From: Haliotis rufescens
Lineage: Eukaryota
Length of the DNA: 64,000 nt
Direction of reading: 5' to 3'
Assembly (NCBI RefSeq): GCF_023055435.1
Contig: NW_025964383.1
Coordinates: forward strand, 13,888,001-13,952,000
A model generated the notes under the pieces. The model saw nothing but the letters and a program-made list of their open reading frames with translations, was not told where the DNA came from and did no database searches. Positions 1 through 64,000 of this stretch are shown here, one piece after another. A program made the position numbers and the translations under genes. Positions within the stretch are counted from its first letter, which is position 1. Each line of letters begins with the position of its first letter.

Positions 1-591
1 ATAGGTGTCTTATACCTTTTATACTAACACTTATATACTTACCAAGTTCAAATTCTCCAAATTTCTTGCTTGATCTTTTAACCGTGTATATGACGTACAT
101 GTGGCATACAAAAATTCACGAATCACGTCGATTATGTTATCGAAATCATACACCATCCTTGAAAGGGATCGCAGCATTCATCCGCAAAATACTGCGTCCA
201 TTTTGACCTTCAAGAAAATCGTGACACGTGGTTTTGCCTGTGTGTGCACTTTGGGTTTTTTCCCTACTTCTATTTTAAGTATATGTTGTGCGCATGCGTG
301 TACTACTTTCTGGTAGGAAGCGGTGAGGTTTGCGCCCACCCGAGGTCTATAAGACGTAACGGCCACGGTCAGACGTTGTTGACAGTCGGTCTGTCCTGTC
401 ATAACGTTTGTGCAGTCAGATGTACACACAGCGACAAAACGAAAGAAGGTAACAATTCAAAGATATTTCGGCCAAATCCAACTATTTTAATTTGTGGAGA
501 ACTTATTTGCATCTCTATCCGCATATGACTCCAACGGATATAGTTTTTATCCGTTGGCTTTATCCTGCCGAGAAATCTATCCACCTACCTA

Positions 592-593
<2 letters not shown>

Positions 594-625
<32 letters not shown>
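594..625. repeat. (AT)n microsatellite
   Basis: Direct reading. Others: (TATG)n 17789-17826, (GT)n 46300-46368, degenerate (CATC)n 55075-55325, poly-G 1344-1361, 4934-4953 and ~52688-52704. Confidence 0.95.
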
Positions 626-628
<3 letters not shown>

Positions 629-2014
629 CAGTATTTCAAAAAGGTAAGTTTGATGAAATAGTGACATGTACACGTGTATGATCATGTCAGTGTCTTAGAC
701 ATCTTTCCCTTTCCCTTAATCATATGTCCAGTAAAACCTTAGCCAGGACCTTGTTTGTCCGGAAACCCCATCTTTCCGTGCGATCTTTATGGGACAATGT
801 GAGATGTTTAGACATTGGGACTGCGCAGCTTGTGTATCTGGACGATTTCCTTAGAAACGGTACTGTTCAGATTAACGTCACACTGTACATCTCTGTTTGG
901 GAATGAAAATTACCTGACATTTCACCATGAACTGAAGAAGAAGAAAATATAAGGCATGATACGAATTTGTGTAAATTTTAATTTAAAAAACCATGAATCA
1001 TCCGAAGGCCCATAGACCCGTCTTCAGCGCAATCAAACTTGAAAAAACTTCAAACCGGTCTTCACACCCAGATAGTTGTCCCCAGTTTACTTGACTGACA
1101 GCATTCCACAACAAACTTTGAATGTTTCTCGCTCTCCTCGCTTGGATCACACAGGTGACTTTGTACTACTTGTATAAAAGTTTGTATGATCGTTTCGCAG
1201 ACGCTCTTTCATAATCACATCTTTCATGCGTAAAGTTTCATAACGCAACAGCTGGGATTGCAAGGCTTGAAGAAATATGCTGAACTCCCTTCAAGGTTAT
1301 AGCGATTTATTTGTCAGTTTGTATTGTCAATACAGAAAGTGGAGGGGGGGGGGGGGGGGGGCTGGCGTGAAGAGCGAAGGCTTTAATCACCAGGATTTTA
1401 TTTTTAAGCGGACATATTTAAGATTTTATGTCATGTCCTTACAACAAGTCGGCAAGTAATAACTTTGAAGACAGGTTTAATGGGTAACACGTGTATATTG
1501 TGCCATTGTAATTACATCTCATACTTGTTACTTGTTACTTAATATGTCCTGGGTGTTACTACAAGTCAGCAGTATTAACTTTAAAGAAAACGTTTTGAAA
1601 CACAAATGTCTGATGTCATTGCAAATATAATAACACCAGCTATTGTTCAGCCATTTCCTACTGATAGATTATTGTGACGTGAAAGAAAAGTCGATATGAG
1701 TAATGGTAAGGTCTTTGGTGTTACAAGAGGAAATTCTGAAAATGATTCAGGTAAACAAACTTTGGATAGCATGATTTTCAACAAGTACAATGAACATGTT
1801 CAATAAATAAAGACTTTAGAGATTATCACCGCAAACACGAAAACGTCGTTTTTTCCCGTGTATGGTCATTGGAAGGAAAACAACGACTGAAAAATCATTA
1901 AAATTGATTAATTGGTGAGCGTCTAGAAAGTGTCCGGAAAAGCTTCGAGTTTTTCAAGCGTAAAATGGACCGGAAAACGATGCTTTTTGCTTCGCCTTAA
2001 CTTGTACAACTGTT

Positions 2015-2460
2015 AACGGCCAATCAGATGGCGCTGGTCACCCGACGCACGTGATGTCCACGACTTCCTTATTGAAGCGTTATGTTTCGTATTTCTGGCA
2101 TGCCTTGCTCTGGTATCTGTCGCGCGCAGTGCAGCGAGATTTGCTGATTAGTCAGTTTTAGGATATGTAACATGTTAATGGAATTCAGATAAGCGCCAAG
2201 AAGTCAAACCAAACCATGTTACCAAGTTTATTGACATAACATATCCCTCCGCTATGCACAGTTACCTCTATCGGATAATGGGTTGTGTGTGATTTGGTTA
2301 TAACAGTAACAAATTTATTAATGTGAAGTTTACACGATATACGGCTTTTCCATAGGACGAGAAGTCGGTCACATGACGTTTTTCACGTGACTGTATTCTT
2401 GAAATGACGTAAACACTGATTACTTCCACTTTCCTAGGGAAAACCCGGGGAATTCCATAG
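2015..2460. promoter_or_regulatory. Promoter/enhancer-like motif cluster
   Basis: GGCCAATCAG 2018, ATGGCG (YY1-like), CACGTG 2048, GTCACATGAC 2368, TCACGTGAC 2383, TGACGTAA 2405, adjacent GGGAAAACCC 2437 and GGGGAATTCC 2447. Confidence 0.35.
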
Positions 2461-3710
2461 CACGAATTCATACAGAAGCGTTGTTTCCCATCATTTAAAC
2501 CCTTTAATTTTGAACGTAGCGTCTTAGCATACTCTGGGATAAGTAAGAGAGTTTGATTGCATGCCCGTCAAGGATACCCTCGCTACAACCCATCCTAGAG
2601 AAAACAAACCCCCAAAAAGTGAGTGAGTGAGTATGGTTTTACGCCGCTTTTAGCAATATTCCAGCAATATCACGGCGGGGGACACTAAAACTTGGCTTCA
2701 CACATTGTACCCATGTCGGGAATAGAACCCGGGTCTTCGGCGTGACCCGACCGCCCCTGTACTTGATGTAAATGTTTACGACGCTCTGTCATTGTGATTG
2801 ACTTACTGAGGTAGTTCTTTACAGACCTTCCTATCTAATGAGGATATCTTTTGGAATACATTTCTTGTAAACAAACTTAAACACAATGCATCGCGTCATG
2901 TTCCTCGCTTTTGGGTGAACTATTTTATTCCGGGGTGGCCTATTAAAGCTAGTAGTTAAGTCAAGGAACCATGCGTGTATATGATCTGTTATTATATGCG
3001 TTTAACAAAAACCAGTTGGGGGGTTAATAAAATACACTGACGCAAGTATATTCTAATCAAATCAATTGGATAATTGAATATGCTTTCTTTTACATATTAC
3101 ATGACATCACGACACAAAATTTGGACAGTTGCAGTAACACACTACGGTGATCGCATTTAACACCACTTTGAACACTATTTCAGTTATATCACGGCGTATC
3201 AGACTAATGTGGGATAAAAATCCGAAGTGGTTCAGGCCATCCAACGGGTGTTCGCGAAAAGGTTAGCGTATCCTGCCACACAAACACATGCAGGGACAAG
3301 TCAATTGTTCACCTGAACAAAGCACGGAAACACACAATGATGCCCGTCCTCACTATTAACGAGCTACGTTTGACAAAATGTATTGACTCAGAGTATTATT
3401 GTTAATCACAGCGTATACACGCGGCATACAGTTGAACTCATCACCCATCCCATTATTGATAATCCTTCTTGAAGAGCAATGAAATCAGAAGCTGCAATAG
3501 CGCATTTTTACACTTTATCTTTTAATTGGCATGTTAGACTTCTAGTAACTCAGTTTTATTTGCTGAGATCATTATGGAATCTTGGAAGGGACATTGTCGC
3601 CTTGTCGTTTCGTCGCATTGTCCCACTGACGCCCTTACAACAACAAAGCCAAAAGTGTCAAAATTAACCAAAGCGCGACAGTTCGACAACGCGACATTTT
3701 GGCCATTTGT

Positions 3711-4330
3711 CGCATTGTCGCTCTTTGAATAATCATTTTCTTTATTTATCAAAGGGTGACGATGCCGTAACGCGACATTTACAAGGTCAAAATATGTCTC
3801 GTTGTCGCATTGTCACCCCATCACAAATGTGTAAAAAAGGCGTAAGGTTCAGTTTATGTACAGTCAGGAAGCGGTAACCAAGTTACATCTGTCGTAGAAG
3901 GTCAACCTGATACATGTACGTCTTGAATTGAAAACACAAGTCCGTCCGCGAGTCAATAACGTTTTATTGTGAGCTCTTCTCTCTAAGTGCTTATTGTTCA
4001 ACTCCCAGTTCCAAACACGTCGCATTGTCGCTCTTTGAATAATCATTTTCTTTATTTATCAAAGGGTGACGATGCCGTAACGCGACATTTACAAGGTCAA
4101 AATATGTCTCGTTGTCGCATTGTCACCCCATCACAAATGTGTAAAAAAGGCGTAAGGTTCAGTTTATGTACAGTCAGGAAGCGGTAACCAAGTTACATCT
4201 GTCGTAGAAGGTCAACCTGATACATGTACGTCTTGAATTGAAAACACAAGTCCGTCCGCGAGTCAATAACGTTTTATTGTGAGCTCTTCTCTCTAAGTGC
4301 TTATTGTTCAACTCCCAGTTCCAAACACGT
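3711..4330. repeat. 310-bp direct tandem duplication
   Basis: 3711-4020 and 4021-4330 read as identical by eye. Confidence 0.9.
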
Positions 4331-4988
4331 AGTACCTCATCAACAATCCACATACATGTACCTCTAGTCCAATGGACGTCCGGAAGATCTTACTCTTGAC
4401 GTATCAGACAACTGACGAGTGCGCCCCTGACCTGTGACCTAGTTACACCCCCTATGAGGTGCTTGCCGAAGGGAGATGGGTAGGAAATGGGTGCTCCAGC
4501 CCAGCGCGGAGCTCGCGACACACTGTATACTGCATGTTGTATACAGTATATTGCAGATGATATACTGCATACTGCATGTGATACTTATTTGTGGAAAAGT
4601 TACAACTTTCAAGATTCAAGATTCAATTTGCATTTATTCTTATACAACAGACCGCCGTCATATATCACTGGAATACTGCTGAGAGCGGCGTTAAAACAAT
4701 TTGTTTTCATAATGGAGCGCTGCAGTCATTTAAAATAGAAACGTATACATTATTATGTAGTACAAACCCACTCACTCTGTTTCGAATATTCAGCAGAAAT
4801 ATATATCAGCCAGCTGTGAGGAGAGATATCAGATTTTATAAGCAGTCAAATAGAGGTGATACAGGGTCCCCTCACTGATTAGGTTCTTGTTTACTGAAGA
4901 GCAGAGTTGGCCATGTAAGATGATATAACCAATGGGGGGGGGGGGGGGGGGGGCTGGTCTTGTTATTGTGTGGTATGAGCTGTGACGT

Positions 4989-5612
4989 AGACCCAAGAGA
5001 ATAAAGTAAAACACGAGACCAACTCAAGTCTACAATGATTGGGAAAGTCTAGATTTCCACAGCTCTAGCATGAAATTAAGAATTGTACGTATACTGTGCT
5101 CCTTTTTAATGTTATTATTTTTATTTCGTAGACATAGATAGACCAACCAGGAAAGAAATTGATGGTGTATTAATATCACGTGCTACCACTGATCCAGTTA
5201 AATTCATAACACAATAATATATTAGTCTTTGATATTACGAAGGGCATGATCATGTACATGTTCACTGTAGTAATATGCATACTAGTCAACTTGATTATAA
5301 TTTTAATTATAGTGTAGTGCGGCATCAACGATTACTATATGATATCCTCACCTGTCATCGATGTACTGACATCGAACAATGGACGCCAATTCAACATTCT
5401 TATTTGAGCTATAAATAGCTTCAATAGGGACAGTACCGGTGTCAGTAAAATGTTCGTAGTTAAAAAAATGTATCCACAAAATATAATCTAAAGGAGCCAA
5501 GAACAATATTTTTATTAATGCTTACTTTCATGGAGAGAATTGAGCCAATCTAGGCTTGCCAAATCGTTCTAGACTTGAGCTGGATTCCTTTTAAATTTAT
5601 TCTCTATGGTCT
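4989..5612. mobile_element. Foldback/MITE-like element with ~95-bp imperfect terminal inverted repeats
   Basis: 4989-5084 (agacccaagagaataaa..ctcaagtcta..ctagatt..catgaaattaag) is the diverged reverse complement of 5517-5612. Confidence 0.6.
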
Positions 5613-7030
5613 GGGGTGTCGGTATCGCATGGAGAACTGACGTGTAGAGAGATTCCACAAGGGCCAGCTTAAGTAAGTATAATCGGATATGTTATGGAGT
5701 TTCGAGTTTGGACTGTTTGTGAATAGAACAAGAGCTTACGAACAAGGGCACAATGTAGAGATTAAAGCATTACCACCTCACACAAGTCTGTTTATATCTA
5801 TGTTATTGTGATTTGAAATCTCTTTTTGAACAATTGCGAGTTATTGTATACTCTGTATTCTTTCGTCATTGTAGAATATATATTTTCTATGTTGCTTTTT
5901 GAATTATCCACAAATAATGAGAACTACAATGTAAACATCTGTCTGGAGATATACAATAATACTACTGAAGCGCATATCTGGAAAATCGGACTAATCGACT
6001 AAGATTTCTTTCTTTAACAGTGCCCGTCATAGGTATTCTAATAATTATATTATACTCTGTATAGTTTAAAAGTTGAGAAATATTGCATTTCAAATATTGG
6101 CAAATTGTGTATCTTTCTACATTTTGAATTCATTATAATTTCTGCAATAAAACCTTAACATCAGATAATGATATAAACGAATATGATCTATACTGTGATA
6201 AATGAAATATTAATTCCGTATTATGAATTAAACAAACTGAAATATGATATTACAAACAAATTATTTTAATCTGTTCGTGTGAGAAGGTAACCAGAGATCG
6301 AGGCAACTCACTAACGTAACCATTTGTGAAAAATCAAATATTCTAAGTTTAGGGGTTTGAACACGTGCATTGAATGACAGACAAGAAAGCAACACAATTA
6401 CTGAATAAAAAATTTAAAAAAAGAAAAAAGAAAGCAACACAATGATTCAATTATGAATCCAATTATTTTAGAAATAAAACTATATAGAAAATAAAAGTTT
6501 AATTTCTCATTGTTGGAAGGTGTTTAAAAACAGGTTTTGTTTGATTGATTTTTGTTGACATCCAGAGCATCAATCTACGCAATTGGGATACGATGACATG
6601 CATCAACCAAGTTAGCGAGCCTGACCACCCGATATATTGATCATTTTGGTTATGTGTGGGACACAGAAGAGAAAATTATATTTTTGTATTTTTATTTCTC
6701 ACATTGAGTGATGATCCAGGCTTTAAAACATGGTTGAGGTAAAAAAATAGTTTTACAATAATACCCTGAAAGGAATATTGTATTTATTTATTTTTTCAGC
6801 AAAAGATCGGTAACTATAATGGTTACTCCAAGGACAATAAATTTCTACTTTTTCTCCGATATATCTGAAATATGACAAAATTATGTTTCTTTGTGTTGGC
6901 ATAATTAACCTATTTTTTTAAGTTTTGATGTTTCTTGCTAAATGACTAAAAGTTGGAATTTTCACTTTTAATTTGTTTATTCAACAGGATCAAAAGGGAT
7001 ACACATTTTGATAATGACCCATATATATTT

Positions 7031-7165
7031 ACCACCAGGTCAGATAGAACCTGACACCTAAACCCTTTCATTTTTCATCTTGTTAAATAATTAGTAAATC
7101 TCGATTAATTATGTGTACCTAGACCTTCTCTCTTCCAACAAAGATATGGCCGCAAAGAAGAGCGT
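7031..7165 (+). pseudogene. Truncated local duplicate of the FMO intron end and first codons
   Basis: ccttctctcttccaAcaaagatATGgccgcaaagaagag (ATG 7146) versus the functional ccttctctcttccaGcaaagatATGgccgcaaggaagag (ATG 7386). The copy diverges after ~5 codons and its acceptor AG is lost. Confidence 0.75.
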
Positions 7166-7385
7166 TTCCAGAAATGACGTCATGATAAAACAATTTCTTA
7201 CCGTGAAATAAAACCACGCCTCATTTTTCATTGTTCTATATATGTACATACAAACATACATACATATTGTCGTTCCCAGATAATCACCAAGTCAGATAGA
7301 ACCCCATACCCCTTGTACTTTCTGTCTTATTTTGTGAATCTCGATTGATTTTATATTATTAAACCTTCTCTCTTCCAGCAAAGAT

Positions 7386-10300
7386 ATGGCCGCAAGGAAG
7401 AGAGTCGCCATTGTGGGAGCAGGGCTCGCCGGTTTGGCGGCCATCAAGTCGTGTTTGGAAGAAGGGTTGGAGCCTGTGTGTTTCGAACAATATGACAACT
7501 GTGGTAAGGTGTAACACTTTCGAGGTGACATCAGTATCATACGTTATACATTAATAATCATATCATAAACATTCATCTTAAAAAAAAGAATGTTGCTTTT
7601 TTTTTTATAAGAAATCGTTGCTAAGCCTTATTTCCAAGTAGGCACAACACAAGCGACGTTGTAAGGATAAAGGGTTAACTAACATATTGTCACGTTTATA
7701 ATAAGGTGGTGTTTGGTACTACACGGAAGAATACAGAGAAGGGCAGGGTGCAAGGGCCTTTGATTGTCTGACAACGAACATCAGTAGGGAGATGTTTGGC
7801 TTCAGCGATTTTCCCTACCCTCCCAATCTTCCGCCATTCCTGCCGCGCACCATGGTCTACGACTACATCCTGAGCTACTGTGAGACGTTTGGACTCGGCA
7901 AATACATCCACCTCAACACCAGGGTCAATAACATAAAGAAGTCAAGGGACTACAACGTTACGGGAAGATGGGAGGTGGAAACGATGGATTCAGAGAAGAA
8001 GACCCAAAGGGACATCTTTGATTTCGTTATGATCTGCACTGGTTTCTACAAGAAGCCTCGCATACCTGATATAAAAGGACTGGATACTTTCAAAGGAACT
8101 ATTGAACACTCTATGAGGTTCAAAGATGCTGTGCAATACAAGGGCAAGTCTGTACTTGTAGTTGGTAAGTGATTTGTGTTGCACGTATTGTTAAAAATAT
8201 AGATAGTGTTTTCAATACGATAAAGGAATAAATGTGGACATTATGTTTATGCTCCCTTCATTCAAGTAATGTATCTTAAACATCGACTGTTTTAAGAATG
8301 TCACTGGACGATAACGAAATCACTTCCTCTTGTTTTTTTCTGTATCGCAAATTCCCATGTAATACAATTTATATTCCTTTTTTAATACTTACGATACGGA
8401 CGGATATAAATTTTACAGTTATTATGACGAGCAGTGGCATTGTCAATAAAGACAGAGTTAACGTCTTCTATTGTCATTGAATAATTTGAGACTGTTTAAA
8501 GCATCTGTAATATATACTGTCATGTTTATGAACAAATCAGGATCATAATATCAATTGTTACGCCGTATCCAAGCATGGTTAAAAGGCGGTACACACAATG
8601 TCTGTGGTTCACTATTGTTATGCAAACCTTTCTCTAGTTTATATTTTCATTTTTTAACCTTAAGGAAACTCCCATTCTTCCGGAGATATGTCAGCTGAGT
8701 CTTCAGCTTATGCAGAACAGGTACGTCAAATGACTAGGTATTAACAATTATAAATCAAATCCCCTCTTGTCATAATTACAAATCTCATTAATATGATATA
8801 AGGGCCAATCTGTCTTGGTAGTAAATAGTTCGAATAGCGTTTGCTTTCGTGTGCTTTAATGTTCTAAATTATCATTTGGAAAGCAAACAAAACGTTAATA
8901 AAGTGTACTGTTCCTGTGTCTCAAATTGTAAAAAGTGACGTCATTGATGTACGGTCCAGGAGACATTCTTCTCCTCTATTAAGGGGGCGGTCGGGTAGCC
9001 TGGTGGTTAAAGCGTTCGCTCGTCACGCCGAAGACCCGGGTTCGATTCCCGACATGGGTACAATGTGTGAAGCCCATTTCTGGTGTCCCCCGCCGTGATA
9101 TTGCTGGAATATTGCTAAAAGCGGCGTAAAACCATATTCACTCACCCACTCACTCACTCTCCTCTATTAAACAAAAAAAATAGTATATATTTTGTGTCTA
9201 TCTAATTCATAAAAAAAGAATTGTGCAAACCTAATCATGATCAACAGCATGGTTTGCAGACTTATTAATACGCCTCTTTTTTTTCTTTTGCAGGTATATT
9301 ACAGTGTAGGAGAAGGTATGCTTATGATGCCATTGTGTGTCAAAAACGGGCAACCGTGGGACCTGGTTGTCTTTAGGAGGGCCAACATGTGGAATCCAGT
9401 CAAGTTCTTCAAGTTAGTGGTCGACTTGTGCAATGACCGTCTTGACCACAGGCATGCAGGGTTCACCCCCACAACTCCCCCGTCAAAGACTAGAGTAATG
9501 CTCAACGATAGAGTTCAGTATAAAGTCATGAGTGGGAGGATTAAAGTTGTCAATAGACTGACTCGTCTTGGACCCCACGAAGCTGAATTTGACGATGGCA
9601 CGATCATCAAGAACTTGGACGCCATTTTGTTTGCTACCGGATATGATCTTTTGATAGACTTCCTCGATGAGCCGTTACAAGAGGGTAAGACTAATAAAAT
9701 GTTAAACAAAGCTTGGCATTTTCTATTGACTGCCATAATTTACAGTCCTAACTGTAGCAAGCTTGAATCAAGATCCTCTAAGCCAACTTAGTATGGTCAA
9801 ATATTATTAGAAGAATCTAGCAGTTGACAATTACCCTAAAGACATAGACACTATCTCAGTTTTACACAATATGTCATGGCAGTAATGTTTGGACCTTTGA
9901 TCGCAATTGGATCATTATTGGGGCGCATGGTTCTTTTTTACATCCATAAATTAGAGACTGACCATGATATTCTGGTATAAAGGGGCCGGGAATTGTTTTA
10001 AAGCAATTATTACAGAAAACAATTTAAAAAAGGCCTTTTTTGTTTTAAAAAGATGGTCATACGAGCTGTCCTATCATGCGAATAAATATATCGTTAAAAA
10101 CGAATGTTCCGCTCTTTCTTTTAGAGAAATAAATTGTTTGTCTTAAAAAAGCAGCTGTCTGAGAATTTGGCCCCGATATTGTTGTACTACTCCTGTTTGC
10201 AGATGATGGCAAGTTGAGTCTGTACAAGATGATGTTCCCACTTCATCAGCATCACACCCTGTCGGTGATTGGTTGCGTGGACTCTGATGGAGCCATTCCT

Positions 10301-11931
10301 CCACTAGCTGAGTTACAGGGCCGCCTTGCAGCCCGGGTATATGCCGGCAATCATCGACTGCCTTCCTTGAAGGTCATGGCGGCTGAAGTGGAAAAGAGAA
10401 ACTCCTCTTTATTTGAAAGATTTGGACGCTACAAATATCTGGTTAGTAACAGCCAAGCAAATGTACCATTAAATGCGAACGTAATGACGCAAGTGAAATA
10501 GTGAATTACACCGGACATAATTTTGGTCATCGATTTGTGAAAGTGTGAAATGTCCTCCGCTCGACTACAATAAAATAGTTGGAAAGCTTAACTTAAGCAT
10601 TGAAGGTTGTTACCTTGATCACAAAACGTTTGAGCAGGAGTCATATGATGCTCTTTGATATCTTCGTAGAAAGAGCATGTGCCCGAATGGTTGTGAAATG
10701 TAGACAAGTTGGCTAGAGCTGCTGGAACATTGCTCGACATATAGGGAAAGTTGACTGTTGGAAAGTTGAAGTCATCCATGTTGTCATACAATTCTTGTGA
10801 AAAGTTTCTCGTCACCCTTAAACATTATGCAAAGATCGAAATATAAAACAGATGACGCTGTTTCACTGGTCTCTCGACCCGAGAAAATCCGGGGTAGAAT
10901 AGGTCTCCACTAGCCCATGCTTGCCGTAAAAGGCTCAGTGCTTGTCGAAAGAGGCGACTAACGGGATCGGGTGGTCAGGCTTGCTGACTTTGTTGATGCA
11001 TGTCGTCGTATCCCAATTGCGTGGAACGATGCTCATGATGTCAATCACTGGATTGTCTGGTCCAGATTCGACTATTTACAGACGGCGTCATATTGCTGGA
11101 ATATTGCTGAGTGCGGCGTTAAACAACAAACAAACTAACAAACAAACACTGTCTTTTATTTCTAGTTCAGGTGCCTGAATAAGCGGAAGGGCATTGGCTC
11201 TTTCATGGTTATTGAACGATATAAGATTATCGACATTCTTGAAGCTTAAGGTAAACTTCTTGTATTTTGCCAAATCTTGAGCAGAAATGTGATTCATATC
11301 CTGAACATATTGTGAAAGATTGAGCATAGTCAAGCACGATTACGCCAAACATGCTTCTGTGGGAATTCTGGGTTAGAACATCAACCCATGCAAGGTATCG
11401 TCAGAGGCTAGTAAATGAATCGGGTGGTCAAGCTGGGTGATTATAGCGAGTCATCGTACCCCATTCCTTATTTGTCGGGTGCAGACTTTTTACAGATTTA
11501 TTTATTTGGTACGTCCCTAGATTATTGCTGACACAACAGTACAACAAAATTAAACTTAAATTTGGTGTTTGGTACCATAAAATGTATATTGTATATTTCA
11601 GATACCCAACCTTGTTTTCCGAGACGAAGTGGCAGAAGAGCTAGGCGTGACCCCCTCCTTTTTGGACCTGATCAAGGCGGGGCCTCGAATTGCCTATCTC
11701 TACTACTACGGGCCTGCTCTCCCATACCACTATCGACTGTGGGGGCCGCATACTTGGAGTGGAGCAAAGAAAGCAATCAAGTATGCTGTAGAACATGGTC
11801 ACTATGCTAAGCAAATGAGGAATGTCCAACCACCGGACGGTGCAGGAGCAAACTATTTCTTCAGAATTATCATTGTTTCCACAGTTGCTGCCTTGCTGGC
11901 TTTGGCCTACCAGAGAACATATTTCTATTGA
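7386..11931 (+). CDS. Flavin-containing monooxygenase (FMO family, class B flavoprotein monooxygenase), 6 coding exons, 530 aa
   Basis: Exons 7386-7503, 7706-8164, 8665-8720, 9294-9684, 10203-10441, 11602-11931; all GT-AG with compatible phases (1593 nt, in frame). Motifs: FAD-binding [31 protein letters not shown] fingerprint [30 protein letters not shown]-terminal hydrophobic anchor [18 protein letters not shown]. An acceptor (tcttccag) just before the ATG implies an upstream non-coding exon. Confidence 0.95.
8983..9157 (+). mobile_element. SINE family A (tRNA-Asp-like head, ~170 bp, (ACTC)n tail), full-length copy in FMO intron 3
   Basis: A box (tagcctggtgg), tRNA-Asp-like gtcacgcc..gggttcgattccc, 13-bp TSD tctcctctattaa. 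Other copies: ~2618-2757(-), 15808-15957(-), 16641-16804(-), 16950-17046(+), 20982-21122(+), 30859-31020(+), 32825-32983(-), 49838-49987(-), 52700-52815(+), 54762-54935(-), 59862-59943(-), 61910-62076(-). Confidence 0.9.
10585..11340 (-). mobile_element. Degenerate Penelope-like retroelement RT fragment in FMO intron 5
   Basis: Minus-strand remnants [19 protein letters not shown] and [23 protein letters not shown] resemble PLE RT YIDD and C-terminal motifs; interrupted by a family B copy. Confidence 0.7.
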
Positions 11932-13508
11932 TATCCGCACAGCATGGTCCCTTCTAAACGTTCTGTGCAGATTTGCTTCCATTAGCTATGCCAGAATACG
12001 GTGTACCTAGAGGTAGTTAAGCTGAGTCCCATTGGTCGAGCTATTACTCTTCAAATTATTTTTAAAAGGGCATTCACCAATTCACGCGCTGTATATCAAG
12101 ACAATGAACCCATTGTCATATAGTATTTGCATTCTTGTTTATACATCATATACAACCTTATGAATATGCACTCATGTTATATATGTGAGAGTATTATCTT
12201 ATCTTATATGAAATACTAGCTTCGGATTAGTTAAGGAACGGACAGTTATTTTCCATGTAGCCCGCTGAGAAATCCATCGGAAAACATCTTGGCTAAATTG
12301 CTTAAAGTATCATAAAGATTTTTTTTTTTAAATGTACTCATGTTTATCCCAATGAATCGGAAGTAACTCGGATCGTTTCCGTCGCCCGCTCCTCGTGATC
12401 GATTGACAACTTATATTATAATAGCCTTCAACACATCACCCTTCGACACATCACTCTTTCTGCCCTTTTCTTACGATGTGAAGTTTATGAAATAGTCCAA
12501 CTGGAGTTACCTCCCTTTAACAGTGTGTACCGATTGCACCACAAACAAGCCAGCATGTGGACAGCGAATAGTGAAAGGCGTACTTTTTTCATTCAGATTG
12601 TGTGAATGGCGGTTGCTACCGGTAGGTCAGGACATGCTTACTCTTTTCGCGACCATCTGGTGTTATCAGTGGTCCATTCATATATTATTCACAGCTATTT
12701 TGCCCTTACACCAAATGGAATCTGTTACGGCGGATACTCTGATACATTGACAACAATTTATATTTATAAGAATGCAGATGACGGTCAGAATGATCAAATC
12801 CTGCAAGTAAGCAGAGTAAACAGACCCGTGAAGATCCGGGATTGAATTGGTCTTCAGCAGCCCATGCTTGCTGTAAAAGACGACTATGATTATCGAAAGA
12901 GGCGACTATCGGGATCGGGTGGTCAGGTTCGCTGACTTGGTTGATGCATGTCATCGTAACCCAATTGCGTGGATCGATGCTCATGATGTCAATCACTGGA
13001 GTTTAGGTAGATGATGTCATACCACTTGTATTTGTGTTATTTACATGTATCACTTATGATAGATCACATGGTTGGTTTCATAACGTTTGTATATGAATAT
13101 TTCCCTGTGTTTAAGTCCACGTCATAGTCTACAAATCCTCCCTTGAATGCGACGTTGAACCCCGTGTCACTGACTTCACCCTTTCCCTCAACCCGCACCT
13201 TCCACTTACAATGTCCGGCCCCTCCGGCGTGTCATAAACCCATTATTGTGGGTTCGAATCCCTGTCCGCCCCGATTTTGTTTTTCGGTTTGTCAGCACCA
13301 TACCCGTGCTCGTGGGTTTCACCAAAGTGGTAAACGTCTGAGACCTGCATCACCTCGGGCCTTCTTCCCACATTAAGCTGACACGCCGCGATATAACTGG
13401 AATACAAGTCAACGGGCGTTCAACCCAATTCACTCACATTTATGAGTGTTCCCTGTGACGTCCAACGTGTCTTGACTGATCTAACACTGACATCAATGTT
13501 CATAAATA

Positions 13509-13645
13509 GTTGATGACATTGTTGGAAACCACAATGAACACTTAAGATATTTTATACGGGACACAGAGAGCGGAAAGGGTTTGCCGGTGTCTGCAGGGCC
13601 TTTTTAAACCTACATTACACAGCTTCCTGGTAAATGGTGACTAAT
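13509..13645 (+). promoter_or_regulatory. Paralogous conserved non-coding block upstream of TNF copy 1
   Basis: Aligns to 19776-19912 with a 51-bp identical core; both copies lie ~1.8 kb upstream of a TNF ATG. Confidence 0.45.
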
Positions 13646-14980
13646 ATGTCAATATAATAAAATATATATTATCTTCAGAATTTGTTTGTTTTGTTTGTTG
13701 TTCAACGCCGCACTTAGCAATATTCCAGCCATATCAGAGCAGTCTGTAAATTATCGAGTCTGGACCAGACGATCCAGTGATTGACATCATGAGCATCGGT
13801 GTACGCATTTGGGAGAGGTGAGGTGAGGTGGGGTTTAACCTCGCGTCCAAGATTATTGCACTTATATAGCGACGTGCACGTGCACGTGTGTGTGTGTGTG
13901 TAAGTGTGTGTGTGTGTAAGTGTGTGTGTGGGTGTGTGTTGCTGCTTGTACTAGTCCGGACTGATGCCGAGTTATAGTGCTAGCCCACTGAGATACCATG
14001 CCACAGTTTAACATGAATACCCCACTCAGAAACAGTATACTGACTCCGAGCCGACCAGTCCTTGTTTTAGCCCCTTAATGCCGAGCGCCAGACAGGCATT
14101 TGGGAGACGATGACCTGCATCTACCAAGTCATGAGCATGACCACCCGATCCCGTTAGCCACTTCTTACTGTCATCTGATAATAAAGGTACCAAACATGTA
14201 ACAGTATTACCACGATAGTATAATTCACACACAAAATGTGGACTTTAATGTGATATCAAAATTTGATACAATTAACTTATACACATGAAAGCATGACTTA
14301 TTTATCAAACAAACAAATGGATATGTCGTTGTTGGTAAATTGGGCGTGTACAATATGCAATGTCGAAATGTTTTGATGCATAAAAGTGCAAGTGCAAGGG
14401 CAGGTACAACTTTTCAGGACTGGATAAATCACAACATCGTTGATGGAAATAGTGTATTCAAAACATCGAAAGCGGCGCGAACTTGTACTTTAGTCCTCTA
14501 TCAATTTCAAAGGCTGGAACGAAAATACAGCGAAGGCGGAGACTTCTATTTTGAGGCTCTATATATGGTTACTGTTACTGGAAGAGATGTCCCAAAACTC
14601 CCGCCCCCATTCGCGGTCATTACGTTTGGACACGTTTCGTGGCAAGAAAACCCAACACTGCAACTTTAAAAAAAACAATAATACTTCAGGGAATACCTAA
14701 TAACACATGTTTGACCAAAGCTATATATGTAAAACGAAAAAAAAAGGTAAAAAAGACGAAAAGAATGACAGCCGAAATCGTTCCCAAAACGAAGCATCCG
14801 CCACTTGCGTTAAAACGGGTTCTTAGCTTATACATTACTTTACCGTGTCCACAACTTTGTACACTCATTTGTGTACTGAGGGGAATAATCCATGACAGAT
14901 ATTTATTAATTGAACTGCAGCATGGAATCTGAGTGGGCTACCACTATAAAATCGGCATCAGTCCGGACTAGTACAAGAAG

Positions 14981-15028
<48 letters not shown>

Positions 15029-15351
15029 ATTTTGCACGTCGCTAAATAAGTGCAATATCTTGGACGCGACGTTAAACCCCATTTCACATCACCTCACACT
15101 ACTTTTCTCTTCACGTCACATGAGAACAATTACCTACGTGGAACCTCGAGCAATGGCTGCATTATACACTACGCCATGCAATACGGCAATGTGGTGACTA
15201 CTCAAGCGGAGTATTCTTAAACGTGAACACACTCACACTACCAGGAAGTCCTGTTAACGAGGTCACTTAATCTGAACCATCAGTGGTCTATTTACCTCAA
15301 TGTATGTGTAGTTTGCGATATCATTATATCACCCGCAGTCCTATCATTAGC

Positions 15352-18331
15352 ATGGAGCACACGCGCTGTCCGAACCGTGGACACCGAGCTGTCACAACAA
15401 TATGTATACTGACTTTAGTCATGTCAGCAGCATTGAACATACCCCTGATTGTTCTGCTTGTGCTGAATAAAGTCTCTCGCGGTCACAGCAACACTGCAGT
15501 CACAGAAGAAACAAAACACATTGGGCAAGGATCATTGTGTGTTCTCTGTGAAAGGGATAGGAGAGAGGAGCGTTCCTTGCCACCGTCCAAGGATGTAGAT
15601 GTGGTACATCTTCAGGGACGTCGGATGTGCTGTCTGAGACATGCTGGCGGCTTAACACATCTTGTTCAGCTTGTAAGTAAAGTGACAACTGTATTTAAAG
15701 TCATGTATTAGCAGCGAAATTCTATTTGAATTGATTAAAAGAAAGGTAACGTGTAATATCTTGAAACATGGCAAGTTAAATTGAGTGAGCTGCGTTTACG
15801 CTTCGTTGAGTGAATGAGTGAGTATGGTTTTACGCCGCTTAGTGCAATATTCCAGTAAAATCAGAAACGGGCTTCACTCATTGTGTTCATGTGGGGAATC
15901 GAAGGTGGGTGTTTGGCGTGAGCGAACGCTTTAACCACTAAGCTACGCCACCGCCCCAGTTCCGTTGAACAGTTTTTCAGGTGTAACACGGCGTGTCAGC
16001 TCAATGTGGGAGGAAAGTCCGAAGTGATGCAGGTCTCAGACGTTTGACACTTTGGAGAAATCCACATGCACCGGAATAGGGCTGACAAAACTAGAAACAT
16101 GATGAGAGCAAATCTGGAATTCGAATCAACTGTTGTGAAATACAACAGTTACCGATCTCCAACAACACTATTGCCTGATACACTCTCATCAATTTGATTT
16201 TCTTTGAATATTTCAGTGTTAAAAAGTCCAGAAATTGACCTTCCAATGTCACCATTAATGTCTGAAGATTTATTCTGTGAAAAGCATTATTAGAAGACCA
16301 ACTTGATGCAATTGTTACATGTTTAAGTTGTGAGCTTTGACGATCTAATTTATGAGAGAGGAATTGTATCGGTGTAAAATATTTGATTTTAATCAAATTG
16401 GTCCATGCTCGAAATTGGTCCATCAACATTTAAATGTTCTGATACATGGCGTATTTTAATGAGCATCCGTATTACAGATGTCAGGCTACTACTTTGAGCA
16501 TAGAGGATCCAAAACTGACTCGGGCAGGACACGACACTCTCACCAAAACGATGTCCAGCCTTACACTAGGCCCTCTGCCCACCTGTTCCTCGATCAGGGC
16601 GCATTCAAAGGTACGAATAGGTATAGGCCTGTCCAAAGTGTGAGTGAGTGAATGAGGTTTTACGCCGCTTTTAGCAATATTCCAGCAATATCACGGCGGG
16701 GGACACCAGTAATGGGCTTCACACATTGTACCCATGTCGGGGATCGAACCCGGGTCGTCGGCGTGACGAGCGAACGCTTTAACCACCAGGCTACCCGACC
16801 GCCCTGTCCAAATTGTGTTTTGTGGGAGAATGACAAGAGCTCTATAATGTTATTATGTTATTCTGTTTAAACCATAATGTTCCTCTCTGTTGGATAAATG
16901 TTCGTTTAACACTTGCTGTTAGCACTTTAGAATATCAGAGTACAACTCTGGGTACAATGTGTGAAGCGCATTTCTGGTGTCCCCCGCCCTGATATTGCTG
17001 GAACATTGCTAAAAGCGGCGTAAAAACAAACTCACTCACTCACTCAGGGTACAACTCTTTACCATTAATATAGTGTTCCCAGTTGTATTTACGCCGAAGT
17101 TCGGTAGTGTTTGTTTGTTTACTTGTTTGTTGTTTAACGCCGCATTCAGCAATATTATAGCTATATGATGACGGTCTGTAAATAATCGAGTCTGGACAAT
17201 CCAGTGATTGACACCATGAGCATCAATCTACGCAATTGGGATACGATGACATGTCGACAAGCACGGGTTGCTGAAGACCAATTCTAACTTGGATCTTCAC
17301 GGGTCTGTTCTGCAGTGATTTATCCATGCTTGCGGAAAAGAAATTCACGTATACCAGTTCTTTGTTTACGTTTCTAAGATTGTTTTCTTNNNNNNNNNNN
17401 NNNNNNNNNNNNNNNNNNNNNNNNNNNNNNNNNNNNNNNNNNNNNNNNNNNNNNNNNNNNNNNNNNNNNNNNNNNNNNNNNNNNNNNNNNNNNNNNNNNN
17501 NNNNNNNNNNNNNNNNNNTATCATTTTGCAACTCTGAGTTTCACGCACCCATGTTATTGCGTACGATTATCAGGCATAATGAAACATGGTTTTTAGTATG
17601 ACCCTTTTTTTTGCTCGGCTTGAGGGTTTACCATGGCGACAGGTGGAAATGCCTGATGATCGTACGCAATACCATGGGTGCGTGAAACTCAGAGTTGCAA
17701 AATGATATAAGGAAAGTGTATCCAAATCTGTATTTATGTTCTACTTTGTATTGAGCGCTCTCTTCTGCAATTGGATCATACTTGTGGGTATGTATGTATG
17801 TATGTATGTATGTATGTATGTATGTATTAAACGATAAACCAAAAATATAAAATCGAAAAAGCGGACATTTATTTCAGTAGCTGACATTACCATAATTGCC
17901 ATCATCATTTAAATACTGAATATATTGCAGGAACCCATCTTGTCTGGAGCACAAGGCCTGGTTTTGGAACTGCGCATGTAACTGGTGTCATAGTTATGGA
18001 AAATAACTCAATATTCGTACAAAAAGATGGTTTATATTTCGTATATTCCTCTCTGACGTTTACAGTACGTGATGGTGACATCACAAATGGATACGTGACA
18101 TATTCGTTATTACGCCACAATGCACGTTATTCCCCTGTGTCTGATATTTTACTGATAACAAATGTTACTCTTCCTCACAGAGAGAGACTTTTCACTGCAG
18201 CTACCTTAGAGGAAAACTTTTCCTTGCGGCAAGGAGATGTGCTATCCGTCCACCTATCTAACTATTCATATGTTTATCGGTTTTCTTCATCAAATTATTT
18301 TGGTGTTCGTCAGCTTAGCACGAAACTTTAA
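15352..18331 (+). CDS. TNF-superfamily ligand, copy 1 (type II membrane, 3 exons, ~284 aa)
   Basis: Exons 15352-15672 (TM + Cys stalk, donor gtaagt), 16478-16610 (..RPSAHLFLD, THD strand A), 17931-18331 (LVW..GFGTAH, DGLYFVYSSLTF, LRQGDVLSV, NYFGVRQL). 855 nt, phases 0/1 fit. The start ATG is the most plausible one but unproven. Confidence 0.9.
17390..17518. other. Assembly gap (one of seven)
   Basis: N runs at 17390-17518, 32281-32410, 34554-34721, 46681-46817, 52037-52175, 52252-52386 and 52444-52601. Confidence 0.99.
17519..17708. mobile_element. Inverted-repeat (MITE-like) element next to a gap, TNF copy 1 intron 2
   Basis: ~58-bp near-perfect inverted arms (tatcattttgcaactctgagtttcacgcaccc..) around a ~75-bp spacer. 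Confidence 0.6.
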
Positions 18332-19775
18332 TACACAGCTTTGTATATATCCAACGTACAGGAATTATGTCCGAAAAAATGAGAAATAAATAATATTGAA
18401 AAACATACAGCTGTTGTTTTATATATTTCTCTCAGATGATGAAAGTTTGTTTTGTGAAATTGGGTTTATGGTCGTATGCGGCCAAAAAAATAAAAACACT
18501 TGTCACGCAACAAACACTTCCTTCCTTCTGCAAACTGTGGCGGTGCTATCGGTAGGTTTACACCTGATGTCATTATTTGAATTTTAGTGATCCATTCACG
18601 TAAGTTTCACCGCTATTTGCATTTTACGCCCAATGGAATCTGTTTCTGCGGGTAAGGAAGATTGGTTATTCTCTATCGTTGACGGTTCACATTTCTACAC
18701 ACATATGGTAGTTTTTAATAATTTACGACTAGTTTACCAATCTCTCTGGTAAACCTTTTTTCATTTTTTTTGAAATAATTTTAGTTTCAGTAAGTACTGC
18801 TGAACTGGTGCAACAGCGTACTAAAAAAAAGAAACAAAAATAATTGCCACAAAAAGATTACAAAACAGTTCTCAAACTAATCGCAAAAACAGTAAGATAT
18901 TACACCAATATGTTTTGCCAAGAGAAACCCTCTTGGGGATGCCGGCAATGTGATACGTTTATCTTCTGTTATGCAATTGGCAATAATTCAGGAGGCCCGT
19001 GAAGATCCAGTGTAGAATAGGTCTTCAAACACCCATGCTTGTCGTTAAAAGGACACTATGGTTTTCGTAAGAGGAGACTAACGGGATCGGGTGGTCAGGC
19101 TCGCTTACTTGGTTGATGCATGTCATCGATCCCAATTGCGTGGATCGATGCTCATGATGTCAATCACTGGATTGTCTGGTCCAGACTCGATTATTTACAG
19201 ACCGCCGTCATATAGCTGGAATATTGCTGAGTGCGGTGTTAAACAACAAACAAACAATAATTCAGGTACACCAAGGCGGCATGTAAATTATCAAGTCTGG
19301 ATCAGACAAGCCAGTGATCAATTATATCACAGTAAGTTAGGGTTATGACGACCCCGCTTATAACGAACTGACGGATATAACGAACTTTTTAGTTCCGTCT
19401 ATTTGCTGTAGTTATGCTGTATATATGCTTATAACGAAATACGGCTATAACGAGCTAAAAAAGTAGTCCCTTGAGTTCGTTATAACCGTAGTTCGTTATA
19501 ACCGTAGTTTACTGTATTAGATATACTGATCACGCCGTAGCGTGACCCGCTATCAATCAGGTAACTGGGACAGGTTGCAGTGCGTCGATCAACTTTATCG
19601 ACATTTTGTTGACGGGTACTTTCCCTTCACTTGAACAAAGATACCTTATCGCACGACTGTCGTGTTAAACGTATGGGAGGTACAATCATTGTAACGCTAC
19701 TTTAACTTCAGTCCTTCGTCACTGGACACACGCTTCCGTGTTTGTTTTTATATTGTAATAAACTGCTGATATATG

Positions 19776-19912
19776 GTTGATAACATTGTTGAAGACTGCA
19801 ATGAACACTTAAGATATTTTATACGGGACACAGAGAGCGGAAAGGGTTTTCCGGTAACTGCAGGACGTTTTTACCCCTACATTACACAACTACCTGGTTA
19901 ATGGTGACTAAT
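19776..19912 (+). promoter_or_regulatory. Paralogous conserved non-coding block upstream of TNF copy 2
   Basis: Second copy of 13509-13645; contains the Rel-like GGGTTTTCC. Confidence 0.45.
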
Positions 19913-21486
19913 GCTGCCCTAATTCATTACAGGAAGAGATACACATCTATGATAGGTTTTCCAAAACTAGTGTTCCTCTTTTAGTGTATGAAGAGGAAGA
20001 ATACAACTTGTGTGTCAATGCAGGTATTTAAAAACTAATACTCTTTTAACTTGTGAGTCATGTATATCGCGTCAGCCCGTGAGGTGAGGTGAAATCGGGT
20101 TTAATATTTCAAGATTGATGCACTTATATAGCGACGTGCATGTGTGTGCGTGCGCGTGCGTTCATGCGTGTGGGTGCGTGCGTGTGGCTGTTTGTACTAT
20201 TCCGGACTAATACCGGTTTAGTCCACTTAGATACCATGCCGCATGTTTAACATTGATACCCCACTCAAATACAGTATACTGACTCCGAACCGACCAGTCC
20301 CTGCTCGATCCCTTCATACCGTGAGCGACCCGTGAAGATTCCGGGGTAGAACAGGTCTTCAGCAACCCATGCTTGTAAAAGGTGACTATACTTGTCGTAA
20401 AAGGCGACTACCGGGATCGGGTGGTAAGACTCGCTGACTTGGTTGATGCATGGCATCGATCCAAATTGCGGGGATCGATGCTCATGATATTAATCACTGG
20501 ATTGTCTGGTCCAGACTCGATTATTTACAGACCGCCGTCATATAGCTGGAATATTGCTGAGTGCGGCGTTAAACAACGAACCAACCAACCAATTGCAAAC
20601 CTTCATAACCTCCGAGAGCCATGCAGAGAAACAACAAGAACCACTTTTAACGTCTTTTGTTACGACCTTCCGCTCTCCGGAGTAATCGCTATAAATACTG
20701 GTAAGGCTTTTAAATAGTCAGGGGCGGGGGATGCATACACATAGGCGAGGACAGATTTCTATGAACTCGCTGCTTTCTTGTAATTCTTTTCACGGATATG
20801 ATTTACGCCTGAGGCTTTGACGTCGTGATACAAATAAATGAATAGAACCATTTCCATATTCTAAAGAAATCTGTACTAAAAGCAGATTCCATTGTACGAT
20901 TCCGACCCGTAATGGGATAACTTCAGACCTTTGTTTGGCGGAAGCTAAAACTAGGATTTGATTCTAAATAGATTAGGATAGGGCGTTCGCTCGTCACGCC
21001 GAAGACCTGGGTTCGATTCCCGACATGGGTACAATTTGTGAAGCCCATTACTGGTGTTCCTCGCCGTGATATTGCTGGAATATTGCTAAAAGCGGCGTAA
21101 AACAATACTCGCTTTCTCACTAATTAGATTGACTATTAGCATGTGTTTATGAATCACTACTAAATGGCGATTACACTCACGGGTCACGAAAACAATCACA
21201 GTATGCATTTACGAATGCATAGTATTACATATCAACCCGTGTAACTGAACTGCAAATACCCGCATTTATGGTGTCACTTAAAGCCCGGGTTGTGTAGTTA
21301 GTCTCGCCTCGGTCTCTCTATACGCGCTTTGAGGTCAGGCGAGATTCGTATCAAGTAAAGCTCACACAACGAACACAGACAAGACACTGTGCTACTTTGT
21401 ACGTAATCAATATGCGACATGAGTCGTGTAGTTCTGGGAAGCCAGCGTGTGTCTAAAATTATCCCATACAGTTAAAAACCCCGTCA

Positions 21487-21507
21487 ACCAGGATGTAGAT
21501 ATAAATA
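21487..21507 (+). promoter_or_regulatory. Candidate core promoter of TNF copy 2 (ETS-like ACCAGGATGT + TATA box)
   Basis: ACCAGGATGT 21487-21496 and TATAAATA 21500-21507, ~70 bp upstream of ATG 21572. Confidence 0.6.
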
Positions 21508-21571
21508 GACCCACGCAATACAAGGGGAAGTAACTCGCGCTTGACGAGGCACTACAAGCAGGAAACCCACG

Positions 21572-24500
21572 ATGTCTTCCTCTGTCTGTGAGAGGCTTCT
21601 CCCGAATGGATTCGACAGTTTTGGAAGAAAGAAAGTCAAGGTATTTACCACATCACACACCGGGGTCTATCAGCCTGTCGTGTGTCCAGACCCAACGAAG
21701 GGGATCGCCAGAAAACAGAACCAGCGGCCATCAACATGCCTTTGTGTCGTTGTCCTTTTGGTATCAGTGGCTATCAACGTTGCTTTAGTGAGTTGGTACA
21801 TGTACATAAGACTGAACGGGAATACGAACGCCGAGGTTCAGTTTGATGCTGATATGTCTAACTCTATATGCGTGAGGTGCGATTCTCTTCACCTCCCGGA
21901 ACCGGACAATTCGCCGTTAATATCAAAGGTCAAGGTCATAGATCTGGGTCAGAAATCCTCGTTGTGTTGCTTGCAGCATTCCGAACATCTACAAACTCTA
22001 CTCAACCTTGTAAGTATAATATATGCTCGCATCTATGTATATACATTAAGCAGAAGAGGTGAAATGGGGTTTAACGTCGCGTCCAAGATTATTGCACTTA
22101 TATAGCGACGTGCATGTACGTGTGTGTGTTTGTGTGGCTGTTTGTACTAGTCTGGACTGATGCCGATTTATAGTGCTAGCTCACTGAGATACCATGCCGC
22201 AGTTTAACATGAATACCCCTTCAGACACATTTTACTGACTCCGGGCCGACCAGTCCTTGTTTTAGCCCCTTATTGCCGAGCGCCAGACAGGGTAACAACT
22301 TGTACCATCTTTTAACGTCTTTTGGTATGACGCGGCCGGGGATCGAACCCCGGACCTTCCGCTCTCCGGGCGGACGCTCTACCACTAAACCACGGAGGTT
22401 ATATGCATAAGACTATATATGTACACAATGATTTCATATGTAGTATATAAAAAATAATCCAGGTGATCCTGGCTTCGTTTAAAACTTCAAGTAACATTCT
22501 CACTGTTATATTGGACGTAAGGACCGATCATTTGATATTCTAGGGAAGACCTGGGATTTTGCGTGGAGGATGGATATTATTTCAGCTGAAAAAAATCTAA
22601 ATATTGTTATCAGTGAGACATCTTGTTGCAACCTTTCCCACCCCACTCCCACCCGAGAATATATATTGGTCGGTCCCTAAGCCCTAAGGGATATATCAAA
22701 CACGAATGTTCCACTTTCGTTTCGACTGAGAAACTTTGTTGGCCTTGTCATACTCAGTATTCTACTTTCGTTTTATTCACAATTAAATACGTACGCGACT
22801 TGTCATTCTGAGTATTCTACATTCGTTTTATTCAATTAAATACGTACGTGACTTGTTATTGCCATTCTCACTATTCTGCTTTCGTTTTATTCAATTAAAT
22901 ACGTACGTGACATGTCATTGTCATACTCAGTATTCTACTTTCGTTTTATTTAATTAAATACGTACGTGACCTGTCATTGTCATACTCAGTATTCTACTTT
23001 CGTTTTATTAAATTAAATACGTACGTGACTTGTCATTGTTATTCTCACTATTCTGCTTTCGTTTTATTCAATTAAATACGTACGTGACTTGTCGTTGTCA
23101 TTCTAAGTATTCTACTTTAGTTTTATTAATTAAATACGTACGTGACTTGTCGTTATCGTTGTCTGTATATAGCTTCTCCTTTGTCTTTGTTTTGTATTTG
23201 TAAATTCTTTCGTGTATGAAATGTAACTGATCGTGATGTCCCCGTATATAACAGGTTGTAGGGGAGTACTATCACTACAGCCAGAGTGCCACGGGGACAG
23301 AAGCTTTCAGTCTCAGACCCAACAATTCTGCCCATCTTTACCTCGACGTACACAGAAATAAAGGTTTGTCATATGACTGGATTCTTGGACACTGTTTGTG
23401 TTGGAGATGAATAAAAGTCATCTCCATCATCATAAGAACTCTATCTCTGCTAAAAGAACACATTTTTTGTGGCATAATACAGTCAGCATGCATAATCTTG
23501 TTATGTTTGTGGTATAATATACAGTCAGTATGCATAATTACGTTATATTTGTCGTGGGATGGTGCAGATATTATTGATTTCCGTCTTCTTATTCTACAGC
23601 GTTATGATTGGTTTGTTTGTTTGTGGTTTAACGCCACATTCAGCAATATTCCAGCTATATGACGACGGTCTGTAAATGATCGAGTGTAGACCAGACAATC
23701 CAGTGATTGATATCATCAGCATCGATCCACGCAATTGGGATACCATGACATGGATAAACCATGTCGGCGAGCCTGACCACCCGATCCCGTTAGCGTTATG
23801 AAGCCATTTAAAATATGGAAATTCAATTACATGACGATATTCACAAAGGGGTTAAAATGACGTCACTATTGTTTCAACCGCAGATTATTTGCAGCGAATT
23901 CGCTGTTAATTGACCTACTTTCAGCTATGTAAGTGTTGGTTCAAATGCAGCACGGGCATCACAGAAAGAAGTTACAGATTCTCGTTCTTTTTTTAAGTTT
24001 TCGGCAAATCCGATTACGCAGTATTTTGTAACTTTAAAGCTGTATTTGAAATCGGCTAACGTAGTCGTTACTGATATTCGTTACAAATAATGATAGTCGC
24101 CTGTCTCGCTGATTTGAACATTATCCCAAACGGCGAGCCTAATGATGTGAGTTTGATTATTTTTGTTTTGTTTAACGCCGCACCCAGCAATATTTCAGCA
24201 ATAGGGCGATCTGTAGATAATCGAGTCTGGACCAGAAAAATCAGATATTAACATTGACCACCCGATCCCGTTGGTAGCCTCTTACGACAAGCATAGTCGC
24301 CTTTTACGGCAAGCATGAAGACCTCTTCTACCCAGGATATTCACTGGTCCATGGTGTACATGTAAGTATCCAATATAACAGAAATGATAACGATATATCA
24401 GAGCCTTTTTTAATCATTTAATTTTTATTTTTTAATATTACAGCAAATCATCGCTTGACGTGGGTTGTGGACACAGGCTTCGGAACGGCGCACACGACTG

Positions 24501-24829
24501 GTGGCGTGAGATATTCAAACGGTACACTGCGGGTACACCAAGATGGCGTCTACTTCCTGTACTCTCACGTGACCATCTCCCCTGACAACATCACAGATGG
24601 CCTTGACATTGTTCACTGTGTACAAAGGTATAATCCCCACTTGCCGCAGACTGGGAACCAGCTCCTTCTCATCAGTAAGATGTCGCTCAACAACCACGAG
24701 AGGAGAACGAGTTTCTTAGCAGCAAATCTCAAATTGCGACGACACGACGAAATATTCGTGGAATTCTCGGATCCATCGCTCGTGTACAACTTCTCACCAG
24801 CCAGCTATTTCGGGCTGCATCGTCTGTAG
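21572..24829 (+). CDS. TNF-superfamily ligand, copy 2 (3 exons, ~310 aa)
   Basis: Exons 21572-22009, 23255-23363 (..NSAHLYLD), 24444-24829 (LTW..GFGTAH, NGTLRVHQDGVYFLYSHVTI, LRRHDEIFV, SYFGLHRL). 933 nt in frame; TATAAATA at 21500. Confidence 0.93.
22518..22680. mobile_element. Short MITE-like element
   Basis: Ends taaggaccgatcatttgatatt / aatatatattggtcggtccctaa are imperfect TIRs; the same right end occurs at ~62675-62698. Confidence 0.5.
22746..23160. repeat. ~59-bp tandem repeat, ~7 copies, TNF copy 2 intron 1
   Basis: gtcatactcagtattctactttcgttttattcaattaaatacgtacgtgacttgtcatt units. Confidence 0.9.
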
Positions 24830-25369
24830 ATATTTCTTCCATATACCAATAACAAATTGGAACAATGATGTGTTCCTGTATGAGGGTTAGACGATAATAT
24901 TGCCAAGGTACACCAATTAGGGTAAATGAGAAATAATTAACATTGTATGTCGTGTAAGAAATTATTTGTTGATATGGAATCATTATAAACTGTAACTTAA
25001 ACAAATTAACTTAGGCGTAACTGGCAAAATAGCGGAACATATCTCTATCAGTGTTATTCATAAAATGTCAGAAAATAAACTGTTGATGGTATATTTACAT
25101 ACTGTTATTTATTTATTCGACTGTACATTTTTGAAATGTCTCTCCAGATGACAAACGCATCGTAGTTATTGTTAAGTGGTCATGTAGACAATCCCTTTTA
25201 AGGGATAGGGATACAGAGGTTGACATTTCTTCAAACAGTACTTTATATTTCAAACAAGGGAATATGCTCGAGAAGTTTGACTTAAGATTCGGTTATATCG
25301 ATAACCTTATATCGTTCTATAACGGTCAAATAGCCAATTCTTTCCATTGATATACCCACCTCAACTAGA

Positions 25370-25722
25370 GGTGAGGTGAAATGGGGTTTAACGTCGCGTC
25401 CAAGATTATTTCACTTATATAGCGACGTGCATGCACGTGTGTGTGTGTATGTGTGACTGCTTGTACTAGTCCGGACTGATGCCGATTTATAGTGCGAGCT
25501 CACTGAGATACTATGCCGCAGTTTAACATGAATACCCCACTCAGACACAGTATACTGACTCCGAGCCAACCAGTCCTTGTTTTAGCCCATTAATGCCGAG
25601 CGCCAGACAGGGTAACAACAAGTACCATCTTTTAACGTCTTTTGGTATGACGCGGTCGGGGAGGGCACTCCGGACTTTCCGCTCTCCAGGCAGACGCTCT
25701 ACCACTAGACCACGGAGGCGGT
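25370..25722 (-). mobile_element. SINE family C copy inserted into a Penelope-like RT fossil
   Basis: Full-length, 13-bp TSD cacctcaactaga. Confidence 0.9.
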
Positions 25723-26073
25723 CACCTCAACTAGAAATAACGGAGACCAGTGTGACCGTCTCATATGTTCATATTTAGATCTATGAATAAATATTCAAAG
25801 TGGCAAAAAAGCCTTAACAAGTTTGTATGACGAGATTGTTGACTTCAGCCTTCCAATAGTTAACTTCCCCTTTATCTCTCGCAATATTCCAGCAGCTCCA
25901 GCCTTTGGTGATTTATTTCACTATTTGTAAGGTACAATCTAGCATGGTCTTCTAATAAAGAGAAATCAAAGAGCTGTTGCTTTATCAGGGTTCCACCATT
26001 GAAAGCCCGAGTAAAGCTTTTAAAACGTTTTATGGTAAACATGCGGAGGACATTTGTAAATTTGGTGTACATA

Positions 26074-26252
26074 CAGTAAACTACGGTTATAACGAACACG
26101 CTTATAACGAACTGACCGATGTAACGAACTTATTTTGTAGTCCTGTCTATGTGATGTATATATTCTGTATATATGCATATAACGAACTACGGTTATAACG
26201 AACTAATTAAAATAAGGGGTCCCTTTGAGTTCATAATAACCGTAGTTTACTG
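26074..26252. mobile_element. Same MITE family
   Basis: TIR cagtaaactacggttat..ataaccgtagtttactg. A further, more degenerate copy lies at 19330-19514. Confidence 0.85.
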
Positions 26253-26944
26253 TGATGCTATTCCCTATTTCGACTTGTACCATATGCCCGCATTTACTTG
26301 CAATTTTGCGTGCGTTTGTGATTGGCGTGGCCGATTGGGCAGGATACGCTCACCTTTTCGCGAACACCTGGTATCGTCACTATTTGAAAGCGATTCATAA
26401 GGTCATTCTCGTGATATAGATTGAATCGTGCAATTGACTCTGCTCTTGGCAGATATTTCTTATGATCATGGAAAGGGTCAACCAAGTCAGCGAGCCAGAC
26501 CACCCGATATATTGATCATTTTGGTTATGTGTGGGACACAGAAGAGAAAATTATATTTTTGTATTTTTATTTCTCACAATGAGTGTCTAAGACCTGCATC
26601 ACTTCGGGCTTTCCTCCCACATTAAGCTGACACGCCGCGATATAACTGGAATACTGTTAAACGCGGCGTAAAACCCAACTCATTCACTCACACAGTGAGG
26701 ACAAGAGTGTCATATGAACACACAATCAAGCCACGATCATAAACACAATCAACAGAAATGGAAAACCTATATTCAGAATGTATATGTTATGTGTGCTGTA
26801 TTTCATGAAAGATTCATTGTCTCTTTTGAAGAACAGTTAATGAGATAAACGGAAGCAATACTGTTGCTGCCCATACAACGCCTAACAAACATACTCTTGT
26901 CTAAGTGAAATGGTTCAAACTAACCCTGTATTTGTCACGGACCA

Positions 26945-27498
26945 AGACAGAATAGTTGGAGAGTCAGACATAGCCCTTGAGAGAAAAGTTGGAGAGTCAG
27001 ACATAGGCCCTGATAGAATAGTAGAGAGTCAGACATAGCCCTTGAGAGAACAGTTGGAGATTAAGACAAAGGCCCAGACAGAATAGTTGAAGTCAGACAT
27101 TGGCCCTGACTGAATAGTTTGAGAGTAAGACATAGGCCCAGACAGAAAAGTAGAGAGTCAGAAATAGCCCTTGAGAGAACAGTTGGAGATTAAGACATAG
27201 GCCCAGACAGAATAGTTGAAGTCAGACATTGGCCCTGACTGAATAGTTAGAGAGTAAGACATAGGCCCAGACAGAAAAGTAGAGAGTCAGAAATAGCCCT
27301 TGAGAGAAAATAGTTGGAGAGTCAGACATAGGCCCAGACAGAATAGTTGAAGTCAGACATTGGCCCTGACTGAATAGTTAGAGAGTCAGACATAGGCCCA
27401 GACAGAATAGTTGAAGTCAGACATTGGCCCTGACTGAATAGTAAGAGGGTCAGACATAGGCCCAGACAGAATAGTTGGAGAGTCAGACACAGGCCCTA
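26945..27498. repeat. ~32-bp tandem repeat with 129-bp (4-mer) higher-order unit
   Basis: gaatagttggagagtcagacataggcccagaca variants; gtagagagtcag recurs at 27021, 27150 and 27279. Confidence 0.9.
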
Positions 27499-27499
27499 A

Positions 27500-28455
27500 C
27501 ACAACCTGCCATCCCCTCATTCTCCACCACCTCCCATCCCCTCATTCCCCAACCCCCTCATAACCGAACACCTCCCACCCCATCAACCCCAACCCCTCAT
27601 CTCCCACCACCTCCCATCCCCTCATTCCCCAACCCCCTCATAACCGAACACCTCCCACCCCATCAACCTCAACCCCTCATCTCCCACCACCTCCCACCCA
27701 TTCAACCCCAACCCCCTCATCACCCACCACCTCCCTGCCCTTCAACCTCAACCCCTCATCTCCCACCACCTCCCATCCACTCATTCTCCACCACATCCCA
27801 CCCCTTCAACCCCAACCCCCTCATCACACACCACCTCCCACCCCTTCAACCTCAACCCCTCATTCTCCACCACCTCCCATCCACTCATTCTCCACCACCT
27901 CCCACCCATTCACCCCCAATCCCCTCATCTCCCACCACCTCCCATCCACTCATTCTCCACCACCTCCCACCCATTCACCCCCAATCCCCTCATCTCCCAC
28001 CACCTCCCATCCACTCATTCTCCACCACCTCCCACCCATTCACCCCCAATCCCCTCATCTCCCACCACCTCCCATCCACTCATTCTCCACCACATCCCAC
28101 CCCATCAACCCCAATCCCCTCATCTCCCACCACCTCCCATCCACTCATTCTCCACCACCTCCCACCCATTCACCCCCAATCCCCTCATCTCCCACCACCT
28201 CCCATCCACTCATTCTCCACCACCTCCCACCCATTCACCCCCAATCCCCTCATCTCCCACCACCTCCCATCCACTCATTCTCCACCACCTCCCACCCATT
28301 CACCCCCAATCCCCTCATCTCCCACCACCTCCCATCCACTCATTCTCCACCACCTCCCACCCATTCACCCCCAATCCCCTCATCACCCACCATCCCCACT
28401 CTCTCATCCCCAACCCCCTCATCACCCACCATCCCCACTCTCTCATCCCCAACCA
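27500..28455. repeat. C-rich, almost G-free tandem repeat (65-bp unit in the core)
   Basis: cacctcccatccactcattctccaccacctcccacccattcacccccaatcccctcatctcccac repeats. Confidence 0.9.
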
Positions 28456-29220
28456 TTTCCCGCCCATCCCGTTCCGAATATTACATGGACGTCAGCTCTC
28501 GATGTAATATCAAAGATACTTACACCTGAAATAAAACAGAAATCTAGATTTAATAACGAAAGTAAAATCAGAAGCGCGATAACAAGATCTGTAAACAAAA
28601 CCATTTCCGAGAAATCTTAACGCACACAGAACCATTACCTCATGACTATCAGTGCTGTGGCCCCACGACGCTCATAACAGTATTGATAATTCAACATATA
28701 TATCGTCAGCTTTAGCCCGTAGTACTTCAGTGGGAGAACAGTACGTTCTCCGTGTGAATGCATGTTTGGTCATGTGACCTCTGCATGGCCACCCTGCATT
28801 GTGTGACTTCCTTTTTTTGGTGTTACGGTAATGTGTGTCTCTGAATACCCGTCAGAAGGATTACACGACGAATTGAAAAAGGAAAGTAGCTCGTCCAAGA
28901 AATGCAAATTCTAAGTAACAGAGACGTCTCTATATTTGATAACAGCATATAACGAACCGTACATAGTCAATGCCTCTGATAGACTAGCCACTGTATTCAA
29001 AACATATGGCATACTGCGTACCGACTTTCACTCTATCGGTACACAATGCTAAACCAGGCCTCAAGGAGGACTTCTAGCAAGTAAGCGCGTTTCTATTTAA
29101 AAGAAGGGGGTTGCCCAGGTATTTGAAAATCCCGATTGACCAGGAAGTCTTGTCAACAATCAGGTAGAATAATCTGTACGAACACGCGATCGGCCAGTTC
29201 ACAGCGCATCTACATCCAAC

Positions 29221-32200
29221 ATGTCGGAATCGACAGGGTTCATTACAACCAACAGAGCTGATGTGCCCCTGTTTGGACCTGTGTGTGTCCGTGTCAGTGT
29301 GGTGGGATCCCTTCTTGTCAATGTAGCTGTTGTGACATTGGTGATCTTCTTCGTAGTGCTACAACATGATACAGATACGCCCCTACCCAATCCTGACACA
29401 GGCTCTGTGTGTTTTGTTTGCGATTATCTGGGTTCCGGGATCGAATCCCATGACACACTCTTCAGACTGGCCAAGGGAGGTAACCACACGTTTTGCTGCC
29501 TTAAAGAAAAGGATGAACTTACTCCTGCATTTGAACAGGTGTGTGTTTCTAGTTTGAATCGTATCCTATGTTTTTAGTTGGGTGATTGACTTGCCTTTGC
29601 ATATGTTTGTGACGCTCATATTTTCGAGGACACCTGGTATCACCATTTGATAATTATTAAACACATGCTCATGATATATTCGGAATCGTACATTCGAGTC
29701 TGCTTTTAACGGAGTTTTCTCTTATGAGCACTGAAAGAGTTTTGTCGTTTATATTTACAAAAGTTCACTGAATTTTTTAATTTTAAGAGTGTAAAGCGGA
29801 ATATATTATTGTATGTGTTCAAAACATGTTCCTACTGTATGGCGTCATAACATTTTGCAAATATTTACATCTCTGCTATCGATGCTCATGATGTCAATCA
29901 CTGGATTGTCTGGTTCAGACTCGATTATTTTACAGACCCCCGTCATATAGCTTGAATATTGCTGAGTGCGGCGTTAAAGAACAAACAAACAAACAAACAA
30001 ACATCTCTGCTGCACGGATGCATTTATCGCAACCCTGTTTATCGTGTTTATCAGTGTTGTATCTGTGCTTCGTGTTACAAGAAGGAAGTGATATCATGCG
30101 ATAGTAGTTGACATACGACACGACATAGATAAGTTATACACAACATCAACATGTCAGTTAATTATCTCACCTGACGTCAACGTCCGTAATCATATAGACG
30201 ACAGATACCTTTAACTTACTTAATTTTTAACTATTATGATTCTCAGGTGATTCTCTTTGCGCGTTAGCCGAGAATCTCTGCACTTGTACGCAGCAGGAGT
30301 TGAACGTTACCATATCGTTCTAAGTTTTCACCAAAGTGCATAACTTCGGGCGTTGCTCCCACAGGAAGCCCTGACTTGATACAACTGACATACTGTTCAA
30401 AGCGGCGGTTTTGTTTGTTTGTTGTTTAACGCCGCACTCAGCAATATTTCAGCTATATGACGGCGGTCTGAAAGTAATCGAGTCTGGAACAGACAATTCA
30501 GTGATTGATGTCATGAGCATCGATCCACGCAATTGGGATACGATGACATGCATCAACCAAGTCAGCGAGCCTGACAACCCAATCCTGTTAGTCGCCTCTT
30601 ACGACAAGCATAGTCACCATTTATGGCAAGTATGGGTTGCTGAAGACCCATTCTAGCCCGGATCTATACGGGTAGACAAGCATGGGTTTTTGAAGACCTA
30701 TTCTAACCCGGATCTTCACGGGTCTCAAAGCGGCGGTAAACCAATAAATAAAAAGGTAACGCCAGAGAACAAAAAGTCTCGATTAAATGGAAACTGCCGT
30801 GCGTTTAACGATCATGAATGTTTTAATAGTTTAGTGTCACAACTCACAACTATTATGAGGAGCTTTCGGGTAGTCTAGTGGTTAAAGCGTTCGCTCGTCA
30901 CGCCGAAGACCCGGGTTCGATTCCCGACATGGGTACAGAGCGTAAAGCCCATTTCTGGTGTCCCCCGCCGTGATATTGCTGGATTATTGCTAAAAGCGGC
31001 GTAAAACCATACTCACTTACTCACAACTACTATGACTATTTGTGTTTATGTAACAGATTAAACGATTTTACCAACAAAAGATCACACGCATTGTAGCAAC
31101 ATCGGAGGTACTATTAGAAATAATAATTTGTTTACCAATGTATTTTTATAAGATAAGTGTATTAAGTCATTTCTATATGTCTGCAACATAAGCCAGATTG
31201 TTAATATTGTTTTCGCAGATGGCTAAAGCTATATATAAAGGAAAAGGTATGTAAAAATAAATACTCACGCCAATATAAAATTATTAATTATTTTCTATAT
31301 GATATAGCAAGAATTTTTTTATTATCTCTTACAAAATTATTTAATGATCTTGTGAACCAGACCATGATTCACGGCGTATAAAAATAAATTCAGATTAATA
31401 TTTGTAAAAATAATTCACGAACTTTGTTGTCAGAAGACATATTTGAGAAAAACTATCCCACGATTATTCTTCCTGGTCTAAAGGACAAAATCATGTTTGA
31501 AGGTGACTATGGTTCTCACTATCTGTCTACCCGTAAAGATCCGGGGTAGAATAGGTCTTCAGCAACCCATGCTTGCCGTAAAAGGTGACTATGCTTGTCG
31601 TAAGAGGAGACTAACGGGATCGGGTGGTCAGGCTCGCTGACTTTGTTGATGCATGTCATCGTATCCCAATTGCGTGGATCGATGCTCATGATGTCAATCC
31701 CTGTGTTGTCTGGCCCAGAATCGACTTTTTACAGATTGCCGTCATATAACTGGAATATTGCTGAGTGCGGCGTTAAACAACAAACAAACAAACAACCAAA
31801 CAAACAAAACTACCTGTCTGTTACAGCGGATGCTCCTCTCACTCCCAGTGTCGCCGCCCCGTGGATGAGGGGTGCCACTGGAGCACTTCTGTATCTGGAC
31901 CCGGCAGCAATAAATGGTTTGTTTCTATGGTTACCATACCTGTTTCTTCTCATTAGCGATGCATTACGAGGGTATTAATCACCAGACGGAAAACAAACAT
32001 AATAGGTTTTGTATGCAACTCAACTGACGGGGAAAGAAAGTATTTACCCAAGTTTGGCGGTGGCTAAAATAAAAACAAAAACAAGAAATGGTTATTCGAT
32101 GGTGATATATTTGATGCGGGTACCATAGTTATGTTTTGGACCTTACGTTTGCTGTGTTGTTTCGGCGACTGTTTTCAGACTATTAACGCTGTGATAACGT

Positions 32201-33766
32201 TTGTAATTGTTTGGTCAACTCCATTTTTCAACTGTATACTTTCATTTGCCCATCAGTTTATAAAAAAAGCAAAAAAAACCNNNNNNNNNNNNNNNNNNNN
32301 NNNNNNNNNNNNNNNNNNNNNNNNNNNNNNNNNNNNNNNNNNNNNNNNNNNNNNNNNNNNNNNNNNNNNNNNNNNNNNNNNNNNNNNNNNNNNNNNNNNN
32401 NNNNNNNNNNTTTGAATGTTACAACGCATTCATAGGTCCCGGTAACAAATTACCGTTGCTGAGCAGGTTGAGTCATGATTTTCTACCAAAGAGACACCCA
32501 TGACGTACGGCTTTGGTATTGAAGTATTCTTTAAATAGAATCCATTCATAAAACTATGTTATTTCTTCAGATATTATTTGATACACACACGTGGCTATAA
32601 ATAGTACTCCTTCTTCCCGGCGTCGGTGTCTTCGTGACCACGATCGTACCTGACGCTTCCTTGTTCAACACTGAATGATCCTTGTTGGTACCGTTTCATT
32701 GTGTCATGAAAAATTCCAAGTACTACGTACACTACTCAATGTAATGTTCCGGGAATGGTAAAACCAGGAAGTCTTGTAGATACAGTAAACGGGTATGGTT
32801 GCGGAATGGTTGCATTCAGAAATGGGTGAGTATGGTTTTACGCCGCTTTTAGCAATATTCCAGCAATATCACGGCGGGGGACACCAGAAATGGGCTTCAC
32901 ACATTGTACCCATGTCGGGAATCGAACCCGGGTCTTCGGCGTGACGAGCGAACGCTTTAACCACAAGGTTACCCGACCGCCCCGCATTCAGAAATGACGT
33001 TTGAAATCGGTACTGTCAGGATCCTTGCGGGGAGGATGTGATCACGTTTCTGATGCGATAGGTATGTTTGGAGCGTTCGGGGGAAATATGAACACATTTA
33101 GATAAAAATCGCCAGAAAATAATCAGATTCGATTATCTGCCGAAACAAATTCTATTGGGCGTAAAAGGCAAAATAGTGAAAGTATTTTTTTAAAATTAAA
33201 AACAAATGGCCCTAAAATCTTCCGTAGATATCTTGACAGCATCTGTGGTGTTCTTTTATGTCAGAACATGGTCGCTTATTTCTGGTCGCTAAATGGCTGA
33301 AACATTGTCGATGCAACTTTAATGCTTAACTCACTCTTTAATAAAAATTAATTTTGAGACATTTCATATTTTCGTTTCAGGCTCCACGCTGACCTGGAAT
33401 GACCGAGGACGGAACAACTTCGCCTTCATGTCTGGCGTTGAGTATCGAGATCGCAAAATACACATACCGTCGAATGGTCGATATCACGTATATTCCCACG
33501 TGACTTACAAGCAGAATAAGGACACATATGGTTGCAAGACGTTCTTGCATCAGATTACCCGTGAACACCCGAGACAGCCGAAGTTAGGGGAGGTCACTCT
33601 TCTGGTTACCAAGAATAGCTACTCGACACATGAGATATATCAATCCAGCTTCCTGTCAGCCATCTTGGTCATGCGCAAAAATGACCGAATCGCCGTCAAT
33701 GTTTCTGATGTCTTATCAGTTCACAAACAGTCCTCGCTTACATTTTTCGGTGTAAGGAAACTTTAG
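29221..33766 (+). CDS. TNF-superfamily ligand, copy 3 (4 exons incl. 28-nt micro-exon, ~273 aa)
   Basis: Exons 29221-29538, 31219-31246 (MAKAIYKGK), 31827-31916 (..GALLYLD), 33381-33766 (LTW, GRYHVYSHVTY, SSFLSAILVMRKNDRIAVNVS, TFFGVRKL). 822 nt, phases 0/1/1 fit. An N-gap lies in intron 3. Confidence 0.88.
31529..31808 (+). mobile_element. Short retroposon family B (~280 bp, non-tRNA structured head, (AAAC)n tail), in TNF copy 3 intron 2
   Basis: acccgtgaagatccggggtagaataggtcttcagc..gtcgtaagaggcgactaacggg..gagtgcggcgttaaac(aaac)n; TSD actatctgtct/actacctgtct. Other copies: ~10877-11146(+), 12823-13000(+), 13686-14168(-, split), 17108-17305(-), 18996-19255(+), 20327-20592(+), 23608-23793(-), 24160-24350(-), 29877-30003(+), 30408-30724(-), 43367-43581(+), 44290-44537(-), 50052-50238(-), 51341-51611(+), 53938-54186(+), 55523-55694(+), 58430-58695(-), 61370-61638(-), 63643-63891(-). 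Confidence 0.9.
32825..32983 (-). mobile_element. SINE family A copy
   Basis: Full consensus match, flanked by 13-bp TSD gcattcagaaatg. Confidence 0.9.
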
Positions 33767-33966
33767 AGTGATCCGTCATTCCCTTCAGTGTGCCACTTAT
33801 CCATCTATAAGGATGCATGTATGTCAAGAGTGTTTGATTGGTCGTTATTAACGCCACACTCAGCACATTCCAAGCAAGGAGAGGTTTTATTCCATACTAA
33901 AAGGCCTCGGGCCTACAGTACAATTATGTTTTCGGCAGTGGTTGCAGATATGTTTAACAGGTCATA

Positions 33967-34115
33967 TTCTAATTAACATAGCGTGAATGAACATTGATAG
34001 TTGTTCTAATTAACATAGCGTGAATGAACATTGATAGTTGTTCTAATGAACATAGCGTGAATGAACATTGATAGTTATTCTAATTAACATAGCATGATAA
34101 ATGAACATTGATAGC
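33967..34115. repeat. 37-bp tandem repeat, 4 copies
   Basis: ttctaattaacatagcgtgaatgaacattgatagttg at 33967, 34004, 34041 and 34078. Confidence 0.9.
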
Positions 34116-34500
34116 TTTTTAGATTATCTTTATCAGTTGGTGACATGATCGATATAAATGTTTGTTGAGTGGGATGTACATAAAAAGGCAGTTCAATACT
34201 TCTTAGATGGTCGTATGTTGGACGGACTAACAGAAAATAAAACTCATCTTTAATCACATTTAAACCACATTGTTCACATATTCTCAATTCTCTGGATCTG
34301 TTTCTATGTCTGCCTACTTCGATCCTAAGTCTATGAGATCTGCATCTAAATTGCGCTGAATTGATTCTAAATCATTAAAAATTTATATCAAACAAATAGT
34401 ATTCTGGGGAAATAGTTGTCTTAAAAAGCTTGTAATAACTGCATTTTTCTGAACTTAAAACATGCGATGACCATATTTGTAAATAAATATCCTTAAGTCT
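34084..34500 (-). mobile_element. Non-LTR retrotransposon ORF2 C-terminal fossil
   Basis: Minus-strand FRCRSHRLRIEVGR..RICEQC..DEFYFLL..Y..LR resembles the C-terminal CxxC..EDEFHF zinc-knuckle region of LINE ORF2; degenerate, clade not determined. Confidence 0.65.
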
Positions 34501-35102
34501 TTGGCGTATAGATAAATAAAATTATCCGGGTATAACTGCGGCCTGGGAATAGTNNNNNNNNNNNNNNNNNNNNNNNNNNNNNNNNNNNNNNNNNNNNNNN
34601 NNNNNNNNNNNNNNNNNNNNNNNNNNNNNNNNNNNNNNNNNNNNNNNNNNNNNNNNNNNNNNNNNNNNNNNNNNNNNNNNNNNNNNNNNNNNNNNNNNNN
34701 NNNNNNNNNNNNNNNNNNNNNTCTTGGCTCCGCGTATGTGGTGACTGATAATGTAAGCACCATCCCACTCCATCGGGCGGCGCGCATTTGACTCTCAATC
34801 TTCCAAGACTGAAGCTGGATGGTTGACTTAACGGCAGAAATATCATGTCATTAAATCTGATTGCATGCGTTTGATTCTATATTCCCACTACGAGTTGCAT
34901 AAATGACCATACTTGAGACGCGCAGGTGGCCCAGTCGTTCAAGATGTCCACATTCGATGAGCTGACCCGCAATCGAGCAAGAATCCGATGATCGTGGGAT
35001 TGGATCCTTGCTTCTTGGTTTGTCAATAACAAGAACTCGAAGGTTTTCGATATTGTTCCAAGTGGCAGTAACGCAACTCACTCACTAACTCACTCTCTCA
35101 CT

Positions 35103-35464
35103 GGACCGCCTCCGTGGTCTAGTGGTAGAGCGTCCGCCCGGAGAGCGGAAGGTCCGGGGTTCGATCCCCGACCGCGTCATACCAAAAGACGTTAAAATAT
35201 GGAACTTGTTGTTACCCTGTCTGGCGCTCGGCATTAAAGGGTTTAAACAAGGACTGGTCGGCTCGGAGTCAGTATACTGTGTCTGAATGGGGTATTCATG
35301 TTAAACTGCGGCATGGTATCTCAGTGAGCTAGCACTATAAATCGGCATCAGTCCGGACTAGTGCAAGCAGCCACACAAACACACACACGTACATGCACGT
35401 CGCTATATAAGTGCAATAATCTTGGACGCGACGTTAAACCCCACCTCACCTCACCTCACCTCAC
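35103..35464 (+). mobile_element. SINE family C (tRNA head, ~360 bp, internal (CA)n, (CACCT)n tail), full-length copy
   Basis: A box (tggtctagtgg), B box (ggttcgatccc), central gtcataccaaaagacgttaaaa.. domain, 12-bp TSD cactctctcact. Other copies: 13817-14095(-), 14930-15095(+), 20079-20305(-), 22056-22399(-), 25370-25722(-), 46250-46393(-), 48027-48356(+), 57975-58105(-). Confidence 0.9.
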
Positions 35465-37283
35465 CACTCTCTCACTAAACGTCCGACCTCTTAATATGTG
35501 GGAAAGGTCAGGGAACAGGATATATTTTGGTCACTGCTTGAAACCATGTATGCAGTTATTTTCTCTCTGTAGACCGGTTCCAAAACCCAAACCCCTTAAC
35601 CAACCCTTAAACCAACCCCACCCCACAACCACACAACCCACAACCACACAACCCATAACCACCAACAACAAACAACAAAACTCACAAACCTCAAATCATC
35701 CCCGAATATCAAACTGTTAGAACCGAGAGTCTCTCCGCCTTCCATTCTTGAATGCAGGTTTTTTTCTTCCAAGCGCCCAGTGGTTAAGAGATTTATCATG
35801 TTAAATGAACGTATGTACATTATACAAAAAATGAGTAATTCTACCAACAGTTTTGTGTTCAGTTCAACTCTCTAAACGATATGGAGAAATTTACCTGCTG
35901 TCCGAAAGTAATGATGATCATGAGTGAATAGTGTTTAACGCCGTTTGAACAGTATTACAGTTATATCACGGCGTATCAGCTTAATGTTAAGGAAAACCCC
36001 GACGTGATGCAGGTCTTAGACGTTAATCACTTTGGTGACACCCACGAGCACCGGTATGGCCATGGTGCTGACAAACCTAGAAACATAATCAGGACTAACG
36101 GGGATTCGATCATAGGTTGCTGGAGTGCCCAAGACGACCCAGAATAACAATTCCTCACATGGAATTGTTTGAATATGCTCACGTCTGGACAAGGTTAAAC
36201 CGAATCCTGAAGAATTTGAAACCAGGATGAAACAGATAAAAGCAGTATGCACAAGTCTGGACAGAGTCAAGCCGAATCCTGAAGAATTTGAAATCGTCGT
36301 CAAACAGGAAAACGTCAACTCTGTGCGTCATCATGATACGAGGGTCATGTGGTGGCCTACGAACTAAGCTCTAGAAGCCTTACCCTGCACATTGCACACT
36401 GATAGCGAACGTGGTAGAACAAATCAGCCTTGTGATTCTTTACCCCAGCCACAGCTTGCACAACTTCGGCAAGGTTATCGGGATATGTAAACAGTCGTGT
36501 TCTAAATCTGTAACGCTATTAGATTCCATCCTACATGTATGTTGTTCAGATTTCACAAGGGTTAAGTTTATTACATTATAAATTTTCAATGTCATTTTTT
36601 TCTATTTCGCGATCACTTCGTCTTCTTGAAATTATACTTCCATCAACACCAATGACCTGCTCAGGTCGATACTGTGCTCATATAGGGCCTCCTGTTGTCT
36701 AGTCGGTGTTGACTCATGTGTTTCTTGTGCAAAAGATAAAATTCATCCCTGACAGTCTGAAAATGATATATTAACAGTTTTTTACTGGATTAGATCCTTT
36801 AAATGTAAACCATCATTTTTAAACCTTTTAACTTCAACTCCTCTTGTCTTGGAGGGGGAGAGAGAGAGAGCTTGGCACGGGTGGCCCAGTCGTATAAGGC
36901 ACCGCGATTCGCTGTGCAGAGTTCCGTACCTTGGGCTCGCCAGAAACCTATGGCTGTGGGTTCGTTTTCCCAGTTCGCCCCGGTTTGTCAGTACCATACC
37001 CGTACACGTGGGTTTCACCGAAGTGGCAAACGTCTGAGACCTGCATCACTTCGGGCTTTCCCTCCACATTAAGCTAAAACGCCGCGATATAACTGGAATA
37101 CTGTTAAAAGCGGCGTTAAACCCAGCTCATTCACTCACTCATCCCGCTGTGGGAATTCCTGAGGAAACAATTCTGTTTGAAAACCAGATTTGATGCGTTC
37201 ATCTGAGTTAACAGAATAGGAGTCAGCAGCTGCAACATTAATGTAATTAGTAAAATATTTTGACATTGTTGTGAAGCTAACAG

Positions 37284-40200
37284 CCCGTCACTACCCATCA
37301 GAAAACACAACCTCCCGTAACTACCCACCAGACAACACAACCTCCCGTCACTACCCACAGGACAACACAACCTTACGTAACTTCCCACAGGACAACACAA
37401 CGTCCCGCCACTACCCACAGGACAACACAACCTTCCTTCACTACCCACACGACAACACAACCTCCCGTCACTACCCACAGGGCAACACAACCTCACGTCA
37501 CTGCCCACAGGACAACACAACATCCCGTCACTACGCACGGGACAACACAACCTCCCGTCACTACCCACGGGACAACACAACCTCCCGTCACTACCCACAG
37601 GACAACACAACCTCCCGTCACAACCCATGGACAACATAACCTCCCGTCACTACCCACAAGACAACACAACCTCCCGTCACTACCCACAAGACAACACAAC
37701 CTCCCGTCACTACCCACCAGACAACACAACCTCCCGTCACTACCCACAGGACAACACAACCTCCCGTCACTACCCACCAGACAACACAACCTCCCGTCAC
37801 AACCCACAAGACAACACAACCTCCCGTCACAACCCACAAGACAACACAACCTCCCGTCACTACCCACGGGACAACACAACCTCCCTTCACTACCCACGGG
37901 ACAACACAATCTCCCGTCACAACCCACAAGACAACACAACCTCCCGTCACTACCCACCAGACAACACAACCTCCCGTCAATACCCACCAGACAACACAAC
38001 CGCCCGTCACTACCCACAGGACAACACAACCTCCCGTCACTACCCACCAGACAACACAACCTCCCGTCACAACCCACAAGACAACACAACCTCCCGTCAC
38101 AACCCACAAGACAACACAACCTCCCGTCACTACCCACGGGACAACACAACCTCCCGTCACTACCCACGGGACAACACAATCTCCCGTCACAACCCACAAG
38201 ACAACACAACCTCCCGTCACTACCCACCAGACAACACAACCTCCCGTCACTACCCACCAGACAACACAACCTCCCGTCACAACCCACAAGACAACACAAC
38301 CTCCCGTCACAACCCACAAGACAACACAACCTCCCGTCACTGCCCACGGGACAACACAACCTTCCGTCACTACCCGCAGGACAACACAACATTACGTCAC
38401 TGCCTACAGGACAACACAACCTCCCGTCACTACCCACAGGACAACACAACCTTCCTTCACTACCCACACGACAACACAACCTCCCGTCACTACCAACAGG
38501 ACAACACAACCTCACGTCACTGCCCACAGGACAACACAACCTCACGTCACTACCCACAGGACAACAAAACCTCCCGTCACAACCCACAGGACAACACAAC
38601 CTCCCGTCGCTACACACAGAACAACACGACCTCCCGTCACTGCCCACATGGCAACACAACCTCCCGTCACAACCAACAGGGCAACACAACATCCCGGCAC
38701 TGTCCACAGGGCAACACATCCTCCCGTCACTACCCACCAGACAACACAACCTCCCGTCACTACCCACAGGACAACACAACATTACGTCACAACCCACAGG
38801 ACAACACAACCTCCCGTCACTACCCACAGGACAACACAACCTTCCTTCACTACCCACACGACAACACAACCTCCCGTCACTACCCACAGGGCAACACAAC
38901 ATCCCGGCAATGCCCACGGGGCGACACAACCTCCCGTCACTACCCACCAGACAACACAACCTCCCGTCACTACCCACAGGACAACACAACATTACGTCAC
39001 TGCCCACAGGACCACACAACATTACGTCACTACCCACAGGACAACACAACCTCCCGTCACTATCCACAGGACAACACAACCTTCCTTCACTACCAATACG
39101 ACAACACAACCTCCCGTCACTACCAACAGGACAACACAACCTCCCGTCACTACCCACGGGACAACACAACATCCCGTAACTACCCACGGGACAACACAAC
39201 CTCCCGTCACAACCCACAAGACAACACAACCTCCCGTCACTACCCACGGGACAACACAACCTTCCGTCACTACCCACAGGACAACACAACATTACGTCAT
39301 TGCCCACAGGACAACACAACCTCCCGTCACTACCCACAGGACAACACAACCTTCCTTCACTACCCACACGACAACACAACCTCCCTTCACTACCCACAGG
39401 ACAACACAACATTACGTCACTGCCCACAGGACAACACAACCTCCCATCACTACCCACAGGACAACAAAACCTCCCGTCACAACCCACAGGACAACATAAC
39501 CTCCCGTCGCTACCCACAGAACAACACGACCTCCCGTCACTGCCCACATGGCAACACAACCTCCCGTCACTACCCACAGGGCAACACAACATCCCGGCAA
39601 TGCCCACAGGGCAACACAATCTCCCGTCACTACCCACCAGACAACACAACCTCCCGTCACTACCCACAGGACAACACAACCTTCCTTCACTACCAACACG
39701 ACAACACAACCTCCCGTCACTACCCATAGGGCAACACAACCTCCCGTCACTACCCACGGGAGAACACAACATCCCGTCACTACCCACGGGACAACACAAC
39801 CTCCCGTCACAACCCACAAGACAACACAGCCTCCCGTAACTACCCACGGGACAACACAACCTTCCGTCACTACCCACAGGACAACACAACATTACGTCAC
39901 TGCCCATAGGACAACACAACCTCCCGTCACTACCCACAGGACAACACAACCTTCCTTCACTACCCACACGACAACACAACCTCCCGTCACTACCCACAGG
40001 CCAACACAACATTACGTCACTGCCCACAGGACAACACAACCTCCCGTCACTACCCACAGGACAACAAAACCTCCCGTCACAACCCACAGGACAACATAAC
40101 CTCCCGTCACTACCCACAGAACAACACGACCTCCCGTCACTGCCCACATGGCAACACAACCTCCCGTCACTGCCCACAGGACAACACAACCTCCCGTCAC

Positions 40201-42300
40201 TACCAACAGGACAACACAACCTTCCTTCACTACCCACACGACAACACAACCTCCCGTCACTACCAACAGGACAACACAACCTCACGTCACTGCCCACAGG
40301 ACAACACAACCTCCCGTCACTACCCACAGGAGAACAAAACCTCCCGTCACAACCCACAGGACAACACAACCTCCCGTCGCTACCCACAGAACAACACGAC
40401 CTCCCGACCCTGCCCACATGGCAACACAACCTCCCGTCACAACCCACAGGGCAACACAACCTCCCGTCACTACCCACGGGACAACACAACCTCCCGTCAC
40501 TACCCACGGGACAACACAACCTCCCGTCACTACCCACCAGACAACACAACCTCCCGTCACAACCCACAAGACAACACAACCTCCCGTCACTACCCACAGG
40601 ACGACACAACCTCCCGTCACTACCCACAGGACAACACAACCTTCCTTCACTACCCACACGACAACACAACCTCCCGTCACTACCCACAGGACAACACAAC
40701 ATTACGTCACTGCCCACAGGACAACACAACCTCCCGTCACTACCCACAGGACAACAAAACCTCCCGTCACAACCCACAGGACAACATAACCTCCCGTCGC
40801 TACCCACAGAACAACACGACCTCCCGTCACTGCCAACATGGCAACACAACCTCCCGTCACTACCCACAGGGCAACACAACACCCCGGCAATGCCCACAGG
40901 GCAACACAACCTCCCGTCACTACCCACCAGACAACACAACCTCCCGTCACTACCCACAGGACAACACAACATTACGTCACTGCCCACAGGACAACACAAC
41001 CTCCCGTCACTACCCACAGGACAACACAACCTTCCTTCACTACCAACACGACAACACAACCTCCCGTCACTACCCATAGGGCAACACAACCTCCCGTCAC
41101 TACCCACGGGACAACACAACCTCCCGTCACTACCCACGGGACAACACAACCTCCCGTCACTACCCACCAGACAACACAACCTCCCGTCACAACCCACAAG
41201 ACAACACAACCTCCCGTCACTACCCACAGGACGACACAACCTCCCGTCACTACCCACAGGACAACACAACCTTCCTTCACTACCCACACGACAACACAAC
41301 CTCCCGTCACTACCCACAGGACAACACAACATTACGTCACTGCCCACAGGACAACACAACCTCCCGTCACTACCCACAGGACAACAAAACCTCCCGTCAC
41401 AACCCACAGGACAACATAACCTCCCGTCGCTACCCACAGAACAACACGACCTCCCGTCACTGCCCACATGGCAACACAACCTCCCGTCACTACCCACAGG
41501 GCAACACAACACCCCGGCAATGCCCACAGGGCAACACAACCTCCCGTCACTACCCACCAGACAACACAACCTCCCGTCACTACCCACAGGACAACACAAC
41601 ATTACGTCACTGCCCACAGGACAACACAACCTCCCGTCACTACCCACAGGACAACACAACCTTCCTTCACTACCAACACGACAACACAACCTCCCGTCAC
41701 TACCCATAGGGCAACACAACCTCCCGTCACTACCCACGGGACAACACAACATCCCGTCACTACCCACGGGACAACACAACCTACCGTCACAACCCACAAG
41801 ACAACACAACCTCCCGTCACTACCCACCAGACAACACAACCTTCCCTCACTACCCACAGGACAACACAACATTACGTCACTGCCCACAGGACAACACAAC
41901 CTCCCGTCACTACCCACAGGACAACACAACCTTCCTTCACTACCCACACGACAACACAACCTCCCGTCACTACCCACAGCGCAACACAACATCGCGGCAC
42001 TGCCCACAGGGCAACACAACCTCCCGTCACTACCCACCAGACAACATAACATCACGGCACTGCCCAGAGGACAACATAACCTCTCGTCACTACCCACAGG
42101 ACAACACAACCTCCCGTCACCACCCACAGGACAACACAACCACCCGTCACTACCCACAGGACAACACAACCTCACGTCACCACCCCCAGGACAACACAAC
42201 CTCCCGTCACTACCCACAGGACAACACAACCACCCGTCACTACCCACAGGACAACACAACCTCCCGTCACCACCCACAGGACAACACAACCTCCCGTCAC
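37284..42300. repeat. 30-bp minisatellite, ~167 units, with higher-order structure
   Basis: Consensus tacccacaggacaacacaacctcccgtcac; rare variants recur at 630-bp spacing (40601/41231, 40881/41511). Confidence 0.97.
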
Positions 42301-42751
42301 GTTACTTCCTATTCACATGCCACATTATCATGGGTCTACCCAAATACCCGTCACGACTCACAGGGGTGGCTACCCAGTCATCTGTCACTTCCCACGGGCC
42401 TACCCGTGATGTAAAGTTTTATTTAGTCGTGAGATAATATTACTATGAACCATTATTAAAATAGGTTTGGAAAAAAACATAATTAACCAATCAGGAAGTA
42501 ACCACACGGCCCCAGTCTATTTCTGTTCGCGACAGTGTTGCAAGCCGCGTGTTGGTCACGCAGCATGATTGTCACCAGGCACCAGGAAGTACACTTAGTA
42601 GAAAACAATCACTATAATCATTATAATGAAAGTCCAAAGATTTCAAGAGAGAATATATTATATCCGTGTATGTCCTTGTTCTATTTGTTGTGCATATCAT
42701 TGACAGACATTTTGGCAAGTTGTGCTTATTATTTCTAGCTTGATATCCTTC

Positions 42752-43039
42752 GGGGGGCACGGGTGGCCCTGTCGTCTAAGGCGCCGCGATTCGCTGTGCA
42801 GAGTTGCGTCCCTTGGACACCCCAGAAACCTTTGATTGTGGGTTCGAATCCCGGTTCGCCCCAATTATGTTTCTAGGTTTGTCAGCATCTTACCCGTGCT
42901 CGTGGGTTTCACCGAAGTGGTAAACGTCTGAGACCAGCATCACTTCGGGCTTTCCTCCCACATTAAGCTGACACGCTGCGATATAACTGGAATATTGTTA
43001 AAAGCGGCGTTAAACCCAACTCACTCACTCCCTCACTCA
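42752..43039 (+). mobile_element. SINE family E (tRNA-Leu-like head, V-domain-like body, ~285 bp, (ACTC)n tail)
   Basis: gtggccc.gtcgtctaaggcgcc (A box), gggttcgaatccc (B box), tgggtttcaccg..cgggctttcctcccaca, 13-bp TSD cttgatatccttc. Other copies: ~13215-13437(+), 15960-16125(-), 26586-26690(+), 35920-36115(-), 36873-37140(+), 46485-46670(-), 55331-55770(+, split), 57201-57479(+), 60182-60460(+), 62895-63174(-), 63335-63596(-). Confidence 0.88.
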
Positions 43040-44910
43040 CTTGATATCCTTCAGCGTGTTAGCATTCAGAGAAACAGATCTGTGACTGAGCTGGTGAGTT
43101 TTTACAATGGTGCAGCCATATCAGGAAAGGGGAACCCCAGGAACAGGCCTCACACGTTGTACCGTTTAGGGTAGACCCCGGAACTCCGGTAAAGTGACTA
43201 AACGCTACAGCCAACAGCAATGTATTATAGGCAACAATAGAAGACTTCGTACGGAAAATAATGACATTAAACGATCCGTTAAGAATGCAATAGTTGATAA
43301 TACACTTTTGTAAGGATGCTTTTGTTCATGGATCAATCCGACGCACTGAATTCAGGTCAAGGTGGTCCCGTGAAGATCTGGGGTAGAATAGACCTTCAGC
43401 AGCCATGCTTACCCTAAAAGACGACTATGCCTGTCGTAAGAGGCGACTAACGGGATCGGGTGGTCAGGCTCGCTGACTTGGTTTAATGCATGTCATCGTC
43501 TCCCAATTGGATAGATCTATGCTCACGATAACAATCACTGAATTCTCTGGTCCAGGCTTGATTATTTACAGCCCGCCATCTATATATATTTTTTGTCGTT
43601 TTTAGACTAATGAAAAATGCTAAATGGTGATATACCACTTTCTGTAGTGTGAAAGGCGAGTACTGGTACAGTTTTGCAGTATGGGCGGAGGTTGAAATAG
43701 AAGCGTTAAGTCCCAACACACAAAAGCGTCAAACTTGTGTTCGCTATTATTATTGGACTATGTGAAATGTTTTGACTGATGGCCGCTGATGATCGACTCA
43801 TGACATATAAATAAGCCTGTATAGCTGTGAAAATGAAACTATCGTTTCTCTGCCCACGTCTCGAGCGAAACCCTATGTTTACAGTCAGGACAAAGTGAGG
43901 TTATAGGAGAAGGAAAGTCATAAGTCCCAATACTATATATACCATTCTTACAGCCTAGGTATTGGTAAACAGATTTTTAAAAGTCACGCTTTCGGTTTCT
44001 TTCTAAGACTACCTAATATCTTTCATATCGTTTTTCTTTAAATAAATTGTGTCAGGGTGGATTCAATTTTTTTTGTGAAATTGCGGTGACAGTTCGATGG
44101 CGACTTTCCCGTTTGGCTAACGACATATTTATGACAGTTTACAAATGTACAAGGCACTTTATATGTAACAATACAGAAGTTTGTTTTAACTTTGATTTTA
44201 ATGTAATGAGGTTGAACGAGTGAGACCAAAAATACCAATATTCCATGTTAGCATAAGCTTAGTCAGAATCGTACAATGGATTCTGTGATTTGGTTTTGGT
44301 TTGTTGTTTAACGCCGCACTCAGCAATATTACAGGTATAAGACGGCGGTCTGGACCAGACAATCAGGTGATTGACATCTTGAGCATCGATCCACGCAATT
44401 GGGATTTGATGACATGCATCAAGCAAGTCAGCCAGTCTGACCTACCGATCATTAGTCGCCTCTTACAACAAGCATAGTCGCATTTTACGGCCAGCATGGG
44501 TTGCTGAGGACCTATTCTACCCCGGATCTTCACGGGTCTCTGTGATTATGAAAATGGTAATGTCGCTTTTATCAACGCTTATGTACATGTAAAATAATAC
44601 TATGACTATACACACACAATGACTGTACAGGATTTAAATGGGATTCCGATTTATAACAAATGCGTCTTAAATTTTAAAAGATAGTAATTGATATCGTTGG
44701 AAAGATACGGGCAACCATTTTGATATATCTCTCTCCAGTTATGAATATAAATATTGGGCTGTAAAGTTTGTTTGTTGTTTAACGCCACACTCTGGTCAGG
44801 AGGTGGTAAGTGGAAGGCATGAGAGACGATGTCCGGTGATAAGGAGACTGTCTAACACTCATCCGGGTGTCCTGAATTTAAATCCTCCACACGAGTGGCT
44901 TGCGATTTCA

Positions 44911-45344
44911 GGGAATTTCCGACGCTGAGTGCGAGAAAATACACGAAAACCTCCGTCGAGGAACGCAGCAACTTGTACGACTCGTGGCCATTCAGAAAGA
45001 GAAACTAGGTCACACAGGGAATTTCAGACGCGGAGTGAGTACTACTCTGTCTTACAGACCCTGATACAAATATATCAACTACAGCCCATGCAAGTCTATA
45101 ATGTTTGGCAAGTCTAGATTACTGCAGTATCAGGAAAATGAAGAGAATCACTGGGCTCCCTTTTTATTATATTTTTATTAAGATAACTGAGCAACTGTTT
45201 TTTCTGTACGATATGTTCATTTCAGAGACTAGATGTTAGTCTAAGAGAGTACAAAAAGCAAGGAAACCTCCGCCGAGGGACGCAGCAACTCGCACGGCTC
45301 GTGGCTATTCAGAAAGAGAAACTAGGTCACACAGGGAATTTCCC
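44911..45344 (+). promoter_or_regulatory. Candidate immune enhancer upstream of TNF copy 4: three kB sites, two ISRE/RORE composites
   Basis: GGGAATTTCC 44911-44920 and 45334-45343; GGGAATTTCA 45017-45026; GAAAGAGAAACTAGGTCA at 44995 and 45312, within an ~80-bp duplicated module. Confidence 0.65.
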
Positions 45345-45600
45345 ATAGAAACTGTGACTTCAGGGAACCCACGATAAGTCATAGGATAGCCCCACATGTT
45401 CTCAGAGCAAGGCTTGATATCTGCAACCATGTTTCGAACGGGTTTAGTATATGTGTGACAGCGGAAGGCTAGACATTATCAGCTGTGACGGATTCGACCT
45501 AGATAGATATACTAGTGTTTATTACAACTGTGAAACAATTTTATGGAGACAGGCATCATCGTACACATCGATTTAACTCGGGCCGCGGATTTCTTCTTCC

Positions 45601-46296
45601 ATGATGGCAGAACCTGACTCCACCTTCATATCCACTGACACAGCAACGTCACCGCCTCCACCTTCCCAACAACGACGACGTCGTACCAATGTGTTGTTCT
45701 ATGCCGTTGTCGCCATTTCTCTGACTGCCAATGTTATCCTCGTTGTGGTAGTGACTTTCCACATGTTAATAAAACAACGTGGACATCACCACAAAAGTGA
45801 GGGTTTATCCTCCATGTCGAATCACCAGCTTGGGTTTGCTGATCCACTATGTCTCACCTGTGATCAATTGGGTCCGCTGGTCGAATCCCAGGATACGATC
45901 TATGACGTCATACGATTGCCGTTGGGACATACGCTGTGTTGTCAGAAACAGAGGAATGACGTCACAAAGTTATTCCATAAGGTAATTAGACGCTAGCATT
46001 ATACACATGACATTCTATTTTACTTATTTACCATTTTATGTTGATGAAAATATTATCATGATCAGTTGCGATACCCATATATATCAAGAGAGTGACAGAT
46101 TTTTTAATGTGTTAAATTGGGACAGGATACGCTCATATTTTCGCGAACACACGGTATCCTCAGTATCCATTCATTAACACATGCTTATTATTATACTACT
46201 CAGAATCGTACTATGGGCCCCGCTCTAAGGAGGGATTTCTTATGATTATGGTGAGGTAAAACGTCGCGTCAAAGGTTATTGCACTTATACGGCGAC

Positions 46297-46371
<75 letters not shown>

Positions 46372-46832
46372 TTTTACTAGTCCGGACTGATGCAAACTGT
46401 GGATAATATTATTCGTGATAACGGTGCTTGTATGAGTGGACAAAATAACAGAAGTGGTGGTGGTAGCAGTGGCAGTAGAAGTATTGAGTGAGTGAGTTGG
46501 TTAAATATCGGTTTTAACTGTATTCCAGTTATATCACGGCGTGTCAGCTTAGATGTAGAAGGGAAAGCCTGAAGTGATGCGGGTCTCAGATATTTACAAC
46601 TTTGGTGAAACCCGCGAGCACGGGTATAGTGCCTACAAACCTAGAAACATAAGCGGGGCGAACAGGGACTCTAACACTCGNNNNNNNNNNNNNNNNNNNN
46701 NNNNNNNNNNNNNNNNNNNNNNNNNNNNNNNNNNNNNNNNNNNNNNNNNNNNNNNNNNNNNNNNNNNNNNNNNNNNNNNNNNNNNNNNNNNNNNNNNNNN
46801 NNNNNNNNNNNNNNNNNGAAGTAGTAGTTGTA

Positions 46833-46899
<67 letters not shown>

Positions 46900-46964
46900 A
46901 AATAGTAGTAGTTGTAGTATTAGTAGTAGTAGTAGTTGTAGTAGAAGTAGTAGAAGTATTAGTG

Positions 46965-46996
<32 letters not shown>

Positions 46997-47105
46997 TGTA
47001 GTAGTAGTAGTAGTAGTAGTAGTAGAAATAGTAGTAGTAGTAGTAGTAGTAGTAGAAATAGTAGTAGTTGTAGTATTAGTATTAGTAGTAGTTGTAGTAG
47101 AAGTA

Positions 47106-47166
<61 letters not shown>

Positions 47167-49250
47167 AGGAATGTTGTGGAATTTGTATTCGTTTTGCCAG
47201 ACGTGTCGTTTGTGACGTGGAGCATTGCGGGTTTTCTCAACACTTGTCAGTACTTATAGAATTACATCCGTGCTGCTGCGATCGATTACTATATCGTGGA
47301 GGGTTGTGTGTCAGGCTAGGTGGCCTGGTTGATTGCGTGTCATCGTACCCCGACGACGTGGATAGTTGCTCACACTACCAATCACTGGCTTGTATTACAC
47401 ACACCGCCGTCATATAGGTGAAATATTGCTGAGTGCGGCGTTAAGCAACAAACAAACAAATAGTGTTCGCGGTCGGGTAGCGCTTTCATTTAAGGAACCG
47501 CAATTTTATCATTAACTGAGATGCGTCTCTTCCTATGGCAGGATTTGATCGCGGGTTCGAATCCAGATAGTGACCCTTAACAAGGTCGAACATCATAACT
47601 GTTTCCGACTTGAGGCGTTGTGTGGATTTCTCATATTCAGCTGACGCTCTGTGATATCACTTCCCGTGGCCTTTCTGTCAGTATAGACAACAGGCTAGAA
47701 CGCCAGCTTCTCTTTGAATGGTACAAATTGTAGGAGCTTTGAAAACACACAGTCATTTGATTTCTTCACGTGTCTCATTCTTGTTTCAGATAATAGGTGA
47801 TGAATACTACAGACGGTCTACAGGTACGCCAATGATTTATTTATTTATTATTCATGATATTCAGTTAAGATCCTTCATGTTGTATGTAACCTAAACCCAC
47901 GGTGTTTCCATAATCAGTTCTTCTTCCAAATTCAGCTACAACGTATTTGCACCAAATCAAATTACCTTCTTTGATAATGTAAACACACACAGCAATGCAT
48001 TTTCCTTCTGATTTAATTATTTGACCTGACCGTGGTCAAGTGGGAGAGCGTCTGCTCGGAGAACTTTTTACGAAAAGACGTTAAAAGATGGTACTTGTTG
48101 TTACCCTGTCTGGCGTTCGACATTAAGGGGCTAAAACAAGGACTGGTCGGCTCGGAATCAGTATACTGTGGGGTATTCATGTTAAACCGCGGCAAGGTAT
48201 CTCAGTGTGCTAGCACTATAAATCGGCATCAGTCCGGACTACAGTGTAGTACAAGTAGCCACACACACGCACGCACGCACGCACGCACGCTCGCACGCAC
48301 GTCGCTCTATAGTTGCAATAATCTTGGACGCGACGTTAAACCCCATTTCATCTCACCATTATTTAACCTACTCGTGTTAATCTCTCTCTTGTATGCAATT
48401 GTTGTTACTGTTAATCCCCCACCTTCTATATATATCCTGTATCATGTTAAGTAATTAGCCTTGCTCGACAACGGTATAATGATCTGTACCGACACGTCGC
48501 CTCTACAGTAAGGAAATAACCATAAATTGTATCTAATTTCCCACTTCAGGTAGGGAGCCAGTTGGCCTCACCAGGGGGATGAATGAGCAGATATGGAGTC
48601 GTCCCAGGGAGTCGACGTGGGCTCATCGGTACATGGTGCCACACACAGGTAATGTACGACATTAAGAGTGTAGATAATGTTTTACGCCGCAGATAACAAA
48701 TTCCGTCGTTCATCCCAGTGGTTAATATTTTTTTCTATGTGATAATTTCAAATTCTCACAGTCACATATGCCCTTAAATATAACAAACAGTTCTTGTAAT
48801 GATGCATCAGTATATAATTTTTGCTTTGTTATTAATTCATAACGTGTTATGTGTACAGATTCGCCGCCAGCATGGACAACGAGCGATCCCTACAACACGT
48901 CATTCTGTTCAAACGTCGAATGTAACGGAACAGACATTGTTGTCTCAGCAGGGGGTCTCTACCTCGTGTACTCACACATCACATTCATCACGTCACCAGC
49001 TCCTTCAGACACCCCCTTCCTGCACATGATACAGCGACAGAACCCCAATCTCCCTGGTCTGGGTGTGAAACCAATACTCTTATCTAAAACGTCATTCAGA
49101 TGGACAGTAGCTCCGCAGCAAACGTCCTTTCTGTCCGCCATTGTGAAGCTCCGCAGACAAGATCGCCTCCATGTGAAAATGTCGGAAAATTATTATGATT
49201 TAGTTGAAAAAAGGATGCTTTCAAATTTTTTTGGTGTTATGAAAGTGTAA
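45601..49250 (+). CDS. TNF-superfamily ligand, copy 4 (4 exons incl. 34-nt micro-exon, ~301 aa)
   Basis: Exons 45601-45981, 47790-47823 (IIGDEYYRRST), 48550-48648 (..WAHRYM), 48859-49250 (GGLYLVYSHITF, TSFLSAIVKLRRQDRLHV, NFFGVMKV). 906 nt, phases 0/1/1 fit. Confidence 0.88.
46818..47166. repeat. (AGT)n microsatellite
   Basis: Imperfect trinucleotide run after an N-gap, in TNF copy 4 intron 1. Confidence 0.95.
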
Positions 49251-50576
49251 TTAGGATTTTATTTTTTTTAAATTTTATACTGGTGGCATAATGCCGGCTC
49301 AGGAGAACGGTATTACAATCCTGGTGATGTAAACGAGACATTTGCCAAACAATAAGCAAAATCCAGTCACGTTCAGGAATATATCAAGGTAACCTGACCT
49401 GAACTGTCCAATGAATTGGTTTCTAGTCAACGTAGCATGATTTGCTACTGATGATAGAGATATACCGGTATATACCGGTGTTACGAATGCATTATTACAC
49501 CGAAGCATCGTTGAGTCGAACGTAGTTATCGCGATATCCTTAAGGCGTTGTTGCATAAGGTCCTAGTAAAATCCTTATCGACACTGGTCTTATATCACAC
49601 TCCTTTTAAATCGAAGTACGGATAACTCGAAATATAACCGATTCCCCTGGGAATTCGTTTTAACGAGGTTTAATTGTCAATGTACGTGCATGTTGAATAA
49701 TGTAAATGTGTTCATGATGAAAACAAGTTTTGTTATGTGATGTAAAATAAACTTACATTTTTTAGTTATATGTCTTTCATTACAAGAACAGTGGTCACCA
49801 AATAGTATGTGAATTGTATGTGAATACGATGGGTCAGTGAGTGAGTGAGTGAGTTTAGCAATACTCCAGCAATATCACGGCGGTGGACACCAGAAATGGG
49901 CTTCACACATTGTGCCTGTGTCGGGAATCGAACCCGGGTCTTCAGCAGAACGAACAATTTTTTTTTGTAGGCTGCCCACCGCCCCGAGTCAGTTTGTGAG
50001 TGAGTGAGTGAGTGTTTACGCCGCACCTTGTTTGTTTCTCTATTTGTTGCTGTCTGGACAATCCAGTGATTGAAATCCTGAGCATCGATCCACGCAATTG
50101 GGATACTATGACATGCATCAACCAAGTCAGCGAGCCTGACCACCCGATCCCGTTAGTCGCCTCTTACGACAAGCACAGTCGCCTTTTACGGCAAGCATGG
50201 GTTGTTAAAGACCTATTCTATCCCGGATCTTCACGGGTCTCTCGGTGGTGAATGTTATGGACAGTGATATCGGAAATAAAAAAGAGTGAATGGGGGAGTT
50301 TGGTTAAACGTCGATTTGAGTTTCTAGTTATATCACAGCGTGCCAGGGTAATGTGGGAGGAAAGTCCAAGTGGAACAGGTCTCAGACGTTCACCACAATA
50401 ATATGGCAATTATATGGGTATGGTGTTGACAGGCATGAATCAAAATCACAATCTGAGATTCGAACCCGAAAGCAGCACCCTAGGCGACTAGGCAATCGCC
50501 CAAAATACACAACAGCAACATGAAATCATTACTAAGTCATCAAAGTAAGTATTTCTGACCTATAACTATTCCACTA

Positions 50577-50751
50577 CAGTAAACTACGGTTATAACAAAC
50601 GCAAAGGCACCATCCATTTTAGTTCGTAATAACCGTAGTTCGTTATAAGCATATACACAGCATAAATGCAACACATGGCCGGGGCTAACAAGTAAGTTCG
50701 TTATATCGGTCAGTTCGTTATACGCGTGTTCGTTATAACCGTAGTTTACTG
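50577..50751. mobile_element. Tc1/mariner-pogo-type MITE (~175 bp)
   Basis: TIR cagtaaactacgg..ccgtagtttactg flanked by TA on both sides; internal ataacgaac subrepeats. Confidence 0.85.
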
Positions 50752-51340
50752 TATGTGCATAGTGATTGAGAGAGTGAGTTTGGTTTAACGTGGCTTTGAA
50801 TTGTATCACAAAGCGGCGTTAAAACAAACCCACCCACTCACTCAATGTGGCAGCTTAATGTGGGAGGCAAGTCTAAGATCAAAAGTGAAGTAAATCTTAG
50901 ACATCCACCACTTCCGTGAAACCCACGGGGATGGGCATGGCACTCACAAACCGAGAAATATAAAAAGTAGGCCGAACCGTGATTTTGAACCCAAGATTAT
51001 AGAATTCGGGCACCTGTAAGGGACGCAACTCTGCACATCGAATTACGGCGTCATCGACAGGTATAAAACAAGTGATAAGGGGAACAACCTATGCATGTGT
51101 TCCCCGAGAACTGACCGACTTCAGCCTCATCACCCAGCAGCTACACAGAGGTACGTTACGTGTGACCTGACAGTCAAGGCTAGATTCCTCGGGAATTAGG
51201 ACTGATGTTTTTAGCCCTACGGGCGTACTCAACGCCATTCAGAACGTACAAATACGTGTATAAGGTGCGTTAAGTATCTTAGGAAAAAGGAAAGTATATT
51301 CTTGAAAATGCACACTTCGCTCTGGTCATTACTGTGTACG

Positions 51341-51611
51341 GCCTGTGAAGATCCGGGGTAGAATAGGTCTTCAGTAACCCATGCTTGCCGTAAAAGGCGA
51401 CTGTGCTTGTCGTAGGAGGCGACTAACGGGATCGGGTAGTCAGGCTCGCTGACTTGGTTGATGCACGTCATGGATCCCAATTACGTGGATCGATGCTCCT
51501 GATGTCAATCACTGGATTGTCTTGTCCAGACTCGACCATTTACAGACCGCCGTCATATACAGAAGTAGCTGGAATATTGCTGAGTGCGGCGTTAAACAAC
51601 AAACAAACAAA
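51341..51611 (+). mobile_element. Family B copy
   Basis: Consensus match, 13-bp TSD cattactgtgtac. Confidence 0.88.
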
Positions 51612-52175
51612 CATTACTGTGTACTGTGGAACTGCGACCCCATGTTCCTTGAGACGTCATGTGCACGTGACCTGTTGTAAGATCCTCATTGATAGGACTT
51701 TCCTCCCACATTAAGCTGACACGCCGTGATGTAACTGGAATACTGTTAAAAGCGGCGTTAAACCCAACTCACTCACTCACTCACTCTTTGATATGATGCA
51801 TATAAGATCGTCTATGCTACCCGTATCAAATACATCACCATCGAATAACCATTCTTGTTTGTTTCCTCTTCAGCCACCATTAAACAGGGGGTGTACTTTC
51901 TTTTGCCCGACAGTTTACGTTGAATTGTGACACACACTGCGCGTATATCAACATTAAATAGAATTGGAGAATCAGCTCGCTCAGTCAGAGGTTCCACTCT
52001 ACACTACCAACCCACACAACAACACAAGGCCTGAGTNNNNNNNNNNNNNNNNNNNNNNNNNNNNNNNNNNNNNNNNNNNNNNNNNNNNNNNNNNNNNNNN
52101 NNNNNNNNNNNNNNNNNNNNNNNNNNNNNNNNNNNNNNNNNNNNNNNNNNNNNNNNNNNNNNNNNNNNNNNNNNN

Positions 52176-52636
52176 TACGTAGGAAGGAAGGAAGGAAGGA
52201 AGGAAGGTAGGTGTGTAGGTAGGTAGGTAGGTGTGTAGCTGGATGGGTAAGNNNNNNNNNNNNNNNNNNNNNNNNNNNNNNNNNNNNNNNNNNNNNNNNN
52301 NNNNNNNNNNNNNNNNNNNNNNNNNNNNNNNNNNNNNNNNNNNNNNNNNNNNNNNNNNNNNNNNNNNNNNNNNNNNNNNNNNNNNNGTGGGTAGGTGAGT
52401 AGGTGGGTGGGTAGGTGGGTAGGTGGATAGGTGGGTGGGTAGGNNNNNNNNNNNNNNNNNNNNNNNNNNNNNNNNNNNNNNNNNNNNNNNNNNNNNNNNN
52501 NNNNNNNNNNNNNNNNNNNNNNNNNNNNNNNNNNNNNNNNNNNNNNNNNNNNNNNNNNNNNNNNNNNNNNNNNNNNNNNNNNNNNNNNNNNNNNNNNNNN
52601 NGGAGGGCGGGTGGGTGGGTGGGTGGGTGGGTTGGT
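52176..52636. repeat. (GGAA)/(GGTA)/(GGGT)n tetranucleotide region broken by gaps
   Basis: Visible runs between three N blocks. Confidence 0.85.
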
Positions 52637-53192
52637 AGGCGATCGCTTTCTGCTCAAATGAGCCTTTTCGTACTATTAATAACGGGAGGGGGGGGGGGGG
52701 GGGGCGATCGGGTAGCCTAATAGGTACAATGTGTTGAGGCCCATTTCTGGTGTCCCCCGCAGTGATATTGCTGGAAAATGGCTAAAAGCGGCGTAAAACC
52801 ATACTCACTCACTCATTTTATTAACAGACAATGTTATATATCGGTCCAGGATGCTTTGTGTCCGAAATAGAAGGAATCCGGATCAAGGGGGTGCCCTGTG
52901 TGTACATCGTGACATCGTTGCTTCGGTAAACACGACACGTCACTTCCTGGTTGGTAAGCAGATTGTGGCACTATCAGATGTGTCGCCAGAGATCACACGC
53001 GATCGATCCTTACTTTGAATGACAGAATGCCGCGATGTGGAGAAACTGATCTCGATTAAATGAATAAATAGGGAAATGGAGTGTGAATAAATATAACAAA
53101 CACATATACAAATAACATTACAAATACCTAAGTAATAGAACATTTAAATCAGTAAATAGCGATATGTCTTTCCTTGATATCATATCTTGCCA

Positions 53193-53203
53193 GGGGATTC
53201 CCC
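53193..53203. promoter_or_regulatory. Palindromic NF-kB site upstream of TNF copy 5
   Basis: GGGGATTCCCC matches the kB consensus GGGRNWYYCC on both strands; a second kB-like site (GGGATTTCTC, minus strand) lies at 53316-53325. Confidence 0.55.
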
Positions 53204-53341
53204 TTGTATTCCCACGTTGTGCAACTGTGGTTGGTTGCCAGGTAACCGTGAATCCGGTTTTAAGCCAATCCGGGTTCAGCTTTTATTCCCGCTTTAAACA
53301 TGATTACTGAGAAATGAGAAATCCCGCTTGTTTAGGTAAGC

Positions 53342-56300
53342 ATGGTTTGGTTAACTCAAAACTCATCTCTCAAAAATAACCTCCTAAAGACAAAAGTACA
53401 TCTGATGGACGGTACTGATCATTACAATGACCCGACATATTTACATGTTAGTCATATCAACAAAGATCGCGCCGATCAAAAAATGAAGAAAAAACGACCA
53501 AGGAACAAAGAGAAAAGCAACAAAAAAGAAAAACAATGTGGATTGAAAAAACAACGTTTGGGCGTGGTCGTCCTGTTGTTGTCTATGTGTGTTAACATCA
53601 TACTCGGGATTGTATTGGTGCTGTCGATACCGATATATGGAATGTCTCATAAGTCCATCCTGGAAGTCTTGGACGTTTCAGAAGATCTCAGCACGTGTGT
53701 TTGCGTCTTGTGTTCAAGTCTTGGTATCAATGCCGAGGATGGGGCGATGAATGGACGGAAGGATGTCATTGTCATCAACATGTCACAACACTCCTTCTGT
53801 TGTCTCAGGAACACTGGCTATTTGCAAACACTAATTACAGTGGTAAGTACAACAACAGCATCAAAATGTTTACTTTTAAGCATAAACAATCTTATACTTG
53901 TTGATTACACCTTAACAATGGGATTCACGTTTAAGATACCCGAGAAGATCTGGGGAAGAATAGGTCTTCAGCAACCCATGCTTGCCGTAAAAGGTGACTA
54001 TGCCTGTCGTAAAAGGCGACTTATGGGATCGGGTGGTCAGGGTCGCTTACTTGGTTGATGCATGTCATCGATCCCAATTGCGTAGATCGATGCTCATGAT
54101 GTCAATCACTGGATTGTCTGGTCCAGACTCGATTATTTACAGTCCGCCGTCATATAGCTAAATATTGCAGAGTACGTTAAACAACACATATGAAGTTTAT
54201 GTTTGTAGATAAATAAACGCGACAACACCCTTTTTTATTATCATAAGAAATCTCTGCTAAAAGCAGTGTTCATTGTATGATGATATAACTTATGATTCCT
54301 AAGATAGTATTTTAAAATGTCAATGTGTCATGTGAACATATTTTTCAACACATATGCGTTACAAATAACGACAATGTGGACTGATTATAAACGAACACAA
54401 ATTCACATCCTCCACCTGTCGATCACGTGTCTCATAATTCAACAGCGTCTAAATAAAAGATTGGCTAGACATATTTCAATTCAAAGGCACTTGAAAAGAC
54501 GCAAACAATAGAAGGACTGGTATTTAACTCAGTAAAAGTGATATTAAGAAATTAAAGGAGGTATTTATAATTCTACATTTCTAAGAATGCACTGGCTTGT
54601 TTGTCCATCTTCAAGTATCCTGGGCCGATCTGTTTACATCAACAAAGAAACTCCCATCTTCCTTTGTGAAAGCTGAGCCGATGTGCAGCTGCCATAGCGT
54701 GTTATCGTTACATCGCTTCAGCGTCCACGAAAACTCGCTGTGTCTCATTATAGACCTTCATAGTGAGTGAGTGAGTGAGTGAGTATGGCTTTACGCCGCT
54801 TTTAGCAATATTGCAGCAATATCACGGCGGGGACACCAGAAATGGGCTTCACACATTGCACCCATATCGGGAATCGAACCTAGGTCTTCGGCGTTACGAG
54901 CGAACGCTTTAACCACTGGGCTACCCGACCGACCCTTAATGTTAATAGAACCTTGCGTGTTTTTTTTATATTCAATGAAATTTTCTTTCATCTTTTTAAT
55001 GTCATGCCGAACAAATTTCCCCAAAGCGGTCGATTAAATCATATACGTCCGCCTGTACTTTAATCCCTGCATACATCCGCATGTTTATCATCCATCCATC
55101 TTCCATCCATTATATCTACCATCCATCACATCTTCCAGCAACATATATCCATAATCTATCATTTATACTTTTTCATCCATCATCCACGTCTCTTAACTAT
55201 CATCTGTCCGACATTTCATATTTTATCCATCATCCATCATCCATCCGTAATCAAGCCGCCCTTCAACCCATCCATCATCCATCGTCAGTATATCCATCAT
55301 CTATCCATCATGCCAGACGCCATCTATCTTCGGGCACAAGGGTGGCCCAGCCGTCTTAGGCGCCTCAATTCGCTGTGCAGAGTTTCGTCCCTTTGGTATC
55401 GTGGATTCGGTTCGCCCGGATTGAATTTATTTTCGTAGGTTTGTCAACAACATGCCCGTGATCGTTGGTTTCTCAAAAGTTTGAAACGTCTCAGACATGC
55501 ATCCTTTCCCTCCCACATTAAGAGGCGACTAACGAGATCGAGTGGTCAGGCCTAGGCTCGCTGACTTGGTTGATGCATGTCATCGATCCCATTTGCGTGG
55601 ATCGATGCTCATGATATTAATCATTGGATTGTCTGGTCCAGACTCTATTATTTACAGACCGCCGTCATATAGCGTTAAACAAGAAAGAAACCAACCCACA
55701 TCAAGCTGACACACCGCGATACAACTGGAATACTGTTCAAAGCGGCGTTAAACCCAACTCACGCACTCATCTATCATCATGCATTATCCATCAGCCGTCT
55801 GACAGCCCATCCATCTATATTAATATCAGATCAAGTCGGAAAAAAGTTCAATGCGCATGACCATGTATGTGCAAATATTACCCATCATACGTATATGTAT
55901 TTAAATGTATGTTTGTCCATTAATGATATCCGCGTCCTTCCTTACTTCAGTGTCACATGTGTGTAGTTTTCAGCTCAGTTCGGGGACCATGAAGATATGG
56001 CAAGGAATGACACCAAACCGGTGTTAACAGTCCCGCAGCAAATCAAACATGGCGCTCACTTATTTCTGGATAGAAGTTATCTGAAAGGTAATTCTTAATA
56101 CACTTACATGATCACTAAACAATAAAGTAAATAAATGTCGAATGATTTCTTAATGTCTTCAAAGACTCCGAATAAAATTTTGACCGCAGTAGAGCCTGCA
56201 AGTACTTCTCATTCAATCTGAACTAAATTCACTAATATCAAGTTTATAACCATATCTTAATAATTAAAGTTAATATTTGTGAAGACGTTTACAGTAAAAC

Positions 56301-56719
56301 GCTGACCACTCCACATTGCAGATGACAAGCTGGTCTGGACCACTGATTTTGGGTACGGGTGTGCATACATTGGACACGGCATGGCGATGGACAGCGGGAG
56401 ATTACAGATCAAACAAGATGGAAGATACTTCCTCTACTCCTTCTTCACGCTAAAAACTCGCGAGACTACCAACGAGAGCCATAACGCTCTTCACACAGTC
56501 ACCCGTTATAACCCAAGGTTTCCAGAGCTGAAGAACCAGCTTCTCCTGTTTAGCAAACAAAGTCTCGCGAGAGAAAGCGAGAAGTTCGCCACGACCTATC
56601 TCGGAGCGTCATTGGTTCTGAGGAAAGGAGATGAATTGTGGGTACGAGCTGAACCCGTTTCAGCAGTGTATGCTTTCGCACCATCTAACTATTTTGGCCT
56701 GTTCAAGCTAGACAGCTGA
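53342..56719 (+). CDS. TNF-superfamily ligand, copy 5 (probably 3 exons, ~318-339 aa)
   Basis: Exon 1 from ATG 53342 or 53405 to 53842 (donor gtaagt). Exon 2 ~55967-56087 (..HGAHLFLD; acceptor ambiguous, 55967/55974/55979). Exon 3 56322-56719 (LVW..GYGCAY, DGRYFLYSFFTL, LRKGDELWV, NYFGLFKL). Confidence 0.88.
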
Positions 56720-59700
56720 CTGTTTAGAGTTTAAGACCTTTCCGGTAATCGCACACGGGGCACATCATGAGACATAAGAATAAATAAAAATGCAATATTA
56801 ACGGTATGTCCCCAAATTAACGATTTAATTGTTTTTATTAAAAACTAATGTGGAAAATCCTCTTCAAGAATTAATTTTAAATTTCCGTACAATTTTCGGG
56901 ATAAAACATACAGCCGAGTTAAAAAAATGAGACACATAATTAGTTTAATATGTTTTTAAAATTCCCTTATTAATAAATATCAGTTGCGTACACCAAACAA
57001 GAACATATTATGTAATTATGCGATTTACACATGAACAATTCTACCACATGTTTATGTTTATTAAACATGATTAATTACACTGTTGTTTTAGTTTTTTTAA
57101 CAATAAAAGTTTAGTATCTCAGTATCACAAACAAGTCGTCAGTCCCAACATTCGGTGTCCACAATGAGTGGGACCAGTCAGATTGCATCCAATCGCATCC
57201 GGGGGGCACGGGTGGCCAAGTCGTCTTTGGCGCCGCGATTCGCTGTTCAGGGTTGCGTCCCTGGGGTACGCCAGAAACCTATGGTTGTGGGTTCGAATCC
57301 CGGTTCGCCCCGATTATGTTTCTAGTTTTGTCAGTACCATACCCGTGCTCGTGGGTTTCACCGAACTGGTAAACGTCTGGGACCTGCATCACTTCGAGCT
57401 TTCCTCCCACATTAAGCTGACACGCCGCGATATAACTGGAATACTGTTAAAAGCGGCGTTAAACCCAACTCACTCACTCCAAATCGTATCCAAAGGCGTG
57501 CATCGCTGTTCAGACTGTCAGCGACTGGTTCGCTTGCTCATATTGCTTATTTACAGAACTGACTACGGCGTAAACCAATCTTCACAGATCTTAATGTACC
57601 CCCATGACTACATCTCACGTTTTCCTAGATGAAAACAGTCCTCATATTTACTCTTTTCCCAAACGAAGACCACCCATCCTAACTGTTCTGACCTACATGT
57701 AAGCATTGCGTCTGCCCTGTAAACATAATGACTTTTGCCCCACCAGTCATTGTGTCACCATTAAATAGGAAATGAACAATTGTCGCTATTGGCCTCCTTG
57801 TCTGCCCTGACAATCAGAATTTTAGCTGAAAAAAGGTTTTACATTGATTGAGCAAGTCCCACATTTTTGTCGCGAACACTGCAGGAACTTACCTTGTCAG
57901 TACGGGAGCGGAATTAAGAAATAAGATCACTCCTTCCAAATCATTTAACAAAAAAAGATAAGGTGTTTGTCCTTGTTTTCGACCCTTAATGCCCAACAAC
58001 AGGCAGGGTAACAACAAGTACCATTTTTAACGTATTCTGGTATGACGCGGACAGGGTATCGAAGGACGACTTTCCACTCTCTGAGCAGGCCATCTATCCA
58101 CTGGACAGTAGACTGTATAAAAGATCTGATTGATGACTTATCTGAAAGCCTAAAGGCAGACAAACGACTAGATGTAGTTTTGTAAAGGGCATGGATCCAT
58201 GCATGCTTTCGAATTTGCAGAAGAATTGAAAATGAGGCACATTATTAGGAAAGTTCCTCACATGACTAAGAGCTCGTATGTCCTTCGGTTAATGATATGA
58301 ATAAAAAATATTGTCTTGTCCGCAATTATTTTGTGACTGATGAAAATGAAAGGCTAGTTTAAAACTAGGACAATATATTCTTAACGCGAGCACGTAGCAG
58401 CTTTCTGAGGTATTGTATAGATAACACAAGTTTTTGTGGTTCTTGTCTTACGTCGCACTCTGCAATATAACAGCTTTATGACGGCGGTCTGTAAAATATT
58501 CGCGTCTGGACCAGACAATCCAGTGATTGACATCATGAGCATCGATCCACGCAATTGGGATCGATGACATGCATAAACCATGTCAGCAAGCCTGACCACC
58601 CGATCCCGTTAGTCGCCTCTTACGACAAGCATAGTCGCCTTTTACGGCAAGCATGGGTTGCTGAAGACCTATTCTACCCCGGAATCTTCACGGGTCTCCA
58701 GCTACATGGCGGCGGCCTGCAAATGACCGAGTCTCGACCAGAAAGTCCAGCGAAGAATGAACCACGCGTTCGGGGTACGATGACCCGCTAATCAACCAAG
58801 TCACCGAGCTCGAGACTGACCACCGGATCCATTCGGTCGCCTCTTACGACCACCATAGGTTGCTGTGGATCTATAATTCTAACCTGGAATTACCACGCGG
58901 TGAACAAAGTGCAGACATGTGATGACAATCTCTCTTAAACGACTTGACCGTTTTAAGCAGACATTTTATAAAATTGTATTTTTCATGCATATGAGTCACC
59001 AATCTATATTTGAATTTGTCATACATTTAGAATGATTTCCGGTTACATTGCATTGTTAAAGGTTTTCCACTCTTATTTTTTCAATTTCATGGGACCAAAA
59101 CGTTCCCTCGTTATAACCCGTCAGAAATCAGAACATTGTCATACATCTGAACACATGGACACTGTTCACATTATATTCATGTTATAAAATGTGTTTGAAG
59201 AAGCGAATTATAAACTACCATATCAATGTTAAGGAACTTGGAAATACCCACATGGAATCGGGAAGACGTTTAATAAAATACCTTATCATAAGCCTCCTTG
59301 ATTCGTGACTGTCCATTGGCCACATTCTCTGAAAGCTATATCAGATATGTCATTTCTGTGAAACACCAAACAGAACGTTTCAGGCTTGACATATTCAGGG
59401 GAAAAAGAGCACCGTAAAACTCCCCGTAATGACAAGGAAGTAGAGCACCAGCAACGTCTTATTGTCCTCGGTATAAGATCAAAATCTTTTCTTTTAACCC
59501 TTAGCATTGAAAGTATCGAATAACATACACGTTCGCGTGCAAGAGAAAAAACGCATGTGGCTATTCCTTTGAAATGCTTATCGAGTTATCCCCCCTTTCG
59601 TGTACGAATTAAAATGACGCGGTAAATGACGCGAGCTGGTCGAGAAACATATCACGCTCTTCTGCTGAGAAAGTATTTAACACTATTATTACATTTACAC

Positions 59701-61909
59701 GTTACATTTATTTTATGAGTTGTGACAGATATTTTTTTCAATGCTAATTCAAGTACCATGATGGAATCTTTGGTCAGACTATTTGCCAAATACCTGTCGT
59801 CACCTACAACAGAAAAGGTCGGGCCACACTGAAGAAACCCCAAACTGACCCTTTCAGGCTTGAGTGAGTGAGTGAGTATGGTTTTACGCCGCTTTTAGCA
59901 ATATTCCAGCAATATCACAGCGGGGGACACCAGAAATGGGCTTTTCAGGCTTGACATATTCAAGGAACAAAGAGCACTCAAAGTAACGTGTAACGAAAAG
60001 AAAGGACAATATGTAGACACATTTAAGAGAGTACTAAACTTTATTAATTGTGTTTACAAAACAGATAAAAACACCATGAACAGAAAACGTCGAGAAAGAA
60101 AAGAAAATGATACTATTGTGATGAGTCTTTGTCAATGTGTGCTTCGGGCATTGCTGTTGGTACAACTCACAATGAGTGTTAGGGGGCACGGGTGGCACAG
60201 TCGTCTAAGGCGCCGCGATTCGCTATGCAGAGTTGCGTCCCTTGGGCACGCCAGAAACCTATGATTGTTGGTTCGAATCCCGGTTCGCCCCGATTATGTT
60301 CCTAGGTTTGTCAGCACCATACCCGTGCTCGTGGGTTTCACCGAAGTTGTAAACGTCTGAGACCTGCATCACTTCGGGCTTTCCTCCCACATTAAGCTGA
60401 CACGCCGCAATATAACTGGAATACTGTTAAAAGCGGCGTTAAACCCAACTCACTCACTCACACATAAACGCAAACAATAACAAAAGCATGGTGGATCACT
60501 TCACCCTTATCAACACAGACTCGTCCAGGAATTTCAGAATTATTATGGCCTTTGTCAGAATGTACAGAAGTTCTTATAGTCGGGGAAAGGGATCCATTTT
60601 CCCTTCATTACAGTTCTGCATTCATTATTGAAACAAGCCCGTAGATGCAAAACAGCACAACCATCTAATGATGAATTTATTCTGATATTTATCGCGTAAT
60701 GAACAGATGAGTGTTACTGCACTGGAACTGATGTAACAAGTAGCGGATCCCCTACACATTGTGGCAGCCTCAAGGTCGTGCGGTCACCTGGCTGATTGTG
60801 TGTCAAAGTACACCGACGGCGTACACGTTCTTCATGCTATTAATCACTGGACTGTGAAGTAAAATAACACACAAGTCAGGTCCCGATGCCACATAGATAT
60901 GAAGGGCTCACATGACCACGATGCACGGCGTCATGCTAATGGCTTGCGTGACAGTTCACATGTTTTTAAATTTCCTAAATGTTGAAAGTAGAAAAGTCAG
61001 TTAAATAGTCATTAGTCGAAAATAGGCTTAATTACCCCACTTGCATTAGTATGGTGTAATATGGCTTCACCTCGAAATTGAATATCCAAGCAATTCATGA
61101 ACATCGAAAATCACACATCAACTTCGAAAATTTACTAAAAAATATATGTTTCATAATGGCGTGCGGCAACATTATCAATACATGCATCGGGACACATGTC
61201 AACAAAAATATAGCTTTTTTCATTATCTTTGGTAACTGAAAATGGCATTTACTTACGAAAGCTTAAATTACAAGGACCTGTGAGGGGGACAAGCCCCCAA
61301 ATGCCCTGTTAATTTAGCGCGTCCGCCAAAAATGGCGTCTGACCAACTCAGAAACAATTAGTAAGGATTTGGTTGGTTGATTTGTTGTTTAACGCCGCAC
61401 TCAGCAATATTACAGCTATATGACGGCTGCCTGTAAATAATCAAGTCTGGACAGGACAATCCAGTGATTGACATCATGAGCATCGATCCACGCAATTGGG
61501 ATACGATGACATGCATCAACCAGGTCAGCGAACTTGACCACCCGATCCCGTTGGTCGCCTCTTACGACAAGCATAGTCGCCTTTTACGGCAAGCATGGGT
61601 TGCTGAAGACCTATTCTAACCCGGAATCTTCACGGGTCCATGAGTAAGGAAAGAGCTTGTCCCCAGTGTCGCCAGAAAGTTGTTAGAGCCAACTTATGTG
61701 GGTCGGGTAGTCAAACCCTGTAACCTGGCTGTCAACTCTTAAAATTATTGAAAGAATCAATTTTCATTTCTAAGTCATTAGGCTGGTACACCGGACACCT
61801 TCCGCCTTTCTGTAAGGTTCGGGGCAAAAAACCTAACGCGGAACGCATAAAACTCCCAAGAACCACAAGTGATCCTGCTACAATTTATAAAGTATCGTGT
61901 TGGGCAGTG

Positions 61910-62076
61910 AGTGAGTGAGAGAGTTTGGTTTTACGCAGCTTTTAGCAATATTCCAGCAATATCACGGCGGGGGACACCAGAAATGGGCTTCACACATTGT
62001 ACCCATGTCGGGATTCGAACCCGGGCCTTCGGCGTGACGAGCGATCGCTTTAACCACTAGGCTACCCGACCGCCCC
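61910..62076 (-). mobile_element. SINE family A copy
   Basis: Consensus match, TSD tgttgggcagtgag. Confidence 0.9.
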
Positions 62077-64000
62077 TGTTGGGCAGTGAGGGCAGAGAGT
62101 GAACGTTCAAGTTGCACAGGGTTTTGATGGTGATTCATCAACACATGCCTATGACATGATTATGGAATGTGTTTGTCGCTTTATCAACACCGACCCGAGA
62201 AGGAAGTATTTTCAAACTTTTTTTTACGAGACACAAATACAGACATTGGAGCCTATAATTTAATGGCAAGGATGACATTGAAGATAACAACCTGAAAAAT
62301 GTTTAGACGTCTTGACACACATGATAAGGTGTCAAAAGTAACAAAAAGCGCAAAGGGTCATATTTGAAAAGAACTTCATACTTTAGGACCCTGCACACGT
62401 ACCTGACTGTTCACCGATACCCTGTTTCGTAGTACTTGTAAATTAATACAGAAAAGGGTCCGGCTCGCAGGAGCCTGGTGTTGTCAAAAAATTATTCATG
62501 AACAAAATAGCTATGCTTCGGGGTGTTGAAAAAAATAGAATTTGCCTGCCAAAAATGGTATTGTTGCAAGGTGTTGGTTTAAAAAAAATAGGCTCATAGT
62601 TTTAAATTAAAAAATATCTTGTTCATAGCTGTAGCTGTAAAAATATGTAGTCTCGATACAAAATCACCACCAAGGATAATCAAATGATCGGTCCCTAAGA
62701 CACGATAACATAAGTTCATGGTAGTCAGGCTGCGTTCCCCGACAGGGTGGGGTGTTGTTCATAATATCAACCACTGGTTGTGACGGGCTCAGATTCCTTT
62801 ATTTAACGGGAATATAACTGACGGCATCATACAAGGAACACACACATTTAGGAAGAATAATCTCTGTGTTTGTTTGACATGACTAAGGTTTGTATGAGTG
62901 AGTGAGTGAGTTGGGTTTAACGCCGCTTTTAAAATTATTCCAGTTACATCACGGCGTGTCAGATTCATGTTGGAGGAAAGCCGAAGTGATGCAGGTCTCA
63001 GACGTTTACCACTTCGGTGAAACCCACTAGCACAGGTATGGTGCTGACAAACCTAGAAACATAATCAGGGCGAACCGGGATTCGAACCCACAATCATAGG
63101 TTTCTGGCGTGCCCAAAGGGCAACTCTGGGAAGCGAATCGCGGCGCCTTAGACGACTGTGCCACCCGTGCCCCCTTGCATCAATTCCACTTGCAACAAAA
63201 ACCGAAATAACATAAAACCGAAATACCATAATGTCACACTGATAATTCAATAGTACGATGACAGTAACAAGGTTACTTTGTTTGGGGCAGAGGTACAAAC
63301 ATCGATACCCAAAAGACACAAACGGTTTAAGCAGCGAGTTAGTTTGGTTGAACGCCTCTTTTAAAAGCATTTCTGTTTTATCACGGCGTGTCAACTTAAT
63401 ATAAGAGGAAAGCCTGAAGTGATGGAGGTCTCAGACGCGTACCAAAAGCACGAGAATTGTGCTTACAAACCAAGACGTATAATCAGGGAGAAGTTGGGAT
63501 TCAAACCCATTGTCGAAGGATTCTGGTACGCCTAAGGGAAGCAACTCTGTACAACGAAACGAGGCGTCATTCACGACTGAACCACCCGTGCCCCCGACGT
63601 TTTAAATATTTTTTCATAGTTAATTATTCTCTTTTAAGGAATGTTTGTTTGTTGTTTAATGCCACACTCAACAATATTCCACCTTTATGATGGCGGGCTG
63701 TAAATAATCCAGACTGGACCAGACAATTCAGTGATTGACATCATGAGCATCGATCTACGCAATTGGGATACGATGACATGCATCAACCAAGTCAGCAAGT
63801 CAGACCACCCGATCCCGTTAGTCTCCTCTTACGATAAGCTTAGTCACCTTTTAAGGCAAGCATTGGTTGCTGAAGACCTATTCTACCCCGGGCAGCATTT
63901 GAACCACCTATAATTATTATATAAACATTCAAAGTACATTAAGTATCTACATTTTTCCTTTCACGTAAAAACACAATAATTTTCAAAAAGGGCTTTCGCT

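What the first reader, a model, noticed from the sequence alone, without database searches (positions are those of the whole stretch)
15535..53842. Invariant C-x2-C-x(24-28)-C-C-x13 stalk module in all five ligands: a candidate undescribed disulfide or metal-binding domain
Seen: LCVLC..MCCLR, ICVRC..LCCLQ, VCFVC..FCCLK, LCLTC..LCCQK and VCVLC..FCCLR, with spacers of 26, 28, 24, 25 and 28 residues. In every copy exactly 13 residues (amphipathic, e.g. HLQTLLNL, YLQTLITV) separate CC from the phase-0 intron. Established: classical vertebrate TNF and FasL stalks lack such a four-Cys module. Inference: a small folded extracellular domain (two disulfides, inter-chain links or Zn site) plus a helix, possibly controlling trimer or higher-order assembly or shedding. 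I cannot tell whether a database already names it.
Basis: partly seen in the sequence, partly recalled or inferred. Interest (0 to 1): 0.82.

Follow-up and report, generated by a model that had tools for sequence, protein, structure and literature searches.

The report
Four-cysteine stalk domain in mollusc TNFs
Five neighbouring TNF-family cytokine genes of the red abalone, and dozens more in abalones and bivalves, carry a small conserved four-cysteine domain plus a helix between the membrane anchor and the receptor-binding head, a stretch usually treated as a floppy linker and not named by any database I could search.

Summary
The window is Haliotis rufescens DNA holding five type II TNF-superfamily ligand genes. 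Each exon 1 encodes a cytoplasmic tail, a transmembrane helix, then C-x2-C-x(24-28)-CC and exactly 13 more residues before a phase-0 GT donor. No assembly gap touches a module or a recognised exon.

The motif is not chance: 5 hits with a donor against 0.01 in shuffles. The four Cys are invariant among 19 full-length abalone and bivalve proteins that share about 25-30% identity. The module is an island of conservation (0.29) between two poorly conserved linkers (0.12 and 0.13).

About 36 module exons occur in this genome, against at least 82 TNF-domain matches. One well-supported clade of paralogues has short Cys-free stalks.

Pfam, PDB sequences, Foldseek, VIA-align, the ESM Atlas and the open literature give no name or fold match.

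AlphaFold2 gives a moderate-confidence small three-stranded sheet carrying the Cys, followed by a long amphipathic helix.

My best reading is an undescribed disulfide-stabilised neck domain of molluscan TNF ligands. Intra-chain bonds, inter-chain bonds and zinc cannot be told apart here. It is a new variant of a known kind, of moderate interest. The scan had noted the gene array before, but not this module.

The parts
15352..15672 (+). Gene A exon 1: cytoplasmic tail, TM helix, stalk module (module 15538-15672; C-x2-C-x26-CC-x13, donor GTAAGT)
   Evidence: orthologue P0019
16478..16610 (+). Gene A exon 2 (phase 0 to phase 1): continues the helix (..GYYF..) and carries the first TNF-domain strand (..SAHLFLD..)
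17931..18331 (+). Gene A last exon: TNF homology domain and stop
   Evidence: Pfam PF00229 E 1.5e-13; acceptor
21572..22009 (+). Gene B exon 1 (module 21869-22009; spacer 28, donor GTAAGT)
   Evidence: orthologue P0007
23255..23363 (+). Gene B exon 2 (VVGEYY.. then ..SAHLYLD..)
24444..24829 (+). Gene B last exon: TNF homology domain and stop
   Evidence: PF00229 E 9e-15
29221..29538 (+). Gene C exon 1 (module 29410-29538; spacer 24, donor GTGTGT; NHT sequon just before CC)
   Evidence: orthologue P0008
31219..31246 (+). Gene C short exon 2 (28 nt). The model lacks an ..AHL.. strand exon; a gap (32281-32410) lies in the following intron and was not filled
33381..33766 (+). Gene C last exon: TNF homology domain and stop
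   Evidence: PF00229 E 4e-18
45604..45981 (+). Gene D exon 1 (module 45850-45981; spacer 25, donor GTAATT)
   Evidence: orthologue P0004
47790..47823 (+). Gene D exon 2 (IIGDEYYRR..)
48550..48648 (+). Gene D exon 3 (carries ..WAHRYMV.. strand)
48859..49250 (+). Gene D last exon: TNF homology domain and stop
   Evidence: PF00229 E 7e-12
53342..53842 (+). Gene E exon 1 (NCBI model P0001, LOC124125202; module 53702-53842; spacer 28, donor GTAAGT; NMS sequon inside the module)
55967..56087 (+). Gene E exon 2 (FSAQF.. then ..GAHLFLD..)
56322..56719 (+). Gene E last exon: TNF homology domain and stop
   Evidence: PF00229 E 2.5e-15

Best explanation
The motif is the core of a small folded extracellular 'neck' domain of about 50-60 residues. 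It belongs to a large and old group of molluscan TNF-superfamily ligands.

The layout, from the membrane outwards, is:
- TM helix with a conserved Ser-x3-Asn
- a variable linker of 16-32 residues
- strand 1 carrying Cys1, then a tight turn or short helix starting at Cys2
- a variable loop, strand 2, and strand 3 carrying the vicinal Cys3-Cys4
- an amphipathic helix that runs across the phase-0 intron into exon 2 (two hydrophobic residues, Gly or Ser, then an acidic and aromatic stretch)
- a second variable linker of about 20-25 residues
- the TNF homology domain

I infer that the four Cys form two disulfides within each chain, tying strand 1 and its turn to strand 3. The resulting rigid domain and its helix would hold the three receptor-binding heads in register above the membrane. 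That leaves the two flanking linkers as the only exposed, cleavable parts of the stalk.

Shown here: the anatomy, the conservation, the distribution and the absence of a named family. Inferred: the disulfide pattern and the role in presenting or stabilising the membrane-bound trimer.
For: - Four Cys are invariant in 5 window copies, in 15 divergent copies of this genome, and in 19 full-length proteins from four Haliotis species and three bivalves (Sinanodonta, Potamilus, Mya). In that alignment the only other invariant columns are the start Met and six TNF-domain residues.
- Mean pairwise identity by region: module 0.29 (0.23 without the Cys), flanking linkers 0.12 and 0.13, TNF domain 0.34.
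- Three proteins (P0009, P0015, P0025) have no other Cys anywhere in the ectodomain, so the four must be satisfied among themselves. The two unionid proteins carry two extra stalk Cys together, which keeps the count even.
- AlphaFold2 gives the same strand / short helix / strand / strand / helix order for the module alone (pLDDT 67, core block 81) and inside full-length P0001 (module blocks 57-73, helix 159-181).
- Type II topology and N-glycosylation sequons in two modules place it outside the cell.
- All intact-looking copies examined keep all four Cys. Copies that lack one look broken: L006, L013-16 and L048 (stop, frame break or truncation) and L010 (first Cys replaced by Tyr).
- Published context: TNF-ligand stalks are the site of shedding, and the TRAIL stalk is said to fix the head for signalling (PMC7905041, PMC6521207).
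Against: - Model confidence is only moderate, the alignments are shallow (12 and 19 rows), and no coordinates were available, so Cys-Cys distances were not measured.
- Vicinal CC and CxxC are also classic inter-chain knots of trimeric proteins.
- No experimental datum exists for any member.
- One abalone clade does without the module, so it is not essential for a TNF ligand as such.
- The profile search of 1.84 billion representatives found only 19 proteins and missed the Mya member. The distribution outside molluscs is therefore unknown.
Confidence: 0.5

Rival explanations
1. Inter-chain staple. The CxxC and the CC of the three chains of a ligand trimer form rings of inter-chain disulfides at the two ends of a short segment, next to a three-helix neck. 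This would make the membrane-bound trimer covalent, or link trimers into higher oligomers.
For: - CC and CxxC next to a trimerising element is the pattern of known inter-chain knots (collagen III C-terminal CC knot, thrombospondin/COMP CxxC ring; from my own knowledge).
- In the related C1q/TNF-related proteins, N-terminal Cys link trimers into oligomers (PMC9952994).
- The helix after CC has an i, i+3, i+4, i+7 hydrophobic pattern.
- A conserved Asn in the TM helix suggests that the anchor also self-associates.
Against: - AlphaFold2 folds the single chain into a compact sheet that brings the Cys-bearing strands together.
- The 24-29 residue segment between the Cys pairs is variable in length and not helical.
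Confidence: 0.25
2. Metal site. The four Cys bind one zinc ion per chain, or shared between chains, as a small zinc-knuckle-like fold.
For: Four invariant Cys with a CxxC pair is a common zinc signature. One TNF ligand, TRAIL, does use a Cys-bound zinc in its trimer core (PMC6521207).
Against: - The domain is extracellular, in an oxidising setting.
- The second pair is CC, not CxxC.
- One paralogue has C-x3-C (L049).
- The unionid proteins add Cys in pairs.
- No zinc-finger family matches the module. The only zinc-finger proteins pulled in by the profile were unrelated RanBP2-type repeats.
Confidence: 0.08
3. There is no autonomous domain. The Cys serve only transiently, for example for oxidative folding or ER quality control, or bond to another protein such as a receptor or co-factor.
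For: Model confidence is moderate only. The fold searches find nothing.
Against: - Non-Cys positions, the secondary-structure pattern and the exon boundary are conserved around the Cys.
- The Cys count in the stalk stays even and self-sufficient in every stalk examined.
Confidence: 0.1

Closest known systems
Vertebrate TNF-superfamily ligands FasL (TNFSF6), TL1A (TNFSF15), LIGHT (TNFSF14), TRAIL and TNF
   Same: The C-terminal TNF homology domain matches. The profile of 19 module-bearing proteins hits these solved chains at E 4e-24 to 1e-15. Type II topology and a stalk between anchor and head are shared.
   Different: All matches start at the TNF domain. None covers the module. From my own knowledge, TNF and FasL stalks have no such Cys module.
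Published abalone ligands AbTNF-alpha and abalone FasL (Haliotis discus discus, De Zoysa et al. 2009)
   Same: Same genus and same superfamily. They were described as a TM region plus a TNF domain, as cited in PMC12367993 and PMC10585096.
   Different: The papers I could read mention no stalk cysteines or stalk domain. The original 2009 papers are not in the library. I could not check whether those two proteins carry the module.
N-terminal cysteines of C1q/TNF-related proteins (adiponectin, CTRPs)
   Same: Cys placed N-terminal to a trimeric jelly-roll head control the assembly state (PMC9952994).
   Different: Those proteins are secreted, have a collagen stalk, one or two Cys and a C1q head. 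There is no sequence relation to the module.
Stalks of vertebrate CD40L, RANKL and TRAIL (recalled from memory, not tested)
   Same: As I recall them, each has two stalk Cys, and the second is directly followed by an amphipathic helix. This resembles Cys3/4 plus the helix here.
   Different: They have two Cys rather than four. No tool here could compare them, so homology is only a lead.
Zinc ribbons and zinc knuckles (CxxC...CxxC)
   Same: They have a CxxC pair and four Cys in about 35 residues.
   Different: The second pair here is CC, the location is extracellular, and no Pfam zinc-finger model matches.

Membership tests
TNF superfamily ligand (Pfam PF00229) | TNF homology domain above the Pfam gathering score | tested here: met
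   All five last exons score 45.9-66 bits against a cut-off of 23. P0001, P0017 and P0029 also match.
TNF superfamily ligand (Pfam PF00229) | Type II membrane topology: one N-proximal TM helix, no signal peptide, basic N-terminal flank | tested here: met
   A 21-residue hydrophobic stretch (Kyte-Doolittle mean 2.4-2.9). The N flank is more basic than the C flank in all five genes.
TNF superfamily ligand (Pfam PF00229) | Conserved strand motifs of the head (AH at strand A, G-x-Y-x-x-Y-S, C-terminal F/Y-G) | tested here: met
   These are invariant or nearly invariant columns of A5, and they align to FasL. The gene C model lacks the strand A exon.
TNF superfamily ligand (Pfam PF00229) | Homotrimer that binds a TNFR-type receptor | not testable with these tools
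   No biochemical data are available.
Zinc ribbon / zinc knuckle | Two CxxC (or CxxH) knuckles and a match to a zinc-finger family model | tested here: not met
   The second pair is CC. No Pfam match at E<=1 beyond noise. No PDB sequence match.
Inter-chain cystine knot of trimeric stalks (collagen III CC, COMP/thrombospondin CxxC) | Cys pair placed directly at the end of a trimeric coiled coil or triple helix, forming inter-chain bonds | tested here: inconclusive
   CC is followed by a predicted long amphipathic helix. Inter-chain bonding cannot be read from sequence.
Any named protein domain covering the module | Significant match of the module in Pfam, PDB sequences or solved folds | tested here: not met
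   - Pfam: none.
- PDB profile: best E 0.52.
- Foldseek: best E 0.77.
- VIA-align: best Z 2.7.
- ESM Atlas: no usable hit.
- InterPro as a whole could not be searched.

The most novel reading that the evidence does not exclude
The module is an ancestral structured stalk domain of TNF-superfamily ligands that predates the split of protostomes and deuterostomes. On this reading the two stalk cysteines followed by an amphipathic helix in vertebrate CD40L, RANKL and TRAIL are its reduced remnant, and stalks such as those of TNF, FasL, Eiger and one abalone clade are secondary losses. The 'stalk' of TNF ligands would then be a degenerate domain with a conserved job in presenting the membrane-bound trimer, not a mere linker.
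Probability: 0.15. Interest if true: 0.75.

Novelty: new variant of a known kind. Interest (0 to 1): 0.5.

Why it matters
TNF-ligand stalks are generally treated as unstructured tethers whose main interest is where proteases cut them. Here, a discrete cysteine-stabilised domain has been kept in the stalk since before gastropods and bivalves diverged. It is present in roughly half of a TNF-ligand repertoire of 70 or more genes in one animal.

This suggests that the geometry or covalent state of the membrane-bound ligand matters for signalling in molluscs. It offers a simple handle (four Cys) for testing that. It also gives a sequence marker that splits molluscan TNF ligands into module-bearing and module-less groups, which helps in annotating these large and poorly named gene families in aquaculture species.

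Tried and rejected
- **Trimer prediction.** Three copies of P0001 residues 112-195 returned 'no answer' (score 0.00, partner poorly folded). This is no evidence either way.
- **ESM Atlas.** The module of P0001 and the stalk of P0029 gave no usable hit.
- **Fold searches.** Foldseek against PDB (best E 0.77) and VIA-align against 48,161 chains (best Z 2.7) found no meaningful fold match. The model is small and of moderate confidence, so this does not show a new fold.
- **Word-based protein searches.** They found only near relatives: gene E itself, a second unionid, and ten proteins from the full-length profile including Mya. These blanks say little.
- **False positives.** Two profile hits, P0012 and P0018, are not relatives. 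P0012 is RanBP2-type zinc-finger repeats and P0018 an unrelated repeat protein.
- **Two-exon gene model.** Rejected, because all five last exons begin after a phase-1 intron.
- I used the database models returned by the searches and searched the window exon by exon. Nothing was done to fill the N gaps.
- **Literature.** Searches of the open library found no description of stalk cysteines in invertebrate TNF ligands.
Full report
**What is in the window.** A six-frame scan finds C-x2-C-x(20-32)-CC-x13 seven times. Five hits are on the + strand at 15538-15672, 21869-22009, 29410-29538, 45850-45981 and 53702-53842. The other two are an intronic open frame and the antisense of a mucin-like repeat.

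In each of the five hits the open frame starts upstream with a Met, a basic stretch and a hydrophobic segment of about 21 residues. It ends, exactly 13 codons after CC, at a GT donor. With the donor required, the pattern occurs 5 times, against a mean of 0.01 in 100 block shuffles.

Downstream of each exon 1 lies an open frame that matches Pfam TNF (PF00229) at E 7e-12 to 4e-18. The exon 1 products match no Pfam family.

**Organism and gene models.** The stalk of the fifth gene retrieves an identical NCBI protein, uncharacterized LOC124125202 of Haliotis rufescens (P0001, 339 aa). Its model has three exons: 53342-53842, 55967-56087 and 56322-56719.

All five TNF-domain exons begin after a phase-1 intron, so the genes are not two-exon genes. 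Comparison with orthologous proteins places the middle exons as follows:
- Gene A: 16478-16610
- Gene B: 23255-23363
- Gene C: 31219-31246
- Gene D: 47790-47823 and 48550-48648

Apart from gene C, the exon just before the last one carries the first strand of the TNF domain (..AHL..). In every gene, the exon that follows exon 1 begins with a short conserved stretch that continues the helix started after CC.

Contigs of two public runs from two studies lie on gene E in exactly this spliced form. The runs' kind is only guessed to be RNA, but a spliced form is what they hold.

The assembly gaps all fall in introns or between genes, and none is within about 700 bases of a module. I did not fill them and did not join exons. 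Gene C's model lacks a strand A exon and has a gap in the following intron, so that model stays open.

**How conserved it is.** The five exon 1 products share 19-30% identity, and the four Cys are invariant.

A profile of the five modules finds 23 exon 1s of the same build elsewhere in this genome. A broader profile that includes three very divergent copies finds about 36. The genome has at least 82 TNF-domain matches.

Nearly all copies have CC, then 13 residues, then GT. One subfamily has 12 residues (L020 and its H. asinina orthologue P0015). One paralogue has C-x3-C (L049). Copies that have lost a Cys look damaged:
- L006 has a stop.
- L010 has the first Cys replaced by Tyr, in an otherwise near-identical duplicate.
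- L013-16 have a frame break after CC.
- L048 is truncated.

A profile search of 1.84 billion protein representatives returns only 19 proteins. They are TNF-like proteins of four Haliotis species, a unionid bivalve (Sinanodonta woodiana), three unnamed records and two false positives. Further searches add Potamilus streckersoni and a Mya arenaria 'TNFL6-like' protein with C-x2-C-x29-CC. The profile had missed the Mya protein, so the known range is a lower bound.

In an alignment of 19 full-length proteins, the only invariant columns are the start Met, the four Cys and six TNF-domain residues. Mean pairwise identity by region is 0.29 for the module (0.23 without the Cys), 0.12 and 0.13 for the linkers on either side, and 0.34 for the TNF domain. 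The module is thus an island of constraint inside the stalk.

**Who lacks it.** Exon 1s upstream of TNF domains in three other clusters encode short Cys-free stalks (L034-L037). The clusters are C556 at 36.3-36.6 Mb, C605 at about 10 Mb and C168 at 6.7 Mb.

In a tree of TNF domains these genes form one well-supported clade (98/94). Module-bearing genes, including the bivalve ones, are spread over the rest of the tree. Deep nodes are weak and the root is arbitrary. Even so, a single loss of an older module is the simpler reading.

**What it may look like.** AlphaFold2 on the module alone (12-row alignment) gives mean pLDDT 67, with 81 in the core block. The predicted order is:
- strand 7-10, containing Cys1
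- short helix 11-14, starting at Cys2
- strand 29-33
- strand 38-42, containing the CC
- helix 46-52

In full-length P0001 (19-row alignment) the same elements reappear at 120-123, 124-127, 142-146 and 151-155. A long helix at 159-181 crosses the exon boundary. Low-confidence linkers lie on both sides. No coordinates were available, so I could not measure Cys-Cys distances.

Three proteins have no other ectodomain Cys at all, so the four must satisfy each other. The unionid proteins add two stalk Cys together, which keeps the count even. Two modules contain N-glycosylation sequons, and the charge distribution fits an N-in, C-out orientation.

**Interpretation.** I commit to a disulfide-stabilised neck domain with two intra-chain bonds, followed by an amphipathic helix. 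It would stiffen the stalk and set the position of the heads, and it would confine accessible, cleavable sequence to the flanking linkers.

The main rival is inter-chain stapling of the trimer, or of several trimers. CC and CxxC are classic trimer knots, the helix has a coiled-coil-like pattern, and related C1q/TNF proteins use N-terminal Cys for oligomer assembly (PMC9952994). A zinc site is less likely outside the cell, with a CC pair and a C-x3-C variant.

The stalk is known to matter in vertebrate ligands for shedding and for fixing the head (PMC7905041 and PMC6521207). A structured stalk element is therefore plausible as a functional part.

**Comparison with what is known.** The heads are ordinary TNF homology domains. 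Their closest solved relatives are FasL, TL1A, LIGHT, TRAIL and TNF, and every match starts at the head.

The module has no match in Pfam, in PDB sequences (best E 0.52), in solved folds or in the ESM Atlas. The open literature on molluscan TNF ligands that I could read does not mention it.

From memory only: vertebrate CD40L, RANKL and TRAIL have two stalk Cys, the second followed by an amphipathic helix. This is a lead for a deeper origin, not evidence.

**Verdict.** The interpretation as a folded Cys-based stalk domain is supported in outline, but its chemistry and function are untested. It is a new variant of a known kind: TNF ligands with an undescribed stalk domain. Its interest is moderate. 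The scan had already noted this gene array and other TNF arrays in the genome, but not the module.

Noticed in passing
window 15352-15672, 21572-22009, 29221-29538, 45604-45981, 53342-53842 (TM segments); also L034-L037: The TM helix carries a conserved Ser-x3-Asn (S81 and N85 of P0001, nearly invariant in 19 proteins). The Asn is also present in the module-less paralogues (..LLNIVVG..). A polar Asn in a single-pass helix suggests that the anchors self-associate.
   Followed up: partly
window 37247-42434 (+ frames): About 5 kb of a mucin-like tandem repeat with 10-residue units (PPVTTH-x-TTQ), open in all three + frames. It has strong C over G skew and lies between TNF genes C and D.
   Followed up: no
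window 27475-28617: A proline-rich repeat (..HLPPPPxHS..) open in several + frames, just upstream of gene C.
   Followed up: no
window 7705-11928 (+): Exons of a flavin-monooxygenase-like gene lie upstream of the TNF array. The scan noted this separately as s1-810563.
   Followed up: no
window 53885-54235, 54704-54937, 55523-55873 (intron 1 of gene E) and many other places: A SINE-like repeat family whose copies translate to a recurrent ..[14 protein letters not shown].. string. These stretches collect enormous summed contig depth in the public runs (1e5 and more), so the family is very abundant or highly transcribed.
   Followed up: no
L006, L010, L013-L016, L048 (contigs C168 and C580 of the same genome): Near-identical duplicated TNF-ligand exon 1s with single defects: a stop before the module, the first Cys replaced by Tyr, a frame break right after CC, or a truncation that loses CC. 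They are probably young pseudogenes or haplotype duplicates inside large segmental duplications on C168 (3.5-5.0 Mb).
   Followed up: partly
window 31219-31246 and 32281-32410: Gene C and its orthologue model P0008 have only a 28-nt middle exon and no ..AHL.. strand A. An assembly gap lies in the next intron, so the gene model may be incomplete.
   Followed up: partly
L049 (G000:C605:6822034-6822880): A divergent paralogue has C-x3-C instead of C-x2-C, while keeping CC, 13 residues and a GT donor.
   Followed up: partly

What the first reader, a model, noticed from the sequence alone, without database searches (positions are those of the whole stretch)
15352..56719. Tandem array of five intact, deeply diverged TNF-ligand genes with a shared non-vertebrate architecture
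Seen: five same-strand genes splice into uninterrupted type II TM + stalk + THD proteins, with conserved intron positions (phase 0 after the stalk, phase 1 after THD strand A) despite low visible identity. Established: TNFSF ligands are trimeric type II proteins, often tandemly arrayed, and expanded in molluscs. Inference: an old, selectively retained cytokine cluster whose members have different tails and promoters, i.e. a diversified invertebrate TNF signalling locus rather than recent copies.
Basis: partly seen in the sequence, partly recalled or inferred. Interest (0 to 1): 0.8.

Follow-up and report, generated by a model that had tools for sequence, protein, structure and literature searches.

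The report
Diverged TNF ligand array in abalone
Five neighbouring red-abalone genes each encode a membrane-anchored TNF-type signalling protein; they are real, spliced as predicted and old duplicates, but they belong to a known mollusc gene-family expansion and at least four are already in the public annotation.

Summary
Observation confirmed. The window is Haliotis rufescens, contig C605:13.888-13.952 Mb. Five plus-strand genes each have a variable tail, one TM helix, a stalk with an invariant CxxC...CC module, a short strand-A exon and a large last exon that passes Pfam TNF (46-60 bits, cut-off 23). The phase-0 intron after the stalk and the phase-1 intron after strand A occur in all five. 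Genes 3 and 4 have one further phase-1 intron, giving four coding exons rather than three. All assembly gaps lie in introns or between genes. RNA-type contigs from three to four studies join gene 1's exons exactly as predicted, across its gap. NCBI proteins match my models for genes 2-5.

The copies are old. THD identity is 26-43% among the five. Orthologues exist in H. rubra, H. asinina and H. cracherodii, with gene numbering in H. rubra that suggests the same order. Orthologue THDs (76-80%) are better kept than tails (47-57%). Gene 1 shows no clear constraint (dN/dS about 0.6-0.7, few sites).

The five are part of eight contiguous genes (ten nearby) among at least 82 THD matches genome-wide. 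The scan earlier found another TNF-ligand cluster about 3.7 Mb away on this contig. Mollusc TNFSF expansion in tandem is published, so interest is modest. The "non-vertebrate" label fits the cysteine stalk but probably not the introns.

The parts
15352..15672 (+). Gene 1 exon 1: short tail, TM helix, stalk with CxxC...CC module. An in-frame ATG also lies at 15304. Phase-0 donor CTT|GTAAGT.
   Evidence: The joint 15672>16478 is seen in spliced contigs of 3 runs.
16478..16610 (+). Gene 1 exon 2: linker and THD strand A (SAHLFLD); phase-1 donor.
   Evidence: Both junctions are seen in contigs.
17931..18331 (+). Gene 1 exon 3: rest of the THD and stop codon.
   Evidence: Pfam TNF 49 bits. The joint 16610>17931 (GT..AG) is seen in 4 runs and spans the gap at 17390-17518.
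21572..22009 (+). Gene 2 exon 1: 54-aa tail, TM helix, Cys stalk module.
   Evidence: Matches NCBI protein P0012 (310 aa, 'TNF ligand superfamily member 11-like'). A 1224-nt contig lies on 21539-21624 and runs past the end of the laid stretch.
23255..23363 (+). Gene 2 exon 2: linker and strand A (SAHLYLD).
   Evidence: The junction sequence is identical in P0012.
24444..24829 (+). Gene 2 exon 3: THD.
   Evidence: Pfam TNF 55.1 bits. The AF2 model of P0012 has pLDDT about 80-94 here, and its best fold match is FasL with TM 0.81-0.87.
29221..29538 (+). Gene 3 exon 1: tail, TM helix, Cys stalk; phase-0 donor CAG|GTGTGT.
   Evidence: Matches NCBI P0004 (273 aa, 'tumor necrosis factor-like').
31219..31246 (+). 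Gene 3 mini-exon (MAKAIYKGK plus 1 nt), running from phase 0 to phase 1.
31827..31916 (+). Gene 3 strand-A exon (variant GALLYLD); phase 1 on both sides, so skipping it stays in frame.
   Evidence: H. cracherodii isoform X2 (P0007) lacks this exon.
33381..33766 (+). Gene 3 last exon: THD.
   Evidence: Pfam TNF 59.7 bits.
45601..45981 (+). Gene 4 exon 1: tail, TM helix, Cys stalk.
   Evidence: Matches NCBI P0006 (301 aa, LOC124125200).
47790..47823 (+). Gene 4 mini-exon (IIGDEYYRRST plus 1 nt).
48550..48648 (+). Gene 4 strand-A exon (diverged: WAHRYMV).
   Evidence: The sequence is conserved in H. rubra and H. asinina orthologues.
48859..49250 (+). Gene 4 last exon: THD.
   Evidence: Pfam TNF 46 bits.
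53342..53842 (+). Gene 5 exon 1: 74-aa lysine-rich tail, TM helix, Cys stalk.
   Evidence: Matches NCBI P0001 (339 aa, LOC124125202).
55967..56087 (+). Gene 5 exon 2: linker and strand A (GAHLFLD).
56322..56719 (+). Gene 5 last exon: THD.
   Evidence: Pfam TNF 52.7 bits.

Best explanation
The interval holds five functional-looking genes of the TNF ligand superfamily in Haliotis rufescens. They are the central part of an old tandem array: eight contiguous same-strand genes, with two more 60-70 kb upstream beyond an FMO gene.

Each gene encodes a type II membrane protein. The parts in order are a variable cytoplasmic tail, one TM helix with a conserved Ser-x3-Asn, an extracellular stalk with four invariant cysteines (CxxC...CC), a linker, and a TNF homology domain of the conventional FasL/TL1A/TRAIL/TNF type.

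Shown here: THD family membership, the jelly-roll fold (gene 2), the exon structure, splicing of gene 1, the age of the duplications, and orthologues in congeners.

Inferred from the family: the proteins form trimers through the THD, are displayed on the cell or shed from the stalk, and cluster TNFR-type receptors to drive TRAF, NF-kB, JNK or apoptosis signalling. The diverged THD surfaces and tails would give the paralogues different receptor preferences, regulation or reverse signalling.
For: - Pfam TNF on all five last exons, 46-60 bits against a cut-off of 23.
- A profile of ten array THDs hits solved FasL (1e-18), TL1A, TRAIL, LIGHT, LT-alpha and TNF.
- The AF2 model of the gene 2 protein has THD pLDDT about 80-94. 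Its best fold matches are FasL (TM 0.81-0.87, rmsd 2.0-2.2 A) and TNF.
- Each exon 1 has a single TM segment with positive-inside charge bias.
- Donors and acceptors are conserved in phase and position.
- Spliced contigs from 3-4 studies show gene 1's two junctions, with near-zero depth over unique intron sequence.
- NCBI proteins are identical to my exon models for genes 2-5.
- Paralogue THD identity is 26-43%. In genes 4 and 5, orthologue THDs are 76-80% identical against 47-57% for the tails.
- In the genome-wide THD tree the array members sit on long branches, in contrast with the recent clusters.
- TNFR cysteine-rich domains are present at about eight loci in the genome.
Against: - No functional, trimerisation or receptor-binding data exist.
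- Junction-level RNA evidence was obtained only for gene 1. For gene 2 only the 5' end was covered.
- The runs are labelled 'RNA? (a guess)', although spliced GT..AG joints and empty introns argue for RNA.
- The models for genes 3-5 are NCBI predictions whose evidence I could not inspect.
- Gene 1's variants are mostly nonsynonymous (dN/dS about 0.6-0.7, not different from 1), and it sits on the longest branch in the array.
- An immune role is assumed from oyster work and was not shown here.
Confidence: 0.87

Rival explanations
1. Gene 1, and possibly others, is transcribed but under relaxed constraint. It would be a decaying or non-essential copy rather than a selectively retained ligand.
For: - Gene 1's variants in the THD exon are mostly nonsynonymous: 8 of 11 changed positions (7 nonsynonymous codons to 3 synonymous) within the species label, and 6 of 9 against the second organism label. 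dN/dS is 0.62-0.73, not different from neutral.
- It has the longest terminal branch in the array, 1.0, and its best identity to any THD in the genome is 38%.
- I recovered no NCBI protein or orthologue for it.
Against: - Its frame is intact over three exons, with canonical splice sites and conserved THD core residues.
- It is spliced correctly in four runs from four studies, including the second organism label.
- The same word search also missed gene 2, which does have an NCBI protein. Absence from that search therefore means little.
- The sample of 9-11 variants is too small to tell relaxation from diversifying selection.
Confidence: 0.2
2. The five genes are recent tandem copies or an assembly artefact such as collapsed or duplicated haplotigs stitched across gaps.
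For: The interval has several assembly gaps. Elsewhere in the genome there are near-identical THD copies, on C168, C580 and C32.
Against: - THD identity is only 26-43% between the five.
- Genes 2, 3, 4 and 5 each have their own orthologue in other Haliotis species, and the H. rubra LOC numbers run 365, 366, 367, 369 on one contig.
- The gaps lie in introns or intergenic DNA.
- A spliced transcript spans gene 1's gap.
Confidence: 0.02
3. The genes are true TNFSF ligands, but their main roles are not immune cytokine signalling. They would serve development, tissue remodelling, apoptosis or abiotic-stress signalling, as Eiger and EDA do, or as some oyster TNFs do when they respond to air exposure and heat.
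For: Oyster TNF paralogues respond to air exposure, to temperature and during development as well as to Vibrio (PMC4346834). Gene 1 and gene 2 transcripts are present in unselected transcriptome-type runs from several studies.
Against: Nothing here speaks against it, because no expression profile by tissue or challenge was available. The first mollusc TNF, from Haliotis discus, was pathogen-induced (cited in 10.1101/2024.07.27.603686).
Confidence: 0.3

Closest known systems
Vertebrate conventional TNFSF ligands (FasL/TNFSF6, TL1A/TNFSF15, TRAIL/TNFSF10, TNF, LT-alpha)
   Same: - Type II layout with a C-terminal THD.
- Best sequence-profile and fold matches.
- Conserved core motifs G-x-Y-x-x-Y-S and F-F-G.
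- A large last exon holds most of the THD. From my own knowledge, human TNF has four exons with intron phases 0, 1, 1, as genes 3 and 4 do.
   Different: - Only 20-29% identity in structural alignment.
- There is no one-to-one orthology. NCBI's 'member 11-like' name for gene 2 is not borne out, since RANKL ranks below FasL, TL1A and TRAIL.
- The stalk carries an invariant CxxC...CC module and the TM a Ser-x3-Asn motif. Neither is known to me in vertebrate ligands.
Oyster (Crassostrea gigas) TNF expansion in tandem pairs and triples
   Same: Lineage-specific expansion of TNF ligands in a mollusc by local tandem duplication with diverged paralogues (PMC4346834; Gao et al. 2015, cited and not read).
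   Different: The run here is longer: eight contiguous genes, ten nearby. The genome total is much larger, at least 82 THD matches, against a maximum of 27 paralogues in a recent invertebrate survey (10.1101/2024.07.27.603686).
Other TNF clusters of the same abalone genome (C605 about 10 Mb, C556 about 36.3-36.6 Mb, C168 3.5-5 Mb)
   Same: Same family, with the THD encoded in a single large last exon. The C168 copies fall in the same major clade as this array.
   Different: The C605 10-Mb and C556 clusters are recent, with tip branches about 0.03, and form the other major clade. This array's members are far older, with branches of 0.25-1.0.
Mya arenaria 'TNFL6-like protein' (P0011)
   Same: The same four invariant stalk cysteines upstream of the THD, so the module predates the gastropod-bivalve split.
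   Different: It is 20% identical to gene 2's protein overall, with a much longer tail and a longer stalk. MAFFT does not align its strand-A segment (SAHLQAG) with the abalone AHLYL motif.

Membership tests
TNF ligand superfamily (Pfam PF00229) | TNF homology domain scoring above the curated family threshold | tested here: met
   The five last exons score 49, 55.1, 59.7, 46 and 52.7 bits against a cut-off of 23. The genome scan agrees.
TNF ligand superfamily (Pfam PF00229) | Beta jelly-roll THD fold | tested here: met
   Tested on the gene 2 protein only. The AF2 THD has pLDDT about 80-94. Foldseek gives FasL at E 5e-12, TM 0.81-0.87, rmsd 2.0-2.2 A, followed by TNF and TL1A. Genes 1, 3, 4 and 5 were not folded.
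TNF ligand superfamily (Pfam PF00229) | Type II membrane topology: one N-proximal TM anchor with the THD at the C-terminus | tested here: met
   There is one 19-aa segment with mean hydropathy 2.5-3.0, preceded by 18-74 aa, with more K/R on the N side. AF2 models a helix at 55-83 in gene 2. Topology is predicted, not measured, and no signal-peptide predictor was run.
TNF ligand superfamily (Pfam PF00229) | Homotrimer assembly through the THD | not testable with these tools
   Only indirect evidence: the core aromatic and hydrophobic positions (G-x-Y-x-x-Y-S, F-F-G) are invariant.
TNF ligand superfamily (Pfam PF00229) | Binding to TNFR-type cysteine-rich-domain receptors | not testable with these tools
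   Candidate receptors exist: 11 PF00020 matches at about eight loci. PF09305 and PF09257 gave no match at E<=0.001. No pairing can be inferred.
C1q domain family (Pfam PF00386) | C1q domain above the family threshold | tested here: not met
   Only gene 5 gives a weak hit, 13 bits against a cut-off of 23.7, E 0.12. TNF scores far higher.
Orthologue of vertebrate RANKL/TNFSF11 (NCBI's name for gene 2) | Closest specific relationship to TNFSF11 | tested here: not met
   The array profile ranks FasL (1e-18), TL1A (2e-16) and TRAIL (1.5e-13) ahead of RANKL (2.5e-10). No phylogeny with vertebrate sequences was built.

The most novel reading that the evidence does not exclude
The invariant extracellular CxxC-(24-28 aa)-CC stalk module, together with the near-invariant Ser-x3-Asn in the TM helix, may be an undescribed mollusc or lophotrochozoan TNFSF device. 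It would lock or register the trimer through disulfides and polar TM contacts, and so control shedding or membrane-bound signalling. Vertebrate ligands would lack it. In addition, the symmetric phase-1 strand-A exon of genes 3 and 4 could allow regulated exon skipping, giving a THD without strand A, as in the H. cracherodii isoform X2.
Probability: 0.25. Interest if true: 0.5.

Novelty: new member of a known kind. Interest (0 to 1): 0.3.

Why it matters
The locus is a clean, well-delimited example of an old, diversified TNF-ligand array in a gastropod, next to much younger TNF clusters in the same genome. That makes it useful for asking how ligand repertoires diversify in animals without adaptive immunity. 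It also bears on abalone health work such as withering syndrome, Vibrio infection and heat stress.

It does not change the current picture. TNFSF expansion by tandem duplication in molluscs is published, and at least four of the five genes are already RefSeq models.

The points that go beyond the literature I read are threefold. The abalone repertoire is large, with at least 82 THD matches. The cysteine stalk module is conserved and is shared with a bivalve. The intron pattern looks like that of vertebrate TNF.

Tried and rejected
- Strand-A pattern and small HMM. A simple AH[LVI] pattern and an HMM built from the three obvious middle exons found no middle exon in genes 3 and 4. I briefly considered that these exons lay inside the assembly gaps or that gene 3 used a phase-1 donor in exon 1. 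NCBI proteins then showed an extra mini-exon and diverged strand A sequences (GALLYLD, WAHRYMV), so both ideas were dropped.
As a result I had no gene tables around the locus and no congener DNA, so no codon-level dN/dS for genes 2-5.
- The alignment-seeded word search missed gene 2's NCBI protein, which a direct search found. Its silence on gene 1 is therefore not evidence of absence.
- Pfam on the exon-1 peptides gave nothing.
- ESM Atlas on the TM, stalk and linker part gave only a weak lead (0.78) to a mollusc TNF cluster.
- AF2 models the stalk module at pLDDT about 50-60 only, so I draw no structural conclusion from it.
- Papers on TNF intron phases could not be found. The vertebrate comparison of phases rests on my own knowledge.
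- PF09305 and PF09257 scans for BCMA/TACI-type receptors found nothing at E<=0.001.
- The large representative protein search was not used, because the family scans settled the identity.
- My own spliced models were never joined for a search or a fold. Exons were searched one by one, and full-length work used only database proteins returned by the tools.
Full report
WHAT THE WINDOW IS. The window is G000:C605:13,888,001-13,952,000 of a 1.33-Gb eukaryotic assembly. Database proteins identical to its exons are labelled Haliotis rufescens, the red abalone.

THE OBSERVATION. An ORF listing shows five pairs of plus-strand ORFs: an N-terminal ORF with a hydrophobic stretch, followed 2-4 kb downstream by a C-terminal ORF. 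Searched exon by exon, all five C-terminal ORFs pass Pfam TNF (PF00229) at 46-59.7 bits against a cut-off of 23. The only competing hit is a sub-threshold C1q match for gene 5. The N-terminal ORFs match no Pfam family.

The N-terminal ORFs do share an obvious motif, C-x2-C, then 24-28 residues, then CC. A GT donor lies exactly 15 codons after the CC in every gene, in phase 0. Every last exon has a polypyrimidine-AG acceptor 4-5 codons before the conserved Trp, in phase 1.

THE MIDDLE EXONS. Genes 1, 2 and 5 have one middle exon ending '...AHL[FY]LD....K|GT' in phase 1. A small HMM found the same exon in all five flanking array genes but not in genes 3 and 4. NCBI proteins resolved this. Gene 3 (P0004, 273 aa) and gene 4 (P0006, 301 aa) have a 28- or 34-nt mini-exon, then a strand-A exon with a diverged motif (GALLYLD in gene 3, WAHRYMV in gene 4). 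The extra intron is phase 1. The upstream paralogue up2 has the same phase-1 acceptor as gene 3.

Gene 5 (P0001, 339 aa) and gene 2 (P0012, 310 aa, named 'TNF ligand superfamily member 11-like') match my three-exon models residue for residue. All 17 exons have canonical splice sites and every model is in frame.

ASSEMBLY GAPS. Three gaps fall in introns: gene 1 intron 2, gene 3 intron 3 and gene 4 intron 1. The others, including one at 52444-52601 that the program did not list, are intergenic. I did not fill or look up any gap. For gene 1, spliced contigs bridge the gap-bearing intron (next paragraph). For genes 3 and 4, the NCBI proteins are collinear with orthologues from other species' assemblies, with no segment missing at the junctions.

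RNA EVIDENCE. One run search and one read-laying run were available. I placed the 6-kb stretch at 15625-21624, over gene 1's junctions and the start of gene 2. Contigs from runs of four studies were laid. The joint 15672>16478 (GT..AG) appears in three runs. The joint 16610>17931 (reported as 16608>17929, 'cut +2', GT..AG) appears in all four, including the run with a second organism label. Single contigs of 673-1067 nt carry exon 2 joined to exon 3 (table 8), and the exon 1-exon 2 joint is recorded once per run in three runs (table 5). Unique intron bins have depth of about 0-3, against 15-74 for the exon contigs. The tool labels these runs 'RNA? (a guess)'; exact GT..AG joints with empty introns argue that they are RNA. 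A 1224-nt contig begins 33 nt upstream of gene 2's ATG and runs off the stretch, so gene 2 is transcribed, but its junctions were not seen directly.

PROTEIN ANATOMY. Each exon 1 has one 19-residue segment of mean hydropathy 2.5-3.0. It is preceded by 18, 54, 26, 34 and 74 residues in genes 1-5, with more K/R before it than after, which fits a type II orientation. In an alignment of 13 full-length database proteins (abalone paralogues, orthologues and a Mya arenaria protein) the four stalk cysteines are invariant, and a Ser and an Asn four residues apart in the TM helix are nearly invariant.

The AF2 model of the gene 2 protein gives a confident THD (pLDDT about 80-94) and TM helix. The stalk module reaches only pLDDT about 50-60. 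Foldseek puts FasL first (TM 0.81-0.87, rmsd 2.0-2.2 A, 28-29% identity), then TNF and TL1A. A sequence profile of ten array THDs gives the same order: FasL, TL1A, TRAIL, LIGHT, LT-alpha, TNF, RANKL, CD40L. These are conventional TNFSF ligands. NCBI's 'member 11-like' label is a naming convenience, not orthology.

SURROUNDINGS AND AGE. The genome has at least 82 THD matches. On the same strand of the same contig there are two more upstream of the window (13.817 and 13.828 Mb) and three downstream (13.956, 13.964 and 13.975 Mb). All have the same exon 1 module, strand-A exon and last exon. An FMO gene at window 7.8-11.9 kb and about 60 kb without THD matches separate the upstream pair from a contiguous run of eight genes.

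A maximum-likelihood tree of 66 near-full-length THD exons splits the repertoire into two major groups (SH-aLRT 97). This array falls with copies on C168, C580 and C32 and has terminal branches of 0.25-1.0. The large clusters at C605 about 10 Mb and C556 about 36.3-36.6 Mb have tips near 0.03 and are recent.

THD identity among the five window genes is 26-43%. Orthologues of gene 5 (H. rubra, H. asinina), gene 4 (both), gene 3 (H. cracherodii) and gene 2 (H. rubra, H. asinina) were recovered. The H. rubra genes carry LOC numbers ...365 (downstream neighbour), 366 (gene 5), 367 (gene 4) and 369 (gene 2) on one 1.24-Mb contig, which suggests that gene order is conserved. The duplications therefore predate the split of these Haliotis lineages.

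SELECTION. Indirect evidence favours constraint. All frames are intact despite about 30% identity. Orthologue identity is graded: THD 76-80%, Cys stalk 62-67%, tail 47-57% for genes 4 and 5.

For gene 1, the variants carried by the laid contigs give nonsynonymous to synonymous counts of 7:3 within the species label and 6:3 against the second label. dN/dS is 0.73 and 0.62, and neither differs from the neutral share of 0.76. Gene 1 also has the longest branch in the array. It may be under relaxed or diversifying selection, and the data cannot tell which.

HOW IT MOST LIKELY WORKS. Shown: five spliced or annotated genes encoding type II proteins with a bona fide THD. Inferred from the family: trimerisation through the THD, display on the membrane or release by cleavage in the stalk or linker, and clustering of TNFR-type receptors. 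PF00020 domains occur at about eight loci. The diverged THD surfaces and tails would give the paralogues different receptor preference and regulation. The four stalk cysteines lie outside the cell and so probably form disulfides. Whether these are within a chain or between chains is unknown.

COMPARISON WITH WHAT IS KNOWN. Expansion of TNF ligands in molluscs, their arrangement in tandem pairs or triples and their varied responses to biotic and abiotic stress are published for the oyster (PMC4346834). A recent invertebrate survey reports up to 27 paralogues in a mollusc and cites the first mollusc TNF from Haliotis discus (10.1101/2024.07.27.603686). This scan has already reported another TNF-ligand cluster 3.66 Mb upstream on the same contig (s1-805551), which my tree shows to be a recent expansion.

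The finding is therefore a new, older and more diverged member of a known kind. On 'non-vertebrate architecture': human TNF has four exons (PMC7985780). From my own knowledge, not tested here, its intron phases are 0, 1, 1, with the last intron a few residues after strand A. That is the pattern of genes 3 and 4, although the exact residue position appears to differ by about five residues. The intron logic thus looks shared with vertebrates, and the cysteine stalk is the part without a vertebrate counterpart known to me.

LIMITS. Junction-level RNA evidence covers gene 1 only. No promoter, expression-profile, receptor or trimer data exist. No vertebrate sequences were placed in a tree. The distribution of the stalk module beyond one bivalve was not tested. 

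Noticed in passing
window 37284-42300: A 5-kb minisatellite between genes 3 and 4: 30-bp unit, 167 copies, 87% matches. It is strongly strand-asymmetric (GC skew about -0.6) and produces long spurious ORFs on both strands.
   Followed up: partly
window 26945-28392: Two adjoining tandem-repeat blocks upstream of gene 3, with 33/64/129-bp units and 65/80-bp units. They underlie a proline-rich 381-aa ORF at 27475-28620 that is probably not a gene.
   Followed up: partly
window 7792-11931 (+): Four exon-like ORFs match Pfam FMO-like (PF00743), covering profile positions 65-523. This flavin monooxygenase gene sits between the two upstream TNF genes and the run of eight.
   Followed up: partly
window 16625-16824, 19025-19224, 20425-20624 (also 31.6, 47.4 and 54.0 kb): Interspersed repeat copies in TNF introns and spacers attract contig depth of 1e5-7e5 in every run laid, so they belong to a very abundant, transcribed repeat family. 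One recurring element translates as '...[31 protein letters not shown]...'; another has a tRNA-like tail.
   Followed up: no
G000:C168:3.51-4.96 Mb (L026, L033-L034, L037-L038, L040, L048-L050, L052-L055, L060, L062): A three-gene TNF unit recurs four to five times with identical or nearly identical THD exons. This is either a very recent segmental duplication or an assembly redundancy. One member type is gene 4's closest paralogue, at 67% identity.
   Followed up: partly
G000:C580:36873-37250, C580:347174-347551, C32:144516-144893 against L001:7412-7792: THD exons nearly identical to the array's first upstream gene (branch lengths 0-0.045) lie on small contigs. They may be haplotigs or very recent copies.
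   Followed up: no
P0007 (H. cracherodii isoform X2) against window 31827-31916: An annotated isoform of the gene 3 orthologue skips the strand-A exon. The skip stays in frame because both flanking introns are phase 1, and the product would be a THD without strand A.
   Followed up: no
window 52444-52601 and 46820-47166: There is a further assembly gap at 52444-52601 that the program's note does not list. It lies between genes 4 and 5 in low-complexity DNA. An (AGT)n microsatellite of about 116 copies directly follows the gap in gene 4's first intron.
   Followed up: yes
P0013 (Logan-derived, 167 aa, 989-nt contig): A public-run contig encodes gene 2's exon 1 at 91% identity, with a 5-residue insertion. 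It reads on into the intron, so it is an unspliced or intron-retaining transcript, or genomic DNA, of an allele or sister species.
   Followed up: no
whole genome G000: There are at least 82 THD matches but only 11 PF00020 TNFR cysteine-rich-domain matches, at about eight loci. Classical receptors look far fewer than ligands. Both figures are lower bounds from short exon-wise matches.
   Followed up: partly

What the first reader, a model, noticed from the sequence alone, without database searches (positions are those of the whole stretch)
44911..45344. Duplicated ISRE + RORE + NF-kB composite element upstream of TNF copy 4
Seen: an ~80-bp module at 44947-45026 and 45264-45343 (317 bp apart). 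Its 5' half has several mismatches, but its 3' part attcagaaagagaaactaggtcacacagggaatttc is identical. That part holds GAAAGAGAAACT (ISRE consensus GAAANNGAAACT), an overlapping AAACTAGGTCA (RORE/Rev-erb consensus WAWNTRGGTCA) and GGGAATTTC(C/A) (kB). A third perfect kB site lies at 44911. Established: adjacent IRF and kB sites define antiviral enhancers such as that of IFN-beta. Inference: a virus-inducible TNF in an animal without canonical interferon, with possible IRF versus nuclear-receptor competition (circadian or metabolic gating).
Basis: partly seen in the sequence, partly recalled or inferred. Interest (0 to 1): 0.72.

Follow-up and report, generated by a model that had tools for sequence, protein, structure and literature searches.

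The report
Transposon-split duplicated promoter of abalone TNF
A short stretch in front of one of eight abalone TNF immune-signal genes was copied in tandem and later split by a small transposon that is likely spliced out of the RNA; it likely works as an ordinary NF-kB/IRF immune promoter, and nothing here shows that it is virus-specific or clock-gated.

Summary
The repeat is a ~107-bp tandem duplication running from kB site to kB site, so the 'third' kB at 44911 is not independent. The 317-bp spacing comes from a 201-bp high-copy transposon (1754 matches to one 19-mer; 9-bp target-site duplication) inserted in the second unit. The motif module itself is single-locus and not transposon-derived. 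The gene is a Haliotis rufescens TNF, copy 4 of 8 in tandem. Spliced RNA contigs run through the proximal module, and one contig implies that the transposon is imperfectly spliced out of a long 5' leader (donor in the left duplication, acceptor inside the element). With copy 4 left out, kB sites lie near 3 of 7 paralogue starts (P 0.01-0.05), so kB control is likely and ordinary. The ISRE is plausible. The RORE is weakly supported (one more in copy 6, P 0.06-0.09). Virus induction and IRF-versus-nuclear-receptor gating are untested. Verdict: a new member of a known kind of IRF/kB immune promoter (compare shrimp Vago4), with a small transposon-intron twist.

The parts
44907..44915 (+). GAS-type site (TTC-N3-GAA) overlapping the first kB site
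   Evidence: motif match only
44911..45016 (+). Tandem unit A (106 bp): begins with a perfect kB site (44911-44920), ends just after ISRE/RORE copy 1
   Evidence: single-locus in genome
44995..45012 (+). Distal ISRE-type site (44995-45006) overlapping a RORE-type site (45002-45012)
45017..45333 (+). Tandem unit B (107 bp without the insertion): begins with kB site 2 (45017-45025), interrupted by the transposon
   Evidence: 15 differences from unit A in 107 columns
45034..45042 (.). Left target-site duplication (9 bp); holds the GT splice donor at 45035
45043..45243 (.). 201-bp non-autonomous DNA transposon (MITE), high copy, AcademH-like by target-duplication length
45035..45225 (+). Inferred 191-nt GT-AG intron in the long 5' leader: donor in the left duplication, acceptor 18 nt inside the element's right end
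45244..45252 (.). Right target-site duplication (1 mismatch to the left; the change removes its copy of the GT donor)
45312..45343 (+). Proximal ISRE-type (45312-45323), RORE-type (45319-45329) and perfect kB (45334-45343) sites, 258-289 bp above the ATG
45346..45372 (+). Degenerate echo of the module's 3' end, with a GAS-type site (45359-45367) overlapping a kB-like site (45363-45372)
45601..45981 (+). TNF copy 4, first coding exon (N-terminal hydrophobic stretch, Cys-rich stalk)
   Evidence: identical to H. rufescens LOC124125200
47790..47823 (+). TNF copy 4, exon 2
48543..48641 (+). TNF copy 4, exon 3 (approximate ends)
48855..49247 (+). TNF copy 4, last exon with the TNF homology domain (approximate start)

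Best explanation
This is a locally duplicated, transposon-interrupted stretch at the start of one abalone TNF gene that likely works as an inflammation-inducible proximal promoter, driven mainly by NF-kB (Rel) with likely help from IRF and STAT. History: a ~107-bp segment was duplicated head to tail (shown; about 12-14% diverged), then a young 201-bp DNA transposon (97-99% like its best family members) inserted into the second unit (shown; the order is inferred from the divergences). Working (inferred): the proximal ISRE+kB unit likely fires a start near 45370, the distal kB/GAS unit likely fires a second start at about 44920-44996, and the long transcript likely removes most of the transposon with a donor in the left target duplication and an acceptor inside the element, leaving 19 extra letters and a 3-codon upstream ORF. 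The RORE may be a real modulating site but is the weakest part.
For: Tandem unit and insertion. Not a repeat: searches with unit A and with the proximal unit each return only the two local copies (the tool warns that no match does not prove rarity). kB sites within 400 bp of the ATG in 3 of 7 other paralogues (shuffle P 0.011; local-background P 0.05) and strict GAS sites in 2 of 7 (P 0.004-0.014), copy 4 left out (7 motifs tested, no correction). The ISRE-type 12-mer occurs once per 177 kb (7538 hits), so one within 400 bp of a given start has P about 0.002. ISRE+kB pattern: 6 hits (5 loci) against 0 for the reversed control. Controls picked by me: viperin has an ISRE and a GAS about 1 kb above its first coding exon; the IRF1/2-like gene has a kB plus two GAS in one cluster about 15 kb upstream; the IRF4/8-like gene showed no such cluster. 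Two IRF genes are in the genome. Mollusc IRFs activate or bind ISRE (PMC5557890, PMC13524488, passages). RNA contigs end at the exon-1 donor and leave the intron uncovered; 3 of 4 runs extend through the proximal unit to 45226-45232 and 1 of 4 begins at 45373. One 156-nt contig fits 39 nt + 117 nt around a GT-AG intron, and three bin depths match that placement (1.04, 4.83, 23.8).
Against: No binding, reporter, chromatin or induction data. The RNA status of the runs is the tool's guess, and contigs cannot show starts or levels. The splice joint was not printed; support in a second study is only 2 unaligned letters at the same place. Four of the seven other paralogues have no kB site in the 400 bp tested, and the ISRE recurs in only 1 of 7 (P 0.16-0.30). 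The four other ISRE+kB loci showed no recognisable immune gene within 1.5 kb by ORF reading (not scanned against Pfam). No TATA consensus lies within 400 bp of the ATG. Conservation of the module in another species was not shown: the most divergent organism's contig stops 30 nt short of it.
Confidence: 0.6

Rival explanations
1. One reading: an IFN-beta-like, virus-inducible enhancer in which IRF and a ROR/HR3 or Rev-erb/E75 receptor compete for the overlapping site and gate TNF by clock or metabolic state.
For: Perfect RORE consensus overlapping the ISRE by 5 letters, kept in both copies. A ROR-type receptor is encoded (best PDB hit ROR-gamma, E 6.6e-18). Copy 6 has its own RORE at -100 and a perfect DR1 at -284. 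Nuclear-receptor half-sites number 6 against 2.2 expected above the 7 other paralogues (P 0.02).
Against: Half-sites by gene: 3 of 7, P 0.30; RORE 1 of 7, P 0.06-0.09. ISRE+RORE 18-mer: 3 independent loci against 1 control; one is a duplicated exon-like piece without kB and the other showed no promoter context. Half-site+kB pattern: 14 independent loci against 8 control hits, P 0.14. No AP-1/CRE site within 1.5 kb. A pearl-oyster TNF falls with poly(I:C) (PMC12367993, passages).
Confidence: 0.13
2. Only the proximal kB site matters (or none does); the ISRE and RORE are chance matches, and the duplication and insertion are neutral changes tolerated in a promoter.
For: One event explains all the repetition. 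The 36-nt identical run has P only 0.04-0.05 and could come from gene conversion. ISRE-type 12-mers are barely above the reversed control genome-wide (7538 against 6796). Motifs were chosen after seeing the sequence.
Against: ISRE+kB within 40 bp in 0.13% of shuffles. All 10 substitutions in the 90-bp block fall outside the motif stretch. RNA likely starts from the distal unit too.
Confidence: 0.2
3. The motif module was delivered by a transposable element.
For: A high-copy element lies between the two copies.
Against: The element's borders and target duplications exclude every motif; the module matches nowhere else.
Confidence: 0.03
4. The repeat acts as an RNA structure in the 5' leader.
For: Both copies are at least partly transcribed.
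Against: Neither copy folds better than shuffles (z 0.34 and 0.18); no Rfam family reaches its threshold.
Confidence: 0.03

Closest known systems
Shrimp Vago4 promoter (PMC4602278; passages read)
   Same: Invertebrate cytokine gene with an ISRE in one paralogue only; the ISRE lies in the 5' UTR region; IRF binds and activates it.
   Different: Here the gene is a TNF, the ISRE is paired with kB and overlaps a RORE, the unit is duplicated, and no function is shown.
Oyster CgIRF1 / CgIFNLP and CgIRF2/8 ISRE activation (PMC13524488, PMC5557890; passages read)
   Same: Mollusc IRFs bind or activate ISRE-containing promoters.
   Different: Those tests used an IFN-like gene or mammalian reporters; no native mollusc TNF promoter appeared in the passages read.
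Human IFN-beta enhanceosome (recalled)
   Same: IRF site next to a kB site, same strand, close to a start site.
   Different: No ATF-2/c-Jun site, one ISRE per unit rather than tandem IRF sites; virus induction untested.
AcademH non-autonomous DNA transposons (TSD length from PMC10045372, passage; termini recalled)
   Same: 9- or 10-bp target duplications; TAG...CTA ends.
   Different: No autonomous partner was sought; other superfamilies (Mutator-like) also make 9-bp duplications.
Introners and spliced DNA transposons (PMC11282704, PMC12130899, passages; maize Ds splicing recalled)
   Same: MITE-like element with one splice site of its own and the other co-opted from the target duplication.
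   Different: Splicing is imprecise (19 letters stay), lies in a 5' leader, and is inferred at one locus only.

Membership tests
IFN-beta-type enhanceosome | IRF site adjacent to a kB site | tested here: met
   10 letters between the ISRE and kB in both copies
IFN-beta-type enhanceosome | ATF-2/c-Jun (AP-1/CRE) site in the same module (feature recalled) | tested here: not met
   no AP-1 or CRE consensus in 1.5 kb above the ATG
IFN-beta-type enhanceosome | tandem IRF sites with four GAAA cores (feature recalled) | tested here: not met
   one ISRE (two cores) per unit
IFN-beta-type enhanceosome | lies within about 100 bp above the start site | tested here: inconclusive
   one contig begins at 45373, three run through the module; contigs cannot fix starts
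IFN-beta-type enhanceosome | virus-induced cooperative activation | not testable with these tools
   needs challenge RNA and reporters
NF-kB/IRF-responsive immune promoter | consensus sites near the gene start beyond chance | tested here: met
NF-kB/IRF-responsive immune promoter | cognate factors encoded | tested here: met
   two IRF genes; Rel was not searched (its presence in abalone is recalled)
NF-kB/IRF-responsive immune promoter | binding and induction | not testable with these tools
   no assay data
RORE (NR1F/NR1D monomer element) | AT-rich 5' extension plus RGGTCA | tested here: met
RORE (NR1F/NR1D monomer element) | ROR/HR3-type receptor in the genome | tested here: met
   L052, best PDB hit ROR-gamma (48 residues only)
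RORE (NR1F/NR1D monomer element) | recurrence or conservation beyond chance | tested here: inconclusive
   1 of 7 paralogues, P 0.06-0.09; genome patterns not enriched
AcademH-type MITE | 9-10-bp target-site duplication | tested here: met
   of 8 copies parsed, 4 exact 9-bp, 2 with 1-2 mismatches, 1 of 10 bp (read), 1 none; a ninth shows 9 bp; window copy 8 of 9 letters
AcademH-type MITE | TAG...CTA termini (recalled; source paper not held) | tested here: met
   8 of 9 other copies begin TAG and all 9 end CTA; the window copy begins TAC
AcademH-type MITE | shared ends with an autonomous element encoding transposase and helicase | not tested
   no search made
Introner | one splice site from the element, one co-opted from the target duplication | tested here: inconclusive
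   fits exactly but is inferred from one contig
Introner | clean removal that restores the exon | tested here: not met
   19 extra letters and a 3-codon upstream ORF would remain
Introner | many introns of the same family across the genome | not tested
   no annotation available
TNF superfamily ligand | C-terminal TNF homology domain | tested here: met
   PF00229 45.9 bits, cut-off 23

The most novel reading that the evidence does not exclude
One abalone TNF paralogue has been wired as an interferon-stimulated-type cytokine, with two IRF/kB units firing two start sites and an overlapping RORE that lets a ROR/HR3 or Rev-erb receptor displace IRF, so that nuclear receptors gate a mollusc TNF cluster (copy 6 carries a RORE and a DR1 too); the distal unit survives only because an AcademH-like transposon became an intron.
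Probability: 0.12. Interest if true: 0.65.

Novelty: new member of a known kind. Interest (0 to 1): 0.33.

Why it matters
If the sites work, this is a ready native test substrate for mollusc Rel, IRF and ROR/HR3, where most published tests use mammalian reporters, and the eight paralogues with different site mixes offer a natural comparison of how a cytokine array divides its regulation. It bears on abalone disease resistance only if copy 4 proves inducible. The transposon-made leader intron is a small, checkable example of intron gain in an animal. None of this is a new kind of system.

Tried and rejected
Transposon origin of the motifs: rejected. A second duplicated ISRE+RORE pair on contig C594 looked like a parallel case but reads as a duplicated small exon-like piece without kB. 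A dense 'ISRE cluster' on C1 is a low-complexity repeat. Four other ISRE+kB loci gave no recognisable immune gene within 1.5 kb. RNA structure: no signal. No RNA holder is on record as RNA in the run list; the four runs laid are guessed RNA. No cover at 44804-44956 in those contigs is not taken as proof of silence. Whether the insertion or the duplication varies between individuals remains open: no DNA-run result is available. Promoter DNA of the H. rubra and H. asinina orthologues could not be had (proteins only). The primary AcademH paper is not held. Two look-ups of earlier scan findings returned nothing. Literature searches (titles and abstract starts) showed no study of this promoter or of an ISRE/RORE overlap in a mollusc; subscription journals, where most abalone TNF papers appear, are not covered, and no supplements were read.

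Full report
Observation. The ISRE-type, RORE-type and kB motifs are where stated. The gene 258 bp below the last kB site is a four-exon TNF, identical over the searched exon to Haliotis rufescens LOC124125200, with orthologues in H. rubra (80%) and H. asinina (78%). It is the fourth of eight same-strand TNF copies: five in the window and three in the next 24 kb.

Anatomy. A genome search with the region returned 2873 candidates; the 40 scored, apart from the window itself, all match the 200 bp between the two copies, at 92-99% identity. One 19-mer of that stretch has 1754 exact matches against 0 for the control. The element spans 45043-45243, ends TAG...CTA in most other copies, and is flanked by 9-bp target duplications; 9-10 bp is the AcademH length (PMC10045372, passage; the termini are recalled). 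With the element and one duplication set aside, the flanks align as a tandem repeat of 106 and 107 bp running from kB site to kB site, with 15 differences in 107 columns. So 317 = 107 + 201 + 9, and the three kB sites are about 2.1 copies of one unit. The unit matches nowhere else in the genome. The duplication (12-14% corrected divergence) is older than the insertion (1-3%).

Transcripts. Four guessed-RNA runs were laid. All stop at the exon-1 donor with no intron cover. Contigs reach 45226 (two runs, two studies) or 45232 (one run); the most divergent organism begins at 45373. One 156-nt contig aligns by its letters 40-156 to 45226-45342. If its first 39 letters lie at 44996-45034, the skipped 191 nt begin with a consensus GT donor and end with a pyrimidine tract and AG, the contig is bounded by the identical 30-mer as a graph loop should be, and three bin depths are reproduced (1.038, 4.828, 23.808 against 1.04, 4.83, 23.8). 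The joint table was cut, so this splice is inferred. The donor lies in the left target duplication, and the one mismatch between the duplications removes the right-hand copy of that donor. The acceptor lies in the element. Splicing would leave 19 extra letters with a 3-codon upstream ORF. This resembles introners (PMC11282704, passages) but is imprecise.

Are the motifs more than chance? In 20,000 shuffles of the upstream kilobase a kB site appeared in 25%, an ISRE in 5.7%, a RORE in 2.5%, ISRE+kB within 40 bp in 0.13%, all three in none. These motifs were picked after the fact. A cleaner test leaves copy 4 out and scans 400 bp above the other seven start codons: kB in 3 of 7 (P 0.011 by shuffle, 0.05 by local background), strict GAS in 2 of 7 (0.004-0.014), ISRE in 1 of 7 (0.16-0.30), RORE in 1 of 7 (0.06-0.09), nuclear-receptor half-sites 6 against 2.2 (0.02; by gene 0.30), AP-1 in 0 of 7. 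Seven motifs were tested without correction, and the start codons of copies 6-8 are my calls from ORFs. Genome-wide, ISRE+kB gave 6 hits (5 loci) against 0 controls, ISRE+RORE 5 hits (3 loci) against 1, half-site+kB 18 hits (14 loci) against 8. Three control genes: viperin has an ISRE and GAS about 1 kb above its first coding exon, the IRF1/2-like gene has a kB plus two GAS cluster, and the IRF4/8-like gene showed none (IRF labels are my reading of the sequences). The genome encodes two IRFs and a ROR/HR3-type receptor. The 36-nt identity across the motifs has permutation P 0.04-0.05: suggestive of constraint, but gene conversion or chance would do.

Mechanism. Most likely (0.6) this is the gene's inducible proximal promoter. 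Rel binding at the kB sites is the best-supported step, IRF and STAT input plausible, the RORE the weakest. The duplication likely gave a second, upstream start, and the later insertion was likely tolerated because it is spliced out. Shown: sequence anatomy, single-locus status, transcription through the proximal unit (in guessed-RNA contigs). Inferred: the splice, the two starts, all binding. Untested: induction by anything.

Comparison. The nearest precedent is shrimp Vago4, where an ISRE in the 5' UTR region of one of five paralogues is bound and activated by IRF (PMC4602278, passages). Mollusc IRFs bind ISREs and activate reporters (PMC5557890; PMC13524488; passages). The element works like an IRF/kB promoter but is not an IFN-beta-type enhanceosome: no AP-1/CRE site and no tandem IRF array (features recalled). 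Against a virus-specific reading, pearl-oyster TNF rises with LPS and falls with poly(I:C), and disk-abalone TNF is induced by bacteria and LPS (PMC12367993, passages). PMC11869874, PMC8218723 and PMC12130899 were read as passages only and added nothing on this promoter; other papers were seen as search listings. Searches found no study of this promoter, but subscription journals and supplements were not seen.

Verdict. Observation partly confirmed, interpretation partly supported. A new member of a known kind of immune promoter, with a modest transposon-intron twist. Interest 0.33; the IRF/nuclear-receptor switch has about 0.12 probability and would deserve 0.65 if shown.

Noticed in passing
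window 15271-56716 and G000:C605:13952001-13975200: Tandem array of eight same-strand TNF genes, about 25-42% identical in the TNF domain, sharing a Cys-rich stalk (CxxC...CC) in exon 1; none found in the 10 kb before the window or the 66 kb after copy 8.
   Followed up: partly
G000:C605:13953100-13953545 (L023, above TNF copy 6): Perfect nuclear-receptor DR1 at -284, RORE-type site at -100 and two GAS-type sites at -54 and -39; no kB.
   Followed up: partly
window 53193-53203: Palindromic perfect kB site 212 bp above the likely ATG of TNF copy 5.
   Followed up: partly
G000:C605, about 13961040 (L023, above TNF copy 7): kB site at -149 followed closely by a TATA-like box, and an ISRE-like site at -316.
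   Followed up: partly
G000:C595:459581-459621 (L034): kB plus two GAS sites in 40 bp about 15 kb above the first coding exon of the IRF1/2-like gene, like the mammalian IRF1 promoter (layout recalled).
   Followed up: partly
window 45043-45243 family, genome-wide: Young 200-bp MITE family with at least 1754 copies, carrying a conserved splice acceptor 18 nt from one end, and abundant in RNA-like contigs; it may create leader or UTR introns elsewhere.
   Followed up: partly
window 37284-42300: 5-kb minisatellite, 30-bp unit, about 167 copies, with long open frames on both strands, between TNF copies 3 and 4.
   Followed up: no
window 7300-11930: Flavin-containing monooxygenase gene just before the TNF array (PF00743).
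   Followed up: no
L014:1496-1690 (G000:C594:24294614-24294766): Local 60-bp duplication 135 bp apart that looks like a duplicated small terminal exon.
   Followed up: partly
G000:C598:265550-265675: A second, inverted fragment matching viperin's first coding exon lies inside the viperin gene.
   Followed up: no
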